The notes beneath the pieces are model-generated. The model saw only the letters and a program-made list of their open reading frames with translations, was not told the DNA's origin and did no database searches. Positions 1-64,000 of a stretch of DNA of 64,000 bases are shown in pieces. How positions within the stretch are numbered: the first letter of the stretch is position 1; each line of letters starts with the position of its first letter. Made by a program: the position numbers and the translations under genes. Origin of the DNA: Pseudomonadota bacterium (GTDB lineage Bacteria > Pseudomonadota > Alphaproteobacteria > Rickettsiales > RGZB01); NCBI GenBank assembly GCA_010031735.1, contig RGZB01000001.1, positions 86,411 to 150,410 on the forward strand. Reading direction: 5' to 3'.

Positions 1-1889
1 TCAAACTCAAGGAGCCAGCGACCTGCAAAGCACTTGTAGAACTTGCAGCACTTGGCCATATCACCGCTAAAGCACGCGATGAATTAATCGCGGCCTATGA
101 ATTCTACCGTACGGTTGAACACCGCCTGCAGATGGTGGCGGACGAGCAAACACACAGCCTGCCACAGACAGCGGAAGAAATGACGTCGTTTGCGATCTTC
201 CTGGGCTTTGAGAACGCCGAAAAGTTCATCGGCTCATTGACCGACCACATCACCAAAGTGCAGGGTCATTACCGTAAACTCTTCGATACCGCGCCCTCGC
301 TCGCGGGTGATGATCTTGGTATCCCTGGAAGCCTGGTGTTTACGGGTATCGAGAACGATCCTGAAACACTCGAGACCCTTACCAAGATGGGCTATTCCAC
401 CCCGGATGTAATCTCGGAGATCGTGCGCGGTTGGCACCATGGCCGCCGCCCGATCACGACCACCAAACGCGCCCGCGAGATATTGACCGAGTTGATGCCA
501 GTACTCCTCCTCGCCTTCTCGAAAACGGCCTATCCCGATACCGCCCTTGCGCGCTTTGATGAATTCATCGGTAGGCTGCCAAAGGAAAACCCGATCTTCT
601 CGCTGTTCTACGCGCAACCGCAGGTGCTTGTCCTGCTCGCAGACATCCTGGGCGATTATCCCTATTTTGCCGAGAACCTCAGTCGCAAACCTGCATTACT
701 CGATTACGTACTTTCACAGGAATTCTACAGCGCCCTGCCGGATATGGATGTGCTGAAGGATGACTTGAAAGCTGCGCTCAAGGAAGCGCGCAACTACGGT
801 GAAACACTGGATATCTGCCGTGCGTGGACACACGACCGTCAGTTCCGCGTGGCTATCCAGATGGTGAAGGAACAGATCACGCCCGAGCTTGCGAACACAC
901 AGCTTTCGAACATTGCCGAGGTGTCGCTTACCGTTTGCCTCAAAGCCGTGATGAAAGATTTTGCCAAACTCCATGGCAAGGTCTCAAGCGACACGTTCGC
1001 GATCATCGCAATGGGCAAACTCGGCAGCCGTGAGCTCACCTTTGCTTCCGACCTCGATATCGTCTTCGTCTACGACCCCTCGGGATTCCCAGAAGATGCG
1101 ACGCTTTCCGCCAACGAATATTATGCGCGGCTCAGCCGTAAATTCATCGCAGCACTCACTTCACTGACGCAAGAAGGTTCACTCTACGAGGTGGACACAC
1201 GCCTGCGCCCTTCGGGCAAGGATGGCCCTGTTGCCTCGAGCATCGAATCCTACGGTTCGTATTACCGCAAGAACCTCGCTGACGATGCCACACAGAACAC
1301 GGCATGGGATTGGGAATATATGGCGCTTACCCGCGCCCGTGTTATTTACGGTGGCGCGGCACTCAAAAAAGAAATCGAGAACATTATCCGTGACCGTATC
1401 CAGATGAAGTGGGAAAAGCCCAAATTGGCACGCCGCATATGCGATATCCGTGAGCAGATGTTCGAGGAGTTCGGCAACACCAACCCGCTCAATATCAAAC
1501 ATGTGCGCGGTGGGCTGGTTGATATCGAATTCATCAACCAATACCTGAAACTCGTCTATGCGGCAGAACATCCGGAGATACTGGAAAGCAATACACGTGC
1601 GAGCTTTGGCCGGATGTATGAAGCAGGCCTTATCGCCGGCAAGGATTTCGAAGTGCTCGACCAATCCATCCATCTCTTCCAAAGCACCCAGACTATCTTA
1701 CGCTTAATGGGCAATAAGAATCCAGAGGAAGAAACCCTTACCCCTGGTATGAAAGACACGATTGCAAAGGCGATTCCTTCGAAAAACTATGAAGAAATCA
1801 AGAAAACGCTTGAGAACAGCCAGAAAAAGGTGCAAAACCTGTTCGACCGGATTATAATCGCCGTAGCCGGTAAAGCAGGAGAGACTTAA
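1..1889 (+). CDS. glnE: glutamine synthetase adenylyltransferase/adenylyl-removing enzyme, C-terminal portion (5' end outside window)
   Basis: ORF 132-1889 stays open in the same frame back to nt 3 (..YEFYRTVEHRLQMVADEQTH..). Nucleotidyltransferase block GKLGSRELTFASDLDIVFVY. Confidence 0.9.
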   Translation, partial: KLKEPATCKALVELAALGHITAKARDELIAAYEFYRTVEHRLQMVADEQTHSLPQTAEEMTSFAIFLGFENAEKFIGSLTDHITKVQGHYRKLFDTAPSLAGDDLGIPGSLVFTGIENDPETLETLTKMGYSTPDVISEIVRGWHHGRRPITTTKRAREILTELMPVLLLAFSKTAYPDTALARFDEFIGRLPKENPIFSLFYAQPQVLVLLADILGDYPYFAENLSRKPALLDYVLSQEFYSALPDMDVLKDDLKAALKEARNYGETLDICRAWTHDRQFRVAIQMVKEQITPELANTQLSNIAEVSLTVCLKAVMKDFAKLHGKVSSDTFAIIAMGKLGSRELTFASDLDIVFVYDPSGFPEDATLSANEYYARLSRKFIAALTSLTQEGSLYEVDTRLRPSGKDGPVASSIESYGSYYRKNLADDATQNTAWDWEYMALTRARVIYGGAALKKEIENIIRDRIQMKWEKPKLARRICDIREQMFEEFGNTNPLNIKHVRGGLVDIEFINQYLKLVYAAEHPEILESNTRASFGRMYEAGLIAGKDFEVLDQSIHLFQSTQTILRLMGNKNPEEETLTPGMKDTIAKAIPSKNYEEIKKTLENSQKKVQNLFDRIIIAVAGKAGET

Positions 1890-2384
1890 ATGACCAAAGC
1901 CGTTCGCAATCAGGCACGTTTACTCGAAGAAGGCGATTTTGCTCCTGATTTTACGCTAGATACCGACGAAGGCACGAAGATCACCCTCTCCAAACTCCGC
2001 GGCCAGAACGTAGTCCTCTATTTCTATCCCAAAGACGATACACCTGGCTGCACCTTGGAAGCGAAAGACTTCACCACGCTGCACCGCGATTTCGAACGTT
2101 TCGAGACGGTCATCATCGGCTTATCCAAAGACGATGTGGAGAGCCACAAGAAGTTCAAAGAAAAATACTGTATGCCCTTCACGCTTGCGTCCGATATGGA
2201 AGGCACGGTGCTTGAAGCCTATAATGTATGGGTCGAGAAAAGCATGTACGGTAAATCCTACATGGGCATCCAGCGCGATACCTATCTGATCGACAAAAAG
2301 GGTGTCATCCAGAAGATATGGCGCAAAGTGAAAGTAGAAGGCCACGCACAGGAAGTATTCGATGCGGTTACCGAAATTGCATAA
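1890..2384 (+). CDS. bcp: thiol peroxidase / peroxiredoxin Bcp
   Basis: 164 aa with [15 protein letters not shown] peroxiredoxin active-site motif. Confidence 0.9.
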
Positions 2385-3354
2385 GGGCCGGATTGCCCCT
2401 ACTCTCGAGCGCCCCGGTGCTGGCGTTCAATCCTCATTCCCCCATAAACATCTCCTCGCGATCAGCGATCTCTCGGTGAAAGATATCGAGCAGATTCTTG
2501 CGCTCTCCGAAACCTACGTACAGACCAATCGCTCGAACAATAAGAAGAACCCGATCCTTAAAGGACAGACGCTCATCAATCTATTCTTCGAGAACTCCAC
2601 GCGCACGCGCACCTCGTTCGAACTCGCAGGCAAGCGCATGGGTGTCGATGTCATCAATATGAATGTCGAGAGTTCCTCCACGGCAAAAGGGGAAACATTG
2701 CTCGATACTGCTATGACCCTTAATGCCATGCATCCGGATTTCATCACCGTTCGCCACGCAGAAAGTGGTGCCGTACAACTGCTCTCACAAAAAGTGAAAT
2801 GTGCGGTGATCAACGCGGGCGATGGCTGGCATGAACATCCGACACAAGCATTGCTTGACGCACTCACCATCCAGAAGCGCCGTGGCAAGATCAAAGGCCT
2901 TACGGTCGCGATCTGCGGCGATATTCTGCATAGTCGTGTAGCACGTTCTAATATCGCACTACTCAACAAAATGGGCGCACGTGTGCGTGTGGTTGCACCG
3001 CCGACCTTGATGCCGCTCTATGTCGAAACGCTCGGTGTCGAGCCGTTCTACGAAATGGAGAGAGGCCTGAAGAATGTCGATGTGGTGATGATGCTCCGAC
3101 TTCAAAAGGAGCGTATGACAGGGAATTATATCTCTTCCACCAGCGAATATTTCCACTTCTACGGACTCGATCGCACCAAACTCTCGGTTGCGAAAGACGA
3201 TGTCTTCGTGATGCACCCGGGCCCGATGAACCGTGGTGTAGAGATCGATAGCGAGCTCGCCGATGATATCAACCGCAGCGTCATACTCGACCAGGTCGAG
3301 ATGGGTGTCGCGGTGCGTCAAGCGGTGCTCGAACTCCTCGCCCATAAATCCTAG
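2362..3354 (+). CDS. pyrB: aspartate carbamoyltransferase catalytic subunit
   Basis: [14 protein letters not shown] and HPTQALLD motifs, 330 aa. The ATG overlaps bcp by 23 nt, so the exact start is uncertain. Confidence 0.9.
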
Positions 3355-3374
3355 ATTACTACCTCAGAAACACC

Positions 3375-3408
3375 AAACCCGACCGCCCCTCATGGGACGG
3401 CCGGGTTT
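3375..3408. terminator. bidirectional hairpin terminator shared by pyrB (+) and cassette C1 (-)
   Basis: AAACCCGaCCGcCCC-tcat-GGGaCGGcCGGGTTT. On the minus-sense RNA it is followed by GGUGUUUCUGAGG, the conserved cassette tail. Confidence 0.6.
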
Positions 3409-3448
3409 GAAATGTACCAATTACCCCTACACTAACTAACAGGTCTGC

Positions 3449-3703
3449 TCAGCCCATGTTGGCTTGGGTGAGGGTTTCGACGATGAGCCTCATCATGATG
3501 GCGGGAATCGGGGTCTCGCACTGCACAGCCCCCTGCGTCCCGTCGAACTTGCTGACCGGGAACTGCATCTTCTCGCCCTTCTCCATCACCATCGAGCCGA
3601 CCTTGATGTCTTCGAGCGCTTCGATCTCGACTGACCCGGAAACGAGTTGGATCTTGAACGGGAGTGCGACTTCGACATGGATCACGAACGTTTGCGTAGC
3701 CAC
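3449..3703 (-). CDS. hypothetical small protein, GC3-rich cassette C1 (family A, paralog of 11787-12161)
   Basis: 84 aa, GTG start preceded by GAGGG. Nearly all codons end in G/C. N-terminus ..FVIHVEVALPFKIQLVSGSV.. resembles ..IYTIEVELPFDLTVSRSTV.. of C6. Confidence 0.65.
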   Translation of the reverse strand: MATQTFVIHVEVALPFKIQLVSGSVEIEALEDIKVGSMVMEKGEKMQFPVSKFDGTQGAVQCETPIPAIMMRLIVETLTQANMG

Positions 3704-3741
3704 GACAGTACCCTCGGAGTTTGGTCGTGATGCGCGAAGAC

Positions 3742-3764
3742 GAATCCCGCAGGATTGTTCCTTG
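3742..3764 (-). promoter_or_regulatory. conserved leader RNA hairpin (CAAGGAAC-AAUCC-UGCG-GGAUU) in C1 5' leader
   Basis: Same motif in the C6 leader (12210-12234). Two stem positions differ by compensatory changes (A-U/A-U versus G-C/U-A). Confidence 0.45.
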
Positions 3765-3869
3765 TCTTGGCATCACACTTTCGGATGAGTGAATATCCTT
3801 TTCACTCTACGTGCATAGGCATGCATGGTTGGACGCCATGGATACTTTACGCACGAGTTAGTTGTATCC

Positions 3870-3901
3870 ACTATAGCAGAAACAGGTGAATAACTGGTTA
3901 A
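3870..3901 (-). promoter_or_regulatory. putative promoter of C1: TTAACC-N20-TATAGT
   Basis: Gene-sense TTAACCagttattcacctgtttctgcTATAGT, directly abutting the terminator tail of C2. Confidence 0.45.
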
Positions 3902-3914
3902 TACCCCCCTAAAA

Positions 3915-3958
3915 ACACGAAAACCTTCCACCCCAGCTAGGGTGGAAGGTTCGCGTGT
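3915..3958 (-). terminator. intrinsic terminator of cassette C2 (conserved module)
   Basis: Gene-sense ACACGCGAACCTTCCACCC-tagctg-GGGTGGAAGGTTTTCGTGT + TTTTAGGGG. 19-bp stem with 1 mismatch. The stem is nearly identical to 10068-10115. Confidence 0.75.
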
Positions 3959-3988
3959 GTCCCGGTTTACGCTCCGGAACTAATCTCC

Positions 3989-4336
3989 TCAGTCGTCGAA
4001 CGGATCCGCGATGTCGAGGCCCGCACGTGCGGCCTCGTCCTCGAGCAGCATGTCGCCGTAGGCCTCGCCGTAGGGCTTCGGCTCGACCAGCTTGATCTCC
4101 ATGAACGGCACCATCTTCCAGTCCTGAGACGCGTTCTGCCGCATCATGATGTCGTAGGTCCGGTTGTACTCGATCTGGACGGGCTTGCCCTTGGACAGCT
4201 CGAACGGCGTCGCCTCGAGGTCTTCCAGCAGTGAGATGCGTAATGCGACTTGCACTTCGCCCTGCTTGTTTTCTGCCGTGGGGAACTCGCCGACGCTTGC
4301 AACGAACCTAATCCCGAACAGGGTGAACGAAAACAT
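3989..4336 (-). CDS. hypothetical small protein, GC3-rich cassette C2
   Basis: 115 aa, ATG with GGAG upstream, strongly G/C-ending codons, acidic C-terminus ..LDIADPFDD. Confidence 0.7.
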   Translation of the reverse strand: MFSFTLFGIRFVASVGEFPTAENKQGEVQVALRISLLEDLEATPFELSKGKPVQIEYNRTYDIMMRQNASQDWKMVPFMEIKLVEPKPYGEAYGDMLLEDEAARAGLDIADPFDD

Positions 4337-4504
4337 GACCCGAACTCCGAATGTGGGGATTGCAGACGAATCACACCATCCTTGGGGTGATTCGCACTGC
4401 GGGGTGGGGTACTAAGGAACATCCTTGCACCTTACTTGCTTTCCATGTGTGGGGTGATTTTTAAAACCGCACCGCACATTTCCAGACAAGAACCAACTGT
4501 CCCC

Positions 4505-4536
4505 ATGGTATCAAACCCATGTTAACAAAATCTTAA
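4505..4536 (-). promoter_or_regulatory. putative promoter of C2 with perfect TTAA-N7-TTAAC box
   Basis: Gene-sense TTAAgattttgTTAAC (4536->4521). The first half-site TTAAGA lies N20 from TACCAT. Confidence 0.45.
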
Positions 4537-4573
4537 ATTTGTAATTTTTGATGTAGATTTTTAGTTTATACGA

Positions 4574-4608
4574 GAGCCCTCCCCCACCCGACGGGTGGAG
4601 GAAGGCTC
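4574..4608 (-). terminator. intrinsic terminator of cassette C3
   Basis: Gene-sense GAGCCTTCCTCCACCC-gtcg-GGTGGGGGAGGGCTC followed by TCGTATAAAC. Confidence 0.65.
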
Positions 4609-4651
4609 GCGCTTCTGGCTTTACGTTAGGTGCCAGGAACCTCTATCACAC

Positions 4652-4945
4652 TCAGCTCTGGCTGGCGCGCTCCTGCGCGGCGAACTCCGCCGCGTGCTCG
4701 CTGACGCTCTCGACCTCTTCGTCGGCCGGGAGCGGGAAGGCCGGGGCCCACTCTTCCGGGTCCCCGAGCCAGCTGCCACCGGAGTGGCCGTTGTGCTCGT
4801 GGTCCCAGCGGGCCTTCTGGTTGGTGAACTCCGCCTCGAACTTCGGCAGGTCGGCGATCGGGGCCTCGATCTTGTACGGGGCCTTGGCCAACAGCACCCA
4901 CACGTTGACCTTCTCGCCCTTGACCACGATGTGTTGGATCTTCAT
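4652..4945 (-). CDS. hypothetical small protein, GC3-rich cassette C3
   Basis: 97 aa. By hand count 93 of 97 sense codons end in G/C (Lys AAG, Glu GAG). Two other long ORFs over the same DNA are R/G/P-rich shadow frames. Confidence 0.75.
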   Translation of the reverse strand: MKIQHIVVKGEKVNVWVLLAKAPYKIEAPIADLPKFEAEFTNQKARWDHEHNGHSGGSWLGDPEEWAPAFPLPADEEVESVSEHAAEFAAQERASQS

Positions 4946-5136
4946 CGGAACCTGAGCCTCGAACTGGTGTGATGCGCAGCATGACTCCCCCGTTTTACAA
5001 ACACGGTTGGAGTCTTACTGCACGCGGTAGTCACGAAAGCGCCGTTGCTCCCGTGACGTGTACTTTGCCCGACGATCCTCTGCTGCACCGGTGTTGGTTG
5101 TGGTGCTGGCGGAGAATACTGATGTCGGACTAGATC

Positions 5137-5168
5137 AAACTATCTCTAGGATAGCAAATAATGGTTAA
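5137..5168 (-). promoter_or_regulatory. putative promoter of C3: TTAACCAT..-N20-TAGTTT
   Basis: Gene-sense TTAACCATtatttgctatcctagagaTAGTTT. Exact TTAACCAT 8-mer. Confidence 0.45.
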
Positions 5169-5196
5169 TTTTTTATTAGCGTTGCACACTTTTTAT

Positions 5197-5228
5197 TTAA
5201 CCATTTATTAAGCATTTAGACATATAAT
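5197..5228 (+). promoter_or_regulatory. putative promoter of the 515-aa P-loop gene: TTAACCAT..-N20-TATAAT
   Basis: TTAACCatttattaagcatttagacaTATAAT, then a 25-nt leader with TAAGGA before the ATG at 5254. Divergent from the C3 promoter. Confidence 0.55.
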
Positions 5229-5253
5229 AGCGTATTGATAAGTAAGGATTTTC

Positions 5254-6801
5254 ATGCGCCCGATTTACGAGCCATCAACCGACCTACTCTATTCCGGCCA
5301 TTTTGAGCGGGCGGATCTGGTCGCGCTCGGGAATGCGCTTGGGGTCAGCAACATCAAAGTCATCACCCAGGCAACGCTTGAACCGGACCGGGTATTCTAT
5401 CACGCGTGCATCAATCGGGTGCTCATCAACGTCAAACTGAAGCATCTGGATGAAAGCGAACGTTCGGTTGAAATCGCAGATCTTGCAGAGCGCGTTTACC
5501 GTGACAGGCAGCCGCTTTTTTTCTCTGAATTGTTGAAAAGAGATACCGAGTTAAGAACAAAATTGAATGGCATCGATGTGTTCTGTAATACGCTTGATCA
5601 GATGGCGCCCGACCCATGGGATAAAGCTGCGTTCGACCAACTGTGTGGTGCAGAAAAGGTGCCACAGCGCTGGCAACAGAAAGCCATCGAAACCTACCGC
5701 ACCATCCGTGAACGCATCGCGACAGGAGAATATACTCCGCGGGAGGAAGAAGATGCCCTCTCGCTTACCATCTATTGGGCGCAGCGAAACGTTGAATATA
5801 AACACTACAGGACCATCGCGCGTGAAGCGGTGGAATCTTATCTGGAGAAAACCATCGGTAAAGAAGAGCGTCTTGCCGTACAGCCCGCCAAGGGTCGCAT
5901 CACCACCATGGTCATCGGCGGGTATGGCAGCGGCAAAAGCACCATCTCCAACTGGCTACTCGCACAGATGGGAGATGAAGAGCGTCAGAATACAGGCATC
6001 CATGATGCGGATACCGCGAAGATTGCACTTCTGAGAAAAGCCATCCTGGATAGAATATTGCCTCCTGATCATCCGACCACGGGTTTCGCCGTGCAGAACG
6101 AATCCTCCAATATCAATTACGAAATCACGAGAGAGAGGGCATATCTTGCCGAACATGCTGGCTTTGTGCCCAGGGTCATTATCAATAGCCCGATCTTAGG
6201 TACAACCGAAATGAATGAGGCCCTTGCAGGTGGTGGCAAATTGGTGGGACACCATCTCTTCATGACTATCCCGGAGGCGGTTGGCGAATCCAAACTCCGC
6301 GCAGCACGCATCGGACGTATGCCAGAGGAAGCGGATATCCACTGGTCTACCGTCGCTTCAGCGAAAAGTATCCTAGGCCTTACGGATAGCACGTATCGTG
6401 GCAAAGAGATCACCCTGCATCTCTACAACCGTGAACAGCAGAAAGCACCTAAGCATTATGGCGTGATCGATGTCGCAAATGCCGTCTTTTACATCCATGA
6501 CCTGAATGCTTTAGCCAGCACTGCAGAGATGACGGATGAATCCATCTCGCGTCCGGAGGCACTTCATCGTTTCCTTAAAAAATTCAATGACGCAGGTTTC
6601 ACTATCGCCCTTGCCAAGGCAGAGGAACTCGACAATCCCGTCGCTGTAATTAAGGCGGATAAGAAACTTGAAATCGCGAACCGTGCTGACTTTGTTGCTT
6701 ACGGCGATTTGCGCGCTGAAGTGACTAAGCTTTCTGCCCATACACAATTCAGTGATATCGTGCTGAACCAACCGAAGCCGACAGGCGCGATAAGGATGTA
6801 A
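5254..6801 (+). CDS. hypothetical P-loop NTPase/kinase (zeta-toxin-like Walker A)
   Basis: 515 aa. Walker A MVIGGYGSGKST near residue 220. No other family assignment possible by eye. Confidence 0.7.
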   Translation: MRPIYEPSTDLLYSGHFERADLVALGNALGVSNIKVITQATLEPDRVFYHACINRVLINVKLKHLDESERSVEIADLAERVYRDRQPLFFSELLKRDTELRTKLNGIDVFCNTLDQMAPDPWDKAAFDQLCGAEKVPQRWQQKAIETYRTIRERIATGEYTPREEEDALSLTIYWAQRNVEYKHYRTIAREAVESYLEKTIGKEERLAVQPAKGRITTMVIGGYGSGKSTISNWLLAQMGDEERQNTGIHDADTAKIALLRKAILDRILPPDHPTTGFAVQNESSNINYEITRERAYLAEHAGFVPRVIINSPILGTTEMNEALAGGGKLVGHHLFMTIPEAVGESKLRAARIGRMPEEADIHWSTVASAKSILGLTDSTYRGKEITLHLYNREQQKAPKHYGVIDVANAVFYIHDLNALASTAEMTDESISRPEALHRFLKKFNDAGFTIALAKAEELDNPVAVIKADKKLEIANRADFVAYGDLRAEVTKLSAHTQFSDIVLNQPKPTGAIRM

Positions 6802-6803
6802 GT

Positions 6804-6953
6804 ATGAAAACACCCCCTCTCAATGACCAGCTCATGGATACCAAACTGGATATCAAGGATGATGAGTTTGCCCGCATCGCCGAGAAGACCACTGCTGATA
6901 AGGCGAAAATGGAAGCCTTGATGCGGAAGATATCCGAGCAGGATACCAAGTAA
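6804..6953 (+). CDS. hypothetical 49-aa acidic/coiled-coil-like protein, probably co-transcribed with 5254-6801
   Basis: ATG lies 2 nt after the upstream stop, with AAGGA about 10 nt upstream. MKTPPLNDQLMDTKLDIKDDEFARIAEKTTADKAKMEALMRKISEQDTK. Below the ORF-track length cutoff. Confidence 0.4.
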   Translation: MKTPPLNDQLMDTKLDIKDDEFARIAEKTTADKAKMEALMRKISEQDTK

Positions 6954-7054
6954 GGTGCTCGGTTGGCACAAGCCAGCCAATAATCTCCGCTTTTAGGCAA
7001 AAATACTTGATTTTACGCCCTCTGCTGGTTACACCAAGAGTAACCGAGGGGAAC

Positions 7055-8404
7055 ATGCCACCAAAAGCACCGAAGCAGAACTGGACACTTCCAGACCATA
7101 ATTCCAAGAAAAGCCACAAAGTCGCTTATATCAATGCACGCATCATCGATCCAGAATCCGGCTTCGATAAGAAAGGTGCACTGTTGACTGAAGGCGAGAA
7201 AATCGCTGATTTTGGCCCCGCACTCTTTAAGAACGGCGTTCCGAAAGGCATCGAGGTGGTGGACTGCGAAGGCCATGTGCTATGCCCAGGCTTGGTCGAT
7301 ATCCAGGTGCATTTCCGTGAACCCGGCCAAGAACACAAAGAGACCATCAACACCGGCAGTAAATCCGCCGCGGCGGGCGGTATCACCATGGTGGTCTGCC
7401 AACCCAATACCAAGCCCGTGCTCGATAACGTACCCATCGTCGAGTTCATCAAGAACCGTGCACGTGAAACCTCGTATGTGAATATCCGTGCGTATGGCGC
7501 GATCAGTAAGGACATGAAAGGTGAAACCATCACCGAGATGGGCTTGATGCGCGAATCGGGCGTAGTCGTCGGCTTCACGGACGATGGCCTTCCGGTCATG
7601 AACTCCCTGCTTATGCGGCGCGCACTTGAATTCTCCAAGATGCTCGATGTGCCGATCGCACAGCACGCAGAAGATCTGAACCTTTCCAACAAAGGTTGCA
7701 TCAACGAAGGCAAGATTTCGACCAAGCTTGGCGTGCCGGGTATTCCGAACGCATCCGAAGCCGTGTGTGTGGATCGCGATATCCATCTGGTGGCACTCAC
7801 CGGTGGTGTATATCACCTTCTTCATGCCAGTACGCATGAGGCCGTCGAATCCATCCGCCGTGCGAAGAAGATGGGATTGAACGTCACCGCGGAAGCGGCA
7901 CCGCACCACTTCACTTTAACCGATGAAGCCGTGCTCGATTATAAAACCTTCGCAAAAATGAACCCACCACTCCGTGCCGAAAAAGATCGCCTTGCGATCA
8001 TCGAGGGTTTGAAAGACGGTACCATCGATGCGATCGCGACCGATCACGCGCCGCATGACCAGGAATCGAAACGCGTGCCGCTCACCAGTGCCGCATTCGG
8101 TATCGTGGGTGTCGAGACCATGCTGCCGCTCTCGCTTGCGCTTTATCAAAATAAAACACTCTCACTCCGCGATGTACTTGGCAAGATGACCTGGCGCGCA
8201 GCCGATATCATCCGCGAGAAACGCGGCCGCATCAAGAAAGGCGCTATCGCCGATCTGACACTCATCGATCTGGGGATGGAATGGGTGGTAGAGAATGATA
8301 AACTCTCGAGCAAATCGAAGAACTCTCCGTTCGATGGCCGCAAGGTCAAAGGCCGCGCGATCCGCACCATCGTCAGCGGGCAAACGGTGTATACGCTGGG
8401 TTAA
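7055..8404 (+). CDS. pyrC: dihydroorotase (long, allantoinase-like type)
   Basis: DIQVHFREPG metal-binding motif, ..DHAPH... ATG at 7055 has a GAGGGG SD. The ORF-track TTG at 7007 is less likely. Confidence 0.9.
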   Translation: MPPKAPKQNWTLPDHNSKKSHKVAYINARIIDPESGFDKKGALLTEGEKIADFGPALFKNGVPKGIEVVDCEGHVLCPGLVDIQVHFREPGQEHKETINTGSKSAAAGGITMVVCQPNTKPVLDNVPIVEFIKNRARETSYVNIRAYGAISKDMKGETITEMGLMRESGVVVGFTDDGLPVMNSLLMRRALEFSKMLDVPIAQHAEDLNLSNKGCINEGKISTKLGVPGIPNASEAVCVDRDIHLVALTGGVYHLLHASTHEAVESIRRAKKMGLNVTAEAAPHHFTLTDEAVLDYKTFAKMNPPLRAEKDRLAIIEGLKDGTIDAIATDHAPHDQESKRVPLTSAAFGIVGVETMLPLSLALYQNKTLSLRDVLGKMTWRAADIIREKRGRIKKGAIADLTLIDLGMEWVVENDKLSSKSKNSPFDGRKVKGRAIRTIVSGQTVYTLG

Positions 8405-9517
8405 CTACTCCCCAGGCGTATCAGGGTTATAACCCTTGCTGATGTCGATTTTGTTTACTGCCGCGATTAGTTTTACCACCTGCGAAAAAAATCCATCCCT
8501 CAGAGCTTCACTAAAGCATATATCATTCCATGCAGCTTCCCGGCTTAGTTTTTGTTCCGTTAACGCACGGGCGAGCTCTGGGTTATTGGGGATATACTCA
8601 TCTTCAAACCATTCAACAAGCTTACGAGGAGTTTTATCTCCATCAACCTCAAGTACTTCGAGAATTCCTGACCTAGACGATGCTTCAAGAAAATCTTTCA
8701 ACGTTACATACTTTTTCATAGACCATAGCAGATCTTCACAAATTGAATCCGGTAAATACAGGCTGCTGCCTTCTTCCTGAATACCTGACATAATAGGCTT
8801 TTCTGCTAAAATTTCTCGTAAAGCCCCTGCTGCTTGCTCATTCTCAGGAAGATCGTCTACCCTAGAACGGAAGTCCCACACCAAAAACAAAAAATCATAA
8901 ACACCTTCTATTACCATTTCGGCTGCTTCCTGTGGATTTTGCGGCTCTTTCTCGGCAGCTGCCTTCTTCTGATCAACGGATACATTACCTTCTTTGTATG
9001 ACTCTATGCCCCTCTCACTTTCAGCACTAAACATGTCAAGTGCGGCAGCGAGCCATTCCCGCTTAAACGGCTTTCTCTCGGCAAGAGCGAGAACAAACTC
9101 CATATTATCCTTATGCCTTACCGTGAATTCATCACCTCGTAAAAGACTAATATATAATTCGTTAAGGCTGTGGATGATGATCGCCTGTTGAACCGTTATA
9201 GCATGAACGCTTAAATCAGTATCTTCTTTAGGGGCAAACGCAGCAACTGCGGCATAGATGCGGTCATAGGTGCCTTTGTTAAAATTATCTTCAAATACTC
9301 CTCTATCAATCTCTTCATCCGGCTCCACAAAAGGAGGGATTTTGAGGATCATAATCAAACTACCAGAGTGTATACTCAATTGCCCCATTATATCATCTTC
9401 GATCTGTTCATCGGTCATTTCAGTTTCTGATTTGAGTGCCTCCACTAAAGGCAATTCAAGCAACGCCGCAAGTTGCGCTTCCTTATTAGCCTTATCTCTC
9501 CAATTCGTTCCGCTCAT
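8405..9517 (-). CDS. hypothetical acidic protein (370 aa), lower-GC ORFan
   Basis: Long ORF 8 nt downstream of 9526-10008 on the same strand. Its stop codon abuts the pyrC stop with zero spacer. Confidence 0.65.
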   Translation of the reverse strand: MSGTNWRDKANKEAQLAALLELPLVEALKSETEMTDEQIEDDIMGQLSIHSGSLIMILKIPPFVEPDEEIDRGVFEDNFNKGTYDRIYAAVAAFAPKEDTDLSVHAITVQQAIIIHSLNELYISLLRGDEFTVRHKDNMEFVLALAERKPFKREWLAAALDMFSAESERGIESYKEGNVSVDQKKAAAEKEPQNPQEAAEMVIEGVYDFLFLVWDFRSRVDDLPENEQAAGALREILAEKPIMSGIQEEGSSLYLPDSICEDLLWSMKKYVTLKDFLEASSRSGILEVLEVDGDKTPRKLVEWFEDEYIPNNPELARALTEQKLSREAAWNDICFSEALRDGFFSQVVKLIAAVNKIDISKGYNPDTPGE

Positions 9518-9525
9518 AACGCCTC

Positions 9526-10008
9526 CTATTCCTTACTCTGCGCCACCATCTTCAGGATATATTTTCTAAAATCCGGATCTTCACCGACGAGTAATTTCGG
9601 CAGCGCTTTTCTGAAATCCTCACGCTTCACCCAGAAAATAATGTAGTCTTCCCAGGTGCTCCACAGACGCTTTTGGTGTGGCGGCATCTTCTCTTCATAG
9701 ACAAGGATGTATGCTTGTTCGAATAAGGAAATCAGCAGATCGAAGATGATGAGTTTCCTCTCAATTTGTTCATTCGTCAGCTTTCGCTTCGAACTGTTTT
9801 TTGAAAACAGGCGAAGATCGGAATTCTCAAGAAGGATTTCCTGGAAATCGGAATATTGGTCAGCGAGGCGTTGATACACCTCCTCCTCTTCGTTCTGACG
9901 TTCCTTACGGTAATCGGAAATGAAAATAATGATGGCGAAGGGTAAACCGATCACGGTTACCACATAGCTGAGCAACTCCCACGTCTCTATATCAGTAAAA
10001 TCCATCAT
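9526..10008 (-). CDS. hypothetical membrane-anchored protein (160 aa)
   Basis: N-terminal TM helix LLSYVVTVIGLPFAIIIFI. AT-rich codon usage. The -10-like TAGTAT lies 6 nt from the ATG (leaderless geometry). Confidence 0.65.
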   Translation of the reverse strand: MMDFTDIETWELLSYVVTVIGLPFAIIIFISDYRKERQNEEEEVYQRLADQYSDFQEILLENSDLRLFSKNSSKRKLTNEQIERKLIIFDLLISLFEQAYILVYEEKMPPHQKRLWSTWEDYIIFWVKREDFRKALPKLLVGEDPDFRKYILKMVAQSKE

Positions 10009-10014
10009 GCTCAG

Positions 10015-10046
10015 ATACTAAGTGAAAATGGTGAAGAAAAGGTTAA
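10015..10046 (-). promoter_or_regulatory. putative promoter of 160-aa/370-aa operon: TTAACC-N20-TAGTAT
   Basis: Gene-sense TTAACCttttcttcaccattttcactTAGTATctgagcATG. Aligns with the C1 promoter (shared TTAACC..TTCACC..TTTC). Confidence 0.5.
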
Positions 10047-10067
10047 TGCCCTGCTTTATACCCTAAA

Positions 10068-10115
10068 ACACGAAAACCTTCCACCGCCCCGAAGGGTAGT
10101 GGAAGGTTCGCGTGT
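10068..10115 (-). terminator. intrinsic terminator of cassette C4 (conserved module)
   Basis: Gene-sense ACACGCGAACCTTCCAC-tacccttcggggcg-GTGGAAGGTTTTCGTGT + TTTAGGGTAT. Same stem as 3915-3958 but a different loop. Confidence 0.75.
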
Positions 10116-10144
10116 GCCCTGACTTACGATGCCAGGGCTAGGTA

Positions 10145-10711
10145 CTACGGCTTCGGCAACTCGAAGCCGAACTCGTCGTCCTCATCGGTCGGAGGGGCGG
10201 CGGGCGGCGGCGGCGGCGGCAATTCAAACACCACCTCCTGCTCGCCTGGCCAGTCTTTCAACTCGAACCAGCCCTCGTCGTCCTCCTGCGGCGGCACCGC
10301 CTTTGCCACCTCACCCAACCCGGAAAGCTTACCGAACTCGGTGAGGGCTTTGGAGATGTCCTCGCCCACGGCCGCCAACGCAATGGCAGTTGGCGGCAGC
10401 TCCCAGCAATCGTTGTCATCCACGACGACTGGCCCGGTGACCGGCGGACCGATCACCAAGTGCTCACCCGTGGGCAGCCCGCTCCCGGGGAACACCGAGT
10501 TCAGGATATTCCGGGCGCGGCGCGTAGCGCGCAGGTGACGCACCACCTCCGTCGCCTCGAACTCCTCGCGGGTGAAGGGCGTCAACTTCACGCCGACCGC
10601 CGTGAGGATGGCCTTCGCGGTGGCCCCGTTCATGTCACCGTAGTTTTTCGTGGCGCCGTTCTTGGACGGCTTGGTGAACACGAGCCCGGCGGTCAGGATG
10701 CGCTTCTGCAT
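10145..10711 (-). CDS. hypothetical protein, GC3-rich cassette C4 (family B, paralog of 11059-11487)
   Basis: 188 aa from the ATG at 10711 (GAGGT upstream). The ORF-track start at 10870 runs into the AT-richer leader. KP..K..TKNYG..G motif is shared with C5. Pro/Asp/Glu-rich C-terminus. Confidence 0.65.
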   Translation of the reverse strand: MQKRILTAGLVFTKPSKNGATKNYGDMNGATAKAILTAVGVKLTPFTREEFEATEVVRHLRATRRARNILNSVFPGSGLPTGEHLVIGPPVTGPVVVDDNDCWELPPTAIALAAVGEDISKALTEFGKLSGLGEVAKAVPPQEDDEGWFELKDWPGEQEVVFELPPPPPPAAPPTDEDDEFGFELPKP

Positions 10712-10939
10712 GGGACTAGTACCTCGCCATTTCTCCCATCCCCTGTTTTTAATTGTTAGGGGGACGCGGATAGTGGCACATGTAGGGATTGGTGGAGGAA
10801 ATTTGTGAAACCCTTTCCACTTAGGGTTATGCAAAACTGTAGGCTCGAACCGTAGCAAAACCAAAAACAATGCCCACAGTCAAACACCGAACCAAACTTA
10901 CATAACACCAACTTAACATCCCCAGTATGACTGAACGAT

Positions 10940-10972
10940 ATTACAAAAATATTACCCCTGACCCATGGTTAA
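10940..10972 (-). promoter_or_regulatory. putative promoter of C4: TTAACCAT..-N21-TGTAAT
   Basis: Gene-sense TTAACCATgggtcaggggtaatattttTGTAAT. Exact TTAACCAT 8-mer immediately after the C5 terminator tail. Confidence 0.4.
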
Positions 10973-10988
10973 TAGCGCCTATAAACAC

Positions 10989-11022
10989 GAAACCCCGCCC
11001 CCACTAAAGGGGACAGGGTCTC
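10989..11022 (-). terminator. intrinsic terminator of cassette C5
   Basis: Gene-sense GAGACCCTGTCCCC-tttagt-GGGGGCGGGGTTTC + GTGTTTATAGG (G-U pairs valid only in the minus-sense RNA). Confidence 0.7.
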
Positions 11023-11058
11023 ATGCGCCTGACTCACGCCAGGTCTTTAGGTATCAGG

Positions 11059-11487
11059 TCACTGCGGCGTCTCTACCGGGTAGCCCCCGAAGTTGTCGGT
11101 TTTCGTGACCCCGCCCTTCTCCTTAGGCGGCGCTTCGCCCAGCTCCTTCAGCAGATCGAACGGCTCGTCTTCCGGGGTCAGCTTCACCGCCTCACCCAGC
11201 CCATCGATCTCCGGAACAGCAGGCAGGAACTCCAGCACCGTCGTCCCGCCCTCGTTGCTACCCTGCGGCGCATCGTAGGGCGGCTCCATCGGCCACTCGA
11301 ACACCTCGTCGTTCCAGTCGTGCATGTCGAGCGGCGGGCGCTTGTACGGCCACAGCCCGGCCTTCTTCAGCGCCTGCTGCGCCTTGAACCCGCTCACCGG
11401 CCCGTAGTTCTTCGTCCAGCTCTTGCGCCCCGGCTTGTAGTAGCTGTCCGGGTGCTTCACCGACGTCAACAAAAGAGACGCGCGCAT
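11059..11487 (-). CDS. hypothetical protein, GC3-rich cassette C5 (family B)
   Basis: 142 aa from the ATG at 11487 (MRASLLLTSVKHPDSYYKPGRKSWTKNYGPVSG..). Start chosen by alignment with C4. G/C-ending codons. Confidence 0.65.
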   Translation of the reverse strand: MRASLLLTSVKHPDSYYKPGRKSWTKNYGPVSGFKAQQALKKAGLWPYKRPPLDMHDWNDEVFEWPMEPPYDAPQGSNEGGTTVLEFLPAVPEIDGLGEAVKLTPEDEPFDLLKELGEAPPKEKGGVTKTDNFGGYPVETPQ

Positions 11488-11668
11488 AACCCAATACCTC
11501 ACCACAACTTCCACCATCCTAATTTTTAGGCGGGAGCAGTGGCACACAAGCTGGTGAAGTAATTATTATGACCCCTCTTCACCAAATGGGTCCTTCGACA
11601 ACCGCGATTACGTTAGTACGTAGCCACGGGTTATATTCCATCAAAAGACAGCCAACGAAAGAGCCACC

Positions 11669-11700
11669 AGTATATCGCTGGAATATTGCAGTTTGGTTAC
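11669..11700 (-). promoter_or_regulatory. putative promoter of C5: GTAACC-N20-TATACT
   Basis: Gene-sense GTAACCaaactgcaatattccagcgaTATACT. Confidence 0.4.
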
Positions 11701-11728
11701 GTCTTAAAAAGCTAATAAACAGCTATAA

Positions 11729-11770
11729 AACACAAGACCCCCGCCGCAGATGCGACGAGGGTCTTGTGTT
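11729..11770 (-). terminator. intrinsic terminator of cassette C6
   Basis: Gene-sense AACACAAGACCCTCG-tcgcatctgc-GGCGGGGGTCTTGTGTT + TTATAGC. Confidence 0.7.
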
Positions 11771-11786
11771 GTTAATTGTGCTTACT

Positions 11787-12161
11787 CTACTCGCCAGAGC
11801 CCCCTTGCGCCGGGGGGTCGCCCTTGTAGGCGTCGTCGTGAACGTCCGTCGGCCACGGCGGCATACCGTTCATCCCGCCGCACAGATTCGTCAACACTTT
11901 CGGCATCACGCTCTTCGCCGCCGCCTTCACGATCTTGGCCGCGATGATCGTGCTGCCCGCGCCGTCCCCGACCACTTCGATCGAGATCTTCCCGTCCAGC
12001 ACCTGCGCGAGGCTCACTTCCGCCGACTGACCCTTTTTGAGCGGGTGGCACTTGCCGCCGCCCAGCACGTTCAGAGGCACGTGCGCACAGATGGTGACGG
12101 TGCTGCGCGACACCGTGAGATCGAACGGCAGTTCGACCTCAATCGTGTAAATGGTTCCCAT
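11787..12161 (-). CDS. hypothetical small protein, GC3-rich cassette C6 (family A)
   Basis: 124 aa. Strong SD AGGAGGG 6 nt before the ATG. G/C-ending codons. N-terminus similar to C1. Confidence 0.75.
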   Translation of the reverse strand: MGTIYTIEVELPFDLTVSRSTVTICAHVPLNVLGGGKCHPLKKGQSAEVSLAQVLDGKISIEVVGDGAGSTIIAAKIVKAAAKSVMPKVLTNLCGGMNGMPPWPTDVHDDAYKGDPPAQGGSGE

Positions 12162-12209
12162 ATTCGCTCCCTCCTAAAGAAGCGTAGTGGGTTCCTGATG
12201 ACGACAGCC

Positions 12210-12234
12210 GGTTCCCGCAGGAACGTTCCTTGGC
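12210..12234 (-). promoter_or_regulatory. conserved leader RNA hairpin (CAAGGAAC-GUUCC-UGCG-GGAAC) in C6 5' leader
   Basis: Counterpart of 3742-3764, with compensatory stem changes. Confidence 0.45.
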
Positions 12235-12454
12235 TTTGTCATCGTAATTCGTGGGGTAAGGAATCCATTACCTTACCTGCTGCCTAACACCGATGAGTTA
12301 CATCGGGGTCCAAAACAGCAAGACAAACCATAGGCAGGATAAAGGTAAATTATGACGGAGATATGACGCACCACTGTGAAAAGCCGAAAGTATGGCATAA
12401 AATAGCCATACTTGGCAGTCCATCTTATTGCCATTACCGCTATATTTCAGTTAC

Positions 12455-12487
12455 TAAGTATTACACCATCGTTAACGGGTCGTTAAC
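12455..12487 (-). promoter_or_regulatory. putative promoter of C6 with perfect TTAA-N7-TTAAC box
   Basis: GTTAACgggtcGTTAAC reads as TTAA-N7-TTAAC on both strands (12472-12487). The gene-sense upstream TTAACG lies N20 from TACTTA. Confidence 0.45.
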
Positions 12488-12497
12488 TCATCTGTAA

Positions 12498-12517
12498 CAT
12501 GTTCCACGTGGAACATG
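12498..12517. repeat. perfect 20-bp palindrome CATGTTCCACGTGGAACATG
   Basis: Read directly. Lies between the C7 terminator and the C6 TTAAC box. Confidence 0.9.
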
Positions 12518-12521
12518 GCAG

Positions 12522-12537
12522 GATACGCTAGCGTATC
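12522..12537. repeat. perfect 16-bp palindrome GATACGCTAGCGTATC
   Basis: Read directly. 4 nt from the 20-bp palindrome, with imperfect GGCA/TGCC extension. Confidence 0.9.
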
Positions 12538-12569
12538 TGCCGTAATAGACATTCTATTCGCCCCAAAAA

Positions 12570-12609
12570 GCAAAAGGGAGAGAGGTTTGCAGTCCCTCTC
12601 TCCCTTTGC
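12570..12609 (-). terminator. intrinsic terminator of cassette C7
   Basis: Gene-sense GCAAAGGGAGAGAGG-gactgcaaa-CCTCTCTCCCTTTTGC + TTTTTGGGG. Confidence 0.7.
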
Positions 12610-12654
12610 CGCCCCGTATAATAGATAATAAAATGGGGCTTCATTCTTCCATGA

Positions 12655-12954
12655 TCAGCCGACGGTGTCCCCGTCGTTCGGCCACTGGTAGTCGGCGTTC
12701 CCGCTCACCCAGTCGATCACCGCCGACGCGCCCACGCCCATGTCCTCGTTCTCGAACTCCTTGTCCTCGGCCATCGCCCGCGCGGCCTCGTGCCCGATGG
12801 CCGCGTACTTGGCCTGCAGGGCGAGGTCGGCACCGTCCACGGCCTTGTCGTCCGGGTCGTCCTTGATCTTGGTCACGGTCTTGGTGGCCGGCTGGACCTC
12901 GAAGAAATCGTCCGCGCCGCCGTCGTCGTCGTTCCGCCGATTCCGAGCGCTCAT
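12655..12954 (-). CDS. hypothetical acidic small protein, GC3-rich cassette C7
   Basis: 99 aa from the ATG at 12954 (GGAG 9 nt upstream). The ORF-track TTG at 12990 is also possible. G/C-ending codons. Confidence 0.6.
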   Translation of the reverse strand: MSARNRRNDDDGGADDFFEVQPATKTVTKIKDDPDDKAVDGADLALQAKYAAIGHEAARAMAEDKEFENEDMGVGASAVIDWVSGNADYQWPNDGDTVG

Positions 12955-13138
12955 GGCTGCTTTCTCCGCTTTCGGTAATCCCTTACGCAACTTGGGATGT
13001 CAACCGAAGCACGTGTGTGGTGAGGGTCTAGAACTCGATCTTCGAACTCTGCTATCTACCCTTCTCACCTTAGGGTCATGTATCAGTCCTCGGTTGCGAC
13101 ACGAGAGACTGGTTATATGCACCAAGAAATACCCCTTT

Positions 13139-13170
13139 AATATGCCCGAATACTGTTACAAATATGTTAA
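13139..13170 (-). promoter_or_regulatory. putative promoter of C7: TTAACA-N20-CATATT
   Basis: Gene-sense TTAAcatatttGTAACagtattcgggCATATT (TTAA-N7-gTAAC, one mismatch to the full box). Confidence 0.4.
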
Positions 13171-13272
13171 AATCAGTCGATTAGGGGCTAAAATACTGAA
13201 AGTTGCGTTAATCACTGGAAATCCACCAAAAATTTGCTATGGTACGCACGACTCACGATACAGGTTTATGCC

Positions 13273-14607
13273 ATGAAAAAGATGATTCTGCCCATTTTAG
13301 CGGTTTTTAGCCTCTCCGCCTCCACTTCCGCCTACGCCATCACCATGGAAGAAGCCATGGTTAAAGCCTATACGCAGAACCCCTCGCTGGAAGCGGATCG
13401 TGCTGCGAAAGAGGCTACCGACGAATTACTCCCACAGGCTTATTCTGGTTTCCTTCCGACCGTCACCGCAAGTTATAGCCGCGGTAAGGTAGACCAGACC
13501 ATCGGTCGCCGTGAAAGCGATAATATCCAGAAGACACGCTCACTCAGTATCCGTCAGCCTATCTTCAATGGTGGCGAAACCATCTTCCAAAGCCAACGTG
13601 CAGAAAACCTCATCTCCGCGGCAAAGAACGACCTCATCGATTCCGAACAAACGACGCTTGGTGGTGCAGTACAAGTATATATGGATGTCGTACGTACCGA
13701 TAAGGTTCTCGACCTCAGCAAGAATAATGAACAAGTGTTAAGCGAGCAGCTGCAAGCGACGCAAGAACGTTTTAAGCTCGGTGAAACGACACGTACCGAC
13801 GTGGCGCAAGCAGAAGCACGTCTGGAGCGTGCCAAATCAGACCGCATCCGTGCAGAAGGCGATGTGATCGCTGCGCACGCGAGCTATAAGCGTGTCGTAG
13901 GTGAAGAGCCGGTAGGCCTTTTCATGCCGACAAGCTTGCCGCAAGTACCGACGAGACTGGACGATGTCGTGAAACGGGCGATGGAAAACAACCCACGCTT
14001 GAAACGCGCCGCGTTCACCAAAGATGCCGCTGAAAACGATGTGTGGATTACGAAGGCCCGCCTGCTCCCCGATGCGGAGGTGGAAGGCCGCATGGATCGT
14101 GAAGATGGCTTAAACAGCTTGTTTGGTAGCAACCAGGACACCGATTCCCTGCTCTTGCACGTAACGGTTCCACTCTATCAATCCGGTGAAGAATATTCCC
14201 GCATCCGCCAGGCGAAACGCACGAAAGAGCGCCGCAACATGGAAGAAGCGGATACAAATAACATCACGCTTGAGGGTGCTACGAAAGCGTGGAAGGATCT
14301 GGAAACCGCGCGTTCTACGATCGCGTCCAGTGCGGCTGCCGTGAAAGCAGCAAAAATCGCGCTTGATGGTGTTCGCCAGGAAGCCGATGTGGGTTCCCGC
14401 ACGATTCTGGATATCCTCGATGCCGAACAAGAACTCTTCACTGCCAACGTCAACCTGGTGACAGCACAACGTAACGAAGTGATCGCAATCTACAACGTAA
14501 AATCGATCATGGGTGAGCTGACTGCTGATAATCTGAACCTGCCAGGCCCGCACTATGACATGGATTCTTACCGTGACAAAGTGAAGTACCGGATGATCGG
14601 TTTTTAA
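13273..14607 (+). CDS. tolC: TolC-family outer membrane efflux/type I secretion protein
   Basis: Signal peptide MKKMILPILAVFSLSASTSAYA. Two TolC-type repeats. Start taken at the ATG with the signal peptide. Confidence 0.85.
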   Translation: MKKMILPILAVFSLSASTSAYAITMEEAMVKAYTQNPSLEADRAAKEATDELLPQAYSGFLPTVTASYSRGKVDQTIGRRESDNIQKTRSLSIRQPIFNGGETIFQSQRAENLISAAKNDLIDSEQTTLGGAVQVYMDVVRTDKVLDLSKNNEQVLSEQLQATQERFKLGETTRTDVAQAEARLERAKSDRIRAEGDVIAAHASYKRVVGEEPVGLFMPTSLPQVPTRLDDVVKRAMENNPRLKRAAFTKDAAENDVWITKARLLPDAEVEGRMDREDGLNSLFGSNQDTDSLLLHVTVPLYQSGEEYSRIRQAKRTKERRNMEEADTNNITLEGATKAWKDLETARSTIASSAAAVKAAKIALDGVRQEADVGSRTILDILDAEQELFTANVNLVTAQRNEVIAIYNVKSIMGELTADNLNLPGPHYDMDSYRDKVKYRMIGF

Positions 14608-14703
14608 GCTTTTTGATACCCCCTTTATAACCTGTTGAAATTGAAAAGCTTATTTGCTAGTCTCTTGGCATGGTAAATATTACGCACTACACTGCGGGCA
14701 AAG

Positions 14704-15306
14704 ATGTTAACAACAGAAGTATTGAGCGAGGATAGCTCTATGGAGGACATTTTAGCCTCTATCAAGTCTATCATCGCAGGCGAACCCGATCCTAATAAAA
14801 AGGCACAGGAACAATCCATGGATAAAGCAAAACCCGCTGATAAAGCCCCTGAAAAAGCCAAAGAGGATGTCCTCGAACTCACCAATAAAGTGGATCCGGC
14901 GCCGATGGATGTCTTATCGAATATCGATGCTGCCATGAGTAAGGATGCACCTGCTTCAGCTGCGGCCCCGGCGCCAGAACCGGCAAAAGCAGCACCCACA
15001 CCCGCCTTCACTCCAGCACCACCTGTAGCAGCACCCGCCCCGATAGATAACGCGGCCGCGGATGAAAACCAACGTCTTCTCTCTGAACAAAGCTCACGTG
15101 CTGCGGCTGCATCACTGCGCAACCTGGTCGATAACCTTCCAAAACCGAAAGTCGATAGTATGACACTTCGTTCTGGCAACACGGTAGAAGACCTTGTGAT
15201 CGAATGCCTTAAACCGATGCTGTCCGCATGGGTGGATAAAAATCTTCCGGTGCTCGTGGAGCGCATAGTCGAAAAAGAAATCAAAAAACTCCTGCCCGAT
15301 AAATAG
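14704..15306 (+). CDS. popZ: pole-organizing protein PopZ homolog (DUF2497 C-terminus)
   Basis: MEDILASIKSIIAGE N-terminal helix, Pro/Ala-rich linker, C-terminal ..TVEDLVIECLKPMLSAWVDKNLPVLVERIVEKEIKKL, as in Caulobacter PopZ. Confidence 0.8.
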   Translation: MLTTEVLSEDSSMEDILASIKSIIAGEPDPNKKAQEQSMDKAKPADKAPEKAKEDVLELTNKVDPAPMDVLSNIDAAMSKDAPASAAAPAPEPAKAAPTPAFTPAPPVAAPAPIDNAAADENQRLLSEQSSRAAAASLRNLVDNLPKPKVDSMTLRSGNTVEDLVIECLKPMLSAWVDKNLPVLVERIVEKEIKKLLPDK

Positions 15307-15317
15307 GTGTAACGTGG

Positions 15318-15848
15318 ATGTCTTCATCTACTGTGATACTCGGTCTTGGCTCTAACATGGGAGACCGAATGGGGTTTCTCACACGTGCAGTCCAATCACT
15401 TTCTAAACACGTCCTTAAGGATATGATGGTTTCTCCCATCTATGCTTCGGATGCCGAAGTGCCGGAAGGTGCGGATACAAGTTACCATCAACCGTTCTAT
15501 AACATCGCCGTTGCCGGGAAGACCGATAAAGCAGCCTTTGATGTCCTGAAAAGCATTCGTGAACTCGAAGCTCAAATCGGCTTTCACGATCACACCCGCA
15601 AATGGGCACCGCGCGAGATCGATATCGATATCCTCGCGTACGGCGATCAAATTATCGAGGATAAAACGCTCGTAGTACCACACCCTCAATTGATGAAGCG
15701 TCCCTTCGCGCTACTGCCACTGCTCGATGTCGCGCCGGAGTGGAGACATCCTCTCACAAAAGAAACAGCAGCCTCCGTCGCCACACAATGGAAACGCGCA
15801 GGCGTTCCTTTTGCCACCACCAAGACACGCGAGGTCATCGTATTATGA
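15318..15848 (+). CDS. folK: 2-amino-4-hydroxy-6-hydroxymethyldihydropteridine diphosphokinase
   Basis: ILGLGSNMGDR .. IDIDIL .. PHPQLMKRPFALLPL. Confidence 0.9.
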   Translation: MSSSTVILGLGSNMGDRMGFLTRAVQSLSKHVLKDMMVSPIYASDAEVPEGADTSYHQPFYNIAVAGKTDKAAFDVLKSIRELEAQIGFHDHTRKWAPREIDIDILAYGDQIIEDKTLVVPHPQLMKRPFALLPLLDVAPEWRHPLTKETAASVATQWKRAGVPFATTKTREVIVL

Positions 15849-16660
15849 AAACGCAGCTGGTAGGTATCGTGAACGTCACGCCGGATTCGTTTTCGGATGG
15901 TGGCGTCGCCAATAATGCACAGACCGCGCTCATGCTGGCGAAAAAGCATTTCGACGAAGGCGCACACATCATCGATATCGGTGCAGAATCCACCCGTCCG
16001 GGTGCCACGCCTATTTCTATCCACGAGGAATGGGACCGTTTACAACCGGTACTGAAACTACTCGAGAAGAAATTACCGAAGGCCGTGCTAAGCATTGATA
16101 CCTACCATGCAGAGACGGTAGCAAAACTCGTGACACATGAGATCGACTGGATTAACGATGTCTCCGGTGGCTGCCCAGAGATCGCAAAACTTATCTCGCG
16201 TTACGATACGTTCCATCATGTCATCATGCACAATCTCGGCGTACCCGCGAACAAAGATAAAACCCTGCCTGCATCGCAAGACCCTATCTCGGCGATACTG
16301 CACTGGGCAGAGGAAAAACTGATAGAGCTTGAGCGTATTGGGCTTTCAAGCAGCCGTATCATCCTCGACCCGGGCATTGGTTTCGGTAAGACACCGGAAC
16401 AATCCGTGCACATATTGCGGCATATCAAGGAACTGAAGATCCTGGGTGTACCGTTAATGGTAGGGCATTCACGGAAATCATTCTTAAGCTTCTTCGGAGG
16501 CACTGCCACGATGGAAGAGAAAGATAAGCGCACTGCTGAAATCTCCGCACATCTCCAACGCGAGGGCGTAGAGTATATCCGCGTGCACAACGTCAAAGCC
16601 TCGATGGATGCGATGCGGGACAATATCGCCCCGCCCCCCGGTTTATTGGTCACACCATGA
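15845..16660 (+). CDS. folP: dihydropteroate synthase
   Basis: GIVNVTPDSFSDGG, IIDIGAESTRPG. The ATG at 15845 forms an ATGA overlap with the folK stop. The ORF-track start at 15740 lies inside folK. Confidence 0.9.
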   Translation: MKTQLVGIVNVTPDSFSDGGVANNAQTALMLAKKHFDEGAHIIDIGAESTRPGATPISIHEEWDRLQPVLKLLEKKLPKAVLSIDTYHAETVAKLVTHEIDWINDVSGGCPEIAKLISRYDTFHHVIMHNLGVPANKDKTLPASQDPISAILHWAEEKLIELERIGLSSSRIILDPGIGFGKTPEQSVHILRHIKELKILGVPLMVGHSRKSFLSFFGGTATMEEKDKRTAEISAHLQREGVEYIRVHNVKASMDAMRDNIAPPPGLLVTP

Positions 16661-17112
16661 TCCAGGATTTTCCCTTTATGAGACAGGCGCTCGGGTTGGC
16701 CGAAGCAGCAGCGAAGCGCGATGAAGTCCCGGTGGGCGCCGTCATCGTCGATAAAAATGGTAAAGTAATCGCCGCTGCGAGCAACCGCGTCGAAGAATGG
16801 TGCGACCCGAGCGCCCATGCAGAAGTAGTCGCCATCCGCGAGGCTTGCAGGGCGCTTGGCACCACCAAGCTCGTGGAGTGCGATATGTATGTCTCCCTGG
16901 AACCCTGCACCATGTGTGCGCAGGCTATCTCGTTCGCACGTATCCGCAGGCTCTATTATGGGGCAAGTGATCCTAAGATGGGCGGCATAGAACAAGGCAG
17001 CAAAGTATTCATGAGCAGCACTTGCCACCATAAACCAGAGGTTTACGGGGGAATCATGGCCGCACCTTCCGAAGCATTGATGAAAGCTTTCTTCCAGGCA
17101 AAACGCAGTTGA
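16657..17112 (+). CDS. tadA: tRNA adenosine(34) deaminase
   Basis: HAEVVAIREA and PCTMCAQA zinc-binding motifs, 151 aa. Confidence 0.9.
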   Translation: MIQDFPFMRQALGLAEAAAKRDEVPVGAVIVDKNGKVIAAASNRVEEWCDPSAHAEVVAIREACRALGTTKLVECDMYVSLEPCTMCAQAISFARIRRLYYGASDPKMGGIEQGSKVFMSSTCHHKPEVYGGIMAAPSEALMKAFFQAKRS

Positions 17113-17190
17113 TTCTTTGCGAATATCCTTGCCAAAACAGGCTTTTTAAGGGTATAGCTTGCGCTATTATTTTGCCTGTATGAGGCCATT

Positions 17191-17949
17191 ATGAGCAAAA
17201 AGACGATCATCCCCCTGGATACCGAAAAGAAGGACTCCCTGTTCGAGAATAGCGAGCAGAGCCTTCGTGATTTCAACTTCAACGCCAAAGTCGCTGAAGT
17301 ATTTGACGACATGGTAAGCCGTTCGGTTCCTTTCTACACCGAGATGCAACGTATGACCTGCGAACTTGCGAAAGACTTCGCACGTCCGAATACCAACCTG
17401 TACGACATCGGTTGCTCAACCGCGACCACGATGCTCGCGCTTGACCCCTATCTCGATGAAGCTGTTAATTTCATCGGCATCGATAACTCACAGGACATGC
17501 TGAACAAAGCAGCGAAGAAAGTGCAGGAATCTGGCAGCAAACGTTCGATGGATTTTGTCTGTGCCGATCTGCACAAAGGCGTGCATTTCGAGAACGCGAG
17601 TGTCATCACCATGCTGCTGACGTTGCAGTTCGTCCGTCCGCTTTACCGCGAGCGCATCATGAAGAACATCTATCATGGCCTGAACGACCAGGGCGCACTC
17701 ATCCTCATCGAGAAACTGACGAGCGAGAGCACGATGTTCAATCGTCTGTTCATCGATCATTACTACGACTTCAAGCGCCGTAACGGGTATTCCGAAAACG
17801 AGATCACGCATAAACGTGAGGCATTGGAAAACGTGCTTATCCCTTATCGCGTCGAAGAAAACTATGCGCTGCTGCAGGATGCCGGCTTCAAACACGTAGA
17901 GGTGTTCTTCCGCTGGTATAATTTCTGCGGCATCATCGCGATGAAATAA
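17191..17949 (+). CDS. cmoA: carboxy-S-adenosyl-L-methionine synthase
   Basis: FNAKVAEVFDDMVSRSVPFY and SAM-methyltransferase fold motifs (YDIGCSTA), 252 aa. Confidence 0.85.
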   Translation: MSKKTIIPLDTEKKDSLFENSEQSLRDFNFNAKVAEVFDDMVSRSVPFYTEMQRMTCELAKDFARPNTNLYDIGCSTATTMLALDPYLDEAVNFIGIDNSQDMLNKAAKKVQESGSKRSMDFVCADLHKGVHFENASVITMLLTLQFVRPLYRERIMKNIYHGLNDQGALILIEKLTSESTMFNRLFIDHYYDFKRRNGYSENEITHKREALENVLIPYRVEENYALLQDAGFKHVEVFFRWYNFCGIIAMK

Positions 17950-17966
17950 TAATCGAAAAGGCATTT

Positions 17967-18704
17967 ATGAAAAAAATCATGATCAAAATCGGTGACTTCT
18001 TCTTTAAATATCGCAACCACCTCTTCCCACTGATTCTCACCGCGCTCTATCTTATCTCCGTCCCGCCGCACGATTTTTTCGGCAATGAAAAACTCGAAAA
18101 CCTGAAAGATATCCTTGCTGTCTTGATCGCCGCAAGCGGCCTTGCACTCCGTGCACTTGTCATCGGCTATGCCTATATCAAACGTGGCGGCCTGCAAAAG
18201 AAAGTCTATGCGGAGAACCTGGTGACCCAGGGTGTCTTCTCTGCCTGCCGCAATCCACTTTATGTCGGTAACGTGCTTATCTGCATCGGCATCTTCCTGA
18301 TGCATGGCAGCCCGATCGTGCTCTCTTTAGGGATCACGATTTATCTCTTCATCTACCAATGCATCATCTTTGCAGAAGAACGCTACCTCCGTGAGAAATT
18401 CGGCAAGGCCTATGACGCGTATTGCAACGATACACCGCGCTGGCTGGTAAAAGTATCTGTGCTCCCGGAAGCGCTGAGCGGCATGAAGTTCAACTTCAAA
18501 CGCGTCATCATGAAAGACTACACCACCATCGCCAATACCATCGTGCTGCTGGCTATCACGGAGCTCTATGAAGATTACAGTGCTATCCGTATCGGCGGCA
18601 TGGATGGCTACAATGCGCTCCTGTGCTTACTTATCGTGACCTCCATCATCATGGTGATTGCTGTACGCACCGCGAAGAAGAAACACTGGCTGACGGAAGC
18701 GTAA
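17967..18704 (+). CDS. isoprenylcysteine carboxyl methyltransferase-family membrane protein
   Basis: Polytopic. RNPLYVGNVL and EERYLREKFG motifs typical of the ICMT/PEMT family. Confidence 0.75.
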   Translation: MKKIMIKIGDFFFKYRNHLFPLILTALYLISVPPHDFFGNEKLENLKDILAVLIAASGLALRALVIGYAYIKRGGLQKKVYAENLVTQGVFSACRNPLYVGNVLICIGIFLMHGSPIVLSLGITIYLFIYQCIIFAEERYLREKFGKAYDAYCNDTPRWLVKVSVLPEALSGMKFNFKRVIMKDYTTIANTIVLLAITELYEDYSAIRIGGMDGYNALLCLLIVTSIIMVIAVRTAKKKHWLTEA

Positions 18705-18730
18705 TACCACTTCTGCCACCAGGCATAAAA

Positions 18731-18755
18731 AAACCACCGGTATCCCCGGTGGTTT
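18731..18755. terminator. bidirectional intrinsic terminator between convergent genes
   Basis: AAAAAAACCACCGG-tatcc-CCGGTGGTTTTTT, with an A-tract before and a T-tract after. Confidence 0.8.
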
Positions 18756-18787
18756 TTTATTCTCTAACGCTTTAAGAAACGTTGAGC

Positions 18788-19399
18788 CTAGCTTTTCGCT
18801 TTCAGGTTCTTCACACGTTCCGTGAGCATTTTAATGAAGGCATCGGAACCTTGGCGGGAGATGACGCCCGCGAAATCCGAACGCTGGGTAGTGATGAGGC
18901 TGACGCCCTCACCGATGATATCGATCAGTTTGTACGAGCCGTCTTTTTGACGCAGGCGGTAATCGACACGCACTGCCGGCTTATCGCTCGAACGCACCAG
19001 TTCGGTCTGCACGAAGAACTCATTGTTCTTGTCTTCGCGGATGTTGATGATCTTCAGCTTTTCACCCGTGTATTCTTTAAAGCGCGGAACATAGCTATAC
19101 ACGAGGAAGTCTTTATAGAGATTCGTGTATTCTTGCTTTTGGCCGTCTTTGAGTGCGCGGTAGTTTGCACCCATGACGAAGCGGCTCATCCAATCCGTAT
19201 CGACGGAACGCAGGAAGATCTCTTTCAGTTTATCGGATTTAGCGGAATCAGAGGATTTGCTTTCGATGACGCCGATCACTTCATTGCTGAGTGATTGTAC
19301 GAAGTTACGCGCACCATCGGTTGCAGCGGAAACCGGCGTCGCTGCAAAAACGCCAACGAATAATACCAGCAGAAAAGCGGTGGGGGAGAAACGTTTCAT
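18788..19399 (-). CDS. mlaC: phospholipid-binding periplasmic protein MlaC (Ttg2D family)
   Basis: Signal peptide. DTDWMSRFVMGANYRAL motif typical of MlaC. Confidence 0.85.
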   Translation of the reverse strand: MKRFSPTAFLLVLFVGVFAATPVSAATDGARNFVQSLSNEVIGVIESKSSDSAKSDKLKEIFLRSVDTDWMSRFVMGANYRALKDGQKQEYTNLYKDFLVYSYVPRFKEYTGEKLKIINIREDKNNEFFVQTELVRSSDKPAVRVDYRLRQKDGSYKLIDIIGEGVSLITTQRSDFAGVISRQGSDAFIKMLTERVKNLKAKS

Positions 19400-19402
19400 A
19401 AC

Positions 19403-20389
19403 CTATTGCTCTTTCTTTACTTCTGTATTTTGTGTTTTGGTTTCGGTATTCGCCTCGGTTTTCACTTCTTTTTTAACTTCCGTCTTAGCTTTGGCCGGGG
19501 CTTTTTTGACTACTTTCTTCGCAGCGGCTTTCTTCGGAGCTTCTTTGGCTTTTACTTCTGCTTTCTGCTCTGCCAGAACACCACTGTGGCTGAAATCCTT
19601 TTTACCAGCATTCGTGGACTTATTAAAGTCCTTGCGGAACACCAGCGGAAGATCGCCACGCCCTTCTTGTACGTTCTTTTCCGTATTTTGGATATAAGCA
19701 CTACGGATCGTAGCATAAGGATCGAATGAGGTGGCTTCGATATCCTCGATGAGATCCAGGTTCTTCGTACGCGCATTGACCGCATCCGAACCCGTACGGG
19801 CCAGGGTAACAGGCATTGCTGCATAATTGAACGGGTTGGTCACTGCATCCACTACCTTACCCACTACGCCACGGGCAGAAGACGGGCCAAAGACCGGAAG
19901 CATGACATACGGGCCTTCACCCACACCATACGAACCCAGAGTTTGGTCAAAACCCTCTTCGCGGCGCTCCAGGCCAGCATATTGCGCCTGATCGAACAGA
20001 CCACCGATACCGAAGGTCGTATTGATGATGAAACGCCAGAATGTGACGAATGACTGATCGAAATCGCCTTGTGCGATAGAGTTCAGCATGGAAACCGGCT
20101 CAGAAAGGTTGGTCAGGAAGTTATCCACGCGGTCGCGGGCATATTCCGGCACTACCTTCTTATAACCTTTCGCGATCGGGCGAAGCGTCGCTTTATCGAG
20201 CCCAACGTTGAAATCATACGTGCCGCGGTTGACGTTCTCAGCTGGATCGTCTGCGGCTACGGTTTTAATATCTTCCGGGCGTGAGCCACGGATATCGATA
20301 CCTACAGCAGAGACTTCCGCGGAATGCGCGACAAGCGGCGCGGCAGATACGGTTGCAAGTAACATCAGTCCTAAGAGATTCTTACGCAT
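19403..20389 (-). CDS. mlaA: MlaA/VacJ family lipoprotein with Lys/Glu/Ala-rich C-terminal extension
   Basis: NRGTYDFNVGLDKATLRPIAKGY..NFLTNLSEP VacJ core, followed by a ~60-aa KKAAAKKVVKKAPAKAKTEVKKEVK tail. Confidence 0.85.
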   Translation of the reverse strand: MRKNLLGLMLLATVSAAPLVAHSAEVSAVGIDIRGSRPEDIKTVAADDPAENVNRGTYDFNVGLDKATLRPIAKGYKKVVPEYARDRVDNFLTNLSEPVSMLNSIAQGDFDQSFVTFWRFIINTTFGIGGLFDQAQYAGLERREEGFDQTLGSYGVGEGPYVMLPVFGPSSARGVVGKVVDAVTNPFNYAAMPVTLARTGSDAVNARTKNLDLIEDIEATSFDPYATIRSAYIQNTEKNVQEGRGDLPLVFRKDFNKSTNAGKKDFSHSGVLAEQKAEVKAKEAPKKAAAKKVVKKAPAKAKTEVKKEVKTEANTETKTQNTEVKKEQ

Positions 20390-20674
20390 ATTCCCCCATC
20401 AAATTGGTAAAACCAACCCAGAGCTTACGATACAATAAACTTGTTAAAACTACGTTAAACAATGAAAAGTTCAGGCTCTTTATACATAACTGCTTTGCTA
20501 AAAAAAGGAAAATTAACGAATTCGTAAGCCTAAAAATGGCCTTGTAACACAATCGGCTAAACTGTTGCATTTATGCAACAATCATTTTGGAGGGTTTTGG
20601 GGTTTACTGTTGCAGATATGGGGCTGATTCGGTAGGTTTACCCCCTTCCTTAAGCGCTAATACGAGTTTTACCC

Positions 20675-21559
20675 GTGCCTGAACCTGTCGTTTCGACCTT
20701 ATCAACACTGCTGGATGTCAAACCGCCAACGGTTTCGTTTGAGTTTTTTCCGCCTAAGACCCCGGAGTCAGAAGAAAAGTTGTGGCTATCGATCAAGGCA
20801 CTCGAACCACTGAACCCTGCATTCGTCTCGGTGACGTATGGTGCCGGCGGTAGCACACGCGAGCGTACACATCACACGCTCCAGCGTATTCTGAAAGAAA
20901 CCAAACTAAAGCCCGCTGCTCACCTTACCTGTGTCGCAGCAACCAAAGAAGAGATCAATACGGTCGTCAAAAGCTATTGGGATATCGGTGTAAAACATAT
21001 CGTTGCACTCCGCGGTGATATGCCGGGCGGTGGCAAATATGTTGTACATCCAGGTGGTTACCCTTATGCCGTCGATTTGGTCAGTGGTATCAAGAAGGTC
21101 GCGGATTTCGAGATCAGTGTGGCTGCCTATCCGGAAGTCCACCCTGACGCGCTTTCGCCCGAAAAAGACCTCGATAACTTGAAGCGCAAGCTCGATGCGG
21201 GCGCCAACCGCGCGATCACGCAGTATTTCTTCGATACCGAGATCTTCCTGCGATTCCGCGATAAAGCCGCAAAAGCCGGCATCAAAGCCCCGATCGTGCC
21301 AGGCATCATCCCGGTGGCGAGCTATAAACAGATCGTCAAATTCAGTGCGATGTGCGGAACTTCGATACCCGCGTGGCTGACACATATATTAGAGCCGCTT
21401 GAGAATAAACCCGAGCTTCACAAGATCGCCTCCACCATGATCGCAGCGGAGCAGTGCCGTGTGCTGATGAGCCAAGGCGAGAAACAGTTCCATTTCTACA
21501 CGCTGAACCACGCCGACCATACCGCCGCGGTGTGCCACCTACTCAATAAGCGGGGATAG
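20675..21559 (+). CDS. metF: methylenetetrahydrofolate reductase
   Basis: VSFEFFPPKT, VTYGAGGSTR, ITQYFFD. GTG start. Confidence 0.9.
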   Translation: MPEPVVSTLSTLLDVKPPTVSFEFFPPKTPESEEKLWLSIKALEPLNPAFVSVTYGAGGSTRERTHHTLQRILKETKLKPAAHLTCVAATKEEINTVVKSYWDIGVKHIVALRGDMPGGGKYVVHPGGYPYAVDLVSGIKKVADFEISVAAYPEVHPDALSPEKDLDNLKRKLDAGANRAITQYFFDTEIFLRFRDKAAKAGIKAPIVPGIIPVASYKQIVKFSAMCGTSIPAWLTHILEPLENKPELHKIASTMIAAEQCRVLMSQGEKQFHFYTLNHADHTAAVCHLLNKRG

Positions 21560-21560
21560 G

Positions 21561-22319
21561 ATGACGGAGTGGTTCCACAAGATTGAATACGAGATCAACG
21601 GCTCCGATATTCAGTTTGTGGAGATATTCCTCGACCCCGAAGAAACCGTCATTGCCGAATCCGGCACCATGATGTTCATGCAATCGGGCATCCAGTTCGA
21701 TACAAGGATGACCGACGGTAGTGCCAAGAACTCCGGTTTCGTCGGTGGGCTAATCAGCCTGGCCAAGCGCAAGCTCACCGGTGAGAATCTTTTCCTCACA
21801 TTTTATACAAATACCAGCGATGCGGTTCGTAGCGTCGCGTTTGCTCCTGCTTATCCCGGTACGATCGTTCCGATCGACCTTGCCGAGATGGGAGGTAAGA
21901 TCCTCTGCCAGAAGCGGGCCTTCTTATGTGCCGCCAAGGGTATCTCGATCGATGTCGGCATCACCAAAAAACTCTCGACCGGCTTCTTCGGCGGGGATGG
22001 GTTTATTTTGCAAAAACTCTCGGGCGATGGGCTTGCTTTTATCCATGCCGGAGGCACCGTTACCCGCCGTACTTTAGAGGACGGAGAGATCATGTATGTC
22101 GATACCGGTAGTTTGGTGGCCATGCAGCCATCTGTCCAATTTGAAATCAATTTCGTAAGCGGAATCAATAGCTTATTTTTTGGCGGCGAAGGGATGTTTT
22201 TAACTAGACTCACCGGTCCAGGCCATGTTTGGGTGCAATCCATGCCCTATTCCCGCTATATAAACAGCATCGCCTATGCGATCGCGAATCAGCCGGCGGT
22301 CGATACCAAGGATAAGTAG
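21561..22319 (+). CDS. TIGR00266/AIM24-family protein
   Basis: 252 aa. ..GGDGFILQKLSGDGLAFIHAGG.. repeat pattern typical of the AIM24 family. Confidence 0.75.
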   Translation: MTEWFHKIEYEINGSDIQFVEIFLDPEETVIAESGTMMFMQSGIQFDTRMTDGSAKNSGFVGGLISLAKRKLTGENLFLTFYTNTSDAVRSVAFAPAYPGTIVPIDLAEMGGKILCQKRAFLCAAKGISIDVGITKKLSTGFFGGDGFILQKLSGDGLAFIHAGGTVTRRTLEDGEIMYVDTGSLVAMQPSVQFEINFVSGINSLFFGGEGMFLTRLTGPGHVWVQSMPYSRYINSIAYAIANQPAVDTKDK

Positions 22320-22331
22320 CCTTCAAATGCC

Positions 22332-22367
22332 GACGGGGGTAGTGGTATAACCCACTTACCCCCCGTC
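22332..22367. terminator. hairpin shared by 21561-22319 (+) and cassette C8 (-)
   Basis: GACGGGGGTAGTGG-tataac-CCACTTACCCCCCGTC (two bulges). No clear U-tract on either side. Confidence 0.45.
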
Positions 22368-22394
22368 TCTACTCTCTGTCATCTCACCGAATTA

Positions 22395-22520
22395 TTACTT
22401 CTTCTTGTGGCCCGCGAACTGGTTGGCCGGGATCTTGTGCTGCCGCCGCGCGCGCTTGAGGGCCTTGCTGTTGCCCTTGGCCTTGGCGGACTCCGTCTTG
22501 CCGTGCTGGATCTTGCGCAT
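22395..22520 (-). CDS. hypothetical 41-aa highly basic peptide, GC3-rich cassette C8
   Basis: MRKIQHGKTESAKAKGNSKALKRARRQHKIPANQFAGHKKK. Every Lys is AAG and most codons end in G/C. Below the ORF-track cutoff. The opposite-strand ORF 22407-22601 looks like a shadow frame. Confidence 0.45.
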   Translation of the reverse strand: MRKIQHGKTESAKAKGNSKALKRARRQHKIPANQFAGHKKK

Positions 22521-22672
22521 GGTCGTAGTCCCTCGGTGTGTGTGGCGGGAACCTTTCGTTGTTTGTCCCGCCTAAGAACTGGATACTACCTTCGACGCTA
22601 GAACTCGTTCTACCTATCGATGAACTGGGTGTCCGTGCAGCAACTCACTTCTTCCCAGGTTGTTTTCCAATC

Positions 22673-22708
22673 CAACAAATACAGTTATGCCAACAAATAC
22701 AGTTATGA
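22673..22708. repeat. perfect tandem duplication, 2 x 18 bp (CCAACAAATACAGTTATG)
   Basis: Read directly. Lies in the leader/promoter region upstream of C8. Confidence 0.95.
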
Positions 22709-22898
22709 ATGTACCGAATATTTGTTACAGAAAGGGGTTTTATACCCCCTTTCGTCAAACCCTTTGAACTACTGTAAATTAATACTTGCCAAGGTACCAA
22801 TGGGATGCTACAAACTCCCCCAATTGCTAAGCGTTTTAGATAGGTGGGCCAAACAGCCCGCCTTTTTTGTTGCCTAAATCGACCCTTTTACGAGTTAT

Positions 22899-23417
22899 AT
22901 GCCCGCGACTGAACTGGAATTACAGATCGAATCCCTGGTACGCCCGCCGCTTGATGCGATGGGTTTCACCCTGGTGCGCGTGCGTTTCCTGGATGGTAAG
23001 AGCCCGCGCACCCTGCAAATCATGGCAGAACGCACGAAAGACGGCAGCATGAGCATGGAGGATTGCGTGACGGTGAATAACGCGATCTCCACCCTGCTCG
23101 ACGTGGAAGACCCTATCCAGGGGGAATATAACCTCGAGATCAGCTCGCCGGGTATGGACCGCCCACTCGTCCGCCCTGTCGATTTCGAGAAATATACCGG
23201 CTACAAGATCAAACTGACCGCGACCGAGACCATCGACGGCCGCAAGCGTTTCAAAGGCAAACTCACCGGCTTTAAGGACGACACTATCTATATCGAGCTT
23301 ACCGAAGAGAAAATCGAGGCACAGGTTCCCTACAGTAAGCTGGATCACGCAAACATCATCATCACCGATGAGATGCTGAAGGCGCAACTAAAACAAAAGA
23401 AACAACACGCTAACTAG
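22899..23417 (+). CDS. rimP: ribosome maturation factor RimP
   Basis: YNLEISSPGMDRPL motif. First gene of the nusA-infB block. Confidence 0.9.
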   Translation: MPATELELQIESLVRPPLDAMGFTLVRVRFLDGKSPRTLQIMAERTKDGSMSMEDCVTVNNAISTLLDVEDPIQGEYNLEISSPGMDRPLVRPVDFEKYTGYKIKLTATETIDGRKRFKGKLTGFKDDTIYIELTEEKIEAQVPYSKLDHANIIITDEMLKAQLKQKKQHAN

Positions 23418-23435
23418 GAGTAAACGAGGTTCATC

Positions 23436-24965
23436 ATGAGTTACAATTTTGCGATTACCGGTAACACAGAAATTCTGCAAGTAGCTGAAGCGGTCGCCCG
23501 CGAGAAAGGCATCCCGAAGGATTCCGTCGTCGAAGCGATGGAGCAAGCGATCCAGATCGCCGGTCGCCGTAAATACGGCCATGAGCAGAACATCCGTGCA
23601 GAGATCAACCGTAAAACCGGCGAGATCCTGCTGTTCCGTGAGCGCACCGTTGTAGAGAATGGTACCGATGAGAACCCGGTTCTCCAAATCAGCGAGAAGG
23701 ATGCGAAATCCGTCCGCAAAGATGCGAAGATCGGTGAGTTCATCACCGAGCCGCTGCCGCCGATCGAGTTCGGCCGCGTGATCGCGCAGACCGCGAAACA
23801 GATCATCATCCAGAAAGTGCGTGATGCTGAGCGCGATAAACAGTTCGAAGAATTCAAAGACCGCGTCGGCGAAGTCATCAACGGCATCGTCAAACGCGTC
23901 GAATACGGCAACGTGATCGTCGATTTCGGCAAAACCGAGACCGTGCTCCGTAGGGAAAATACGATCCCGCGCGAAGCCTTCCGTCCGAACGACCGTATCC
24001 GCGCCTACATCGAAGACGTGCGCCGCGAGACCAAAGGCCCGCAGATCTTCCTGTCCCGTACGCATCCGCAGTTCCTGGCGCAACTCTTCGCACAGGAAGT
24101 GCCGGAAATCTATGACGGCGTCATCACGATCAAAGCCGTGGCCCGCGATCCGGGTTCCCGCGCGAAGATCGCGGTATATTCCAACGAATCGAACATCGAC
24201 CCGGTGGGTTCATGCGTCGGCGTGCGCGGCTCCCGCGTACAGGCCGTGGTGAACGAACTCCAAGGCGAGAAGATCGACATCATCCAGTGGACGCAAGACC
24301 CGGCTACCTTCGTGGTGAACGCGCTTGCACCGGCTGAAGTGAGCAAGATCGTGATCGATGAAGACAACCAGCGCATCGAAGTCGTGGTGCCGGATAACAT
24401 GCTCTCCATCGCCATCGGCCGCCGTGGCCAGAACGTCCGCCTTGCTTCACAACTCGTGGGCTGGAACATCGACGTGCTGACCGAGGATGAAGAATCCAAA
24501 CGCCGTACCGAAGAGTTCAACTCGACCTCTGCGCTGTTCGTGAACGCGCTGAACGTGGAAGACGTGATCGCGCACCTGCTCGTCACCGAAGGCTTCCGCA
24601 AAGTCGAAGAAGTCGCGTTCGTTCCGGTGGAAGAACTGGCTTCGATCGAAGGCTTCGATCAATCGATCGCTGAAGCGCTCCATGAACGTGCGAACTCTTA
24701 CCTGAAAGAACAGCAAGAACTGCTCGATAAGAAATGGCATGAGCTGGGCGTGGCAGAAGCCGTCGCGAAACTCGAAGGCATGAATGCGGAAACGCTCGTC
24801 GCACTCGGCGAGAAAGGTATTAAATCTTTAGATGATTTCGCTGATCTTGCACGTGATGAATTCAAGGAGATCGTCCCTGCTTCCGGCAAGACCGATGCAG
24901 AGATCGATGCCATGATCATGGCGGCGCGCGAGCACTGGTTCAAGGATGAAAAAACCAGCGCTTGA
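23436..24965 (+). CDS. nusA: transcription termination/antitermination factor NusA
   Basis: S1 and KH domains (..[16 protein letters not shown]..), C-terminal acidic repeats, 509 aa. Confidence 0.95.
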
Positions 24966-25546
24966 ACGAGCCAAAAGTAAATAAGGACTTTCGGCAGTGT
25001 ATCGCCACCGGTGACATGCTGCCGAAAGAAGACCTCCTCCGGTTCGTGGTAGGCCCCGATGATACGCTGTTTGCGGACGTCGACGGAACACTTCCCGGAA
25101 GAGGGATTTGGGTAAGACTGGAGAAGGAAGCGGTCGAACAAGCGATTAAAAAGCACCTGTTCGATAAACACGCGAAGAAGAAACTTAAGGTTCCGGCAAC
25201 ATTGCCAGAGGATATCCTCCGGCAGTTGCATAAGAAGGCCTTAGGTTACTTAAGCCTCTGCCGTAAGGCAGGCCATGCGGTAAGTGGGGTCGATAAGGTC
25301 CGCGAACGCATGACAGAGGGTAAAGTGTCTGCGTTGCTCCTTGCCTCGGATAGCACATTCGAAGGCAGGGATGACATCCGCAAACACGCAAAAAACGTGG
25401 AAATGGTCACGCAATTTACCGCAAGTGAGTTGCAGTCGGCGCTTTCTAGTGATAAAGCAGTGCATGCGCTGCTTGAGGGTAAAGAGCTGGCTGTAGCCTG
25501 CTTAGTAACAATACACAGAATAGAACGGTTTAACGGAAACAAATGA
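24962..25546 (+). CDS. YlxR/DUF448 RNA-binding protein fused to L7Ae-like domain
   Basis: [19 protein letters not shown] motif. Sits between nusA and infB. Confidence 0.8.
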
Positions 25547-28017
25547 ACGACAACAGCACGCCTAAAGACGATAATCGCACTATCAGCGCACCGAAGCTGC
25601 AACTAAAACGCTCGGTGGAAAGCTCCAGTGTGCCGAATACGGCTCGCGGCCCTTCGAGCAGTGGTGCTGCGCGCGCGAAAACCATCAAGGTGGAAGTCCG
25701 CCGTACCCGTACCTTCACTCAGGATAAAGCCGGTAACGTCGTTGAAGAGAACAAAGGCGCGGAAGCCGCCGCTGCTGCCGCTGCACAACAACAGAAAGCG
25801 CTCGAGTCCGGCCTCTCCGAACAAGAGATCGCACGCTTAAAAGCACTGACGAACGCCCGCCAGGATACTGATAAATCGGTACCGATCTACCGCAAAACGG
25901 ATCTCAAGCGTGAAGAGCCAGAAAAACCGAAACGCGAGGAAGCACGTACTTCCGGCAAAAAGCCTGAAGCAGCCGCTGCTGCTACCACTCCACAAAATGC
26001 TCCGGCTCCGGACCGTGGTGGTTTCAAAAGCGAGAAGATCACTTTCTCCAAATCCTACGATCTGGAAGAGAAGGCTCCTGCCCCGGCTAAGCCGCGCCAG
26101 GACGATAACCGCCGCCAGCGTAAGCTGACCGTCGCTGCCGTGCAGATGATGGAAGAAGAATCCCGCGTCCGCTCCATGGCCGCTGAACGCCGTGCACGCG
26201 ATAAAGCGCGCCGCGCCGCGATGGGCATCACCGCTCCGACAGGCGACCAGGAAAAACAGATCCGCGAGATCGTGATCCCGGAATCGATCAGTGTACAGGA
26301 ACTGGCGAACCGTATGGCCGTTCGTGCCGTCGATCTCGTCCGCGACCTGATGAAACTCGGTATCATGGCGACCCAGAACCAGAGCATCGATGCGGATACC
26401 GCTGAGTTGCTCGTCGCTGAATACGGCCACAAACCAAAACGCGTAACGGAAGCAGACGTCGAGAACGTCATGTCGAGCGCTTCGGAAGATAAAGCCGAAG
26501 ACCTCCTGCCGCGTCCTCCGGTCGTCACCATCATGGGTCACGTCGACCACGGTAAAACCTCGCTGCTCGATGCGATCCGTTCTACGGATGTGGCAGCAGG
26601 TGAAGCCGGTGGCATCACTCAGCACATCGGTGCGTACCAGATCAAAATCCCAAGCGGTGAATTCATCACCTTCATCGATACGCCAGGCCACGAAGCCTTC
26701 ACCTCCATGCGCGCACGCGGTGCGAAAGTGACGGACATCGTGATCCTCGTCGTTGCTGCCGATGATGGTATCATGCCGCAGACGATCGAGGCTATCGCGC
26801 ACGCAAAAGCGGCAAAAGTACCGATCATCGTGGCGGTGAACAAAATCGACAAGCCGGGTGCAGACCCGCGCAAAGTGAAAGAAGCCCTGCTCTCCCATGA
26901 ACTCGTACCGGAAGAATTCGGTGGTGATGTCATGTGCGTAGAAGTCTCTGCGAAGCAAAAACTGAACCTCGATAAGCTGCTTGAGACGATCATGCTGCAA
27001 GCCGAAGTCCTGGAACTCAAAGCCAACCCGAACCGTGCATCATCTGGTACCGTGATTGAGGCCCGCGTCGATAAAGGCCGCGGTGTGGTGGCAACGTTCC
27101 TGGTCGAAAAAGGTACGCTCAACACAGGTGATCTCGTGGTGGCGGGTACGGGTTATGGACGCGTTCGCGCGCTTCTTGATTATAAAGGTCAAACGGTTGA
27201 AAAAGCGGGCCCATCCGTTCCGGTGGAAGTACTCGGCCTCGACCAGCTCCCGGCGGCCGGCGATACGTTCTCTGAAGTCGCGACCGAGAAGCAGGCGCGC
27301 GAGATCACCGAATACCGCTTAAAGAAAATCCGTGATACGCGCACTGCAGCTGAGAAACAAGTGTCGCTCGACACGCTGTTCCAGCAAGCAGGTGTCTCAG
27401 CGGCGAAAGACCTTCCGGTCATCATCAAAGCGGACGTACAAGGTTCCGTGGAAGCACTCGCCGCGAGTCTGGCGAAACTCTCCAACGAAGAGGTGCGCGT
27501 GAAAGTGGTGCACTCCGCTGCCGGTGGTATCACCGAGTCGGATATCGCACTCGCACAGACCGTGAACGGTATCGTGATCGGCTTCAACGTGCGTGCGAAT
27601 TCCCAGGCCAAGGAAATGGCGAGCCGCGAGCATATCGAGATCCGTTACTACTCTATCATCTACGATGCAGTGGACGATATTAAGAATGCGATCAGCGGTC
27701 TCATGAAACCGGTCATCCGCGAACAATTCATCGGCACAGCACTCATCCAGAAAGTATTCGACCTGTCGAAATACGGTAAGATCGGTGGCTGTATCGTGAA
27801 AGAAGGTGTCGTGAAACGCGGCGCCAAAGTGCGCCTGATCCGCGACAACGTCGTAGTGCATGAAGGTAAACTGAAAACGCTGAAGCGCTTCAAGGACGAT
27901 GTCTCGGAAGTGAAAGAAGGCTTCGAGTGCGGTATGGCCTTTGAGAAATACGAGGATATCAAAGAAGGCGATATCATCGAGGCGAGTGAAATCATCGAGG
28001 AAAAGCGCGCGATCTAA
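25543..28017 (+). CDS. infB: translation initiation factor IF-2
   Basis: [24 protein letters not shown] GTPase motifs, 824 aa. Confidence 0.95.
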
Positions 28018-28035
28018 ACGCGCCTTTAGAAAGTC

Positions 28036-28422
28036 ATGACGTCGTTCACGCATAAACCACAATCCCCCCGCCAATTGAAAGTCGGTGAAGTGCTCCGTCA
28101 GGCGCTCTCGGAGACCTTCATGCGCGGCGATGTGTATAGCAAAGACCTGCAGGCATACTCCGTGACCGTCTCGGAAGTGCGTGTGAGCCCGGATCTCCGT
28201 AACGCGACCGTGTTCATCATGCCGCTGGGTGGCAAGGACAAAGAACGCGTATTGGATATAGTGACCAAACTTTCACCTCAGATCCGTTCGATCATCACGC
28301 GTAAGATCGACATGCGTTATTCACCAGAACTCTATTTCAAGCTCGACGAATCTTACGAGAACGCACACAAAATCGACGCGCTGATCAAAAGCACCAAAGT
28401 GTCACAAGACGAAAATGACTAA
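28036..28422 (+). CDS. rbfA: ribosome-binding factor A
   Basis: 128 aa. ..VTVSEVRVSPDLRNATVF.. RbfA signature. Confidence 0.9.
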   Translation: MTSFTHKPQSPRQLKVGEVLRQALSETFMRGDVYSKDLQAYSVTVSEVRVSPDLRNATVFIMPLGGKDKERVLDIVTKLSPQIRSIITRKIDMRYSPELYFKLDESYENAHKIDALIKSTKVSQDEND

Positions 28423-29335
28423 ACGTCAGCGTTTGCCTATCAATGGCTGGCTCATTATCGACAAACCGGAAGGCATGGGTTCCACCAATGTGGTGGGGTT
28501 GGTAAAACGTTTGACCAACGCGGCAAAAGTGGGCCATGCAGGCACACTCGACCCCTTCGCAAGCGGGGTGCTACCGATCGCCCTCGGGGAAGCCACAAAA
28601 ACCATCCAGTTCGCGACCGATGCCGAGAAAACCTACCGTTTTACCCTCACCTTTGGCACCCGTACCGATACCGACGACCGCGAAGGCGACGTGGTCGAAA
28701 CCTCGGATGTGATCCCCAAACTGGCTGATATCAAAGCCGCGATCCCTAAGTTCACGGGTAAGGTCACCCAGATCCCGCCTGCCTACTCCGCCATCAAGAT
28801 CGACGGCCAGAGAGCCTATGATCTGGCGCGGAAAGGCGAGGCATTCGAGATGAAATCCCGGGAAGTGACCATCCATGCCCTCACCTTCTTGTCACAACCT
28901 TCTGAAAAAGAGGTGGAATTCGAGGTTCGCTGCAGTAAGGGCACCTATATTCGGTCGCTGGCGCGCGATATCGCGGCCTCTTTGGGGGCCCTCGCGCACT
29001 GCTCCAGGCTCCGCCGTACGAAGGTCGGAGTTTTTTCGGAAACGAACGCGATTTTACTGGATAAATCGGAAGAAATGGTGCATATTCCGCGCCTCGCTGG
29101 GGATATCCTTGGCGAATTACGACCGGTCGAGACGGTGCTGGACGGCATCCCGGTTCTAGCCCTCGACTCGCAGTCCGCTGATCGCATCAGGCATGGTCTT
29201 TCCCAAAAGGTAAACGACGAAAGCCTACTTGGTAATGACGGTTTGACCGTTATCGCCAAGCTAAACGGTTCACCCGTGGCGATTGGAAGAATGCAAGGGG
29301 GCTCGTTGAAGCCGGTTCGTGTGTTTAACCTTTAA
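28415..29335 (+). CDS. truB: tRNA pseudouridine(55) synthase
   Basis: GHAGTLDPFASGVLPI catalytic motif. Confidence 0.9.
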   Translation: MTKRQRLPINGWLIIDKPEGMGSTNVVGLVKRLTNAAKVGHAGTLDPFASGVLPIALGEATKTIQFATDAEKTYRFTLTFGTRTDTDDREGDVVETSDVIPKLADIKAAIPKFTGKVTQIPPAYSAIKIDGQRAYDLARKGEAFEMKSREVTIHALTFLSQPSEKEVEFEVRCSKGTYIRSLARDIAASLGALAHCSRLRRTKVGVFSETNAILLDKSEEMVHIPRLAGDILGELRPVETVLDGIPVLALDSQSADRIRHGLSQKVNDESLLGNDGLTVIAKLNGSPVAIGRMQGGSLKPVRVFNL

Positions 29336-29349
29336 TCATGGAGTAGACG

Positions 29350-29619
29350 ATGTCCGTAGCACCCGATAAGAAAAAAGAAATCGTAAAGAAATACGCCACC
29401 GCGAAAAATGACACCGGTTCTCCGGAAGTCCAAGTCGCGATCCTGACGGAACGTATCAACAACCTCACCGAGCACTTCAAGACCAACGAGAAAGACTTCA
29501 TCTCTCGTCGTGGTCTCCTGGTGATGGTCGGTCGCCGTCGCAGGCTGCTCGATTACTTAAAGAGCAAAGATAACGCGCGTTACGAAGCGCTCATTAAAAA
29601 GCTGAATATTCGTAAGTAG
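29350..29619 (+). CDS. rpsO: 30S ribosomal protein S15
   Basis: 89 aa, [21 protein letters not shown]. Confidence 0.95.
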
Positions 29620-29631
29620 TTTGAAGCAAAC

Positions 29632-29660
29632 GAAGGGTGGCGGAACCTCCGCCGCCCTTC
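29632..29660 (+). terminator. rpsO-pnp intergenic hairpin (attenuator/RNase III-type site)
   Basis: 13-bp stem GAAGGGTGGCGGA-acc-TCCGCCGCCCTTC followed by TTGCTTTTG. Confidence 0.7.
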
Positions 29661-29716
29661 TTGCTTTTGATGTAGGTAGGCTCGAGAAAAATTAAACGAA
29701 GAAGGAATAATATATC

Positions 29717-31899
29717 ATGTTCACAATCACCAAAAAATCTATCGAATGGGGTGGCCGCACGTTAGAGATCGAAAGCGGTCGTATCGCACGTCAGGCTACT
29801 GGCGCTGTTTACATTAAATACGGCAACACCTCCATGCTCTGCACGGCAGTCGCGAACAAAGAACCGAAAGCAGGCGTAGATTTCTTCCCGATGACGGTGA
29901 ACTACCAAGAGAAAGCATTCGCTGCTGGTAAAATCCCGGGTGGCTATTTCAAACGCGAAGGCCGTCCGACGGAAAAAGAGACGCTCGTCTCCCGCCTGAT
30001 CGACCGCCCGATCCGCCCGCTGTTCCCTGAGAACTTCTATAATGAAACACAAATCGTCGTGACCCTCCTCTCGCACGATCTGGAAAACGATCCGGATATC
30101 GTCGCGATGGTCGGTGCTTCTGCTGCACTCGCAATCGCTGGCATTCCGTTCCAGGATGTGATCGGCGCTGCGCGCGTTGGTTTCATCGACGGTGAATACG
30201 TACTGAACCCAACCATGCAACAGATGCCGGACAGCCGCCTCGACCTCGTCGTCGCTGCTACCGAATCGTCGGTGATGATGGTGGAATCCGAAGCGAAAGA
30301 ACTGACCGAAGAACAAATGCTCGGCGCCGTCGTATTCGGCCATAAGCAAATGCAACCGGTGATCAAACTGATCAATGACTTCGCAAAAGAATGCGGCAAA
30401 CCGAAATGGGAAGTGAAGAAAGTCGAGAAATCCGAACTCGAGAAACGTATCTATGCACTCGGCGAAAGCAAAATGCGCGATGCATACAAAGAAACCCAGA
30501 AACAAACACGCAGCCAGAAACTCGATGCACTCCGCACCGAGATCACGGAAGCGCTCGGCAAAGAATTCGGCACCAAAGAAGCGCCGATTGCAGGTAAAGA
30601 ACCGATCGACAGCAACACGGTGAAGAAAGCGATCAAAGGCTTAGAGAAAGACATCGTTCGCAACAACATCCTGAAAACCGGCTCGCGTATCGATGGCCGC
30701 GACACGAAAACCGTCCGTCCGATTCTGGCGGAAGTGGATTTCCTGCCGCAAACGCACGGCTCGGCACTCTTCACCCGCGGTGAAACGCAGGCGATCGTAG
30801 TGACGACCCTCGGCACGACGCAAGACGAACAGATGATCGACGCGCTCGAAGGCACCTATAACGAGCACTTCATGCTGCACTATAACTTCCCTCCGTACTC
30901 GAGATCACTGAATCAAACGGATCTTCTTCGATGGCAACGGTCTGCGGCACTTCTCTCTCCCTGATGGCAGCGGGCGTACCGCTCGCGCGTCCGGTGGCGG
31001 GTATCGCGATGGGCCTGATCAAAGAAGGTAAAGAGTTCGCTGTCCTCTCCGACATCCTGGGTGATGAAGATCACTTAGGGGATATGGACTTCAAAGTGGC
31101 AGGTACCGACGAAGGTATCACGGCGCTGCAGATGGACATCAAGATCAACGGCATCACCGCTGAGATCATGGAAATCGCGCTCGAACAAGCAAAAGCGGGC
31201 CGTATCCACATCCTCGGCAAGATGAACGAAGCACTTTCTGGTGCGCGTGAAGACCTGAACGAAAATGCTCCGAAAATCTCCACCATGACGGTGCCGAAAG
31301 ACAAGATCCGCGAAGTGATCGGTTCTGGCGGCTCTGTGATCCGCGATATCGTGGCGCAATCCGGCGCGAAAGTAGACATCAACGACGATGGCGTAATCAC
31401 CATTGCAGCCGTCAAAGGCTCGCAGGCGGAGAAAGCGATCGAGATGATCAAAGCGATCGCGGCGGAAGTCGAAGTCGGCACGATCTACACCGGTAAAGTC
31501 GTTCGTATCGTCGATTTCGGTGCATTCGTGAACCTGTTCGGCAAAACCGACGGTCTCGTTCACATCAGCGAACTGAAAGCGGAACGCGTGGGTCAGGTGA
31601 CCGACGTCGTGAACGAAGGCGATATGGTGAAAGTGAAAGTGATCGGCCTGGATAAAGGCAAGATCCGACTCTCCATGAAAGTGGTCGACCAGAACACGGG
31701 TGAGGATATCAGCTCGCAGTTCGGTGAGAACCCGCATGGCGAACCGCGTGGCGATCGTCCGCGCCGTGACCGTGATGACCGCCGTGGCGGTGGTGATCGC
31801 GACCGTGGCCCGCGTCGTGACCGTGATGGTGATGATCGTGGTAACCGCGATGGCGGTGAGTACGAAGACCGTCCGCGCAAACGCCGTAACAACGGTTAA
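29717..31899 (+). pseudogene. pnp: polyribonucleotide nucleotidyltransferase (PNPase), interrupted by an internal deletion/frameshift
   Basis: Two ORFs (29717-30964 and 30931-31899). HYNFPPYS is joined directly to (V)[17 protein letters not shown] in the +2 frame at about nt 30896-30903. About 43 residues present in E. coli PNPase (..VGE..GSPxRREIGHG..FPY..) are absent. Confidence 0.75.
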
Positions 31900-31922
31900 C
31901 CACTAAAGGATGATTCCCCCTT

Positions 31923-32699
31923 ATGCGCACGGGTAGCTTCAACTGGCCGGGCATCAAGACGTTGTACTTCAAAGAGGTACGACGCTTCTTGAAGGTATAT
32001 AATCAAACGATCATCGCACCGCTTATTAACGCGTTACTTCTGCTTGCTATCTTCTCGCTGGCGATGGGTAGCCGTCCGATGACGATCGGTGGTCTGCCGT
32101 TTACCGTGTTCATGGCACCGGGACTCATCATGATGTCGTTGATTCAGCATGCGTTCGCGAATACTTCCTCTGCGTTCATCATGGGTAAGGTGCTGGGCAC
32201 GATTATCGACTATCTGCTGCCGCCACTCTCGCCCGGCGAGATGGTGTTCTGCATGGTCATGGGCGGCGTGACCCGTGGCTTGATTGTAGGCGCTTCCGTT
32301 GCGCTTGCGATCTGGATCTTCGTCCCGCTGCAGGTGCATCATTGGGGGCTGATGTTCTTTTATGCGATAGCGACGTCGATGCTGCTTTCTATCGTCGGCT
32401 TGCTTGCCGGTGTATTCGCCGATTCATTCGACCAGATGTCTGCCGTCACGAGCTACGTGATCACGCCGCTTTCCTTCTTATCCGGCACTTTCTATTCGGT
32501 GAGTTCGCTGCCCGGTATCTGGTACGTCATCAGCCATATGAATCCTTTCTTCTTCGCGATCGATGGATTCCGTTATTCCCTCACCGGCTATCACGATGGT
32601 AATCTCATGGCCGGGATGATCACCATCACCGGCTGCATCACCGTGCTATGGGCGATCACCTACACGTTGATCGCGCGCGGCTACCGCATCAAGACGTAA
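31923..32699 (+). CDS. ABC-2 type transporter permease
   Basis: 258 aa, six predicted TM segments, ABC-2 (YadH-like) pattern. No adjacent ATPase gene. Confidence 0.75.
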   Translation: MRTGSFNWPGIKTLYFKEVRRFLKVYNQTIIAPLINALLLLAIFSLAMGSRPMTIGGLPFTVFMAPGLIMMSLIQHAFANTSSAFIMGKVLGTIIDYLLPPLSPGEMVFCMVMGGVTRGLIVGASVALAIWIFVPLQVHHWGLMFFYAIATSMLLSIVGLLAGVFADSFDQMSAVTSYVITPLSFLSGTFYSVSSLPGIWYVISHMNPFFFAIDGFRYSLTGYHDGNLMAGMITITGCITVLWAITYTLIARGYRIKT

Positions 32700-32781
32700 A
32701 CTTGTCGCACTCCATATAAAATTTTGATCAGCCGGTAAAATTGATTTCTGCACATCCATACATATGTAGTAGTATGGAAGT

Positions 32782-33192
32782 ATGGGAAACAAAAAGTCAC
32801 AACGCGTTATCACCTTTGGCTCATACGACCTTTTCCATGTCGGCCATTTTAATATACTGAGGCGCGCGGCAGAACTGGGTGACACACTTATAGTCGGCAT
32901 CTCTTCAGACGCTCTGCACAAGAAAAAGAAAGGCGACAAGCCTCACTACCCCTTCAAACTGCGCGCTGAAATCGTTTCTTCACTCCGCTTCGTAGATCAG
33001 ATCTTTCTTGAAGCGTCGCTGGATAAAAAAGTCGATTATATCCGCCGCTATAAAGCCGATATCCTGGTAATGGGGAGTGATTGGAAAGGTACATTCGATT
33101 CCCTTTCCTCGCTTTGCAAAGTAGTCTATTTACCAAGAACCGAAGGCATATCATCCACCCTGATTCGGAGCATCTTACACGGTGAAAAATAA
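32782..33192 (+). CDS. cytidylyltransferase-family protein (TagD/glycerol-3-phosphate cytidylyltransferase-like)
   Basis: TFGSYDLFHVGHFNILRRA nucleotidyltransferase HxGH motif, 136 aa. Confidence 0.8.
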   Translation: MGNKKSQRVITFGSYDLFHVGHFNILRRAAELGDTLIVGISSDALHKKKKGDKPHYPFKLRAEIVSSLRFVDQIFLEASLDKKVDYIRRYKADILVMGSDWKGTFDSLSSLCKVVYLPRTEGISSTLIRSILHGEK

Positions 33193-34267
33193 GCAACTTC
33201 TCTATCGCTATTACCGTGTGATGTCTTCTCCTCTCGGCAGCCGTATAGCGATACTCATTGCTATCATTTTAAAACCTATTCTACGATTCGACCCTATAAC
33301 ACTGAAGTTGCTGAAGCGCCTGATCGAGAAAAAATTCTTCATATCGTATTTTTGTATTCTTAGCCTTCATCTGCCTGAACGTCTGATTCTCAAAAATTTC
33401 GGCGGCATCAATCGCGTATCGGTGGAAATGACAAAAGATGAGTTGGAAGTTATGTATTCTCACTTGAAACGACGTTCAGAACAATACCCGGAGAATCCAC
33501 ATTTGAAGCAGCAACTGGCTATCCTTGCAGCCGCAATGGGCAAACGTGAGGAAGCAGCAACCATCATCGAATCGTTTATGGTACAGTCCATACACACCAC
33601 CAAAAGTATCGATACCACGATGGCAGAACAGGCACTGCTTGCCTTCAAAGCCGCCTGCGATAAGGCTGATCTGCCCTTCTTCCTCTGCAGTGGCACACTC
33701 CTGTCTGCGGTACGCGACAGAAAATTCTTTTCGTGGGATTATGATCTCGATGTCGGGTTTTTCGATACACAAGAAAGGATAAACGAGCGCGTTTGTGCAC
33801 TCTTCGCCCAACACCCTGATTTTTTAGTGTTTGAAGAATATTGTTACGAACACAAGATTCTTCTGGTGTTCAAAGATACGATCAAAATAGATGTATTCAT
33901 ACATTATACCACAGACGATGCGATGGTTGCGCACGGAGCACGTGAATCACTGGTCTGGAAGAATAAACCTTTTGAACTGGTGAAGAAACCGTTTCTCGGC
34001 ACTGAGTTCCTGATGCCTGCCGATCATGAAGCCTATCTCGTAGAGAATTATATCAATTGGAAAAGCCCGTCCCTCTTCTATTCGTTTCTCGCTGATACAC
34101 CGAACCTGAGTATCCGCGCATGCGATGAAAATTTTACGACATTGGTATCGGATATGGCACGCGCACTTCATATGCCGAAGAAAGATCGAGCCCATATCGA
34201 GCAGCTCGCCGCGCTATTGAAACAACATTATGGCATCACATTCCCGCAATTGCCGTTAAAAGAATAG
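33182..34267 (+). CDS. LicD-family phosphotransferase
   Basis: FLCSGTLLSAVRDRKFFSWDYDLDVGF (the LicD DxD region). Confidence 0.75.
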   Translation: MKNKQLLYRYYRVMSSPLGSRIAILIAIILKPILRFDPITLKLLKRLIEKKFFISYFCILSLHLPERLILKNFGGINRVSVEMTKDELEVMYSHLKRRSEQYPENPHLKQQLAILAAAMGKREEAATIIESFMVQSIHTTKSIDTTMAEQALLAFKAACDKADLPFFLCSGTLLSAVRDRKFFSWDYDLDVGFFDTQERINERVCALFAQHPDFLVFEEYCYEHKILLVFKDTIKIDVFIHYTTDDAMVAHGARESLVWKNKPFELVKKPFLGTEFLMPADHEAYLVENYINWKSPSLFYSFLADTPNLSIRACDENFTTLVSDMARALHMPKKDRAHIEQLAALLKQHYGITFPQLPLKE

Positions 34268-34386
34268 TCGTCAGACCTCACGAACCCTTGTGCAACGCAG
34301 CATAAATCTGCGAGTTTCTTCATTGACAAGACCTGCAATTTTCTACAATAATCCGCCTTCTCCTTACATTTTTAGAGGTTTGTGAA

Positions 34387-35568
34387 TTGACCAGTCCGCA
34401 CGTATTACCCGTCTATAATCGCTCCAAACTGATGTTCGAGCGCGGGGAAGGTGTGTATCTGTATACACCGGAAGGCGATAAATACCTCGACTTCGCAGGC
34501 GGTATCGCCGTCAATGCGCTTGGCCACTCCCATCCGCACATGGTGAAAACCATGCAGGAGCAGGTGGCAAAACTCTGGCACGTCTCCAACCTCTACCAGA
34601 TCCCGGGTCTCGATCGTTTGGCTGATCGTCTGTGTGCCAATAGCTTTGCAGAGCGTGCGTTCTTCTGTAACTCCGGCGCTGAAGCGGTTGAATGCGGTAT
34701 CAAGATGGTACGTAAATACCACGACGAAACCGGCAACCCGAATAAATTCCGTATCATCGCATTCGAAGGTGCATTCCATGGTCGTACGCTTGCCACCATC
34801 TCTGCATCGGGCGGTGAGAAAATCACCAAAGGCTTTGGCCCCTTAACGCCGGGTTTCGATCATGCACCGTTTAACGACCTCCAAGCTGTCGAAAAATTGA
34901 TCACACCGGAAACCGGCGCAATCCTGGTCGAGCCTATCCAAGGTGAAGGTGGTATCAAGCCCGCAGAACCCGGTTTCCTGAAAGGGCTCCGCACGCTTGC
35001 CGATAAACACGGATTACTTCTGATGTTCGATGAAATCCAATGCGGTGTCGGTCGCACCGGCAAGCTCTTCGCACATGAGTGGTATGAAGTGACGCCGGAC
35101 ATCATGTCGATCGCGAAAGGCATCGGCGGGGGCTTCCCGCTCGGCGCATGCCTGGCTACCGAGAAGGCCGCTGTAGGTATGAAACCCGGCTCCCACGGCT
35201 CTACGTATGGCAGCAATCCCCTTGCCATGACGGCCGGAAATGCCGTCCTCGACGTGGTCCTTGAGAAGGATTTTATAAAAAACGTACAAAAAACAGCAGA
35301 TTACCTTATGGCGGCCCTCAAAAAGGTCGCAGGTAATTATGGTGGCGTTATTGCAGAAATTCGTGGAAAAGGGCTGATGATTGGTGTAAAAGTAACCCCT
35401 CCGAACACGGATGTGGTCGAAAAACTAAGGAACAAGAAGCTACTGAGCGTAGCAGCATCTGACAACGTGGTTCGGTTTTTACCACCTCTCGTGATTACCC
35501 CTCAACATTGTGATGAAGCCATAGAGATTATCAATGAAGTCTGCAAAGAAATTAGTTCCAATGCCTGA
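34387..35568 (+). CDS. argD: acetylornithine aminotransferase
   Basis: Class-III aminotransferase. [13 protein letters not shown] and the [14 protein letters not shown]-lysine region. TTG start. Confidence 0.9.
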
Positions 35569-36475
35569 GAAAAAAACCACCCCGAAGCATTTCCTCGATC
35601 TCTCGGAAGTGCATCCGGAAGATTTGCGCAACGTGCTGGAAGAAGCAAAGCGCATCAAGAAGGATTTCAAAGCGGGCAAAGCACCGAAGCTGCTTGAGAA
35701 CAAACACCTTGCGCTCATTTTTGAAAAGCCATCTACCCGTACCCGCATCTCATTCGAAGTGGGCATGAACCAGCTCGGTGGTAGCACGATTTATATGGAC
35801 TCCGGCACCAGCCAGATGGGCCGCGGCGAAACCGTTGCGGATACCGCACGTGTGCTTTCGCGTTATGTCGATGCGATCATGCTGCGCTGCTACCAGCACG
35901 AAATGCTGAAAGAAATGGCGCGCCATGCCACCGTTCCGCTCATCAACGGCCTTACCGATTACAGCCACCCATGCCAAGTGATGGCGGATATCATGACCTT
36001 TGAGGAACACCGTGGCAGCATCCGTGGAAAAACCGTAGCATGGATCGGTGATTGCAACAACATGGCGAACAGCTGGATCCAGGCCGCGCAATCCTTCGAT
36101 TTCAAACTGCGTATCGCCTGCCCGAAAGAGCTCGTGGCAGCACCGGCCAACCTGCCTTCCAACATCTCCATCATCGAAAGCTCGGAAGAAGCGGTCAGTG
36201 CGGCGGATCTGGTCTGCACGGACACATGGGTGTCGATGGGTGATAACGACGCGGATTACAAACGTGAGTTGCTTGCCTCTTACCAGGTGAATGATGCGCT
36301 CATGTCGCATGCGAAACCGGACGCGCTGTTCATGCACTGCCTGCCGGCACACCGTGGTGAAGAAGTGACGGACTCGGTGATCGATGGTAAGCATTCGGTG
36401 GTGTGGGATGAAGCGGAAAACCGCCTGCATATCCAGAAAGCCATCATCCTCTGGTGCCTCGATAAACTCGATTAG
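35561..36475 (+). CDS. argF: ornithine carbamoyltransferase
   Basis: [31 protein letters not shown]. Start is the ATG at 35561 or at 35534. Confidence 0.9.
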
Positions 36476-37635
36476 TGGCTACCGGTTACTTCTCTGAAAT
36501 ACTCTAGATACGCTTGTGCGACGGCCTTCGGTTCGAAGGCTTTGGTCTTTTCTTCCATTGCCTTGCGGTCTACAGGCACTTCACCCCGAAGCATCTTCTT
36601 GATACCTTCCGCCAGAGCCGCTTGATCACCTGCGGGAGTCAGTAATCCTAACCCTTCTTTATCGATCAATTCATCTGGTCCACTCTTACAGTTCACCGAA
36701 ACGATCGGTGTCCCGATCACCATAGACTCCACCAATACCAGCGGGAATCCCTCGAAGGCAGAAGAAAGGACAAATACATCGGCACGTGCGATATAGGCGT
36801 AAGGATTATCCGTATAACCGGCAAACGATACCGAATCCGCAATACCCAGTGATCGCACCGTTGCCTCCAATGCCGGGCGGAGGTCACCCTCACCCACCAA
36901 GATAAGGCGTGATGGTATTTCTTTGAGTACATCTGCAAATGCACGAATCAGCAGATCAATATTTTTTTGCGCGACCAGCCTGCCAACATTGATCACCACT
37001 GGCAGGTCTTTCTGTGTAAGCCATGGATGGCTCGGGGCCACTTTTACTAAAGTATGTATTTTCTCAAAGGGCACCATGTTGTAGATGCGTTTGATCTTGC
37101 CGAGTGGAATATGGGATATCTCATGCAGTGACTGACGCACACCATCCGATACCACGACGATACCCGGCACCAAGCGGTACAGCAGAAAGATAAAACGATA
37201 GATAGCTTTCACGACGAACCGTTTTATCGGCGGGTACTTCCTGAGCACATCATCGATATCATAGATGCTGTTACCATGTTCAGAGATCACCAATTTGCCA
37301 AGCTGCCCTGCGAGTATCGCAGATACGATCAACATACCGTTCACCACCGTGTTGGCCGAATGGATGACATCAGGCTTTTCGCGTCGCAGTAATTTTGCGA
37401 TGCGCAACATACAGATATACTTTTTGAAAGAGCCGACATTGTGGGTATTCTTATTATCCTTCGTGAGATATTCCACCTGCACACGCGGATCTAGATATTT
37501 CTGCACATCCACATTCTGGAAGATGCTGACGAACTTAACCTTGTGGCCGCCCTTGACGAAGGTATTCGCCAGTTCGTGAAATAACCGCTCCACACCACCA
37601 TGCAGTATCAACGTATTAATGAAGAGGATCTTCAT
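36472..37635 (-). CDS. glycosyltransferase family 4 (GT-B)
   Basis: Starts MKILFINTL... E-x7-E region [17 protein letters not shown]. The ORF-track N-terminal extension to 38034 overlaps the next gene in another frame. Confidence 0.85.
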
Positions 37636-38168
37636 GCGCCTCGGTATTCTGCCGCAAGCTTCACATAATTCTCTGCGGAGATAGCGATATAATCGATTTC
37701 TTCCTGGCGCATCGGGCGGAGTAACTTTGCCGGATTGCCACCCCATATCTCGTCTTTCGGCACGCGTTTCTTCGGCGTCACCACCGCTGCAGCGGCAACC
37801 ATACCATGACGTTCGACCACCGCGCCATCCATCACCGTTGAGTGCATACCGATGAACGAATCGTCTTCCAGCGTGCAGGCATGGAGGAGTACGCTGTGCC
37901 CAATCGTGATACCGGAACCGATGATCGTAGGGCCGGTCTTTCGCGTCACATGCACCACCGTGCCATCTTGGATGTTCGTGCGTTCGCCGATGCGAATGAT
38001 ATTCACATCGCCGCGAATCACACAGCCAAACCACACGTTGGTTTTACTCCCGATATGCACATCACCGATAACGACGGCACCCGGCGCAATGAATGCGTCA
38101 GGGGCAATCGTCGGCATGATGCCTTTATAAGGAAGGATGATCGGTGCGGGAGAACTGCCGGCCATCAC
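37632..38168 (-). CDS. gamma-carbonic-anhydrase-like hexapeptide-repeat protein
   Basis: Left-handed beta-helix repeats (IGDVHIGSKTNVWFGCVIRGD..). ATGA overlap with the downstream gene. Confidence 0.85.
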   Translation of the reverse strand: MMAGSSPAPIILPYKGIMPTIAPDAFIAPGAVVIGDVHIGSKTNVWFGCVIRGDVNIIRIGERTNIQDGTVVHVTRKTGPTIIGSGITIGHSVLLHACTLEDDSFIGMHSTVMDGAVVERHGMVAAAAVVTPKKRVPKDEIWGGNPAKLLRPMRQEEIDYIAISAENYVKLAAEYRGA

Positions 38169-39217
38169 GGATATACCGGGATCTGCCTGAGGCCCGTATC
38201 CTCACGGAAGCCGAACATCAGATTGAAGTTCTGTATTGCCTGGCCTGATGCACCTTTGATGAGGTTGTCGATCACTGATACGATGATCGCCCGATGCCTG
38301 ATCCGGTTCTTGAAGATGTTGATGAAGCAACGGTTGGTGCCCACCACTTCCTTCGTCGAAGGTGCGTGATCACCGTCCATCAGCTTCACGAAACTTTCGT
38401 TCGCGTAACGCTGCTCGAGCACTTCCCTCAGTTCTTCGAATTCGACTTCCGGCGAGAGTTTCACGTAGATGGTCGATAAGATACCCCTCGTCATCGGCAC
38501 GACTTGCGGGGTGAAGGTCACCTGCATATTCGCCATACCGCTTGCCGCTTGCAATGTCTGTTCGATCTCGGAGATATGCCTATGGTTCGCGATGCTGTAT
38601 GCCCTGAAGCCACCATCGACCTCGGCAAACAGGTTTGCGACCTTGCCGCTTCTGCCAGCACCGCTGATACCCGATTTCGAATCGATGATGATACCATCCG
38701 TCGAGATTTTACCGCTGGAGAGCAGCGGTACGAGTGGCAGGAGTGCTGAGGTCGGATAGCAACCCGGGCATGCCACCAGCCTTGCGTTCTTGATCGGCTC
38801 ACGGAAGATTTCGCTCAAGCCATACACGGCTTCTTTCTGTACATCCGGCGCCGCGTGCGGCTTGCCGTACCACTCTTTATAGCGGTCGACATTGAACAGC
38901 CTGAAGTCAGCGGATAAGTCGATCACCCGGAGCGTCCGCGGAACGGAAGCGATGATCTCCTGCCCTGCACCATGCGGCAGACAGAAGAAGGCGACATCGA
39001 GTTCTTCCCAATCCACTTCCTGCAGGTAAGAAAGCGGCGGTAGTCCACAGCCGTTGAAATGCGGGAACACTTTTTCCACCGGCTGGCCGGCGGTGCTGTC
39101 ACCCGTCAGGTATTTGATCTGTACGTTCGGATGGCCGAGCAGCAGGCGTACCAGCTCTACCCCGACATATCCGGAGGCACCGATGACCGCGACTTTTAAC
39201 CGTTTCTTATCGTTCAT
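38165..39217 (-). CDS. argC: N-acetyl-gamma-glutamyl-phosphate reductase
   Basis: GASGYVGVELVRLL, ACPGCYPTSALL active-site Cys region. Confidence 0.9.
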   Translation of the reverse strand: MNDKKRLKVAVIGASGYVGVELVRLLLGHPNVQIKYLTGDSTAGQPVEKVFPHFNGCGLPPLSYLQEVDWEELDVAFFCLPHGAGQEIIASVPRTLRVIDLSADFRLFNVDRYKEWYGKPHAAPDVQKEAVYGLSEIFREPIKNARLVACPGCYPTSALLPLVPLLSSGKISTDGIIIDSKSGISGAGRSGKVANLFAEVDGGFRAYSIANHRHISEIEQTLQAASGMANMQVTFTPQVVPMTRGILSTIYVKLSPEVEFEELREVLEQRYANESFVKLMDGDHAPSTKEVVGTNRCFINIFKNRIRHRAIIVSVIDNLIKGASGQAIQNFNLMFGFREDTGLRQIPVYP

Positions 39218-39294
39218 ATAGAATTCCTGTGTACAAATTTTACTTAGTGTTTTGTGATCCCAAACTCAAGGATAAAACATCCAGACAACAAAAA

Positions 39295-39321
39295 AGGGCG
39301 GTGGAAAAATTCCGCCGCCCT
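39295..39321 (-). terminator. intrinsic terminator downstream of rpsI
   Basis: AGGGCGGTGGA-aaaat-TCCGCCGCCCT flanked by A- and T-tracts. Confidence 0.75.
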
Positions 39322-39345
39322 TTTTTTGCAACCAGAAGCGTAAAA

Positions 39346-39840
39346 TTAACGCTTCGAGAATTGGAAACGGCGACGCGCCTTCTTGCGGCCATATTTCTTA
39401 CGTTCGACCACGCGGCTGTCGCGGGTCAGGTAACCACCTTGACGCAGGATCGTGTGGTGCGTCGGATCGTAGTTGTCGAGCGCACGGGAGATACCGTGGC
39501 GGATCGCACCGGCCTGACCGGAGAGACCACCGCCGACGACCGTAGCAACGACGTCGAATTGGCGTTCCGTGTTGGTCGCAGCGAACGGCTGGTTGATCAC
39601 CAGCTGGAATGCGATGCGGCCGAAGTATTTTTTGAATTCGCGGCTGTTGACCGTGATGGTGCCTTTGCCCGGTTTGATCCAGACGCGAGCGACAGCGTCT
39701 TTACGACGGCCAGTTGCGTATGCACGACCTTGAGCGTCACGTTTTGCAACGCGCTCTTTCGGAGCATCTGCTTCCACGACTTCCGCTTTCACGGTAGCTG
39801 CTTTGGCTTTCACGGTAGCTTGTTTCGGAATAGCGATCAT
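39346..39840 (-). CDS. rpsI: 30S ribosomal protein S9
   Basis: ..[31 protein letters not shown]. Codon usage AAA/GAA/CGT, used here as the core-gene reference. Confidence 0.95.
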
Positions 39841-39843
39841 AGA

Positions 39844-40311
39844 CTATGCCGTCCTTTTCTTGTTCTTTTCGTTGAGGGCTGCCACATCGAGTTTCTCAGG
39901 TTTCTGAGCTTCGTGCGGGTGTTCTGAACCTACATAGAGGTGCATTTTGGTGAGCTGATGGCGACCCATGTTGTTACGCGGAAGCATACGTTCCACTGCA
40001 CGTTCGATCACGCGCTCCGGATTTTTGCTCTCGAGCGTTTTACGCGGGGTGGTTTCTTTGATACCGCCCGGGAAACCGGTGTGCCAGAAGAATTTCTTGT
40101 TCTCACGTTTTTTGCCCGTGATGAAGATTTTCTCTGCGTTGATCACGATCACGTGGTCGCCGCAATCGAGGTTCGGAGAGTAGGTCGGCTTATGTTTGCC
40201 GCGCAGTTTTGCAGCAATGATGGATGCCAGACGGCCAAGAACGAGGTCTTGTGCATCGATCAGGTACCATTTGCGCTGAATTTCGCTGAGTTTCGCTGAG
40301 TATGTCTTCAT
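39844..40311 (-). CDS. rplM: 50S ribosomal protein L13
   Basis: [20 protein letters not shown] matches the L13 N-terminus. The ORF-track start 12 nt upstream is less likely. Confidence 0.95.
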
Positions 40312-40481
40312 GGTTATCACCAATAATGTAAGCGTTTTTTGTAAATAGGGCGCGGAGAATGCCCCAAAACCCCATCATTGTCAACGGTAAAAAACAGGTT
40401 TTTTGCGGTATTCGGAGGGCTTATGCCATAAGGGGCATGCGCGCGCGCTGCATTAGAGCCATTATACTGTTATTCAATGAT

Positions 40482-40811
40482 TTAATTCGCATCGATCTTA
40501 TTGACCAGGCGGTTCGCACAGTAATCGATGATAGAGATACGCTCCTTGTCGCCCCGCTCACTGACCACGATCAAGATGCCATCCCCACCCGATTTCACGT
40601 CCTTGATCATGCCGACACCCTTAAGCGTCAGCTCGCCGCCTTTGCAGCGTTTCTCGCTCGCCTCCAGCTGATGGTCTGGGAGTGTACCCTCTAATTTGGC
40701 CTGATGGCGCTGGTAAACCATGACGAACATCAATATAATGCCGCCAATCAGCGCGATACCTAACGAAAACACCATGAATTTAAGCGGCGCCAAACTTTTA
40801 TCCTGAGCCAT
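40482..40811 (-). CDS. hypothetical membrane-anchored protein (about 109 aa)
   Basis: TM helix FMVFSLGIALIGGIILMFVMV. The candidate ATG overlaps the rluD ATG on the opposite strand (CATG), so the true start may be further downstream. Confidence 0.45.
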   Translation of the reverse strand: MAQDKSLAPLKFMVFSLGIALIGGIILMFVMVYQRHQAKLEGTLPDHQLEASEKRCKGGELTLKGVGMIKDVKSGGDGILIVVSERGDKERISIIDYCANRLVNKIDAN

Positions 40812-41775
40812 GCAGACCTTCCATATCAATGTACCCGACGACCAAGGCAAAACCCGCCTCGATAAATTCTTGAGCGAACAGCTGCCGGAATTCTCGAGAA
40901 GCCGCATCCAATCGCTGATTGCAGGTGGCCATGTTTCCGTCGGCGGGCGGAAAGTAGTGGACTCGAACGCCAAAGTCAAACCATCCGAATGCTATACGGT
41001 CGTGATCCCCCCGCCGGAACCCACCGGTATGCGCCCTGCCAATATCGCCTTGGATATAGTGTATGAGGATGACGACCTCCTGGTCATCAACAAACAGGCG
41101 GGGCTTACCACCCATCCGGGCGCTGGGAACCACCAGGATACGCTTGCGAACGCCTTGGTTGCCCATTGCGGCGCTAGTTTGTCTGGTATCGGTGGCGTCT
41201 CTCGCCCTGGCATCGTGCACCGGCTCGATAAGGATACGTCGGGCCTGATGGTCGTCGCCAAGCACGATAAGGCCCATATCGACCTCTCCGAACAAATACA
41301 AAGCCGAGAGCTCAAACGCGCCTACCACGCAATCGTATGGGGAATCGTAAGTCCGAGAAAAGGGGTGATCGACGCCAATATCGCCCGCAGCAACAAGAAC
41401 CGCAAGAAAATGGCGGTGTTCCGGAGCGGCGGGAAAACCGCACGCACGCATTATACCGTGCTTGAAACGTACGGCGAGAACGCCTGCCTGGTCGAATGCC
41501 GCTTGGAAACCGGCCGTACCCACCAGATCCGCGTACATATGACCCATCTGAAGCATCCGCTCGTGGGCGATCAGACCTACGGCAACCCGAATCGCAAGGG
41601 TACGGCGAAGATGCCGAAGACCGTACAGTCCACCATCCAGGGCTTCAAACGCCAGGCTCTGCACTCGTTCTTTATCTCTTTCCGCCATCCTGTAAGCGGA
41701 AAAACGCTTGAATTCCAAAGGGAAATGCCTGCCGATATGCAAGCGCTAAAAAAGGCCCTTACAGCATTGCAGTAA
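40810..41775 (+). CDS. rluD: 23S rRNA pseudouridine synthase RluD family
   Basis: S4 domain N-terminus. HRLDKDTSGLMVVAK catalytic motif. Confidence 0.9.
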   Translation: MQTFHINVPDDQGKTRLDKFLSEQLPEFSRSRIQSLIAGGHVSVGGRKVVDSNAKVKPSECYTVVIPPPEPTGMRPANIALDIVYEDDDLLVINKQAGLTTHPGAGNHQDTLANALVAHCGASLSGIGGVSRPGIVHRLDKDTSGLMVVAKHDKAHIDLSEQIQSRELKRAYHAIVWGIVSPRKGVIDANIARSNKNRKKMAVFRSGGKTARTHYTVLETYGENACLVECRLETGRTHQIRVHMTHLKHPLVGDQTYGNPNRKGTAKMPKTVQSTIQGFKRQALHSFFISFRHPVSGKTLEFQREMPADMQALKKALTALQ

Positions 41776-41825
41776 TATAGGCTTGGTGCTATATTCCGCT
41801 TCCGTACGAAAGGTGTAGTTTGCCT

Positions 41826-42701
41826 ATGGCTACCAAGACTTTACCAGTCCTCACCGATGCCGGTCTCACGCACTATCTGCAAGAGATCAATAAGTTCCCT
41901 ATGCTGGAAGAGCAGGAAGAATTCATGCTCGCCAAAGCATGGCGCGACCACGGTGATACACAAGCCGCTGAGAAGCTGGTCACCAGCCATTTGCGCCTGG
42001 TTGCTAAACTCGCCATGGGCTTCCGTGGTTATGGCTTGCCGCTCGTTGAGTTGATTTCCGAGGGCAATATCGGCCTTATGCATGCCGTCAAGAAGTTCGA
42101 TCCGGATAAAGGTTTCCGCCTTTCCACCTATGCGATGTGGTGGATCAAAGCGGCGATTCAGGAATACGTGCTCCGTTCATGGTCCATGGTAAAAATGGGC
42201 ACGACTGCCGCGCAGAAGAAATTGTTCTTCAACCTCCGCCGCGTGAAAAACCGTATCGCCAACCATCACGGCGATCTGACACCGGATGAGGTGAAGCAAG
42301 TGGCGAAAGAACTGAGCGTACCGGAAGAAGATGTGGTGGATATGGATCGACGGATGTTCGCGACGGACCAATCGCTCAACAACACGTTCGGTGATGAAGA
42401 TGGCGAGGGTGTAGAGTTCATCGATAATCTTGCGGATGAGCGTGATGACCAGGAAGTCGTCCTCGGCAATATGGAAGATTACGAACTGAAACGCCGCATG
42501 CTCGCGAGTGCCATCAAAGTGCTGAACGAGCGTGAGATGGATATCTTATTCGCGCGTCAAATGCAGGAAGTGCCGGCAACGCTAGAAGACCTCAGTCAGA
42601 AATACGATATCTCGCGTGAGCGCGTGCGCCAGATCGAAACCCGCGCGATCGAGAAGCTGCAAGCCGCAGTGAAGAACCCGAAGCTCCTTAACGCACACTG
42701 A
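41826..42701 (+). CDS. rpoH: RNA polymerase sigma-32 factor
   Basis: RpoB-box-like AQKKLFFNLRRVK (the RpoH box). Sigma-70 regions 2 and 4. Confidence 0.9.
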   Translation: MATKTLPVLTDAGLTHYLQEINKFPMLEEQEEFMLAKAWRDHGDTQAAEKLVTSHLRLVAKLAMGFRGYGLPLVELISEGNIGLMHAVKKFDPDKGFRLSTYAMWWIKAAIQEYVLRSWSMVKMGTTAAQKKLFFNLRRVKNRIANHHGDLTPDEVKQVAKELSVPEEDVVDMDRRMFATDQSLNNTFGDEDGEGVEFIDNLADERDDQEVVLGNMEDYELKRRMLASAIKVLNEREMDILFARQMQEVPATLEDLSQKYDISRERVRQIETRAIEKLQAAVKNPKLLNAH

Positions 42702-42800
42702 GTGCCATTTCCATCACAGCGAGCAGTCACCATGCTCGGTGTGTCGTATAGCTGTCAGGATTCTCTCTAATCCTTCGTCGAATATGGGTAAGATTAGGCC

Positions 42801-44399
42801 ATGCTGAAACTATTGCGTCATGAGCCTCGTTTATTGCTCTCCTGTATTTGTTCGCTACTCATCGTAGCAGCGTATTTCTTTCTGATACCCTGGACTCCTG
42901 CAGAAGATGCATTGATACTTTTTCAATACAGTGAGCATTTGGCTAACTTAGGCCGGATTGTATACAATATAACCGATCCCGCACCGGTCGAAGGTGCAAC
43001 GGATTTTCTCTGGATGCTCTCCCTCAGCTTACTCTACCGACTCGGTATCGATACGTTCGTAGCAGCAAAATGCCTTTCTGCATTGAGCCTGGCAGGCATT
43101 GTTGTCTTGTTGACAAAATTTGCCAGCACACCCAAAACGAAGCCGGCATCTTTATATTTGTTTTTTACCTGTATCATGTTGCTTCAGGTACCTGTGATAG
43201 CGGCAAGTACCGGTTTTTCGGTATGTACATTCGGTTTCTGTTTGCTGCTGACATTATGGTTTGCACGGCAAAAGCGTTTTTCCCCGATGATTCTGGCGGG
43301 GCTCATCACCTGTCTTATACGTCCGGATGGACTGCTCGTCATCGCACCTTTGGTGATAGGGTATTGTATCCGTTACAGGCACATGCTCACACGCAATGAC
43401 GTGTTCCTGCTGACGCTGGTGTTCATTGGCGGCATCGGCTATTTTCTGTGGCGTTGGCATTACTTCGGGCATTTCCTGCCACTGCCGTTCTATGTAAAAT
43501 CCGATGCTCCACGCCTATTCGGATTTATCAATAGAACTTCCTATTCCGCACTTGGCATCCTGCTCTTTCTGCTATCACCTGTCTTACTCTTCTATATCTG
43601 GCGACTGAAAAAGGAATACGATGCTTGTTGGTATTATGAAGCTCCCCTATTCATAGTACCTATTCTGTTTTATGGTGCTATGGAGCTTCAGCAGAATATC
43701 GCGTTGCGCTTTTTCTACCCTATCATACTCTGTCTTTTCGCATTGGCTGCTGCACATACACAGAAATATGTAAGGCAGTTGTTACTCGCATGTATTCTCT
43801 GTTGTGTAATACAATTCCCTTACTATACCAAAAGTCTTGAGCAAGTAACCAAGCCTCTCACCTCGCATCAAATAGGCCGGGCACTCGGCAGTTTAGAACA
43901 TAAAGGTGTACTACTCACAAGCGAGGCAGGTGGACTTTCCTATTATTCTGGCTGGCAACTTATAGATACATACGGGCTCAACACCCCCTCGATTGCTACA
44001 GGGGGTCTTACCCCAGATTTTATCCGGCAATCAAAGGCCGATCTTATCATCATAAGGGACTATCCTACCCCCCCGCATTTCAGGATGGACCGTTGGATCG
44101 GCATGCTGTCAACCATACACAAGGGCGTGGATTCCTCTAAGTATACACTCCTTTCCCTTCCACCAAGCGCGAGGTTTGGGCTCGTCTTACAAAACACCTC
44201 TTTCAGGGAATTCATCACCTCCACTCTCACTTTGGTAGGTGTACCACAGCATTTTATGAATTTTCTGTTTAGTTACCCCGGCGGCGAGGTCTTATTGGTA
44301 TGGGTGCGCAAAGATTCGCCGTATTATTCGCAACTCGAGCCGTTGATGATAGCAGAAGGTGCAACCCCTGTAATAAGACCCGAAATCTATAATAAATAA
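42801..44399 (+). CDS. hypothetical polytopic membrane protein (possibly ArnT/PMT-like glycosyltransferase fold)
   Basis: 532 aa with at least 10 hydrophobic segments and AT-richer codon usage. Family assignment is a guess. Confidence 0.6.
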   Translation: MLKLLRHEPRLLLSCICSLLIVAAYFFLIPWTPAEDALILFQYSEHLANLGRIVYNITDPAPVEGATDFLWMLSLSLLYRLGIDTFVAAKCLSALSLAGIVVLLTKFASTPKTKPASLYLFFTCIMLLQVPVIAASTGFSVCTFGFCLLLTLWFARQKRFSPMILAGLITCLIRPDGLLVIAPLVIGYCIRYRHMLTRNDVFLLTLVFIGGIGYFLWRWHYFGHFLPLPFYVKSDAPRLFGFINRTSYSALGILLFLLSPVLLFYIWRLKKEYDACWYYEAPLFIVPILFYGAMELQQNIALRFFYPIILCLFALAAAHTQKYVRQLLLACILCCVIQFPYYTKSLEQVTKPLTSHQIGRALGSLEHKGVLLTSEAGGLSYYSGWQLIDTYGLNTPSIATGGLTPDFIRQSKADLIIIRDYPTPPHFRMDRWIGMLSTIHKGVDSSKYTLLSLPPSARFGLVLQNTSFREFITSTLTLVGVPQHFMNFLFSYPGGEVLLVWVRKDSPYYSQLEPLMIAEGATPVIRPEIYNK

Positions 44400-44418
44400 G
44401 CCATGAAAGGCCTCGATA

Positions 44419-44450
44419 TTAACGAGCCATTAACCATTCTTCTTTATACT
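44419..44450 (+). promoter_or_regulatory. putative promoter of the 424-aa gene with perfect TTAA-N7-TTAAC(CAT) box
   Basis: TTAAcgagccaTTAACCAT. The upstream TTAACG lies N20 from TATACT. The -10 ends 9 nt before the ATG at 44460 (near-leaderless). Confidence 0.5.
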
Positions 44451-44459
44451 TGAGAGGAT

Positions 44460-45734
44460 ATGTTATCGCAGGACCCCAGAATCGTTGCTGAACTCAAATT
44501 GCACCAAGCGCATTCCCATGCGCTCGATGAACTTGCCAACCATAGTCAGGATAGAGATTTGAGTCATGGCAAGGTCGAGCCGATTCTATTCATGCTGTAT
44601 GAGCGCAATCAGGATGGTGAACCCGTTTACGAGAATCCACGTGCCATCACTGCGTTTTCTGAACGCGTATTCGTGCCGGTGGAACGCATCCCTTCTTTCA
44701 TGAAGATATCGGAAATGAACCGCGCACTGAAAAGTAGCGCCAAAGGGTCGCTGCCGCTTCTTTCACAAACCATAGATCTGATGCATGCGGATGGCGCGCG
44801 CAATATGGGCATGAAACTCGGCGGGATATTCTTGCCGCTCATCAATGAGGTGATCGGCCGCGACTTGATGCAAAGCCTTACCTTCCGCCGCAATACAGAT
44901 CGCACCATCATGCTTCAGGATGATCATCTGCTGACCGATAAAGAAATCGACGCACTGCGGGATGCCCGTCCGACTGCACTCGATATCACCGATGTCAGGG
45001 ACAAGACCTACAAACTACAGATAGATAACACGCACAAGCTCGGTGCGAAGGGGCATGGCCCCCTCGTCACGGCCGCCATGCTTTTCGACGCGGCACGTAT
45101 GTATCTCGGCCGCCCCAAAAGCTCGCAAGATAAAATACAAGAATATGTGGGCGTCAAGCTGGTAACGCAGAAAGCATTACTCGATCTACTCGATTACATG
45201 GGTTCAGCAATCGAGCGCTCGCCGGAAACAAAAGGCCTATCGCTTGAGGATTTCAGGTTAGCGCTTCCGCCTGCCATACTGCAATCGCTGAAGAAAGCTG
45301 AGCATGATGTACGCCGCCTGGATACAGGACTGCGGATCCATTACCCGGAAAGTACGCTATGCTTAGACAAGACCATGGAGTTCGGCAGGTTTGCAAAAGA
45401 ACCTTTTATCCCACAGACCGTGGAAGACATCGCTTTGATCGTTGCCGCCTCACGGAGTATCTTCCGCTATAGCCATCCTGCACGTACTGAGGATGACGTG
45501 CTGGAATTAGCCAATCGCGTCTCTTATGCCGGCAGTGTTACCGCTGCCGCAAAACTACTCGCAAGTGAGGATTGGTTCAGGGATTATCTGTCGCATCGTG
45601 CCCGTACAGCAGATACCGATATGGTAAGGGGCGCAGCGCTTGCGTACACTATCATCGACGGTATCGGTAAGCAGCCTGAACGTTTTAGCGAGCGTCCGCG
45701 TGAACCTTGGAAAACGGATGGTTTACCGGGCTAG
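44460..45734 (+). CDS. hypothetical protein (424 aa)
   Basis: Long ORF with no recognisable motifs. Its 3' end overlaps the convergent J-domain gene by 4 nt. Confidence 0.65.
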   Translation: MLSQDPRIVAELKLHQAHSHALDELANHSQDRDLSHGKVEPILFMLYERNQDGEPVYENPRAITAFSERVFVPVERIPSFMKISEMNRALKSSAKGSLPLLSQTIDLMHADGARNMGMKLGGIFLPLINEVIGRDLMQSLTFRRNTDRTIMLQDDHLLTDKEIDALRDARPTALDITDVRDKTYKLQIDNTHKLGAKGHGPLVTAAMLFDAARMYLGRPKSSQDKIQEYVGVKLVTQKALLDLLDYMGSAIERSPETKGLSLEDFRLALPPAILQSLKKAEHDVRRLDTGLRIHYPESTLCLDKTMEFGRFAKEPFIPQTVEDIALIVAASRSIFRYSHPARTEDDVLELANRVSYAGSVTAAAKLLASEDWFRDYLSHRARTADTDMVRGAALAYTIIDGIGKQPERFSERPREPWKTDGLPG

Positions 45735-46528
45735 CTCCCTTGCTCTGCCATCAGTTTGTTGAGCGCAATCATACTTTTCTTCAGCACGATCTCTCGTTCG
45801 GTTTTTTCCTTGATCACCTGCACCAAATCGATGCCGCGTCTGGCAGCGCCTTTCACCCGGCGCATGAGATGGAACTCGCTGGAAGCCTTCAAGAGACCAA
45901 TCTTTTCGGCGAACACTTCCTTATCGGCTTTGATGAGAGCAAGTTCGCGCTCTAGGCGTTCGAGTTTTTCTACGGGGTCTTCGCTGTAATCACCATCGAA
46001 TGCCACTTCTAAGCGCACCATCTTCTCTAGGTTACATTGCTGGTACGCCTCATGTACCATGGTGAACACTTTCGCGGCTGCATCACCATACTCCGATGTA
46101 TCCGGGTGGAATTGCTTCGCGAGTTTTTTATATACCCGCCTTGTTTCCTGCTTCTTCAGTTGCTCGATCACCTGCAGGTAATAGTCATCGTGCTGGGCGA
46201 GGTAGTATTCCGTCGCACCGACAGCAGCCAGCTCATTATGTTGTGATTGTGTGAGCGCTTTATCGAGTTCGGCAAGCTCATCGAACAACGTACCGACCCG
46301 CAGATAATATTCCTTCAGGAACTGGTTCAGTTCTTTTTGCAGGAATTCCTGCTCAGCCTGAAACAGCCGATGTTGGTAGATTTCCTTGCTGAGCTGCGAT
46401 TCCAGAAGCCGCGTGTGGTACGCTATCTCAGGCTGAATGCCGGAAATCGTCTGCTGGAAATTCACGCGCCACATCCTATTAGTAGTTGCTTCAATACAAG
46501 CATCTACCACATACAGTAGGTAAGTCAA
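45731..46528 (-). CDS. J-domain (DnaJ-like) protein
   Basis: RRVYKKLAKQFHPDTSEYGDAAAKVFTMVHEAYQ contains the HPD tripeptide in J-domain context. Coiled-coil-like flanks. Confidence 0.75.
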   Translation of the reverse strand: MTYLLYVVDACIEATTNRMWRVNFQQTISGIQPEIAYHTRLLESQLSKEIYQHRLFQAEQEFLQKELNQFLKEYYLRVGTLFDELAELDKALTQSQHNELAAVGATEYYLAQHDDYYLQVIEQLKKQETRRVYKKLAKQFHPDTSEYGDAAAKVFTMVHEAYQQCNLEKMVRLEVAFDGDYSEDPVEKLERLERELALIKADKEVFAEKIGLLKASSEFHLMRRVKGAARRGIDLVQVIKEKTEREIVLKKSMIALNKLMAEQGS

Positions 46529-46540
46529 AGTGATTTTATA

Positions 46541-47575
46541 TCAGCCGAAGGTCGTAGGCATCGATGCAAAGCCAGGCTCTTTGGACATGGCCGCGAGCTT
46601 CTCTCGGAAGTCTGCGTCATCGCCCAGTGCTATTTTGTAAGAAAGGGCGCATGCTAACAGTTCATCGACACTGCTGAACACCAATTGGCCGTTCTTGTTT
46701 GCTTTTGGATCAGGATTACTATCCTGACGGTATTTTGTATTTTTTACCGAATCTGCCCACTCTGCAAGTTCATCGGTAAATCCTTCGCGGATAAGTCCAC
46801 GACGAATCGCTTCTGGACTCAGGAAATCCGCCACCTCAAGGTGTGGAAAATATACGTTATAGATAGTTTTCACCAGATTGCCCGCATCTGTCTCCTGATA
46901 GATTGCAGAGTTCTTATCACCCAGTCGTAACAGGAATTCCTGTTCAGCCGCACGAATGACCATATGAAGAAGAATATTTCCCCAATCTTCTCCATATATA
47001 TCCTCTAGAATGTCTTTGATGAATCGGTTGTCACCCGCCACTTTAAATTCACCCCGAATGGAGGCAGCTATAGAACGACTGCGCTTCGTCTCTTCTTCTT
47101 CGATCGTGAGTGCAGAGAGTGTAAAGACGTTCTGCGTATGTAATTTACATCCATGGAACCGCTCTGCTGTTGCGATCTTCCGTGCGGCATAGACGAATTG
47201 GTTGAAGAGTGCGGCCGCTTCGTCGTCCACTTCTTTTTCATCGATAATGGGGGCTTCTTCAGTGCCCCCAGGTTTAGCTCGAAGCGAACGTTTCGCTTCC
47301 TCTAATTTCTTGTGTCTCAAATATTCCTGGAATCTCTCGTATACGATGGTCTCTTCCGCCAGTGCGGCATACATCCGCACGATATCACAGAAGGTATGTC
47401 CACTCACACGCTTGGATTTAAGATCATCACCATACATCTCTTTCGATTCCCGGAGCACATCCTCCGGAAGACGTTCGAGCGCATTCGCTATCAGTCTGTC
47501 GTCATCCGTCATGAAGCGGATATTCACAAAATTCTTGAGTAGATGGGCGGCGGCTGCTGCTGCAAGAATTGCCAT
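46541..47575 (-). CDS. hypothetical protein (344 aa), paralog of 47585-48502
   Basis: Shared N-terminal block ..YGDDLK..V..HTF.D.VRMYA.L.. with the upstream gene. Confidence 0.65.
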   Translation of the reverse strand: MAILAAAAAAHLLKNFVNIRFMTDDDRLIANALERLPEDVLRESKEMYGDDLKSKRVSGHTFCDIVRMYAALAEETIVYERFQEYLRHKKLEEAKRSLRAKPGGTEEAPIIDEKEVDDEAAALFNQFVYAARKIATAERFHGCKLHTQNVFTLSALTIEEEETKRSRSIAASIRGEFKVAGDNRFIKDILEDIYGEDWGNILLHMVIRAAEQEFLLRLGDKNSAIYQETDAGNLVKTIYNVYFPHLEVADFLSPEAIRRGLIREGFTDELAEWADSVKNTKYRQDSNPDPKANKNGQLVFSSVDELLACALSYKIALGDDADFREKLAAMSKEPGFASMPTTFG

Positions 47576-47584
47576 ATTGTGCCC

Positions 47585-48502
47585 TTACCGTAGCCTTATG
47601 CTGGCAGCACGCGCTAATATCGCCGCATGGTTCTCTGCATCTGCATTGAATGCGATTGCAGCCTTGATCAGGTTATCGAGTTTTGGGAACTTCTCTCGGC
47701 CGTCTTCCGTGGTTAATTGTTTTTTCATTGTTTTCCATGCCGCAAGAAGGCCTTCATGATTTTCTTCGACGTAGGATCTAATGCCCCCCACGGTAGAAGC
47801 ATATTCAACTGGAATTTGCGAAATATATGCGCACATATCTACAAGGACGTTCTGTGTTTTTGAGTCGACTTCTATACCCGCAAGTTCATATTGCTGTTCT
47901 TGTTTTGCTACGCGATTCACCAGACGAAGCAACATTTTCTTTACGTTGTTGGTGCCATCGAAAATATCATTAAGTACAGTCTTCATTGCAGGATTGCGCT
48001 GGCAGTCCCGGGTGCCGGTGAATTCGATATAAAGCAGATCGATAAGCGGCACATCGCATCGTGTTGATTGCTGATAAACCGTTGCAGTACTAAGCATCAC
48101 GGTATCGCCTGCCAGATCCACATCTTCGAATTTTTTGGATTTGGCAACTTCGCGTGCAGCGAATGAAAAGGCGTTGAATTTCTGACGCGCTTCCTCTAAT
48201 GCCTCCGCTTTGTCACCTTTCACAGGCAAACGGCGCTCCTCGTAAGCCACGAATTTCCTGAATATATCGGAGTTATCTATCCTGAGTTCCGCATACATCC
48301 TGACATAGTCAGCGAATGTATGGTTTTCGTATACACGTTTCAAGTCATCGCCGTAACGTGCACGGACCTCACGTAGAAGTTCTGGCCTCTCAAGCCCTAG
48401 GAATTTAATAGCAGCATCGTTGATTGCATCATCGCTGGCTGCTTTGATATTTAGCCTATCCGCTAGAATATTAGAGGCAGTCGCAGCAGGTAGTTTCGCC
48501 AT
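47585..48502 (-). CDS. hypothetical protein (305 aa), paralog of 46541-47575
   Basis: ARYGDDLKRVYENHTFADYVRMYAEL versus EMYGDDLKSKRVSGHTFCDIVRMYAAL. First gene of a 3-gene minus-strand operon. Confidence 0.65.
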   Translation of the reverse strand: MAKLPAATASNILADRLNIKAASDDAINDAAIKFLGLERPELLREVRARYGDDLKRVYENHTFADYVRMYAELRIDNSDIFRKFVAYEERRLPVKGDKAEALEEARQKFNAFSFAAREVAKSKKFEDVDLAGDTVMLSTATVYQQSTRCDVPLIDLLYIEFTGTRDCQRNPAMKTVLNDIFDGTNNVKKMLLRLVNRVAKQEQQYELAGIEVDSKTQNVLVDMCAYISQIPVEYASTVGGIRSYVEENHEGLLAAWKTMKKQLTTEDGREKFPKLDNLIKAAIAFNADAENHAAILARAASIRLR

Positions 48503-48561
48503 AACCCTTCCCCTCTCTCCAAGACGTATTAATTAAAGATGAATCTTCTTACTTATGGTAT

Positions 48562-48594
48562 ATAGTACTGCGCAATCCTTAAATTTTCGTTAAC
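48562..48594 (-). promoter_or_regulatory. putative promoter of the 305/344/J-domain operon with TTAA-N7-TTAAC box
   Basis: The plus strand reads TTAAattttcgTTAAC (48579-48594). Gene-sense TTAACG-N20-TACTAT. Confidence 0.45.
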
Positions 48595-48600
48595 TGCATT

Positions 48601-49314
48601 ATGCCCGCTTATTTGCTAACCCCTTCATTCTTCGAGCGTTGGTCGAACCGTTTGTTCTGGCCACTGGCGGTGCTGGGGATATTCCTTTGCATCAGCGGGC
48701 TCTATTACGGCTTGATTGCCTCCCCCCCGGACTATCAGCAGGGCGAGACCGTCCGTATCATGTACATCCATGTCCCCTCGGCCTGGATGGCGCTGATGAT
48801 CTACACGATCATAGCCTTTGCAGGGGCTTTTTACCTGATCTGGCGCAACCCCATGTTACCGGTTCTCGCGAACGCCGCGGCCCCGATCGGAGCGGTTTTT
48901 ACCCTGATGACGCTTATTACAGGCTCGATTTGGGGCAAACCCACCTGGGGCACGTGGTGGCAATGGGATGCCCGTATGACCTCCGTGCTCATCCTGTTCT
49001 TCCTCTATATAGGCTACATCGCCCTGACCCATGCTTTTGAAAGTGAAGAGCGTGCCGCCTTCTCCGCCGCATGGCTTTCGATCATCGGATTCATCAATAT
49101 CCCTATCATCAAGTTCTCGGTAGAGTGGTGGAACACACTTCATCAACCGGCCAGCATCAGTAGACTTGGCAGTCCAGCCATTGATTCTTCGATGTTAATC
49201 CCGCTTTTCCTGATGTACGGCGCATGGCTCTGTTACTTCGGGGCGGTGCTCATTCTACGCATGAAAATGGCGGTTTACCGCCGAAAAATGCGTCGCCGCA
49301 ATCCAGCTGGCTGA
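48601..49314 (+). CDS. ccmC: heme exporter protein C (cytochrome c maturation)
   Basis: WGKPTWGTWWQWDARMTS tryptophan-rich WWD motif, 237 aa. Confidence 0.9.
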   Translation: MPAYLLTPSFFERWSNRLFWPLAVLGIFLCISGLYYGLIASPPDYQQGETVRIMYIHVPSAWMALMIYTIIAFAGAFYLIWRNPMLPVLANAAAPIGAVFTLMTLITGSIWGKPTWGTWWQWDARMTSVLILFFLYIGYIALTHAFESEERAAFSAAWLSIIGFINIPIIKFSVEWWNTLHQPASISRLGSPAIDSSMLIPLFLMYGAWLCYFGAVLILRMKMAVYRRKMRRRNPAG

Positions 49315-49397
49315 TTTCGCTCAGCATTTCGTATAAATATCCTTTACTTTACACTTGTTTTTTGAGTATATAGTCGTCCGTTCCAACTGGAGTGTTT

Positions 49398-49733
49398 ATG
49401 GCGTTCGTCGTTACCGATAAATGTATCAAATGTAAGTACCAGGACTGCGTGGAAGTATGCCCCGTGGATTGCTTCTACGAAGGCGAGAACATGCTGGTCA
49501 TCAATCCCGACGAATGTATTGATTGCGGCGTATGTGAGCCGGAATGCCCCGCAAAGGCGATCGAGCCGGAAAACGCGGATAACGCAAAATGGCTCGAGAT
49601 GAACCGTGAATACGCCCAGAAGTGGCCGAACATCACCGTAAACGGCGGTGGTTTACCCGATGCCGATAAGTACAAAGACGAAACCGGCAAATTTGAGAAG
49701 TACTTCTCCCCGACCCCCGGAAAAGGCACGTAA
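49398..49733 (+). CDS. fdxA: 7Fe ferredoxin FdxA
   Basis: [18 protein letters not shown] and [12 protein letters not shown] cluster motifs. ATG with GGAG SD (the ORF-track GTG is 6 nt upstream). Confidence 0.9.
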
Positions 49734-49918
49734 GATCATAGCGTTAAACGCTACAATTTTACTAAAATTTTAGGGTTATTTTTTCTTTATTTTGCTCAAT
49801 TTTTGTGGTATATAATAGAGTGTGAGCGCCGATCTTAGCACTCGTCGCCTCACGACCAACTAAGCGATTTTCTATCGACTCATTTTTAATTCTATAATCC
49901 ATAAGAGGACCCCATCGT

Positions 49919-50434
49919 ATGGCAGAAATTAAATTAAAGCAGAATGATAAAGTTGTGTACCCCACCCACGGTGTTGGCACCGTCGTTGGTATTGAAGCGC
50001 AAGCGATCGCAGGCACGGAAGTAAAGCTCGTCGCAGTGATGTTCGAAAAAGATAAAATGACGCTTCGCATTCCGCTTATCCGCGCTGAACAATCGGGCTT
50101 ACGCAAGCTCTCCAGCCAGTCTGAACTCGATAAAGTTCGCTCAACGCTGAAAGGCCGCGCTAAAACCAGCCGTGGCATGTGGAGCCGTCGTGCGAAAGAA
50201 TACGAATCAAAAATCAACTCTGGCAACATCGTCTCTCTGGCGGAAGTCGTGCGCGACCTCCACAAGAACGTCGACGATCCGGATCGTTCGTACAGCGAAC
50301 GTGTGATCTACGAAAACGCACTGAACCGCCTTGCTGGCGAATTCGCTGCAGTCGAGAATATCGATCTGATCCAAGCTACCACGAAACTGGTGAAAACCAT
50401 GAAAGTGACTGGCTCTGTAGCAGCTGCTGCATAA
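49919..50434 (+). CDS. carD: CarD-family transcriptional regulator
   Basis: VVYPTHGVGTVVGIE Tudor-like N-terminal domain, 171 aa. Confidence 0.9.
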   Translation: MAEIKLKQNDKVVYPTHGVGTVVGIEAQAIAGTEVKLVAVMFEKDKMTLRIPLIRAEQSGLRKLSSQSELDKVRSTLKGRAKTSRGMWSRRAKEYESKINSGNIVSLAEVVRDLHKNVDDPDRSYSERVIYENALNRLAGEFAAVENIDLIQATTKLVKTMKVTGSVAAAA

Positions 50435-50465
50435 GAACAGATACTACTCCTTTTTATAAAGGCGG

Positions 50466-50495
50466 CCTTCACTGGCCGCCTTTATTTTTTTGAAT
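50466..50495 (+). terminator. intrinsic terminator of carD
   Basis: ATAAAGGCGGCC-ttcact-GGCCGCCTTTAT + TTTTTTT. Confidence 0.85.
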
Positions 50496-50519
50496 CTTAT
50501 TTTCTGAGCTTAAAAAGCC

Positions 50520-50555
50520 GAAGCCCGACGCCCCCTCGTGGGTGCGCCGGGCTTC
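50520..50555 (-). terminator. intrinsic terminator of cassette C9
   Basis: Gene-sense GAAGCCCGgCG..CGtCGGGCTTC + GGCTTTTTAAG, 8 nt after the stop codon. Confidence 0.7.
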
Positions 50556-50563
50556 AAGACTTT

Positions 50564-50872
50564 TTACTCGAGGTCAGAGCCCTCGAGCTCCGGAGTCGTC
50601 CGGAATTTGATCTTCTTGCCGCCGATCACGATCTTGAACTCGTCGCGCGTTACGGTGACTACTTGCGTCACCTCATCAGCCCACGCGACCGACTCCATCT
50701 CGTTGCCATCGACGAGCATCACGACCTCTTTGTTCTTGGTCGTGATGAAAAACTTGGTTTTCGGGTTCTCCCAGAACTGGGATGGGCGGATATGAACTTT
50801 CTTACCCTGTTTGCCCCGCCCCTTGACATCATCACCTTCGATGATGATGCCGTCGGGAAGTTCGATTCGCAT
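50564..50872 (-). CDS. hypothetical small protein, cassette C9
   Basis: 102 aa. Strong SD AAGGAGGG. Codons mostly G/C-ending but less extreme than C1-C7. Confidence 0.7.
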   Translation of the reverse strand: MRIELPDGIIIEGDDVKGRGKQGKKVHIRPSQFWENPKTKFFITTKNKEVVMLVDGNEMESVAWADEVTQVVTVTRDEFKIVIGGKKIKFRTTPELEGSDLE

Positions 50873-51168
50873 CGCCCTTCCCTCCTTTCATACTGTCAGG
50901 CCTTAGTCTCGTGGCCTATAACTCTCCGTGAGTTATAAGCGGGCGGTGGCTGATTTTGCCGGATGTTTGCCCTTTTCACGAAAAGTACCTAACATACTGA
51001 ATATACCGTCTAATTATGAACCTCGTGTGACACGATATAATAGCCTGATAAATATAGGATATTTACAGCAGATGTCCTAGGCTCCACTAAACTTCCAGCA
51101 CACAAGCCTTCCTTTTGACAGAGGCATTTTTTTGGTGCATAACAACCCAACTTTCAAAGGAAAAAGAC

Positions 51169-51771
51169 ATGCTCACTCAAGACGAAGCCTTAAAAGAATT
51201 CGAAGCAGCCAGCGCGATCCTACGCGGCCATTTTGTCCTCACCTCCGGTCTGCACTCCGACACCTACCTCCAATGTGCGCGGGTAATGATGGATCCGAAA
51301 CGCGGCGAACGTCTATGCAAAGGCATCGCAGACCGCCTCTCCAAATCCCCGATCATGAGCAAGATCGATATGGTCGTCTCTCCCGCAATGGGCGGTGTGA
51401 TCGTCGGCTACGAAGTCGCGCGTCAGCTGGGTAAACAATCGATCTTCTGTGAGCGAGTGGATGGTGCTTTCACCGTACGCCGCGGTTTCACGTTCGAACC
51501 AGGCACACGTTTTCTGATGGTAGAAGATGTGGTGACCACGGGTAAATCCTCCAACGAGACGATCGACTGCATCGAGCAACGTGGCGGTAAAGTCATCGGC
51601 GCGGCATGTTTGATCAATCGTAGCGGCGGCAACCCACTCAATGTCCCGCTCGTATCGCTGATCGAACTCGACATCCAAACCTACACGGAAGAACAACTGC
51701 CGTTCGAACTCGCGAAGATTCCGGCAGAGAAACCGGGCAGCCGATTCCTGAAGCAGGCTTCGGGTCAGTAA
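51169..51771 (+). CDS. pyrE: orotate phosphoribosyltransferase
   Basis: FLMVEDVVTTGKS PRPP-binding motif. Start at MLTQDEALKEF. Confidence 0.9.
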   Translation: MLTQDEALKEFEAASAILRGHFVLTSGLHSDTYLQCARVMMDPKRGERLCKGIADRLSKSPIMSKIDMVVSPAMGGVIVGYEVARQLGKQSIFCERVDGAFTVRRGFTFEPGTRFLMVEDVVTTGKSSNETIDCIEQRGGKVIGAACLINRSGGNPLNVPLVSLIELDIQTYTEEQLPFELAKIPAEKPGSRFLKQASGQ

Positions 51772-51777
51772 TATTTC

Positions 51778-52488
51778 TTATTTAATGGATAAGAGGATAT
51801 CTTTAGCGGCTTCGCGCGGGTTCACCGCTTCGGTGATCGGGCGGCCGACGACGATATAATCGGCACCCAGTTCCACCGCTTCTTTCGGCGTCATGGTGCG
51901 CTTCTGGTCTTTCTTCTCGCTGCCGGCCGGGCGAATGCCGGGTACCACGAGTTTCAGCTTGCTGCCGAATTCTTTCTTGATCGTCGTGATTTCATGGGGC
52001 GAGCACACGATACCATCGATGCCGGATTTCGCTGCGATCTCTGCAAGCTTCAGCGCTTGATCGCTCACTTTGCGATTGATACCCATCGAGTCGAGATCGC
52101 TTTGCTCTAAACTCGTCAGCACCGTCACACCAAGAAGCAGCGGTTTTACGCCCGCCTTCTTCTTCGCTTCGTTCCGCGCGTTTACGGCTGCTTCCAACAT
52201 CGCCGCACCACCACTCGTATGCACGGTCATCATGAACACACCGGTCTCGCATGCCGCTTTCACCGCACCATGCACCGTATTTGGGATATCATGGAATTTG
52301 AGGTCGAGGAACACCGGGATGCCTTTATTCGCGATCTGGCGAACCGCGGGTGCACCTTGTGAGGTAAAGAACTCCAACCCCAGTTTGAAGACGCTGACCG
52401 TATCCTTCAAGGAATCGGTCAGCTTCTCCGCATGTGAGAGATCGTGCGTATCAATTGCACAGATGATCGGGTTGTGTTGCAGCGGCAC
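51778..52488 (-). CDS. pyrF: orotidine 5'-phosphate decarboxylase
   Basis: FLDLKFHDIPNTV and DYIVVGRPI motifs. Confidence 0.9.
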   Translation of the reverse strand: MPLQHNPIICAIDTHDLSHAEKLTDSLKDTVSVFKLGLEFFTSQGAPAVRQIANKGIPVFLDLKFHDIPNTVHGAVKAACETGVFMMTVHTSGGAAMLEAAVNARNEAKKKAGVKPLLLGVTVLTSLEQSDLDSMGINRKVSDQALKLAEIAAKSGIDGIVCSPHEITTIKKEFGSKLKLVVPGIRPAGSEKKDQKRTMTPKEAVELGADYIVVGRPITEAVNPREAAKDILLSIK

Positions 52489-52494
52489 GAACGA

Positions 52495-53904
52495 TTAGAC
52501 GCTGTAGTAGTTGAGGTATTCGATCGGATGCGGGGTATGCTCGCAATCGTACACTTCTTTCATCTTCAGTTCGATATAAGCATCGATCAGGTCGTCCGTG
52601 AACACGTCGCCTTTTTTAAGGAACGCGCGGTCAGCAGAGAGGTTCTCGAGTGCTTCACGCAGTGAGCCGCATACCTGGCTGATACCTTTGCGTTCTTTTG
52701 CCGGCAGATCGTACAGGTTCTTGTCCATCGCTTCACCCGGGTGGATTTTCTTCTCGATACCATCGAGGCCCGCCATGAGCATCGCAGCGAATGCGAAGTA
52801 TGGGTTCGCCGTCGGATCCGGGAAGCGCACTTCGATACGTTTGGCTTTCGGGCCTGCCACGTACGGGATGCGGATCGAAGCCGAACGGTTACGGGAAGAG
52901 TATGCCAGCATCACTGGCGCTTCAAAACCTGGGATCAGGCGTTTGTAGCTGTTGGTGGAAGCGTTCGTGAACGCGTTCAGTGCTTTTGCGTGTTTGATGA
53001 TACCGCCGATGTAGAACAGCGCGGTCTCAGACAGATCGGCATAACCATTGCCCGCGAAGAGCGGCTTGGTGCCTTTCCAGATGGACTGGTGCACGTGCAT
53101 GCCCGAGCCGTTATCGCCCAGGATCGGCTTCGGCATGAAGGTCGCCGATTTGCCGTACGCATGTGCCACGTTGTGCACGACATATTTATATTTCTGCACG
53201 TTGTCAGCGGTGCCGACGAGCGTACCGAAATCGAAGCCAAGCTCATGCTGTGCCGGTGCGACTTCGTGGTGGTGGATGCGCGGACGAAGGCCCACTTGTT
53301 GCAGCACGGTCAGCATCTCCGCACGCAGGTCATTGCCGGAGTCAACCGGTTGTACCGGGAAGTAACCACCTTTGACGCGCGGACGGTGGCCATGGTTGCC
53401 CATTTCATATTCGCGGCCGGAGTTTTTCGGCGATTCTTCAGAATCGAGTTCCACGACAGAACCGTTCATGTGTACATCGAAGCGCACGTTATCGAATACG
53501 AAGAATTCCAGTTCCGGGCCGAAGAATGCTTTATCACCGATGCCGGTGTATTGCAGGTATGCTTCTGCACGTTTCGCGGTCGAGCGCGGGTCACGGGCAT
53601 AACCTTGGCCGGTGTTCGGTTCGATCACATCGCAGAATACCACCAGGGTCGGTTGCGCGGTGAACGGGTCGAGGAAGGCAGAGCCAAGATCCGGTTGCAG
53701 GATCATGTCGGATTCATTGATGTCTTTCCAGCCGGAGATCGAAGAACCATCGAACATGATGCCTTCGGAGAGGAGACCTTCATCCACATATTCGGCCATC
53801 TGCGTCGTATGCTGCCATTTACCTTTGGTATCGGTAAAACGGAAATCGATGAATTTTACATCGTGTTGTTTGATCAGATCGAAGATTTTCTTGGCGTCGG
53901 ACAT
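52495..53904 (-). CDS. glnA: glutamine synthetase type I
   Basis: 469 aa from the ATG at 53904 (AGGGA SD). GSGMHVHQS motif. Adenylylation-loop region NLYDLP. Confidence 0.95.
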
Positions 53905-54052
53905 AGTTTCCCTGTCAAAATGGTGGTTGGCGCTTTTCACCGCTGTACGGCTCGGGACTACTTCCTAACGAATCTCTGTCCAAAAATAAAGTGAAATGTT
54001 TGTTTTCCGCGAGACTTTCTCTCTATCCGGCCAGGCATATACCCCCAAACGA

Positions 54053-54080
54053 AAAACGGCGGGTCAAAGCCCGCCGTTTT
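54053..54080 (-). terminator. intrinsic terminator of the phasin gene
   Basis: AAAACGGCGGG-tcaaag-CCCGCCGTTTT. Confidence 0.8.
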
Positions 54081-54104
54081 CGATTACTTCAGCTTATCCG
54101 CCGA

Positions 54105-54770
54105 TTATTTTTTGAGGTCTGCCGTGAAAGCATCCGCAACCTTCTCAGAGGCTTCGGAGATGCTACGGTTGATCGGCTCAGCGGCTTTCGCGAAATCAAC
54201 GCAGTATTGCGCGATGTTCGAGAAGCGGTTGATACCTTGGTCGAGGCTGTTTTTCAGGAAATCGCTTTGCAGTTGGAAAAAGTCGCTTGCCGTTTTGCAG
54301 CTGAGGAATTTTTCAAATGCCTTGAATTGTTCGGAGAGGATCGTGTTCGAGAATTCGCTGATCTCGTTGCCGATCGATTGTGCCACTTCCGCCGCGATGT
54401 CTGCGGATTCTTGCGCAGCATCAGATTGGATACGGCTGATTTCAGCCCATTCGCCACTGTTGCCGAGAGCAGAAGCAGCGGTGTTGAAGAATGCCTCTAC
54501 CGCTGCGCGGCCTTGTTCGAACGCGTTGTTCTGTGCTTGTTCGATATGGCTTACATCACCCCAGACAGCGCTGGTGGTGAAAGCGGTTTTTTGCGCTTTC
54601 TCTTCATATTCGCTGATTTTCGCTTGTTTGGAGGGAGTCGAAGGACCGTCTATTGCGGTGATGCTTGCTTTCAAAGCTGCTTCACGGACTGCGGAAGAAG
54701 ATTTCGCGCCGTCTTTATTTCTAGCCTGAGTTGCATTCTTTCTAGCTTCTTGATTCATAAACCTCTCCAT
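54105..54770 (-). CDS. phasin-family (PHA granule-associated) protein
   Basis: Ala/Glu/Gln-rich helical protein. ..KTASDFFQLQSDFLKNSLDQ.. resembles the phasin_2 core. Confidence 0.7.
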   Translation of the reverse strand: MERFMNQEARKNATQARNKDGAKSSSAVREAALKASITAIDGPSTPSKQAKISEYEEKAQKTAFTTSAVWGDVSHIEQAQNNAFEQGRAAVEAFFNTAASALGNSGEWAEISRIQSDAAQESADIAAEVAQSIGNEISEFSNTILSEQFKAFEKFLSCKTASDFFQLQSDFLKNSLDQGINRFSNIAQYCVDFAKAAEPINRSISEASEKVADAFTADLKK

Positions 54771-54879
54771 GATACATCGAAAAAAATCTGTGCACGCTTA
54801 TACCACTAGTTACACCAGTTTGCAAGGCAATTACCGGACATTTTTAAGAGTTTATGACTTACTTATGTCAAAAGCCCAG

Positions 54880-57822
54880 CTACTTATTATTTTCTGATTT
54901 CGGGGATATCCACTCGTCCAGGCGCTGGATATAATCTAATTCTTTGATATTTTTAGATTTATCTTTAAAAGGGCGTGCATAATAAGGATGCGCCTCATCC
55001 AGGTAGGCGCTTAATATTTTAACAATCTCTGGTTGTATATTAGCCACACCCGATTCGGCCTTTACAGAGTCTCCGCTGGTGAATGCGTTGCCGAGTCGGT
55101 AGTAGATCATCTCTGCGGGTACCCCATGCACTGCCGTTCCAAAACCTGCATGTGCCAGTATCAGCCCTTCGAGCAACAATTGGGGGGAGAATCCCTGCTG
55201 GATATCCGCGCGCGTGGGAAGTCCACCCGTCTTAAAGTCGATGAGGGTGACATTGCCGTCCTTCCCGATCTCCAACCTGTCTGCCTTGGCCTTGAGCTCC
55301 ACCGTTTTCCCCGCCTCCGTCTTTATTTCTGCCTCACCCAATATCTCAGAATGGATACTCCTTCCGGTGCTGCGTGTCTCAGTATCGTATGCCACGAACC
55401 AGTGTGCGATCGCCTCTATCCTTGGCCACCATAAGGTATGGATGGAGGGTCGCGCCTCGAACCTCGAGAATGCTTCTGCTGCCAATTGCAGGAATAAGAC
55501 CTCTCCCTCACCGACACTCGCCGGCGGTTTTATGTTCGCTTGTTTGGTATAGCTATCGATCACAGCATGGATCAGTGAACCGAGGTCCGCCGCATCCGCT
55601 TCACTATCGATGGTGTCAAGCGGCCTCAGCTTAAGCAGATGGCGTACATAATAGAGATAGGGATTGCGCATCAGCGTCTCGAATTGCGTAGCATAGATAC
55701 TATGCGGCCGTGTACCAAGGGGTGGGTTTGCCACCGGCGGCGCGATGCCATGCATACCTTCGCTCTTCGGTGTGAAATACTCGCGTGCGGCATTCACCAG
55801 GCTTTCCCCATTGTAAACCTGTTCTTTTAAGCCCAATTTCTTAAGCACCACCTCAAGACGCATCAGCCACATCGATGGCATGGTCGGCGTACCCTCCACT
55901 TTGGCGGCGCGGGTGATCATCACCTCACGCGCGAAACAGAAGCTCACGAAATCATGTGCAGAAAGTCCGAGTTTGATTTCACTGCCGTTCATACCGAACT
56001 GGGATGCCATGGGCCTGCTCATCCATGCGCTCGATTCAAGCACCGGCCAACTGCCCTGGTTCATACCTGCGAGTATCATCATATCGAAGGAAAGTAACCG
56101 TGCCTCGATGGGGCTCAAGATCGTCAGTGCCGGATGTTGGCCGTAGGCTTTGCGGTAGATCGCACCGGCAAAGAGTGTCTCGAGGAGTTTGGTGTAATTA
56201 CACACCTCCGCCCGCGTGAACGCAGGGGCGGATGCATTCAGTGCCTGCAGGAATTCCCATGCGCGCTCACCTTCCTCACTACCCCATAAGCGCATGACAC
56301 CCGATTCTGTATCCGTGGCCGCGAGATTTTCAGCAAGCGCCAGATGGGCATGAAGGAGGGCCTTTAATGGCGCATGGTCTTCTTTGAATAGCTCACTGAA
56401 AGAAAGGGCGAGCGTATGAATCCGTTCAAGCCATTTCGCCAGCGCAGGGAGCTTCTGTTCCTCTAAGAGTGCGATCATTCCTGCCAGACCACCCACCACA
56501 CGCGGGCCTCGCAGCAATGCCACTTCGCATGCACGTACCTCTGCCCGGAAAGCAGCGGCGGATTGCCCTGCCGAACAGAGAGGATGTTTGAAGAGTGCCA
56601 GCATCTCCATGGGGGCGAACTGGGCCTGCACGGCCTCTGCCACCAATCGCACGAACACCATCGGGGTCGTGAGAAGCAGTGGCACACCCGCCGAATCGTC
56701 GACCACCACATCCCACACCCGCATGAGTGAAGAGACACGCCGCGCAAGCGCACGGTCGGTCGTGACCAAGCACGCTGTCTTGCCTTCTGTCTCGAGCACC
56801 TGGCGCAATTGCACGGCGATGACCGCCGCCTCTTCCTCCTGCGTTTCCGTTTCCACCACCATAAAATCTCGGGTGGCTTTCGGCGCGAGAGATTGAAGCG
56901 TTTGCCATGCACCGATGGTTTCGGTGGGGCGCATCACTTCCCTCATCAACTCCCCGCGTGCAGAAATATCCTTGCTGCCGCTTACCCATTCCGGGATTTT
57001 CAGGCGATCAACCCCGATGGTCTTGATCAACTGTTTGAGCGCATATTGCGGATGGTCCTCCTGCAGGATATTCCAGCTCGCTTCATCGATACCGGTATCG
57101 AGCGCTGAAAGCACCACCGCCCCTTGTTTCATGGATGCGATGGCCTTCAACAATTGTGCGGTGGCCGGGATACTACCCGTTGAACCCGCCGCAATCACCG
57201 GGTGCGTGGGCGGCGATTTTTCCCACTGCTCGACCTGCTTCTGCATGAGCAGGTTTTTCCGCCGCCATGTGTCGACAGCACCGCGCTTGGTAAGCTCTTC
57301 CTGCCAACGCTTCGGCAGTTCATATAAGAAACCAAGCGAGGTCTGCCAGTGCGCCGATAGTTCTGCCGGCACGATGTTCGGCAACTGGTCCCACGAAAGT
57401 TGTTCGCGCTCCACCTCATCGATGAAATGCCCGAGTTCGATCGCAAGCTGCAAGGCATGGTGATCACCGATGCCATACGGATTCTGCTGCATGCCATATT
57501 CCTTCACCAACTTCGTGAGGAGCAAGCGACGTTCCTGTGGTGCGATGGCAGGCGGGATATCGAGTGCGGCATCTGCATGCACGTGCAGCTCTTCTTCCTC
57601 CACATCACCGATACCGCGCATGATGGGTAGTAATGCCGCCTTACAACCCAGCACCGCCAAGAATGCTTTCGAGAGCGCACGCGCCGAACGGCGGTTCGGA
57701 AGCAGGATCGTAATCTGTGATAGGGTAAGCGGATCAGTGCCGTAACGTGCGACCACCCCTTCAGCCAATTGCTTCAGGAAATCACCTTCTGCAGGGATAT
57801 GAAAGATATTCTTAATATTCAT
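54880..57822 (-). CDS. addB: double-strand break repair protein AddB (alphaproteobacterial type)
   Basis: 980 aa. N-terminus IFHIPAEGDFLKQLA. C-terminal PD-(D/E)xK nuclease region ..DRLEIGKDGNVTLIDFKTG... No addA gene adjacent in this window. Confidence 0.85.
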   Translation of the reverse strand: MNIKNIFHIPAEGDFLKQLAEGVVARYGTDPLTLSQITILLPNRRSARALSKAFLAVLGCKAALLPIMRGIGDVEEEELHVHADAALDIPPAIAPQERRLLLTKLVKEYGMQQNPYGIGDHHALQLAIELGHFIDEVEREQLSWDQLPNIVPAELSAHWQTSLGFLYELPKRWQEELTKRGAVDTWRRKNLLMQKQVEQWEKSPPTHPVIAAGSTGSIPATAQLLKAIASMKQGAVVLSALDTGIDEASWNILQEDHPQYALKQLIKTIGVDRLKIPEWVSGSKDISARGELMREVMRPTETIGAWQTLQSLAPKATRDFMVVETETQEEEAAVIAVQLRQVLETEGKTACLVTTDRALARRVSSLMRVWDVVVDDSAGVPLLLTTPMVFVRLVAEAVQAQFAPMEMLALFKHPLCSAGQSAAAFRAEVRACEVALLRGPRVVGGLAGMIALLEEQKLPALAKWLERIHTLALSFSELFKEDHAPLKALLHAHLALAENLAATDTESGVMRLWGSEEGERAWEFLQALNASAPAFTRAEVCNYTKLLETLFAGAIYRKAYGQHPALTILSPIEARLLSFDMMILAGMNQGSWPVLESSAWMSRPMASQFGMNGSEIKLGLSAHDFVSFCFAREVMITRAAKVEGTPTMPSMWLMRLEVVLKKLGLKEQVYNGESLVNAAREYFTPKSEGMHGIAPPVANPPLGTRPHSIYATQFETLMRNPYLYYVRHLLKLRPLDTIDSEADAADLGSLIHAVIDSYTKQANIKPPASVGEGEVLFLQLAAEAFSRFEARPSIHTLWWPRIEAIAHWFVAYDTETRSTGRSIHSEILGEAEIKTEAGKTVELKAKADRLEIGKDGNVTLIDFKTGGLPTRADIQQGFSPQLLLEGLILAHAGFGTAVHGVPAEMIYYRLGNAFTSGDSVKAESGVANIQPEIVKILSAYLDEAHPYYARPFKDKSKNIKELDYIQRLDEWISPKSENNK

Positions 57823-57835
57823 TATATATCAATAT
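57819..57835. repeat. 17-nt block TCATTATATATCAATAT, identical copy at 62699-62715
   Basis: Read directly. Both copies lie at the left edge of a plus-strand cassette unit and are followed by TTAAC-containing sequence. The first copy contains the addB start codon. Confidence 0.85.
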
Positions 57836-57989
57836 GTTAATATGGTTAACTTGTAACAATAGTTTCACGTAAACCTAGCATGGATTTGCTAATATAGAAC
57901 TGGTTTTTCTCTGTTGGTGTTAGTGTTCTGTTCCACACCTTGTCTCACTCGTATGGTATTCGAGTGAAGACGCATCGGAGTACGGTCGA

Positions 57990-58292
57990 ATGGTTACGAT
58001 CCACATGTTCACAGCAGAGCTCGCAGCTCTCGAACACGGGCAAACGGTTACGAAGGGCAGCGTCACGATCAGCCTCGAAAACGTGCCGAACACCACGACG
58101 ATCAAGCTCAACGAGCAGCAGTTCGCAGATTTGACGCTGAGCACAAACGTCGAGGTGGCAGGGTACAAGCTGATCGCGCCGGACAAGAAGAAGGCTCCGC
58201 ACGACCCGATCATCGGTAAGATGCTCCCAGCGCAGGGCGAACCCATGGATAACCCGCCGATCGATGGCGCGGGTAACCCGGGCTGGCTGTGA
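57990..58292 (+). CDS. hypothetical small protein, GC3-rich cassette C10
   Basis: 100 aa, GGAG upstream, G/C-ending codons. The two antisense ORFs over the same DNA look like shadow frames. Confidence 0.65.
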   Translation: MVTIHMFTAELAALEHGQTVTKGSVTISLENVPNTTTIKLNEQQFADLTLSTNVEVAGYKLIAPDKKKAPHDPIIGKMLPAQGEPMDNPPIDGAGNPGWL

Positions 58293-58349
58293 CAAAGATT
58301 AGCCCAAGAAAAGAAGACTTAACCGGATTGGGCCCCGGTTAAGCACATG

Positions 58350-58380
58350 AAACCCCACGACCGTAAGGTTCGCGGGGTTT
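58350..58380 (+). terminator. intrinsic terminator of cassette C10 (conserved tail)
   Basis: AAACCCCaCGAcC-gtaa-GgTTCGcGGGGTTT + TGTGTTTTTAGGGC. Preceded by a second hairpin CTTAACCGG..CCGGTTAAG (58318-58343). Confidence 0.7.
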
Positions 58381-58395
58381 TGTGTTTTTAGGGCA

Positions 58396-58626
58396 TTAAA
58401 GCTTGGTGATTTTGTTTTTGCGGTTCGCGATCAGGTCGAACACGCGTTGCACCACATAATTCACCACCAGGATAATAGCCGCCAGCGCGATGGCATAAAG
58501 CGCCGTGATAATCGTAAGCGCTGCAAAAAGATACAGCACCCCGATAAATATCACCAGCAGGCATACCCCTTTAAGCGTGATCGGCATACGTTTACCTGTG
58601 ACAACGAAACGCACGGACTCTTTCAT
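58396..58626 (-). CDS. hypothetical small membrane protein (76 aa, 2 TM)
   Basis: ATG immediately follows the uvrA stop. Host-like codon usage. Two hydrophobic helices. Confidence 0.55.
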   Translation of the reverse strand: MKESVRFVVTGKRMPITLKGVCLLVIFIGVLYLFAALTIITALYAIALAAIILVVNYVVQRVFDLIANRKNKITKL

Positions 58627-61497
58627 TTAGGCGACTTTCTTTTTCTGGGTCAGTAACGGCTTGAGGAATTTACCGGTGATGCTGTCTTTCTTTGCAGCCA
58701 CCTGCTCCGGCGTCCCTTCCGCGACCACGTTGCCGCCGTGCATACCGCCACCCGGCCCGATATCGATCACCCAATCCGCTGTCTTGATCACATCGAGATT
58801 ATGTTCGATCACGATCATGGTATTACCGGCATCTACGAGCGTATGTAGAACCTTCAGAAGTTTGTTCACGTCATCCGTATGCAGACCCGTCGTCGGTTCG
58901 TCTAGAATATAGAGTGTCCGACCCGTCGCACGTTTGGAAAGTTCTTTCGCCAGTTTCACGCGCTGCGCCTCACCGCCCGAAAGTGTTGTGGCCGATTGGC
59001 CGAGTTGTATGTAGCCAAGGCCCACGTCTTTCAGCGCCTGTATCTTCTCGCGCACCACCGGGTTCGATTGGAAGAATTCAAGCGCCTCATCGATCGTCAT
59101 GTTCAGTACATCGGCAATCGATTTGCCTTTATATTTGATCTCGAGTGTCTCGCGGTTATAGCGCTGGCCATGGCACGCATCGCACTTCACATACACGTCC
59201 GGCAGGAAGTGCATTTCGATTTTGATCACCCCATCACCTTGGCAGGTTTCGCAGCGTCCACCCTTCACGTTGAAGGAGAAGCGGCCGGCTTTATAGCCTC
59301 TCGCCTTCGCTTCCGGCAAGCCTGTGAACCAATCACGGATCGGCGAGAACGCACCGACATAGGTTGCCGGGTTCGAGCGCGGCGTGCGCCCGATCGGGGA
59401 TTGATCGATCTCGATGATCTTATCGATATATTCAAGGCCACGGATAGCATCATGCGGCCCCGGATTATCGCGGGAACCGTGCAGGCGTTTTGCAATCGCC
59501 TTATACAGCGTCTGGATGATAAGGCTCGATTTGCCGCCACCCGAAACACCCGTCACCGCCGTCATCACGTTCAGCGGAATATCTACCGTCACGTTCTTCA
59601 AGTTGTTCGCCCGCGCATTCACGATGCGGATTTTACGGTCCTGTTTATCTTTGCGACGTTTGGTCGGAACCGCGATGAATTTATCGCCGCGTAAGTAAGC
59701 AGCCGTAATCGACTCTTTCGATTTCATCACCTGCTGTGGTGTACCCTGCGCGATGATGTGACCACCATGCTCACCCGCGCCCAAACCCATATCGATCAGG
59801 TAGTCCGCGGCGCGTTTCGTATCTTCATCATGCTCCACCACGATCACCGTGTTGCCGAGTTCTTTTAAGCTACGAAGTGTCTCAAGCAAGCGTTGGTTGT
59901 CGCATTGGTGCAGTCCGATCGACGGCTCATCGAGGACATATAACACGCCCGACAGACCCGAACCGATCTGCGATGCCAGGCGGATGCGCTGGCTCTCACC
60001 ACCGGATAAGGTGCCGGCACTGCGCGCGAGCGTCAGATAATCCAGCCCGACGTTATTGAGGAAACCTAAACGGCGTTTGATTTCCATCAGGATGCGTTCC
60101 GCGATTTTCTTATGCGTGGCAGAAAGCTTCTTCGGCAGCTCATCAAACCACCTAACCGCGTTTTCGATCGTCATCTCACAGATCTGGCCGATATGTTTTT
60201 CTGCGACCTTCACACACAGCGCTTCCGGCTTCAGGCGGTAACCATTACACGCCTTACATTCCGTCACGTTCTGGTATTTGCTGATTTCTTCACGCGCCCA
60301 CTCGCTTTCGGTTTCCCTCCAGCGGCGCTCTAAGTTGCGGATGATACCTTCGAAGGGTTTGTTGGTGGTGAACACGCGGAAGCCATCGTCATATTTCATT
60401 TTCACGATTTCTTCACCCGAACCGTACAGCAGGATGTCTTTCGCTTCCTTCGGCAGGTCTTTCCATGGCTTATCCAGGCTGAAACGGAAATGCGAGGAGA
60501 GTCCTTGAAGCGCCTGTGCGTAGAACTTGCTATGTGAACCGCTCCATGGCGCGATCGCACCTTCGTTGATGGTGAGCGCTTCGTTCGGCACCACCGCGGA
60601 AGGATCGAAGAATATCTCGGTCCCCAACCCATCGCACACCGGGCAGGCGCCGTACGGGCTGTTGAACGAAAAGATGCGAGGTTCGATCTCGGAGAGTTGG
60701 AAGCCGGAAATCGGGCACGCGAATTTTTCTGAGAAGGTGATGAGCTCACCCACTTTCGGTGATTTGGTTTTTTCAGGAACACCCACTACTTCCACCACGA
60801 GCAGACCGTCCGATAAACGCAGGGCATTCTCGATGCTATCGGCCAGGCGGTTGCCGAGGGTTTTCGAAACCACCAGGCGATCCACCACCACTTCGATCGT
60901 GTGCTTTTTGTTTTTATCGATCGCGGGAAGCTGGTCGATCTCATGGACGGTACCGTCCACTTTGATACGCGTATAGCCCGCCTTCTTGATCTCTTGCAAT
61001 TCCTTGCGGTGTTCGCCTTTGCCACCGCGCACGATAGGTGCCAGCAGGTAGATCTTCGTACCTTCCGGTAATGCGTTCACTTTGTCCACCATCTGCGAAA
61101 CGCTCTGGCTTTCGATCGGCAGTCCCGTCGCCGGGGAATACGGGATACCGATGCGCGCATATAAGAGACGGAGATAATCGTAGATCTCGGTGACCGTCGC
61201 CACCGTTGAGCGCGGGTTGCGCGAGGTGGTCTTCTGGTCGATGGCGATCGCGGGGGATAGACCGGTGATGGATTCCACATCCGGCTTATCCTGCATTTCT
61301 AGGAACTGGCGTGCGTAAGCAGATAAGCTCTCCACATAGCGGCGCTGGCCCTCGGCGTAGATCGTGTCGAACGCAAGCGACGATTTGCCGGAACCGGAAA
61401 GTCCCGTGATCACCACGAACTGGTTGCGCGGTATATCGACGGATACGTTTTTCAGATTGTGCTCTTTGGCACCGCGAACGCTGATGAATTCTTCCAT
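58627..61497 (-). CDS. uvrA: excinuclease ABC subunit A
   Basis: Two ABC ATPase modules ([20 protein letters not shown]), zinc-finger Cys clusters, 956 aa. Confidence 0.95.
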
Positions 61498-61620
61498 AAC
61501 CTACACTAAAATAAGGGTAATAAAACGGGGCGATAAAATCTCTTGAACTGCTATAGATATGGTATAGGCTACCCTCTTTCAAGTGCTACTTAGGTTATTT
61601 TTGATAAAGGAGATAGGCGT

Positions 61621-62115
61621 ATGGCTGGCAGTGTAAATAAAGTGATGTTGATCGGCAATCTTGGTAAGGATCCGGAGATCCGCTCCACGCAGGATGGCAA
61701 GGAAATCGCACACATTACGCTCGCAACGTCCGACTCCTGGCGCGATAAGAACACCGGCGAACGCCGTGAGAAAACCGAATGGCACCGCGTCGTGATTTTC
61801 AACGATGGCCTGGTCAGCATCGCGAAGAAATACCTGCATAAAGGTTCCAAAGTATTTGTAGAGGGCTCCCTCCAGACCCGTAAATGGACGGATCAATCCG
61901 GCCAGGAAAAATACACCACCGAAGTCGTGGTGCAAGGTTTTGGCGGCGCACTCACCATGCTCGACACCCGCAACAACAGCGGCGAAGGCTCGAGCGAATA
62001 TGGCCAAAGCGGCGGCAATGCTTCTTACAGCAATAACAACTCTCACTCGGCGGCACCGGTTGCATCCAAAGTGAAAGAGCCGGCGCACGCACTGGATGAT
62101 GACATCCCGTTCTGA
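61621..62115 (+). CDS. ssb: single-stranded DNA-binding protein
   Basis: OB-fold N-terminus [14 protein letters not shown]. Gly/Ser-rich linker. C-terminal tip LDDDIPF. Confidence 0.95.
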
Positions 62116-62166
62116 TCGGCAGCGTCCGTAAGGTCCGTTTAGCTATTCATTACATCCATTCCCTTG

Positions 62167-62688
62167 ATGAGATATCTCGCAATTTTGCTGGTATTCATGC
62201 TGTGCGCTTCGTGCGCCACGATGGAACGCGCCTCCGCACCGCCCGAGATGAAGGGCAAGGTCGAGCGCGCCGATAAGATCGTCGTGTTCAAAAAGCGCCG
62301 CACGATGTATCTCATGCAGGACGGTCAATCCATCCGCAAATACCCGATCTCCGTGGGTCGCAACCCCGTAGGACAGAAGATCAAGAAAGGTGATCAGCGC
62401 ACGCCGGAAGGCCTGTATCGCATCATCAACAAAAAGCCGCACAGTATCTATTACCGCTCGCTGCAGATCTCCTACCCAAACGCGACCGACATCGCCAATG
62501 CGCGTAAACGTAAAGTGAATCCGGGTGGCGATATCGTCATCCACGGCTTTAAACGCGGGCGCGATGCGTTCGATAAAGAGATCGATTATTTCGACTACAC
62601 CGACGGCTGCATCCGCGTCAGCAACGCCGATCTCGACGAAATCTGGTCGCTTGTGCCCATCGGCACCCCCATCCAGATCAATCCATAA
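62167..62688 (+). CDS. L,D-transpeptidase (YkuD domain) protein
   Basis: Signal peptide. HG..GCIRVSNADLDEIW catalytic Cys motif. The ORF-track TTG start is 3 nt upstream. Confidence 0.85.
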   Translation: MRYLAILLVFMLCASCATMERASAPPEMKGKVERADKIVVFKKRRTMYLMQDGQSIRKYPISVGRNPVGQKIKKGDQRTPEGLYRIINKKPHSIYYRSLQISYPNATDIANARKRKVNPGGDIVIHGFKRGRDAFDKEIDYFDYTDGCIRVSNADLDEIWSLVPIGTPIQINP

Positions 62689-62698
62689 TTAATAATTA

Positions 62699-62715
62699 TC
62701 ATTATATATCAATAT
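62699..62715. repeat. second copy of 17-nt block TCATTATATATCAATAT
   Basis: Identical to 57819-57835. Confidence 0.85.
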
Positions 62716-62725
62716 ATTATATCGT

Positions 62726-62769
62726 TTAACATATATTTAACATTATTTTATTGTTATTTATGGCATAGT
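62726..62769 (+). promoter_or_regulatory. putative promoter of C11 with perfect TTAA-N7-TTAAC box
   Basis: TTAAcatatatTTAAC (62726-62741), then TTAACA-N21-CATAGT. The 26-nt block CGTTTAACATATATTTAACATTATTT recurs at 63453-63478 (25/26 identical). Confidence 0.5.
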
Positions 62770-62978
62770 GTCTTTGCATTTTACCACACGTGGTTTCAGA
62801 ACAGGGTCCGTTCTCTTTTTATTCTTCCCCCAACCAAAACAACACACGGGAAGATACGCTGCAGCAAAGCCATACCAGGACAACGATCTCCATGAGAGAT
62901 TTACCGGTATACGTAGGCTAGCTGAAGTAGAGAGAATCGATCCTGTTGCTGAAACCACTTCGGAAAGCGAGGTGGAAA

Positions 62979-63374
62979 ATGCAGACCATGATCCTGTTGG
63001 GCGGCAAGTTGACGATCCAGGCCTGCGAGTTGGAGAACGCCTTCGGCCTCATCGTCAACGGTGAGACGCGGAGCGTCAGCAAGTACCCGCACCCGCACGT
63101 GCCGACGCCGAAGGAGATCGACGCGGCGGTGCAGACGGCGATCGACTTCCTGATCAGCCAGGGCTACGACATCACGATGCCGCTGCCGGTCGAGGAGATC
63201 ACGCCGCTCGACGAGGTGCTGGACGCCATCCCGGTGGACAGCGACGTGATGCTGGTCCCCGACGACGACGTGATCGACCTGGGCAAGGAGCTGCTCGAGG
63301 GCGGCACGACCGAGGAGAAGCCGGACGACAACGAGATGTTCGGGGGCTACAAGCACCCCTGGGACAACGAGTAA
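62979..63374 (+). CDS. hypothetical acidic protein, GC3-rich cassette C11
   Basis: 131 aa from the ATG at 62979 (GAGGTGG SD). The ORF-track TTG at 62946 lies in the lower-GC leader. G/C-ending codons. Confidence 0.7.
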   Translation: MQTMILLGGKLTIQACELENAFGLIVNGETRSVSKYPHPHVPTPKEIDAAVQTAIDFLISQGYDITMPLPVEEITPLDEVLDAIPVDSDVMLVPDDDVIDLGKELLEGGTTEEKPDDNEMFGGYKHPWDNE

Positions 63375-63395
63375 CAACTGACTGAGTGACCTACA

Positions 63396-63427
63396 GAGGG
63401 CTTCGTGGATTAAACCACGAGGCCCTC
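63396..63427 (+). terminator. intrinsic terminator of cassette C11
   Basis: GAGGGCtTCGTGG-attaaa-CCACGAgGCCCTC + GCCTTTTCTAGGGTAT. The pre-stem ACCTACAG is shared with 63933-63940. Confidence 0.7.
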
Positions 63428-63455
63428 GCCTTTTCTAGGGTATCTCCACCTACGT

Positions 63456-63498
63456 TTCACATATATTTAACATTATTTCCCTGTGATTTATATATAAT
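63456..63498 (+). promoter_or_regulatory. putative promoter of C12: TTcA-N7-TTAAC, TTAACA-N20-TATAAT
   Basis: TTAACAttatttccctgtgatttataTATAAT. One mismatch to the full box. Confidence 0.5.
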
Positions 63499-63631
63499 GA
63501 AGGCTCGTCCATACCGTTAGGTTACAGAGCCCAGAACATCCGGTTCTTCCAGAGAATCCCAAAAGCCAGTCAGAAACTGTGCTCCGGGTGCTATGGATCT
63601 GTGCCTACCAACACGAAGGGTTGGTGTCGAG

Positions 63632-63886
63632 ATGGTGATGGTGTACGGCTGGAGCTGGTGGATGTACCTGCTGGTGTTCCCGTTCTTCTACAAGCAGTAC
63701 TGGGTGAAGATGGCGGGCGGGAAGTGGTGTACGGTGGAGAAGTTCGTTCGCGCCTACCCGCACGAGCAGCCCTGCATCTGCAAGAAGATCGGCAACCTGT
63801 GGGTGATCACCGACGTGTTCTACCTGAACAAGCAGCACCAGGTGGTGAAGTTCCACCACGAGCCGCCGCTGATGATCGACGACTGA
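63632..63886 (+). CDS. hypothetical Trp/aromatic-rich small membrane protein, GC3-rich cassette C12
   Basis: 84 aa from the ATG at 63632 (MVMVYGWSWWMYLLVFPFFYKQYW..). The 13 codons upstream of it (ORF-track start 63593) are not GC3-rich, so the exact start is uncertain. Confidence 0.55.
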   Translation: MVMVYGWSWWMYLLVFPFFYKQYWVKMAGGKWCTVEKFVRAYPHEQPCICKKIGNLWVITDVFYLNKQHQVVKFHHEPPLMIDD

Positions 63887-63939
63887 CAGATTCCCTACTC
63901 TGAACACGACAGAGTCTAAAAAAATGTGGAGAACCTACA

Positions 63940-63968
63940 GGGGGCGTCGTGCGAAAGCACGGGCCCCC
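63940..63968 (+). terminator. intrinsic terminator of cassette C12
   Basis: GGGGGCgtCGTGC-gaaa-GCACGgGCCCCC + GACATTTTTTAGGGTGTG. Confidence 0.7.
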
Positions 63969-64000
63969 GACATTTTTTAGGGTGTGCAATGCACCATCAT

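Follow-up and report, generated by a model that had tools for sequence, protein, structure and literature searches.

An orphan family of GC3-rich mini-gene cassettes in an uncultured freshwater alphaproteobacterium

An uncultured freshwater alphaproteobacterium carries a family of orphan mini-genes, with at least 13 members, that is absent from its relatives and whose hallmark is a common non-coding frame rather than anything in the encoded proteins. The reading that we favour, to which we give a probability of roughly 0.45, is that these are autonomous small-protein genes of a locally expanded, lineage-specific cassette family whose synonymous sites have been recoded.

A first-pass annotation of the window, the whole 64-kb stretch of DNA analysed here, had listed twelve small ORFs in six intergenic sites, partly in head-to-tail arrays of two to four. 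All twelve exist at the positions and on the strands claimed for them (minus for c1-c9, plus for c10-c12), sites and arrays are as described, and ten of the ORFs are annotated as hypothetical proteins in the NCBI MAG (EB060_00435..00750). A 13th cassette was added just beyond the window end (L085:520-1018, GC3 0.886). The layout claimed for the units was likewise found in each: the ORFs of the twelve cassettes have 41-188 codons, a Shine-Dalgarno-like GGAG or GAGG lies 6-13 nt upstream of the start (12/12), the predicted leader is ~125-320 nt long, and a 12-19 bp hairpin with a T-tract follows the stop. The units, with their predicted control parts, are:

c1, 3365..3912, minus strand: ORF 3449-3703 (84 aa, GTG start, GC3 0.82); CtrA-type boxes 3886-3912, leader ~3704-3870, terminator hairpin 3373-3410
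c2, 3913..4537, minus strand: ORF 3989-4336 (115 aa, GC3 0.85); exact TTAA-N7-TTAAC 4521-4536, small 3' hairpin, then terminator 3921-3952
c3, 4565..5212, minus strand: ORF 4652-4945 (97 aa, GC3 0.95, zero A/T runs of at least 3); CtrA-type boxes 5161-5211 including TTAACCAT, leader structured (z -4.9), terminator ~4570-4612
Neighbouring orphan ORF unit, 9526..10057, minus strand: ORF 9526-10008, ordinary GC3 of 0.57, not a GC3 cassette
c4, 10058..10972, minus strand: ORF 10145-10711 (188 aa, GC3 0.87); TTAACCAT 10965-10972, terminator 10065-10128
c5, 10975..11720, minus strand: ORF 11059-11487 (142 aa, GC3 0.89); promoter box degenerate, homology to c4 in the leader, terminator ~10982-11025
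c6, 11722..12498, minus strand: ORF 11787-12161 (124 aa, GC3 0.86); exact TTAA-N7-TTAAC 12471-12486, terminator 11729-11770
c7, 12565..13170, minus strand: ORF 12655-12954 (99 aa, GC3 0.95); CtrA-type box 13155-13170, terminator 12573-12607
c8, 22325..22775, minus strand: ORF 22395-22520 (41 aa, basic, GC3 0.98), between AIM24 and rimP; deviating promoter without CtrA-type box, 19-nt tandem repeat in leader, terminator ~22332-22366
c9, 50506..51110, minus strand: ORF 50564-50872 (102 aa, GC3 0.75); CtrA-type box not found, leader structured (z -3.0), shared-type terminator 50506-50555
c10, 57830..58395, plus strand: ORF 57990-58292 (100 aa, GC3 0.79); TTAA-N5-TTAAC ~57837-57850, 3' hairpin 58317-58344, then shared-type terminator 58345-58385
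c11, 62720..63440, plus strand: ORF 62979-63374 (131 aa, GC3 0.98); exact TTAA-N7-TTAAC 62726-62741, leader strongly structured (z -6.6), terminator 63396-63427
c12, 63450..63985, plus strand: ORF 63632-63886 (84 aa, GC1 0.48, GC2 0.29, GC3 0.96); promoter box 63456-63471, near-identical to that of c11, terminator ~63940-63968, related to that of c11

The control modules had been proposed to be shared, and promoter boxes, a terminator module, leaders and connectors were indeed each found in common to several cassettes. A sense-strand CtrA-type site, with the form TTAA-N7-TTAAC or TTAACCAT, lies in an AT-rich predicted promoter ~200-320 nt upstream of the start codon before 8 of the 12 units, compared with 0.69 +/- 0.79 expected from local dinucleotide shuffles; four units lack a good box, and CtrA itself is not among the genes of the 64-kb window. 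Both the motifs and their placement near -35, as found at the cassettes, have been described for CtrA (PMC6180460). The leaders are structured (mean z -2.05), match no known RNA family and do not significantly occlude the Shine-Dalgarno sequence (p=0.10). Those of c1 and c6 are homologous in their 3' halves, with compensatory changes in the hairpin; c11 and the 13th cassette have a common leader, and c11 and c12 a common promoter and terminator.

A covariance model, R1, placed one terminator module at eight cassettes, recovering that of c9 even though it was absent from the training set, and found none at core genes and none in 180 kb of relatives. Although their ORFs are unrelated, c2 and c4 have terminator arms with 100% and 87% identity, and the c2-to-c1 connector, a terminator-promoter composite, is homologous to that leading from c4 to ORF 9526-10008. 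Judged by such junctions, the case of this orphan ORF shows modules that apparently recombine with unrelated ORFs.

In five relatives (77, 76, 75, 74 and 70% PyrC' identity) pyrB-pyrC'-tolC is contiguous, and sites A and B are empty. At site C, AIM24 and rimP are adjacent in two relative lineages (L093 and L094) and are separated here by c8. GC is 0.51-0.52 in the three relative lineages whose DNA was read (74-76% PyrC' identity), and core GC3 is ~0.6 in L093. The comparison, in which the nearest relatives differ by at least 23% in PyrC', shows what appear to be insertions between backbone genes; the nearest relatives available have this backbone in the same order and without cassettes. Among close strains no presence/absence polymorphism was seen, same-population contigs being 99.6-100% identical, and the cassette junctions are identical across several differently named metagenome assemblies. 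As had been claimed, no integrase, transposase or phage genes occur in the 64-kb window.

The ORFs had been called mostly unrecognisable, and full protein searches with two members agreed, the c4 protein finding only itself among 5.8 billion proteins and the c11 protein only itself among 1.84 billion representatives. The cassette proteins had zero matches in Pfam, PHROGs, NCBIfam, PADLOC, or phage or plasmid collections, and by these searches they are orphans. Of two paralogous pairs proposed, c4/c5 held in both leader and protein and c1/c6 in the leader only, its proteins being barely similar. Proteins of homologous-leader cassettes are in general barely similar (Smith-Waterman z 1.7-3.5), and there is weak but real similarity between some cassette products (z 3.4-4.6).

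Base composition sets the ORFs apart. Cassette GC3 is 0.75-0.98 (mean 0.889) compared with 0.39-0.73 (mean 0.603) in 54 other ORFs, with zero overlap of the ranges (Mann-Whitney p=7.5e-8), and three-base periodicity is extreme; the hand count offered for 4652-4945 was reproduced (GC3 0.95). GC2 is identical in cassettes and other ORFs (0.385, p=0.86), and the GC1 difference is not significant (p=0.08). In a sliding three-phase GC scan strong islands were essentially confined to cassettes, the sole other being the Arg/Asp-rich tail of pnp. Within cassette ORFs GC3 is 0.815 over codons 2-10 and climbs to 0.93 beyond them.

The shift to G/C covers every amino acid, and the codon contrast drawn earlier with core translation genes was borne out (AAG 0.89 vs 0.31, GAG 0.82 vs 0.37, CGT 0.06 vs 0.39). 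The native preference is kept, only more strongly, in the cassette codons for Phe, Tyr, Asn, His and Ile, and among G/C-ending codons the cassettes favour CCG over CCC. They also use GGG (0.29) and CGG (0.35), two codons that hardly occur in native translation genes (0.01 and 0.00), and the bias is therefore not toward the native codon optimum. A/T runs of at least 3 number 19.5 per kb in cassette ORFs. Core genes have 97, and writing the cassette proteins in native codons gives 98.4 +/- 5.4; for the RNWUU motif the densities are 2.8 vs 10.1 per kb. This roughly fivefold deficit in A/T runs rids the ORFs of most AT-rich DNA motifs and RNase E-type sites. The ORF RNAs show no structure beyond that expected from their composition (mean z -0.66). 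The leaders abound in A/U runs (150 per kb), a point against nuclease avoidance as a simple explanation.

The first-pass annotation took the ORF bodies as compositionally foreign and the layout of the units as that of phage morons. Spelled out, such a reading would have ORFs imported from phages, plasmids or bacteria of high GC and placed behind promoters and leaders of native origin, their GC3 an unameliorated donor signature. The part of this that stands is the autonomous-looking promoter-leader-ORF-terminator unit of deviant composition, apparently inserted between genes adjacent in relatives; the spread of GC3, as if units differed in age, and the use of CCG, GGG and CGG as in high-GC bacteria would also suit it, and identical modules around unrelated ORFs would fit ORF capture. 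The foreign ORF bodies are not supported. Cassette proteins (GARP 0.268, FYMINK 0.252, Lys 7.7%, Arg 2.6%) match native genes, as do GC1 and GC2, whereas high-GC alphaproteobacterial genes have GC2 ~0.46, GARP ~0.34, Lys 3.4% and Arg 7.5%; Lys exceeds Arg in 12/12 cassettes, which in GC-rich genomes is true of only 10-22% of high-GC3 ORFs, and c12 combines its GC3 with the low GC1 and GC2 listed above. The GC excess is limited to synonymous third positions and ends at the start and stop codons (leader GC 0.47, vs 0.42 in other intergenic DNA), and cassettes with homologous leaders of native composition encode proteins of near-random divergence, yet all have GC3 of at least 0.82. With homologues missing from PHROGs and from the phage and plasmid collections, and a window lacking phage and mobility genes, transfer of this type is unlikely. 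A native amino-acid make-up despite high GC3 instead points to recoding in place, not imported DNA, as the origin of the cassette GC3, although a GC3-rich mobile element native to the lineage and of the same layout could be the source.

Other accounts were weighed as well. TTA/bldA control in Streptomyces and codon-biased stress regulons are analogues of codon-gated expression, in which codons avoided during growth (GGG, CGG, AAG, GAG) would tie translation to the tRNAs or modifications of a CtrA-controlled state; a bias confined to third codon positions within the ORF agrees with this, and the common CtrA-type promoter suggests one co-regulated class. However, the bias is general over amino acids instead of centred on a few gate codons, the Phe, Tyr, Asn, His and Ile codons move with native preference, and no rare tRNA was identified, since the tRNA gene set lies outside the window, leaving gating quite improbable. 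GC-biased gene conversion, with repeated connectors promoting exchange and biased repair pushing free sites to G/C, would account for near-identical modules around ORFs, for non-optimal G/C-ending codons used roughly as neutral GC pressure predicts and for the slightly GC-richer leaders. Conversion tracts should run on past start and stop codons, but leader stretches that lack conservation are AT-rich, with 150 A/T runs per kb; the ORFs, where conversion is supposed to act, have diverged too far to recombine with one another, and at ORF 9526-10008 this connector goes with an ordinary GC3. We therefore rate this as highly improbable. That the ORFs are not genes at all, arising as by-products of GC-rich periodic sequence, from non-coding RNA genes or through an assembly or binning chimera, is scarcely credible: homologues are absent, structure predictions are poor and NNS sequence, being stop-codon-poor, yields long shadow ORFs on both strands, but periodicity, gene-like GC2, correctly placed Shine-Dalgarno and start, the 5' GC3 ramp, product similarity, identical junctions and the NCBI gene calls all speak for genes.

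In the recoded-cassette reading that we prefer, the frame would comprise an AT-rich CtrA-type promoter, a long and often structured leader, a Shine-Dalgarno-led ORF composed nearly throughout of NNS codons, those ending in G or C, and a strong shared-type intrinsic terminator. Duplication, together with recombination at the composite terminator-promoter connectors, would have enlarged the family within this lineage; we liken the connectors to the PeSL motifs of T4-type phages, and the ORFs would either have diverged very fast or been swapped. An ORF-limited pressure on synonymous sites in this genome, not a GC-rich donor, would drive the G/C bias; its purpose may be a hardened or insulated message body, with control focused in the CtrA-type promoter and leader.

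Structure predictions for the two modelled members were poor (pLDDT 46 and 54) and suggest, at low confidence, an N-terminal domain that is small and of beta or beta/alpha type, followed by a disordered tail; an effector-like or partner-binding role for the products is our guess. Odd composition of small proteins can have functional reasons, and the cassette products are mostly acidic, Lys-over-Arg and Pro-rich.

All 12 small open reading frames (ORFs) that the first-pass annotation had marked as cassettes, here c1-c9 on the minus strand and c10-c12 on the plus strand, were found where it had placed them, and when GC content at the third codon position (GC3) was computed for each ORF the cassettes stood clear of the surrounding genes. 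GC3 ran from 0.75 to 0.98 (mean 0.889) in the cassettes and from 0.39 to 0.73 (mean 0.603) in the 54 other ORFs, two ranges without overlap (Mann-Whitney p=7.5e-8), whereas GC1 did not differ significantly between the two sets (p=0.08) and GC2 was 0.385 in both (p=0.86). A three-phase sliding scan of GC along the window recovered the cassettes and essentially nothing more, and such islands were almost absent, few and short, in ~350 kb of other mid-GC alphaproteobacterial loci; the one inspected there, at locus L002, proved to be a low-complexity linker. Within the cassettes GC3 is 0.815 over codons 2-10 and climbs to 0.93 beyond them. The observation is real and statistically extreme, and, as far as our searches go, a class of GC3-saturated cassettes has not been described. 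The sole other strong GC3 island in the window is the Arg/Asp/Gly-rich C-terminal tail of pnp (31681-31899); this gene for polynucleotide phosphorylase (29717-31899) is split by a frameshift into the overlapping ORFs 29717-30964 and 30931-31899, which makes it either a pseudogene or an assembly error.

The proposal that each single ORF carries its own promoter and its own terminator also held at the level of prediction: a GC-rich hairpin of 12-19 bp followed by a T-tract lies 3' of all 12 ORFs, AT-rich blocks upstream are the predicted promoters, and a Shine-Dalgarno sequence (GGAG or GAGG) stands 6-13 nt before the start codon in every unit. The cassette junctions recur at 99.6-100% identity in several metagenome assemblies with different names, so chimeric assembly does not account for the units. 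A 13th unit (c13) follows c12 past window position 64000, at 520-1018 of L085, a contig of the same population, and its partial ORF has a GC3 of 0.886. The short contigs L082-L088, from other assemblies of this population, end in or beside cassettes (window ~3348-4037 and 63228-63545). Breaks of this kind would be expected where assemblers are misled by repeats such as the promoter and terminator modules, and for that reason the number of cassettes in metagenome-assembled genomes (MAGs) of this lineage may be underestimated.

Because coding in NNS codons (third base G or C) removes most stop codons, long shadow ORFs, of up to 239 aa, run antisense to the cassettes:

11568-12287, plus strand, shadow ORF antisense to a cassette
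11023-11529, plus strand, shadow ORF antisense to a cassette
62901-63377, minus strand, shadow ORF antisense to a cassette

Their translation is Arg-rich shadow sequence and we rejected them as genes, which they are nonetheless liable to be mis-called.

The ORF bodies had been taken to be compositionally foreign, and this part of the earlier account did not survive closer analysis, for the deviation is confined to synonymous sites, while GC1, GC2, amino-acid classes and the balance of Lys and Arg are native-like. Pooled GC1/GC2/GC3 was 0.613/0.389/0.891 in the cassettes and 0.588/0.394/0.623 in core genes, and genes of GC-rich alphaproteobacteria with GC3 of 0.8-1.0 had GC1 of 0.667 and GC2 of 0.46-0.47. 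The GARP/FYMINK fractions were 0.268/0.252 in the cassettes, 0.263/0.260 in core genes and ~0.34/0.19-0.20 in high-GC3 genes. Cassette proteins contain 7.7% Lys and 2.6% Arg. Lys exceeds Arg in all 12, whereas among high-GC3 ORFs taken from GC-rich genomes it does so in only 24 of 245 long and 28 of 127 short ones. The cassette that stands furthest out is c12, with GC1 of 0.48, GC2 of 0.29 and GC3 of 0.96. The bias starts and stops with the ORF, the leaders having a GC of 0.47 vs 0.42 in other intergenic DNA. Units with related leaders of native composition encode proteins that have diverged almost beyond recognition, and GC3 is at least 0.82 in all of them, which implies an ongoing force and not a fading relic. 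Codon choice in the cassettes also differs from the native translational optimum: in translation genes GGG (0.01) and CGG (0.00) are all but absent and AAA (0.69), GAA (0.63), CGT and GGT are the preferred codons, whereas the cassettes use GGG at 0.29, CGG at 0.35, AAG at 0.89 and GAG at 0.82.

Given the excess at third positions only, the native amino-acid usage, the sharp borders at the ORF, the persistence under divergence and the non-optimal codons, the silent sites have been pushed to G/C within the limits of the ORF, and as to whether the bias is a foreign signature, we think not. Bacterial orphan genes are usually AT-richer than their own genome, which has been explained by their being phage imports. 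An orphan set with the opposite and purely synonymous bias means that odd composition and foreign origin need to be kept apart, suggests that silent sites are under strong selection or some other force limited to the ORF, and is a caution against calling horizontal transfer from composition in MAGs. We consider this purely synonymous recoding the most interesting part of the finding.

The setting is that of a housekeeping chromosome. The window, part of a 161.5-kb contig of an NCBI MAG with locus tags EB060_xxxxx, has a GC of ~0.52 and carries the alphaproteobacterial genes glnE, ahpC, pyrB, pyrC', tolC, folKP, tadA, mlaAC and metF, together with rimP-nusA-infB-rbfA-truB-rpsO-pnp, argD/F/C, rplM-rpsI, rpoH, an addB-like gene, uvrA and ssb; the cassettes are flanked by glnE, ahpC, pyrB, pyrC', tolC, AIM24, rimP, the addB-like gene, uvrA and ssb. 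The 64 kb contain no tRNA gene and no Rfam family, and a Pfam search confirmed that there is no integrase or phage gene among them. The closest homologues of PyrC' among 5.8 billion proteins were 77, 76, 75 and 74% identical, and that on a JGI contig 70%. Since pyrB, pyrC' and tolC are contiguous in all five of these relative lineages (with gaps of 18 and 62 nt at locus L093), and AIM24 and rimP are adjacent in two of the five (101 nt apart in L093), site A (c1-c3) and site B (c4-c7) are empty in five lineages and site C (c8) in two. The three lineages read at 74-76% PyrC' identity have a window-like GC of 0.51-0.52, with a core GC3 of ~0.6 in L093; the 70% relative has a GC of 36%.

That the units are insertions in a conserved backbone, as had been suggested, is thus borne out by flanking core genes that stand side by side in the relatives. 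The empty sites show gain in this lineage, or loss elsewhere, and do not by themselves show mobility; contigs of the same population are 99.6-100% identical, and the relatives with empty sites stand at 70-77% PyrC' identity. Synteny at the uvrA locus, compared in 80 species, was informative no further than ssb.

What unites the cassettes is the non-coding frame around their ORFs. The motif TTAA-N7-TTAAC and its ungapped counterpart TTAACCAT are the full and ungapped CtrA motifs; at promoters that CtrA activates they act close to -35 (PMC6180460). Allowing one mismatch at most, the former occurs 29 times in the window vs 8.8 expected, and TTAACCAT occurs 6 times vs 1.4 expected. A sense-strand CtrA-type site was found at 8 of 12 cassettes, vs 0.69 +/- 0.79 expected when each 230-nt promoter region was shuffled separately (maximum 4 in 2000 shuffles); c5, c8, c9 and c10 are without a good one. 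Boxes of the forms TTAA-N7-TTAA(C) and TTAACCAT thus lie upstream of cassettes in what may be the manner of CtrA-activated promoters, though their position relative to -35 is one that we infer from the sequence. The window itself has no ctrA gene. The boxes tie the motif of a cell-cycle regulator to a class of genes set apart by codon usage. Sites for CcrM methylation (GANTC) are scarcer throughout the window than base composition predicts (154 vs ~249 expected), with no enrichment in the cassettes.

The 3' regions of seven cassettes have the common form CACACG(C/A)GA(A/C)CC, stem-loop, GG(T/G)TT(T/C)CGTGTTTTT(A)GGG. R1, a covariance model built from these seven, also finds the terminator of c9 and so matches eight cassettes, and it has no match at core genes or in ~180 kb of relatives; c11 and c12 have a second terminator type, related by compensatory stem changes. 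The modules are combined as a mosaic. The terminator arms of c2 and c4 are 100% and 87% identical beside unrelated ORFs, and the connector that joins the c2 terminator with the promoter of c1 aligns, across terminator and promoter alike, with its homologue between the c4 terminator and the promoter of ORF 9526. Likewise c11 and c12 have promoter and terminator in common, but not leader and ORF. Scans of viral contigs with leader and terminator strings gave nothing save one chance 17-mer without a hairpin. An extra small hairpin lies between stop codon and terminator in c2, c3 and c4 (3962-3980, 4613-4640 and 10117-10140), with the conserved loop motif CGUAA(A/G), and CGUGAG stands at the equivalent position in c5; this hairpin may be a protein- or RNase-binding element.

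The leaders are structured, with a mean z of -2.05 (c3 -4.9, c11 -6.6, c9 -3.0). Neither they nor the terminators matched an Rfam family at gathering or permissive E-value thresholds. A long hairpin is common to the c1 and c6 leaders, and its inner stem, AAUCC/GGAUU in c1 vs GUUCC/GGAAC in c6, holds two compensatory pairs. Two pairs of units had been described as paralogous, leaders included; the leader homology stands, as the c1/c6 hairpin illustrates. Leader blocks reach 70-76% identity where the encoded proteins show hardly any similarity (Smith-Waterman z 1.7-3.5). The c13 leader is homologous to that of c11, including a common ACCACACGTGGT palindrome at the 5' end, and the c13 protein is a remote homologue of the c11 protein (Smith-Waterman z 3.4-4.1). 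No common leader motif and no CsrA-like GGA sites were found, no k-mer standing out beyond the Shine-Dalgarno region, and occlusion of the Shine-Dalgarno sequence by leaders did not differ significantly from that at core genes (p=0.10). The c8 leader contains, at ~22670-22710, a perfect 19-nt tandem direct repeat, two copies of gcataactgtatttgttgg.

The proteins had been said to resemble nothing recognisable, and searches agreed, returning only self or near-identical matches, with domain collections giving none. c4 matched only itself in a word-indexed set of 5.8 billion proteins, as did c11 when 1.84 billion representatives were searched in full with HMMER, and ten cassette proteins are singleton clusters, save one near-identical variant. 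Matches in Pfam, PHROGs, NCBIfam and PADLOC did not rise above noise, and tblastn with all 12 proteins concatenated found no match in phage and plasmid collections. AlphaFold2 models had a pLDDT of 46 for c11 and 54 for c6 (from a 3-sequence alignment); the latter, the better model, suggests with low confidence an all-beta N-terminal domain and a disordered tail. Foldseek returned only generic Ig-like sandwiches, none at E <= 0.001, and we drew no functional inference from them. Ten of the 12 products are net acidic, and many have Asp/Glu/Pro/Gly-rich C-terminal tails containing an aromatic residue.

Phage morons are units of promoter, ORF and terminator with deviant composition that lie between prophage genes, and the cassettes had been read as having this layout. 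They are like morons in being laid out as autonomous transcription units, in their deviant base composition and in lying between genes adjacent in relatives, and unlike them in that they are flanked by housekeeping and not prophage genes and occur in many copies at six sites with common modules. With no phage gene in 64 kb, no PHROG or phage tblastn match, and an anomaly that is purely synonymous with native amino-acid usage, so that the cassettes are not evidently foreign, the moron-like interpretation is right on autonomy and insertion and wrong on foreignness. The window shows none of the marks of a horizontally acquired genomic island, having neither tRNA gene nor integrase, and the repeats found in it are internal modules and not island borders. 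Integron cassettes likewise lie in arrays with one orientation, their ORFs being small, mostly orphan and followed by an imperfect inverted repeat, but they are promoterless, whereas each unit here has its own promoter block and a leader of 125-320 nt; the hairpins are T-tract terminators with a common consensus and not attC, the window has no intI or attI, and the six sites are scattered over both strands. Integron cassettes are excluded because of the units' own promoters, their terminator hairpins and the lack of an integrase. Gene transfer agents are also linked to CtrA and exceed the genome mean in GC (PMC6180460, PMC7360931); their excess lies in GC1 and GC2 (cheaper amino acids) and not in GC3, the reverse of the cassettes (PMC7360931).

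By analogy, the closest mechanistic counterpart would be the PeSL motifs of T4-type phages, in which an early promoter and a stem-loop terminator are combined; they stand beside small orphan ORFs in hyperplastic regions and are proposed to allow ORF shuffling via homologous recombination at connectors (PMC2839356, PMC4122927). As there, terminator-promoter connectors are conserved between unrelated small orphan ORFs, and the ORFs occupy variable patches among conserved blocks of core genes. Unlike the PeSL units, the cassettes lie on a bacterial housekeeping chromosome without phage genes nearby and not in a T4-type hyperplastic region, their predicted promoters are CtrA-type, each ORF has a long and diverse leader, and the ORFs are GC3-saturated. 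To our knowledge GC3 saturation has not been described for PeSL-flanked genes.

The recoding has a marked effect on the message. Runs of at least three A/T number 19.5 per kb in cassette ORFs, 97 in core ORFs and 98.4 +/- 5.4 when the cassette proteins are written in native codons; c3 and c12 are free of them, and c8 and c11 have a single one. The density of the RNWUU motif in cassette ORFs is 2.8 per kb, down from ~10, and extra RNA structure beyond composition was not seen in these ORFs (mean z -0.66). Recoding at silent sites would thus strip the coding body of A/U-rich features, among them endonuclease sites, U-tracts, -10-like and TTAA motifs and AT-rich binding sites, and would leave regulation to promoter and leader. 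A reading in which the silent-site bias serves tRNA gating fits the same data. Codon-gated regulons are represented by the bldA/TTA system of Streptomyces and by codon-biased stress regulons, and the cassettes may be compared with them as a linked gene class using codons that growth genes avoid; they differ in that the whole third position is shifted and not one or a few gate codons.

We tentatively propose, at a probability of about one in four, that the units are a PeSL-like 'expression chassis', in which a frame of CtrA-type promoter, leader and terminator has been duplicated and recombined round the chromosome as a nursery for fast-evolving small proteins, and in which synonymous selection holds the ORFs in NNS codons, giving regulon-wide messages free of A/U runs that resist nucleases, terminators and silencers, or that are tRNA-gated. 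If true, the chassis system would be nature's equivalent of the synthetic expression cassettes that are insulated and recoded by design, and its genes would form a class of a new kind, set apart at the level of codons. If confirmed, it would carry modular shuffling through promoter-terminator motifs beyond T4-type phages to the chromosome of a bacterium, and would offer a natural system for the roles of silent sites in mRNA decay, Rho and intrinsic termination, nucleoid silencing and tRNA gating.

Three larger orphan ORFs, 5254-6801, 8405-9517 and 9526-10008, with ordinary or low GC3 (0.56, 0.39 and 0.57), have no Pfam match, sit in sites A and B with cassettes and are missing from all relatives; putative CtrA-type boxes lie upstream of 5254-6801 and 9526-10008 as well. 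In the relatives at loci L093, L096 and L099, tadA and mlaC are neighbours, but in the window two methyltransferase genes (17191-18704) separate them, of which one resembles PEMT (phospholipid N-methyltransferase). The neighbouring orphan genes 46541-47575 and 47585-48502 (344 and 305 aa) are mutual paralogues with no Pfam match, and candidate CtrA-type boxes lie near them, at 47712 and 48578.

Follow-up and report, generated by a model that had tools for sequence, protein, structure and literature searches.

Covarying leader hairpins shared by two orphan gene cassettes of an uncultured alphaproteobacterium, a probable lineage-specific RNA control element

Several described systems come close to the leader element considered here. 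In Caulobacter, the flagellin gene belongs to the CtrA cascade and is also under post-transcriptional control: it is a small, highly expressed gene whose 5'-UTR stem-loop is bound by FlbT and serves as a protein-binding site for translational control. The STAB-SD of Bacillus thuringiensis cryIIIA and the standby site of tisB are Shine-Dalgarno-like stabiliser or ribosome standby elements. The target leaders of CsrA/RsmA, such as E. coli glgC and Pseudomonas hcnA, hold several GGA motifs in 5'-UTR hairpin loops, one of them at the Shine-Dalgarno (SD). CsrA recognizes GGA in hairpin loops, and its SELEX consensus, RUACARGGAUGU, contains an ACA block and a GGA block (PMC4347634). CsrA is uncommon in Pseudomonadota other than Gammaproteobacteria (PMC13443453) and our host is an alphaproteobacterium, thus the prior for a csrA gene is low. 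The element described here lies in the leaders of two orphan genes, C1 and C6, in a 64-kb window (the whole stretch of DNA that was analysed), and probably serves as a small RNA control element private to this lineage.

C1 and C6 belong to a set of seven small GC3-rich cassettes (C1-C7) which sit between pyrB, pyrC and tolC of a bacterial chromosome, and they are the only two of the seven that carry the element. A syntenic relative has none of the cassettes, thus the cassettes are lineage-specific insertions. Their GC3 ranges from 0.82 to 0.95, their codon composition is unlike that of their neighbours, and they are monocistronic with very strong terminators. The region is also rich in other palindromes and long hairpin terminators. 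In other assemblies the contigs are 0.6-4.5 kb long and identical in sequence. None of the cassettes was matched in searches of PHROGs and viral contigs, and the protein encoded at 9526-10008 reached 18 bits against DUF6249 in Pfam, below the cut-off of 33. Neither csrA (tblastn with the E. coli and B. subtilis CsrA) nor hfq was found in the 64-kb window.

The preliminary description of this DNA pointed to a leader motif common to C1 and C6, and the exact matches listed in Table 1 bear this out. The 64-kb window has exactly two copies of the 20-nt core CAAGGAACNNTCCTGCGGGA, both on the minus strand and upstream of C1 and C6. The count stays at two even with 3 mismatches allowed, against a chance expectation of 0.05, and 0 of 100 shuffles reached two copies. 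Its invariant part is identical at 18 of 18 positions, while the remaining leader and the proteins have diverged so far that they are hardly recognisable as related. The distance of 45-55 nt to the start codon given earlier is approximate only, with the 3' end of the core about 40 nt (C1) or about 50 nt (C6) upstream of the start and the 5' end at 61 and 71 nt. The earlier account of the 5-bp stem, its UGCG loop and the two compensatory pairs (AAUCC/GGAUU versus GUUCC/GGAAC) holds. This stem is the topmost of three stacked helices in a longer hairpin, HP2, of 47-50 nt. In C1 the core spans the unpaired AAGGAAC, the top of P3 and the loop.

Table 1. Coordinates of the C1 and C6 features within the window.
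Feature	Position	Strand	Detail
C1 ORF	3449..3703	(-)	84 aa, GTG start (not ATG), orphan, GC3 0.82
C1 Shine-Dalgarno region	3710..3720	(-)	ACUCCGAGGGU; weak 4-bp hairpin possible, including the SD GAGGG (MFE fold)
C1 HP2	3727..3776	(-)	GUGAUGC-C-AAGAC-[AAGGAAC]-AAUCC-UGCG-GGAUU-C-GUCUU-CGC-GCAUCAC; P1 7 bp, P2 5 bp, P3 5 bp, loop cUGCGg
C1 invariant core	3745..3764	(-)	CAAGGAAC-AA-TCCTGCGGGA; exact match
C1 HP1	3787..3807	(-)	GAGUGAA[AAGGAUA]UUCACUC; 7-bp stem, GGA in apical loop
C1 CtrA-like box	3886..3901	(-)	TTAACCAGTTATTCAC; in C1 leader, about 110 nt upstream of HP2
C6 ORF	11787..12161	(-)	124 aa, orphan, GC3 0.86
C6 SD hairpin	12165..12184	(-)	CGCUUCUU-UAGG-AGGGAGCG; 8-bp stem enclosing the Shine-Dalgarno
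C6 HP2	12197..12243	(-)	GAUGAC-AA-AGCC-[AAGGAAC]-GUUCC-UGCG-GGAAC-C-GGCU-GUC-GUCAUC; P1 6 bp, P2 4 bp, P3 5 bp
C6 invariant core	12213..12232	(-)	CAAGGAAC-GT-TCCTGCGGGA; exact match
C6 HP1	12255..12277	(-)	GGUAAGG[UAAUGGAUU]CCUUACC; 7-bp stem, GGA in apical loop
C6 perfect CtrA-type box	12471..12486	(-)	TTAACGACCCGTTAAC; in C6 leader, about 230 nt upstream of HP2

Both copies of HP2 are predicted to fold stably. The 56-nt C1 segment has a fold energy of -19.4 kcal/mol (z -2.46) and scores 64.1 bits against our model R1; for C6 the values are -19.0 kcal/mol (z -2.25) and 68.3 bits, and the pairing probability of P3 is 0.97. With 190 nt of context the C1 hairpin has a pairing probability of only 0.3-0.4, and an AGGA/UCCU pairing competes with it. 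A purine bulge of 7 nt, the invariant AAGGAAC, faces a single C in both copies, and it is predicted to be unpaired with a probability of 0.8-1.0 in C6 and of 0.14-0.6 in C1 with long context. The loop is of the stable UNCG tetraloop class in both copies (C-UGCG-G), on the minus or sense strand only; the plus strand would read C-CGCA-G.

The case for selection on this structure comes from the way in which the two copies differ. HP2 has three fully compensatory pairs (two in P3 and one A-U to C-G in P2) and one additional pair in P1, which arises from matched insertions on both strands. Of the 14 pairs that can be compared, 13 still form although the 46 columns contain 12 substitutions. A simulation of neutral substitution reproduces this pattern in 0.05% of trials when any column is free to change and in 0.12% when the core is held fixed. 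As a control we slid the 3' partners, which gave zero covariation at shifts of -3 to +2 and a single covarying pair at +3 (score 0.27 vs 0.43). RNAalifold independently finds P2 and P3, and over the last ~115 nt of the leaders it gives no other consensus structure. The P1 indel and the HP1 hairpin described below were judged by script and by eye; MAFFT has no structural register there. The covariation is counted between two paralogous copies and amounts to few events. With two copies only, an R-scape-type statistic or a phylogenetically controlled test is not possible.

A second hairpin, HP1, lies 10 nt (C1) or 11 nt (C6) upstream of HP2 and is seen in the MFE folds of both leaders. Here 6 of the 7 pairs have changed on both sides while the loop retains A(A/U)GGAU, and a hairpin of this kind appeared at the HP1 position in 4 of 20000 shuffles for C1 (2e-4) and in 89 of 20000 for C6 (4.5e-3). 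The spacing from the GGA of HP1 to that of HP2 is 37 nt in both leaders. Among five population copies of the C1 leader the sole SNP falls in the unpaired linker between HP1 and HP2. GGAU also occurs in hairpin loops of other cassette leaders, namely CCCAAGGAUGG in C2 and UUAGGAUGG in C5. The suggestion of a selected RNA structure made in the preliminary description thus comes out stronger than it was put with regard to a hairpin kept by compensatory change (three helices, HP1 and the simulation at 0.05-0.12%), and it is limited by there being two copies only.

A possible problem with this argument is that the similarity could be what is left between diverged duplicates, with the seemingly compensatory changes having arisen by chance or by templated strand-switch mutation in quasi-palindromes. 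Strand-switch templating makes the arms complementary, thus no selection would be needed. The small number of copies is in keeping with this, as are the many other palindromes and long hairpin terminators of the cassette region, and the perfect Watson-Crick pairing with no G-U is what a DNA-templated correction would yield. We nevertheless consider it somewhat unlikely that the element has no function, given a core that is identical amid strongly diverged leaders and proteins, the outcome of the neutral simulation (p 0.0005-0.001), and the approximately six separate corrections that HP1 would require while keeping its loop GGAU and its linker of 10-11 nt.

The pairing raises a related question. 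All 46 of the 46 pairs of HP1 and HP2 in both leaders are Watson-Crick and none is G-U, thus the pairing alone does not tell which of the two strands folds, nor whether it does so as RNA or as DNA. The absence of G-U pairs is mildly unexpected for RNA helices and leaves room for a signal at the DNA level or for a hairpin on either strand. Such a signal could be a promoter, either with an ECF -35 at GGAAC or with a sigma-54 -24/-12, or it could be an operator palindrome TCC-N4-GGA for a dimeric regulator. The -35 core of ECF promoters is GGAAC, the ECF/EcfG-type consensus being GGAAC followed after 16-17 nt by CGTT or CGTC, and the sigma-54 consensus is TGGCAC-N5-TTGC. The GGAAC of the core agrees with the former and GGAAC-N4-CTGC resembles the latter. 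A second palindrome, GTTCC-N4-GGAAC, is found in the C6 leader at 12499-12516, adjoining the CtrA box. The window has 4 occurrences of TTCC-N4-GGAA where 1.1 are expected, and the missing G-U pairs fit a DNA palindrome. Against a sigma-54 promoter, both copies read GG-AACNNTCCT-GC, which is a spacing of 9 nt where the consensus requires exactly 10. Against an ECF/EcfG-type promoter, the spacer from GGAAC to CGT is 14 nt rather than 16-17, and the would-be -10 differs between the copies, with CGTC downstream in C1 and CGGC in C6. A reading as half-sites predicts that the half-sites are conserved, not that P2 and the outer part of P3 covary, that P1 gains an insertion and that the HP1 stems are swapped, and the C1 leader has no second ATCC-N4-GGAT. 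We regard a DNA-level signal as very unlikely on these grounds, and we infer that it is RNA rather than DNA that folds.

The other identities that we considered for the element were rejected. HP1 and HP2 have no U-run after them and thus are not terminators; HP2 is followed by GACCAAACUCC in C1 and by AGGAACCCACU in C6, and it is not listed by the terminator scan as an intrinsic terminator or attenuator. A kink-turn has a 3-nt bulge followed by tandem sheared G-A pairs, with GA on the short strand by the C-helix; here the short strand has a single C between P3 and P2 (UUC-GUCUU in C1, ACC-GGCU in C6) and no GA. The attC site of integrons carries R'' (RYYYAAC) and R' (GTTRRRY) boxes and is placed 3' of each cassette ORF. 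The sequences AAGGAAC/GTTCCTT do not fit these boxes, and the element is 5' of the ORF and is found in 2 of the 7 cassettes. There is no start codon after AAGGAAC and so no upstream ORF.

The relation between the two genes is less clear in the proteins than in the DNA. The preliminary description had called C1 and C6 paralogous proteins, which their sequences alone do not bear out at a significant level (Smith-Waterman shuffle test, p ~0.06; BLASTP, E=0.015). The shared pattern EV.LPF.L.VS.S.V.I does correspond to an alignable N-terminal block, VEVALPFKIQLVSGSVEI in C1 and IEVELPFDLTVSRSTVTI in C6, but C1 fits the pattern only after a shift of 1 residue. The DNA alignment is continuous and without large gaps from the hairpin to the EV.LPF codons, and the distance from the end of HP2 to this block is 51 nt in one gene and 54 nt in the other. 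The common descent of the 5' parts of C1 and C6 is better shown in the DNA than in the protein.

Searches with the proteins returned little. The deposited MAG proteins match C1 and C6 exactly, and each query returned itself only in a word-indexed protein search. An exhaustive HMMER search with C1 gave beta-propeller repeat proteins only, through one blade-like stretch that is absent from C6 and C2. Pfam gave sub-threshold matches only (C1 at an E of about 0.1), and sequence searches of PHROGs and the PDB were empty. The single-sequence AlphaFold model of C1 is all-beta with a pLDDT of 59.7, while that of C6 (pLDDT 37.7) is unusable, so that the comparison for a shared fold failed for lack of homologs; Foldseek gave no match against the PDB at E <0.3.

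Collecting more copies of the element, as had been proposed, yielded none beyond the two in the window, GTDB genomes, viral contigs, the metagenome matches listed and syntenic relatives. The exact 18-base core has 13 matches in GTDB genomes, against ~17 estimated by chance, and none of these has the flanking helices; the 11 core matches in viral contigs are not structured either. A 17-base core has at least 120 matches in metagenome contigs, and there was no further copy among the matches listed, which are dominated by one human-gut terminator, AAAAAGGAACCUUCCUGCGGGAACUUUUUC. The best other candidate among the metagenome matches listed (L004, 35 bits) is inside an ORF of a Phycisphaeraceae MAG. 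Model R1 scores the two HP2s at 68 and 64 bits in the 64-kb window and the next-best match at only 13.5 bits, and it has no match in the syntenic relatives. Rfam 15 gave no match at gathering thresholds over the whole window, and at E up to 10 nothing overlapping 3727-3807 or 12197-12277. CAAGGA and AAGGAAC are not enriched across the window.

These searches bear on whether the element could be a dispersed extragenic palindrome of the REP or MITE type, which came to be in two leaders by chance and has incidental effects on the genes. It is short and an imperfect palindrome with covarying stems, as in REP families, and two copies per 64 kb could mean many in the genome as a whole. The two copies, however, have the same orientation and a shared HP1, and they stand almost equally far from a homologous N-terminal coding block that is collinear in the two genes, thus they were duplicated together with the gene and not inserted independently. 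Additionally, the many intergenic regions of the window have no other copy above the low-scoring match given above, and none was found in the syntenic relative or in the other loci examined. We therefore find an origin of this type hardly probable.

The surroundings of the hairpins suggest where in the transcript they would act. The true Shine-Dalgarno is 23-35 nt 3' of HP2, and it is predicted to be base-paired, partly in C1, where the hairpin is weak, and strongly in C6. Using the CtrA box consensus of PMC3692519, we found CtrA-like boxes upstream of the hairpins in both leaders, so that the hairpins probably lie within the 5' UTR. The C1 box is followed after 10 nt by TATAGT, and an equal geometry of box and hexamer is found upstream of the 9526-10008 gene; judging from these motifs, the C1 box and TATAGT are probably the promoter region. 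A search of the minus strand showed no sigma-70-like promoter. The HP1/HP2 module is presumably transcribed within the mRNA.

Within such a transcript the element could be a determinant of processing or stability alone, either as an entry site for RNase III or RNase E or as a 5' stabiliser hairpin, in which case nothing would read the GGA loops in a sequence-specific manner. Phage T7-type RNase III sites are stacked helices interrupted by asymmetric internal loops, which HP2 resembles, and the monocistronic cassettes with very strong terminators and extreme GC3 hint at highly expressed mRNAs that are optimised for stability. This would leave unexplained the invariant AAGGAAC, the single C opposing it and the GGAU of HP1, all of which are kept while the stems drift. 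A 5' stabiliser must be at the extreme 5' end, and the likely promoter boxes are 110-230 nt upstream. We thus judge a role restricted to processing or stability to be distinctly unlikely.

The reading that we prefer, tentatively and with a little less than even confidence, is that the leaders carry a homologous structured 5'-UTR module under selection for pairing, which displays GGA loops to a trans-acting reader. The helices would hold a Shine-Dalgarno-like GGA single-stranded and in a fixed geometry as a docking platform, and the reader would set the translation initiation and the lifetime of the monocistronic cassette transcripts. For the identity and the effect of the reader we infer from the motifs that it would most likely be a GGA-loop-binding protein, either a repressor of the Csr/Rsm type or a functional analogue. 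Alternatively it may be the 30S subunit, in a standby or STAB-SD-like role that aids initiation at a sequestered SD.

A wider reading, which we think unlikely, is that a post-transcriptional circuit private to this lineage governs recently inserted, moron-like orphan cassettes, with HP1 and HP2 as the RNA module that it recognises. Each cassette would then consist of a CtrA-box promoter, a structured leader that displays GGA, a small ORF with extremely high GC3 and a modular 3'-UTR/terminator. The cassettes would have spread into the intergenic gaps between conserved housekeeping genes of an uncultured alphaproteobacterium, and the reader might be a GGA-binding protein other than CsrA. If true, the cassettes would amount to a chromosomal system not described before, one that brings its own cis-RNA control. 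Even the element by itself, if real, would be an unlisted cis-regulatory RNA motif that is confined to one uncultured alphaproteobacterial lineage and is attached to genes without homologs among billions of proteins. It could help to explain how the host brings recently gained orphan genes under its control, here through CtrA-type boxes together with a GGA-displaying leader, and it would direct attention to a reader of GGA loops in a class in which CsrA is uncommon. With two copies in one species its reach would be limited, and it is best seen as a well-formed hypothesis, not a discovery.

The comparison with known systems shows likeness and difference in each case. As in the targets of CsrA, the apical loops of HP1, AAGGAUA in C1 and UAAUGGAUU in C6, hold GGA in an A(N)GGA context, a second exposed GGA follows 37 nt away, and the loop of the C6 SD hairpin adds a third, with UAGGAGGGA in the loop and stem. 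The ACAAGGA of the C1 HP2 retains the ACA and GGA blocks of the SELEX consensus, and AGACAAGGAACA matches it at 8 of 12 positions with both blocks present; in C6, AGCCAAGGAACG has CCA in place of ACA, and the HP1 loops have GGAU and no ACA. The closest match, 11 of 12, is GUGCAAGGAUGU in cassette C2. Unlike in CsrA targets, the GGA of HP2 is in an internal and not an apical loop, the C1 SD (GAGGG) has no GGA, the host is alphaproteobacterial and csrA is absent from the window. Like STAB-SD and standby sites, the leaders have an unpaired AAGGA that is not followed by a start codon and lies tens of nt 5' of the real SD, which is itself structured. Those sites differ from HP2 in that they are simple and single-stranded, come from other phyla and have no covarying multi-helix hairpin, and the presumed complementarity in our leaders is only 5 nt (AAGGA). 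With the FlbT case the locus shares an alphaproteobacterial promoter context linked to the cell cycle through CtrA and a small gene with a leader stem-loop, but there is no sequence or Rfam similarity, and C1 and C6 are not flagellins. For the whole cassettes the closest analogue is the phage moron, in which a promoter, an ORF and a terminator form one unit placed between conserved genes. In contrast to morons the cassettes are chromosomal, between pyrB, pyrC and tolC and outside a prophage, and like morons they are self-contained units, here of a promoter box, a leader, an ORF and a strong terminator, between conserved syntenic genes.

The preliminary description reported a 5-bp stem with a UGCG loop and two compensatory stem positions in the leaders of C1 and C6, two of the seven small orphan cassette ORFs (C1 to C7). 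The stem is present and is the tip of a larger hairpin of 47-50 nt on the sense strand, HP2, made of a basal helix P1, a middle helix P2 and an apical helix P3. The compensatory positions are double-sided changes in P3, from A-U to G-C and from A-U to U-A. Between the two copies P2 has one double-sided change (A-U to C-G) and the loss of its outermost pair, and in P1 inserted bases that match across the two strands add an A-U pair. The two copies agree in the unpaired AAGGAAC, in the single C facing it and in the cUGCGg loop. Folded in isolation HP2 reaches -19.4 kcal/mol in C1 (z of -2.46) and -19.0 kcal/mol in C6 (z of -2.25), and P2 with P3 is the sole consensus structure that RNAalifold returns for the final ~115 nt of both leaders. 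In long context the C1 copy competes with an alternative AGGA/UCCU pairing.

In a simulation of neutral divergence (12 substitutions, as observed, over 46 aligned columns), 0.05% of trials retained 13 or more of the 14 pairs and also showed three or more double-sided changes; with the 18 invariant core columns fixed, 0.12% did. When the 3' partners were shifted by -3, -2, -1, +1 or +2 columns, pairing fell from 96% to 21-54% and covariation to zero, and at +3 one covarying pair was left (36% paired, score 0.27 vs 0.43). Among the 46 base pairs there is no G-U, therefore the pairing does not fix the strand, and a DNA-level palindrome or a templated quasi-palindrome mutation is a possible alternative. 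The UNCG cap occurs on the sense strand only and no U-run follows HP2; both fit a selected RNA structure, as do the drifting but paired stems, the invariant loops and the fixed geometry.

The second part of this geometry is HP1, a hairpin upstream of HP2, in which six of the seven pairs are changed on both sides between C1 and C6 while the loop A(A/U)GGAU is kept. In both leaders 37 nt separate the GGA of HP1 from that of HP2. When the 60 nt preceding HP2 were dinucleotide-shuffled, a similar hairpin (7 bp or longer, GGA in its loop) arose at this position in 4 of 20000 cases for C1 and 89 of 20000 for C6, frequencies that are generous because the test was set after the hairpins were seen. An architecture common to both leaders is clear. 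Downstream, the Shine-Dalgarno sequence (SD) of C6 is held in a stem and that of C1 can form a weak 4-bp hairpin at most. Across five independent C1-locus assemblies a sole polymorphism occurs (C/A at window position 3783, column 266 of alignment A2), located in the single-stranded segment that joins HP1 to HP2; apart from it, the leaders are identical in other assemblies of the same species.

Window positions of the cassette, leader and promoter-like features
Feature	Position	Strand	Details
C1 ORF	3449..3703	minus	84 aa, GTG start
C6 ORF	11787..12161	minus	124 aa
Seven small orphan ORFs	3449-3703, 3989-4336, 4652-4945, 10145-10711, 11059-11487, 11787-12161, ~12655-12955	minus	
HP2, C1 leader	3776..3727	minus	GUGAUGC-C-AAGAC-[AAGGAAC]-AAUCC-UGCG-GGAUU-C-GUCUU-CGC-GCAUCAC
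HP2, C6 leader	12243..12197	minus	GAUGAC-AA-AGCC-[AAGGAAC]-GUUCC-UGCG-GGAAC-C-GGCU-GUC-GUCAUC
Core, C1 leader	3745-3764	minus	exact copy of CAAGGAACNNTCCTGCGGGA
Core, C6 leader	12213-12232	minus	exact copy of CAAGGAACNNTCCTGCGGGA
HP1, C1 leader	3807..3787	minus	GAGUGAA[AAGGAUA]UUCACUC, 7 bp, 10 nt upstream of HP2
HP1, C6 leader	12277..12255	minus	GGUAAGG[UAAUGGAUU]CCUUACC, 7 bp, 11 nt upstream of HP2
C6 SD hairpin	12184..12165	minus	8-bp stem holding SD
Two motifs, C2 leader	4377-4427	minus	CAAGGAUG, 43 nt apart
3'-UTR/terminator modules, C2, C4, C5	3912-3988, 10065-10144, ~10982-11058	minus	
Larger orphan ORFs	5254-6801 (+), 8405-9517 (-), 42801-48502		no Pfam match
CtrA-type boxes	3886-3901, 4521-4536, 5164-5212, 10031-10046, 10965-10972, 12471-12486, 13155-13170		TTAA-N7-TTAAC, TTAACCAT
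Further CtrA-type boxes	20443, 44419, 48579, 62726		
Palindrome, C6 leader	12499-12516		ATGTTCCACGTGGAACAT, perfect, 18 bp

The 20-nt core within HP2 has only these two matches in the window at up to 3 mismatches, with 0.05 expected by chance. A REP-like dispersed repeat is unlikely because both copies in the window have identical gene context. An operator reading of the core is helped slightly by another GTTCC-N4-GGAAC palindrome within the C6 leader but leaves the covariation unexplained. This palindrome lies directly upstream of the perfect CtrA box in that leader and could itself be an operator, because it repeats the GTTCC-N4-GGAAC of C6 HP2. Two promoter readings of the core were rejected. 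A sigma-54 promoter needs GG-N10-GC spacing and the core has GG-N9-GC; an ECF promoter fails on the GGAAC-N14 spacing and a -10 that is not conserved.

With a covariance model of HP2 the two hairpins scored 68 and 64 bits, and the next best place in the window scored 13.5 bits. Rfam gave no match at the gathering threshold or at E-values up to 10. Pattern scans gave 13 matches in GTDB genomes, close to the number estimated for chance, and 11 in viral contigs, none of which sits in a leader and has the flanking helices; of at least 120 in metagenome contigs, no such leader copy was among the matches listed. The latter are dominated by an unrelated gut-bacterial terminator, AAAAAGGAACCUUCCUGCGGGAACUUUUUC (L019, L020, L021 and ~60 other human-gut loci). 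For the covariation analysis proposed in the preliminary description, the matches listed added no copy to C1 and C6. The observation itself is confirmed and extended. Reading it as a selected RNA structure is reasonable on the basis of two copies, paralogous and from a single uncultured species, and we consider it somewhat more probable than not that the leader structure is real and selected.

The preliminary description also called the two proteins paralogous. Their N-terminal likeness (VEVALPF... vs IEVELPF...) is not significant alone (E=0.015 in a single BLASTP, p ~0.06 by shuffling), and C1 is slightly more similar to its neighbor C2 than to C6. The common origin of the 5' parts is better shown by the DNA, which aligns free of large gaps from HP2 into the EV.LPF codons, with 51 vs 54 nt from hairpin end to EV.LPF block. 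Both proteins exactly match hypothetical proteins (EB060_00435 and EB060_00480) encoded on a 161.5-kb contig of a MAG labelled 'Proteobacteria bacterium', and an index of 5.8 billion proteins contained no homolog of either. For a shared fold, single-sequence AlphaFold models were too poor for comparison and Foldseek gave no matches. The only matches of C1 in an exhaustive HMMER search were beta-propeller repeat proteins, which align over a single stretch (residues 22-60) that resembles a blade of SBBP/PQQ_2-type repeats (F.V.KFDGT.GAV; pairwise E of 8e-6, the database E of 9e-11 being inflated by six repeats) and is absent from C6 and C2. C4 and C5 are clear paralogs (BLASTP E=1e-5, 0 of 500 shuffles) with common motifs KP..TKNYG and DW..E.VFE.P, and acidic C-terminal tails with the motifs DPF, EFGFEL or EPFDLL are seen in several cassette proteins.

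NusA places the organism within Alphaproteobacteria, its nearest relatives having 72-76% identity. L151, the locus of a syntenic relative (NusA 75% identical), has the same backbone, AhpC-pyrB-pyrC-TolC-...-folP-tadA-mlaC-mlaA-metF-rimP-nusA, with gene-free gaps of 31 nt between pyrB and pyrC (1197-1229) and 140 nt between pyrC and tolC (2566-2706). The matching gaps of the window are 3.6 kb (3355-7006) and 4.8 kb (8405-13233) and are filled by orphan genes, thus the cassettes are lineage-specific insertions in a conserved backbone. GC3 is 0.82-0.95 in the seven cassette ORFs vs 0.57-0.69 in housekeeping genes, and the leaders have only ~45% GC. None of the seven reaches or comes close to the Pfam threshold, and none has a PHROG match. 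The larger orphan ORFs, one with a Walker-A-like GGYGSGKST, have ordinary to low GC3 (0.39-0.56) and so are a class apart. The cassettes are separate units, each with a long hairpin terminator at its end, and look modular. The 3'-UTR modules of C2, C4 and C5 are near-identical between cassettes with unrelated ORFs, in the order small hairpin, 14-17 bp terminator ACACGCGAACCUUCCACC...GGUGGAAGGUUUUCGUGU and TATTAACC box. This lineage-specific cassette system may be more unusual than the leader hairpins.

With the CtrA box consensus of PMC3692519, the window contains 29 instances of TTAA-N7-TTAAC with up to 1 mismatch vs 8.8 expected, a number that no shuffle reaches, and 6 of the half-site TTAACCAT vs 1.4. 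These boxes, enriched about three- to four-fold, cluster in cassette leaders, often right after the upstream terminator, and suggest that the inserted genes are linked to cell-cycle control. Upstream of HP2 the box is 110 nt away in C1 and 230 nt away in C6; if such boxes mark the promoters, as we infer, the hairpins are within 5' UTRs.

The stems, loops and spacing described above fit an RNA structure that presents its unpaired GGA or Shine-Dalgarno-like sequences. The leader would be a docking platform for a reader of the exposed GGA that sets translation and stability. The leading candidate would be a Csr-like protein or an analogue, as repressor; alternatively the 30S subunit may bind in standby, which is attractive because the C6 SD is sequestered. 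That the leader acts post-transcriptionally through such a reader is a possibility we rate slightly short of even. In CsrA/RsmA targets one leader has several hairpin loops with GGA, spaced tens of nt apart (PMC4347634). The C1 and C6 leaders are like these in having, within hairpins, unpaired GGA triplets 37 nt apart, but unlike hairpin-loop sites the HP2 GGA is in an internal loop. Other cassette leaders have GGAU in loops, namely C2 (GUGCAAGGAUGU and CCCAAGGAUGG, 43 nt apart) and C5 (UUAGGAUGG). GUGCAAGGAUGU agrees with 11 of the 12 positions of the CsrA SELEX consensus. CCCAAGGAUGG caps a 9-bp hairpin as its apical loop, and the 3' arm of this hairpin has GAUUCGUCU in common with C1 HP2. 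CsrA is uncommon in non-gamma Pseudomonadota (PMC13443453) and the 64-kb window has no csrA; given this and the internal loop, we commit only to a generic GGA-reader platform and find a true CsrA improbable as the reader. The leader element is an unlisted addition to the familiar class of structured mRNA leaders.

Follow-up and report, generated by a model that had tools for sequence, protein, structure and literature searches.

The hairpin at positions 3915–3958 of the window (the whole stretch of DNA analysed here, 64 kb long) and its counterpart at 10068–10115 are probably related copies of one strong terminator, which closes at least 13 small orphan genes and forms the 3' module of a fast-evolving, lineage-specific multigene family of autonomous units with one gene each. 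From their sequence, these hairpins are predicted to act at the RNA level, as intrinsic (Rho-independent) terminators. The units, here called cassettes, number 12 in the window (C1 to C12) and at least 13 when C13, beyond the window end, is counted. Each contains, in this order, a predicted promoter with a CtrA-box-like element, a leader of 90–240 nt, an orphan ORF and the predicted terminator. The similarity between cassettes would arise because their 3' modules are homologous copies.

The C2 hairpin (3915–3958, minus strand) has the form ACACGCGAACCTTCCACCC-TAGC-TGGGGTGGAAGGTTTTCGTGT and is followed by the tail TTTTTAGGGGGG at 3903–3914. Its folding energy is -33.8 kcal/mol (z -6.8) and it scores 63.7 bits with the covariance model described below (R1). 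The C4 hairpin (10068–10115, minus strand, tail TTTTAGGGTAT) folds with -32.3 kcal/mol (z -5.6) and scores 57.3 bits; the C4 and C2 modules are 81% identical over 69 nt. The earlier note had described identical stems with differing loops at these two loci, and this is what is found, with all the quoted sequences in place: the 17-nt arms are the same, while the apex is CCCTAGCTGGG in C2 and TACCCTTCGGGGCG in C4, where it is extended and contains a UUCG-capped mini-stem. The sequence GTGGAAGGTTYKCGTGT has exactly four exact occurrences, which are the two arms of each of these hairpins. When up to three mismatches are allowed, five occurrences are observed against 0.49 expected, a number reached in none of 100 shuffles. 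The two near-identical terminators follow unrelated ORFs and leaders.

Four further modules are of the same kind (type A). That of C1 (3361–3418, minus strand, tail GTGTTTCTGAGG, 55.5 bits) ends at a distance of about 14 nt from the stop codon of pyrB. The C5 module (10976–11031, minus strand, tail GTGTTTATAGGCG, 59.5 bits) contains an 18-bp stem with five G.U pairs and folds with -34.1 kcal/mol on the sense strand, compared to -16.3 kcal/mol on the antisense strand. The C6 module (11721–11774, minus strand) has the tail GTGTTTTATAGC and scores 49.4 bits, and the C10 module (58340–58394, plus strand, tail GTGTTTTTAGGGC, 55.4 bits) is located 5 nt from the stop codon of a convergent gene at 58398. 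A second type (type B) closes C11 (63390–63443, plus strand, ACCTACAGAGGGCTTCGTGG..CCACGAGGCCCTC, tail GCCTTTTCTAGGGTAT) and C12 (63934–63986, plus strand, ACCTACAGGGGGCGTCGTGC-GAAA-GCACGGGCCCCC, tail GACATTTTTTAGGGTGTG); these two are 78% identical over 54 nt and have the common pre-stem ACCTACAGRGGGCKTCGTG that had been reported for them. The C3 hairpin (4559–4619, minus strand, 43.3 bits) contains the stem GAGCCTTCCTCCACCC, homologous to that of C2 and C4, and is not followed by a U-run. C7 ends in a different hairpin (12573–12607, minus strand, tail TTTTGCTTTTTGGGG), and C8 in a terminator-like hairpin with a weak U-run (22320–22358, minus strand) that abuts the stop codon at 22319.

The hairpins lie 6–52 nt past the stop codon of each cassette ORF and are co-oriented with it. 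Their stems are 12–21 bp long (mostly 17–21 bp), with folding energies of -24 to -37 kcal/mol and z-scores of -5.4 to -7.9, while the terminators of core genes, a comparison set of about six within 64 kb of genome, are 12–17 bp long and fold with -18 to -26 kcal/mol. Most cassette hairpins contain one to five G.U pairs (C7 and C8 contain none), and every one of them is more stable on the sense strand. A U-rich tract is present 3' of the stem in 10 of the 12 cassettes, with a weak one in C8 and none in C3; no U-run is found on the antisense strand. The tract is interrupted (UUUUCGUGUUUUU), and only two to five U residues would be left if the full stem were formed. The bases of the hairpins are ACAYG / CGTGT or ACCTACAG / TAGGGT, and a stem base ACAYGMRA-CC..GG-TYTBGTGT plus T-run is common to six cassettes. 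C2 to C5 have in common a small hairpin, with a CGUAA loop, that comes first; the idea that CGTAA loops are polyadenylation-like signals was dropped as coincidence.

The earlier note had proposed to look for covariation and to build a covariance model, and both lines of analysis bear on the kinship of the hairpins. In the alignment of seven cassette hairpins from which R1 was built, 92.7% of the cells are paired and six pairs have changed on both sides; none of 500 shuffles was as good, and in slid registers 33–58% were paired. The training hairpins score 43–64 bits, core terminators at most 17.7 bits, and antisense strands much lower than the hairpins. R1 independently recovered the terminator of an eighth cassette, C9 (50507–50566, minus strand, 28.3 bits, E 6.5e-6), which was not in the training set; C3 and C9 thus belong to the same hairpin family by the covariance model. 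All R1 matches in the 64-kb window are 3' ends of cassette ORFs, in cassette orientation, none being an intergenic orphan or intragenic. Syntenic DNA from five relatives, about 136 kb in all, contained nothing convincing (best match 16 bits, E 0.027). The Rfam 15 covariance models gave no match at the gathering score and chance-level matches only at E<=1. A metagenome scan with the conserved stem base and a variable apex yielded nine matches, which is chance level; one of the nine, on contig L018, turned out to be an ordinary terminator behind a 350-amino-acid gene on a contig of 64% G+C. Viral contigs scanned with the stem or the tail contained chance matches only, which were without hairpin.

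The cassettes are dispersed over at least six loci, in both orientations. The array C3-C2-C1 (3358–5180, minus strand; ORFs 4652–4945, 3989–4336 and 3449–3703) is located between pyrB and pyrC, and the array C7-C6-C5-C4 (10055–13172, minus strand; ORFs 12655–12954, 11787–12161, 11059–11487 and 10145–10711) between pyrC and a tolC-like gene. Three cassettes are solitary: C8 (22310–22745, minus strand; ORF 22395–22520, encoding 41 amino acids with a pI of 12, GC3 0.98), between AIM24 and rimP, C9 (50495–51050, minus strand; ORF 50564–50872) and C10 (57805–58394, plus strand; ORF 57990–58292). The array C11-C12 (62690–64000, plus strand; ORFs 62979–63374 and 63593/63632–63886) extends beyond the window, where contig L048 shows a further unit, C13, which is paralogous to C11. 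The ORFs have a GC3 of 0.75–0.98, against about 0.63 in core genes, and their codon choice for Lys, Glu, Asp and Gln is reversed with respect to core genes; when pooled, their GC1/2/3 values are 0.61/0.39/0.88, a coding-type composition, and GGAG/GAGG is present upstream. The G+C content of the genome is 52%. The C4 protein matched only itself among 5.8e9 clusters, and the C11 protein only itself in a full phmmer search of 1.84e9 representatives. The cassette proteins had no match in Pfam or PHROGs, or in phages and plasmids by tblastn, and neither of the two arrays queried by blastn matched plasmids or phages. An AlphaFold single-sequence model of C6 had a pLDDT of 38.

An example of the predicted promoters is that of C1 (3866–3901, minus strand), in which the CtrA-box-like TTAACCAGTTATTCAC is followed, after 10 nt, by TATAGT. 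Equivalent boxes are present at 4521–4536 (C2), 5164–5179 (C3), 10966–10973 (C4), 12471–12486 (C6), 13155–13170 (C7), 62726–62741 (C11) and 63456–63471 (C12). A like box is also located upstream of accessory genes, at 5197–5212 and 10031–10046. TTAA-N7-TTAAC with at most one mismatch occurs 29 times in the window, compared to 8.8 expected, and about half of the occurrences are at cassette promoters, where the boxes have no or one mismatch. The octamer TTAACCAT is found at C3, at C4 and at gene 5254. Counted from the sequences, about 11 nt separate the end of the right half-site, near -24, from the -10 hexamer, and the position of the box over the -35 region agrees with the description of CtrA-activated promoters in PMC6180460. 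These sequences suggest that the cassettes may be under CtrA control.

In five relatives the gene order glnE-bcp-pyrB-pyrC-tolC...metF-rimP-nusA is syntenic and free of cassettes. In one of them (L006) the pyrB-pyrC gap is 18 nt and the pyrC-tolC gap 62 nt, where here they are 3.65 and 4.8 kb; the gene order of L006 is also that of L007, L009, L025 and L028. By this comparison the units are insertions between core genes that adjoin in related genomes. When closer relatives or strain variants were sought, the best PyrC relative was 77% identical, and metagenome contigs from the same population were collinear and at least 99.9% identical.

Relationships among the cassettes differ from block to block. 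Full paralogue pairs are limited to C4/C5, C1/C6 and C11/C13. The 3' modules resemble each other in the pairs C2 and C4, C10 and C5, and C11 and C12, the leaders in C1 and C6, and the ORF ends in C11 and C5, while the C11 promoter resembles those of C12, C7, C9 and C10. Non-coding blocks are better conserved than the cassette proteins; between C11 and C13, for instance, the leader is 81% identical and the protein 32%. The earlier note had taken the conservation as a sign of common descent of the units. For the terminators this holds, as the covariance model, the covariation and the block-wise similarity show them to be homologous; the whole units, however, do not simply descend from a single ancestor, with the C2 and C4 3' modules standing behind unrelated ORFs. 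As these two are near-identical and their ORFs and leaders are not related, the modules are shared mosaically. Judged from the sequences, this sharing may have come about by recombination, by gene conversion or by much faster divergence of the ORFs.

The tail was described in the earlier note as common to most cassettes. A GTGTTT tail is indeed present in 6 of the 12 cassettes in the window (C1, C2, C4, C5, C6 and C10), but C11 and C12 have only the T-run and AGGG, and C3, C7, C8 and C9 have neither, C3 and C9 being family members despite this. The sequence YGTGTTTWWWRG occurs four times, compared to 0.17 expected, each time at a cassette 3' end (C2, C5, C6 and C10), and a T-run followed by AGGG is located downstream of five hairpins (C2, C4, C10, C11 and C12). 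AGGG(N0-3)TAT is conserved 3' of the expected release point and is common to two hairpin families with unrelated stems. The T-run plus AGGG exceeds the known needs of a terminator, as had been proposed, and simple terminator function does not explain why two families with unrelated stems have it in common. A likeness of TTTTAGGG to telomere repeats was dropped as coincidence.

This conservation leaves room for the idea that the stem base and tail make up an RNA element recognised by its sequence, a site for a 3'-UTR-binding protein or an RNase, which acts besides or instead of termination and co-regulates the stability of all cassette mRNAs as a post-transcriptional regulon. That ACA..UGU and UUUU-AGGG are conserved above structural need across two stem families agrees with such an element, as does the recurrence of the first hairpin with its CGUAA loop, and the leaders, which exceed the ORFs in conservation and contain recurrent hairpin motifs, suggest control at the RNA level. 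However, transcripts ended in the U-run would not contain the AGGG, no Rfam family was matched even at permissive thresholds, and, with several cassettes being paralogues, history alone could account for the conservation. We consider an RNA element of this kind unlikely.

A different idea is that the hairpin serves as a site of attachment or recombination, similar to attC or to the ends of IS200/IS605 elements. It would fold in single-stranded DNA and be used by a recombinase encoded elsewhere that captures or moves ORF cassettes, with the stem base and TAGGG tail providing the sequences for recognition and crossover. The architecture resembles that of attC in that the ends are conserved and the centre varies but stays palindromic; orphan ORFs of foreign composition lie between conserved flanks, the cassettes are insertions with respect to related genomes, and the homology blocks of both terminator families stop at the T-run and AGGG. 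In addition, an upstream ACCTA can pair with the TAGG of the tail in C4, C5, C11 and C12, although a helix pairing the upstream 3' UTR with the AGGG tail, which would bracket the module, received marginal support (p about 0.03). Identical arms in C2 and C4 next to unrelated ORFs and leaders do require a mechanism of exchange, but no enzyme for one was found: among 20 accessory or unassigned ORFs scanned within the 64 kb there is no integrase, transposase, HUH enzyme or other recombinase. The hairpin bases do not contain RYYYAAC/GTTRRRY cores, each cassette comes with its own predicted promoter and a long leader, the cassettes are found at six or more loci in both orientations, and the G.U pairs and the U-run on the sense strand are what RNA would show. 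The earlier note had reported that tails run straight into the next unit, and the junctions of TAGGGGGGTA with TTAACC and of ATAGGCGCTA with TTAACCAT are present; across the cassettes, the distance from the tail to the next cassette promoter or TTAAC varies from 5 to 26 nt, and no direct repeats, target duplications or terminal inverted repeats flanking the cassettes were found in the window. The suggestion in the earlier note that the tail marks a recombination or boundary element thus finds no support, and we regard a recombination site as improbable.

In a broader version, the conserved flanks, with the CtrA-box promoter and leader on the 5' side and the hairpin with its ACAYG..CGTGT base and T-run plus AGGG on the 3' side, would be landing pads of an undescribed system of gene capture or exchange that loads or swaps foreign, very GC3-rich ORFs into preformed units of expression under cell-cycle control. 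This appears quite improbable; the exchange would proceed by homology between flanks or through a recombinase whose gene lies elsewhere in the genome. Rickettsiales carry palindromic repeats (RPEs), and near-identical C2 and C4 copies behind unrelated ORFs might be expected of a short mobile palindrome (REP, MITE, Correia or RPE type) that had landed behind genes and terminates by chance. This is very improbable: every copy in the 64 kb marks the 3' end of some cassette ORF and shares its orientation, copies beyond the one pair are highly diverged and have compensatory changes, terminal inverted repeats and target duplications were not found, and the module is absent from five relatives. That the tail is merely the ordinary terminator style of the species is hardly credible and largely refuted within the window, where, as the earlier note had it, core terminators do not have the tail: those at 18728, 29632, 39290, 50456 and 54052 are plain A-tract/T-tract hairpins scoring at most 17.7 bits, against 43–64 bits for the cassettes, and the sole faint likeness is the TTTTTCGTTTGGGGG end of the phasin-gene terminator at 54052–54081.

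The reading of the hairpins as terminators leads to the following model. RNA polymerase would start at the CtrA-box-type promoter and transcribe the structured leader and the small orphan ORF. Past the stop codon the nascent RNA would fold, often into a small hairpin first and then into the G+C-rich terminator hairpin, whose 3' arm enters a U-rich stretch (UUUYGUGUUUU). The upper, G+C-rich stem would form while the RNA:DNA hybrid is U-rich, leading to release of the transcript, after which the lower stem (ACAYG with CGUGU) may zip up. The transcript would then have a fully paired 3' terminus with a short overhang of U residues, and this terminus should be protected from 3' exonucleases. The terminator would insulate the cassette from a convergent core gene or from the next promoter, 5–26 nt downstream. 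The 3' modules would have spread with cassette duplication and been swapped between cassettes by recombination or gene conversion, with C2/C4 as the most recent such copy and the pairing kept by compensatory change.

As a terminator the hairpin is nothing out of the ordinary; its value lies in marking an unusual set of genes: at least 13 orphans without detectable relatives (two of the ORFs having been tested against billions of proteins) in a Rickettsiales-type syntenic backbone. If the CtrA reading is true, the set would amount to a stage-specific arsenal in an uncultured lineage, made up of small acidic proteins that evolve fast and could be effectors or conflict proteins. R1 and the promoter box together offer a practical route to listing the whole family in the genome. 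An evolutionary puzzle lies in the gap between synonymous-site and amino-acid composition and in the persistence of high GC3 among tandem paralogues that have diverged.

Integron cassettes, including those of CALIN clusters, consist of small, mostly orphan ORFs each followed by attC, a palindrome that is imperfect, conserved at its ends and variable in the middle. The units described here have the same layout of orphan ORF and palindrome, and some form arrays. In contrast to integrons, IntI was not among the 20 ORFs scanned and there are no R''/R' cores (RYYYAAC, GTTRRRY); the units have their own promoter-like boxes and long leaders, are dispersed on both strands with variable junction spacing and, unlike attC, have a U-run on the sense strand after the hairpin. 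In Legionella and Coxiella, the PmrA-controlled Icm/Dot substrates form effector regulons under a shared upstream box. In both cases many unrelated, lineage-specific small genes have the same box at a constant spacing from the -10 hexamer; host association and secretion are putative for the genes described here. The regulator differs, and the PmrA regulons do not have leaders and terminators in common.

Phage morons are independent transcription units added between conserved genes (PMC3594210). The cassettes resemble them in being inserted between genes that adjoin in relatives, in having their own predicted promoter and terminator, in a composition unlike that of their neighbours and in a small cargo of no known function. 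However, they are located in a conserved chromosomal backbone with housekeeping flanks rather than in a prophage, they are richer in GC3 where morons are richer in AT, no phage relatives were found by PHROG, phage or plasmid similarity, and at least 13 of them have homologous promoters, leaders and terminators, including tandem paralogues. With CtrA-activated promoters (TTAA-N7-TTAA / TTAACCAT; PMC6180460; for Ehrlichia, PMC9005958) they have in common a full or one-mismatch box over the -35 region, with the difference that the starts here are placed by -10-like hexamers only and that the ctrA gene is not in the window. There is also a likeness to intrinsic terminators, including those in which an A-rich 5' flank pairs with the U-tract: a G+C-rich stem-loop of strong folding energy is located 3' of the gene, the U-run is on the transcribed strand only, and the base of the stem is extended by an upstream A/C-rich segment that pairs with the U-rich segment. 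The cassette terminators differ from these in stems that are unusually long for this genome, in a U-tract broken by CGUG, in the conserved AGGG after the U-run and in being one sequence family behind at least eight unrelated ORFs.

A scan for ORFs with deviant third-position composition, combined with a reading of their flanks, reveals twelve cassette units (C1 to C12) in the window and a thirteenth (C13) just beyond its right end. Each unit contains a promoter region rich in A+T, in which TTAAC(C/A) precedes a TATAGT-like hexamer by 20 nt, a leader of 90–240 nt (45–56% G+C), a small ORF of 41–188 amino acids with GGAG or GAGG ahead of it, and a terminator-like hairpin starting 6–52 nt past the stop codon, in six units behind a small first hairpin. 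The 3' module is, in our view quite probably, a strong intrinsic terminator, the similarity between its copies reflecting homology, with spread by duplication and exchange.

The hairpins behind C2 (3915–3958) and C4 (10068–10115) differ only at the apex. The sequence GTGGAAGGTTYKCGTGT occurs exactly four times, forming both arms of each, which bears out the identical stems with different loops described in the earlier note; all sequences quoted there are present in the window. Allowing up to three mismatches, it is found at 5 sites, versus 0.49 expected (5 is reached in 0 of 100 shuffles). YGTGTTTWWWRG is present four times (0.17 expected), each time directly after a cassette hairpin, and a T-run followed by AGGG is located after the hairpins of C2, C4, C10, C11 and C12. 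The shared tail is thus real, with C3, C7, C8 and C9, four of the twelve units in the window, lacking it. C3 has a hairpin but no U-run, the hairpins of C7 and C8 are singletons, and C11 and C12 form a second hairpin family, with ACCTACAGRGGGCKTCGTG and TTTTYTAGGGTRT in common. Past the U-run, beyond the expected release point, AGGG(N0–3)TAT is found in two hairpin families whose stems are unrelated. The terminators of core genes (18728, 29632, 39290, 50456 and 54052) each consist of a plain A-tract/T-tract hairpin. In the 3' UTRs of C3, C4, C5, C11 and C12, the terminator has the pentamer ACCTA ahead of it (for example at 10136–10141, 11044–11049 and 63390–63395), a sequence complementary to the tail TAGG(G)T.

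When seven hairpins (C1 to C6 and C10) are aligned over 64 columns, 92.7% of the cells of the 16 lower pairs are paired and six pairs have changed on both sides, values reached by none of 500 shuffles; sliding the registers by 1–3 columns leaves only 33–58% paired. Little or no variation is seen in two C-G pairs and at the foot of the stem (ACA..UGU); the upper stem is free to vary, its changes being compensated. Cassette hairpins contain 12–21 base pairs (17–21 in the type-A family, which includes C1, C5, C6 and C10), with folding energies of −24 to −37 kcal/mol and z-scores of −5.4 to −7.9; the core terminators have 12–17 base pairs and −18 to −26 kcal/mol. Every cassette hairpin folds better in the sense orientation (for C5, −34.1 versus −16.3 kcal/mol), the U-run is confined to the sense strand, and ten of the twelve hairpins contain one to five G.U pairs, with none in C7 and C8. 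These properties point to selection on sense-strand RNA rather than on double-stranded DNA.

From its sequence, we infer that the hairpin terminates transcription. The G+C-rich upper stem would form during the U-rich hybrid (UUUYGUGUUUU), leading to release of the transcript, after which the lower ACAYG/CGUGU pairs would close, leaving a protected 3' end. The terminator would insulate each densely packed unit from its neighbour, either a core gene running towards it or the next promoter, 5–26 nt away; cassette 3' ends abut convergent core-gene stop codons at pyrB/C1, 22319/C8 and C10/58398. The module may have a further role at the RNA level, in stability or protein binding, which would be compatible with termination.

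Comparison of the cassette proteins by BLAST reveals mostly no relationship, the exceptions being C4 with C5 and C11 with C5. At the DNA level, blocks are shared in a reticulate pattern. The 3' module is shared by C2 and C4 (81% over 69 nt), by C10 and C5, and by C11 and C12; a 54-nt leader block by C1 and C6 (70% identity, 3715–3768 versus 12183–12236); the promoter region by C11 with C12, C7, C9 and C10; and the ORF 3' end by C11 and C5 (70% over 111 nt). The low-G+C operon 9526–10008 has a promoter resembling that of C1 and, by our reading of the sequences, C4 and C5 also have leader motifs and the first hairpin in common. C13, recovered from the same population on an independent metagenome contig (63987–64000, continuing at 540–1018 of contig L048), follows C12 and has a GC3 of 0.89. 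It is a tandem paralogue of C11: the leaders are 81% identical, the proteins only 32%, and GC3 is about 0.9 or above in both units. Judged by these identities, the C11-C12 array extends past the window and includes tandem paralogues, and some units are true paralogues. The non-coding modules are much better conserved than the ORFs, and identical terminators can stand behind unrelated ORFs. Either cassette flanks must have recombined or undergone gene conversion with one another, or the ORFs must have diverged extremely fast while their flanks stayed strongly constrained. We infer that 3' modules were copied along with cassette duplication and exchanged among cassettes, the C2/C4 pair being the most recent copy.

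The most interesting alternative is that the 3' module is a recombination or attachment site resembling attC, as the earlier note had raised. Some support comes from its conserved ends, which surround a variable palindromic centre, from the orphan cargo, and from homology blocks that end at the T-run and AGGG. However, in Pfam scans none of the 20 accessory or unassigned ORFs of the window showed the domain of an integrase, a transposase or another recombinase, R''/R' cores are absent, and flanking repeats were not found. The cassettes have their own predicted promoters and are dispersed in both orientations with variable junction spacing. Pairing of the upstream ACCTA with the TAGG tail, tested across all cassettes, exceeds chance only marginally (p about 0.03). 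The module thus lacks the defining attC features that were looked for. Built from the seven hairpins, a covariance model scores its training members at 43–64 bits and recovers the C9 terminator, which lies outside the training set, at 28.3 bits (E 6.5e-6); antisense strands score far lower. Core terminators of the window reach 17.7 bits or less, and the best match in about 136 kb of five relatives has 16 bits (E 0.027). The module being cassette-specific by this model, a mere terminator style of the species, which the earlier note had named as the finding that would refute it, is unlikely within the available data, and so is a REP- or MITE-like repeat. One terminator of an unrelated metagenome contig of 64% G+C (1746–1785) shares the stem base of the cassette hairpins (CACGCGAACC..GGTTTTCGTGT), a resemblance judged coincidental; it is located behind a gene for a 350-residue product, presumably similar to an outer-membrane protein, going by its sequence alone.

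The window is a bacterial chromosome segment of roughly 52% G+C, carrying glnE, bcp, pyrB, pyrC, a tolC-like gene, mlaA, metF, rimP-nusA-infB, pnp, rpoH, uvrA and ssb. By PyrC, the nearest genomes in the protein collection are uncultured 'Rickettsiales' MAGs with 71–77% identity, with none closer, and no close relative or variant strain for mapping cassette junctions was present in any collection searched. The gene order glnE-bcp-pyrB-pyrC-tolC-DUF2497-folK-folP-deaminase-mlaC-mlaA-metF-(AIM24)-rimP-nusA-infB is identical in the window and five relatives, whose syntenic region contains no GC3-rich small ORFs. Spacings of 18 nt (pyrB-pyrC) and 62 nt (pyrC-tolC) in one relative, L006, compare with 3.65 and 4.8 kb in the window, where the first gap contains C1–C3 and a gene for 515 amino acids, and the second two low-G+C genes and C4–C7; C8 lies between AIM24 and rimP. 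By gene order, the cassette units are lineage-specific insertions.

Pooled cassette ORFs have GC1/GC2/GC3 values of 0.61/0.39/0.88 (GC3 range 0.75–0.98), versus a core-gene GC3 of about 0.63, and codon preference is reversed relative to core genes (AAG 0.89 versus 0.40, GAG 0.82 versus 0.35, GAC 0.81 versus 0.33). GC1, GC2 and leader composition look native, and diverged tandem paralogues keep a high GC3, which would fit either import of arrays en bloc from a high-G+C donor or a synonymous-site bias arising in situ. Among 5.8 billion protein clusters, the C4 protein matches only itself (a hypothetical protein on a 161.5-kb contig of a 'Proteobacteria bacterium' MAG). Compared by full phmmer with 1.84 billion representatives, the C11 protein likewise matches only itself, and the cassette ORFs gave no match in Pfam, in PHROGs or among phages and plasmids. 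By these searches they are orphans. Most products are small and acidic (pI 4.1–5.9); C8 (22395–22520, minus strand) encodes a very basic 41-residue peptide (pI 12, GC3 0.98). Several products have short acidic-aromatic C-terminal motifs, repeated at the ORF 3' ends of proteins that are unrelated in other respects: C4 has EDDEGWFEL and DEDDEFGFELP as an internal repeat (10157–10192 and 10259–10294), C5 has DNFGGYP (11059–11100), C11 has EMFGGYKHPW (63330–63374), C2 has ADPFDD and C7 has ADDFFEV. The motifs may be a common signal for interaction or export.

The box TTAA-N7-TTAAC, with at most one mismatch, is present at 29 sites (8.8 expected; 29 is reached in 0 of 100 shuffles), about half of them at cassette promoters. 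Perfect boxes are found at C2, C6 and C11, and TTAACCAT octamers at C3, C4 and gene 5254. Two accessory loci, 5254–6801 (plus strand) and 9526–10008/8405–9517 (minus strand), of normal or low G+C and inside the same insertions, have the cassette promoter type (TTAACC-N20-TATAAT); their genes have no Pfam match, and one product is the 515-residue protein, with a P-loop, GGYGSGKST. Upstream of C6, three overlapping boxes adjoin a perfect 20-nt palindrome, CATGTTCCACGTGGAACATG (12498–12517), and a second palindrome, GCAGGATACGCTAGCGTATCTGC, a cluster (12461–12543) that looks like an operator. Perfect boxes are also located upstream of mlaA, an unassigned 424-residue gene and a cytochrome c assembly gene (20443–20458, 44419–44434 and 48579–48594), candidate native members of a CtrA regulon. 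C10 (57808–57855, overlapping the annotated start codon of a divergent 980-residue gene) and C11 (62688–62735) have in common an A+T-rich block that lies ahead of the CtrA-like box and contains an IHF-consensus-like match, TATCAATATGTTA. Hairpins with A(N)GGA in the loop or close to it recur in cassette leaders, for example those of C2 (4337–4440), C1 (3704–3800) and C6 (12162–12260), and the C2 leader sequence GUGCAAGGAUGUUCC is similar to the CsrA SELEX consensus.

The terminator alone is of modest interest, as a variant of a familiar type of element. What is unusual is the gene set behind which it stands, an orphan family of aberrant composition that evolves fast while its leaders and terminators are conserved, in an uncultured Rickettsiales-like lineage. 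The promoters of the cassettes suggest membership of a CtrA-type regulon, with probable control by CtrA. By our count, the right half-site ends about 11 nt ahead of the −10-like hexamer, near −24, the position reported in CtrA-activated promoters of Rhodobacter and Caulobacter (PMC6180460), and CtrA with such motifs is documented in Rickettsiales as well (PMC9005958).
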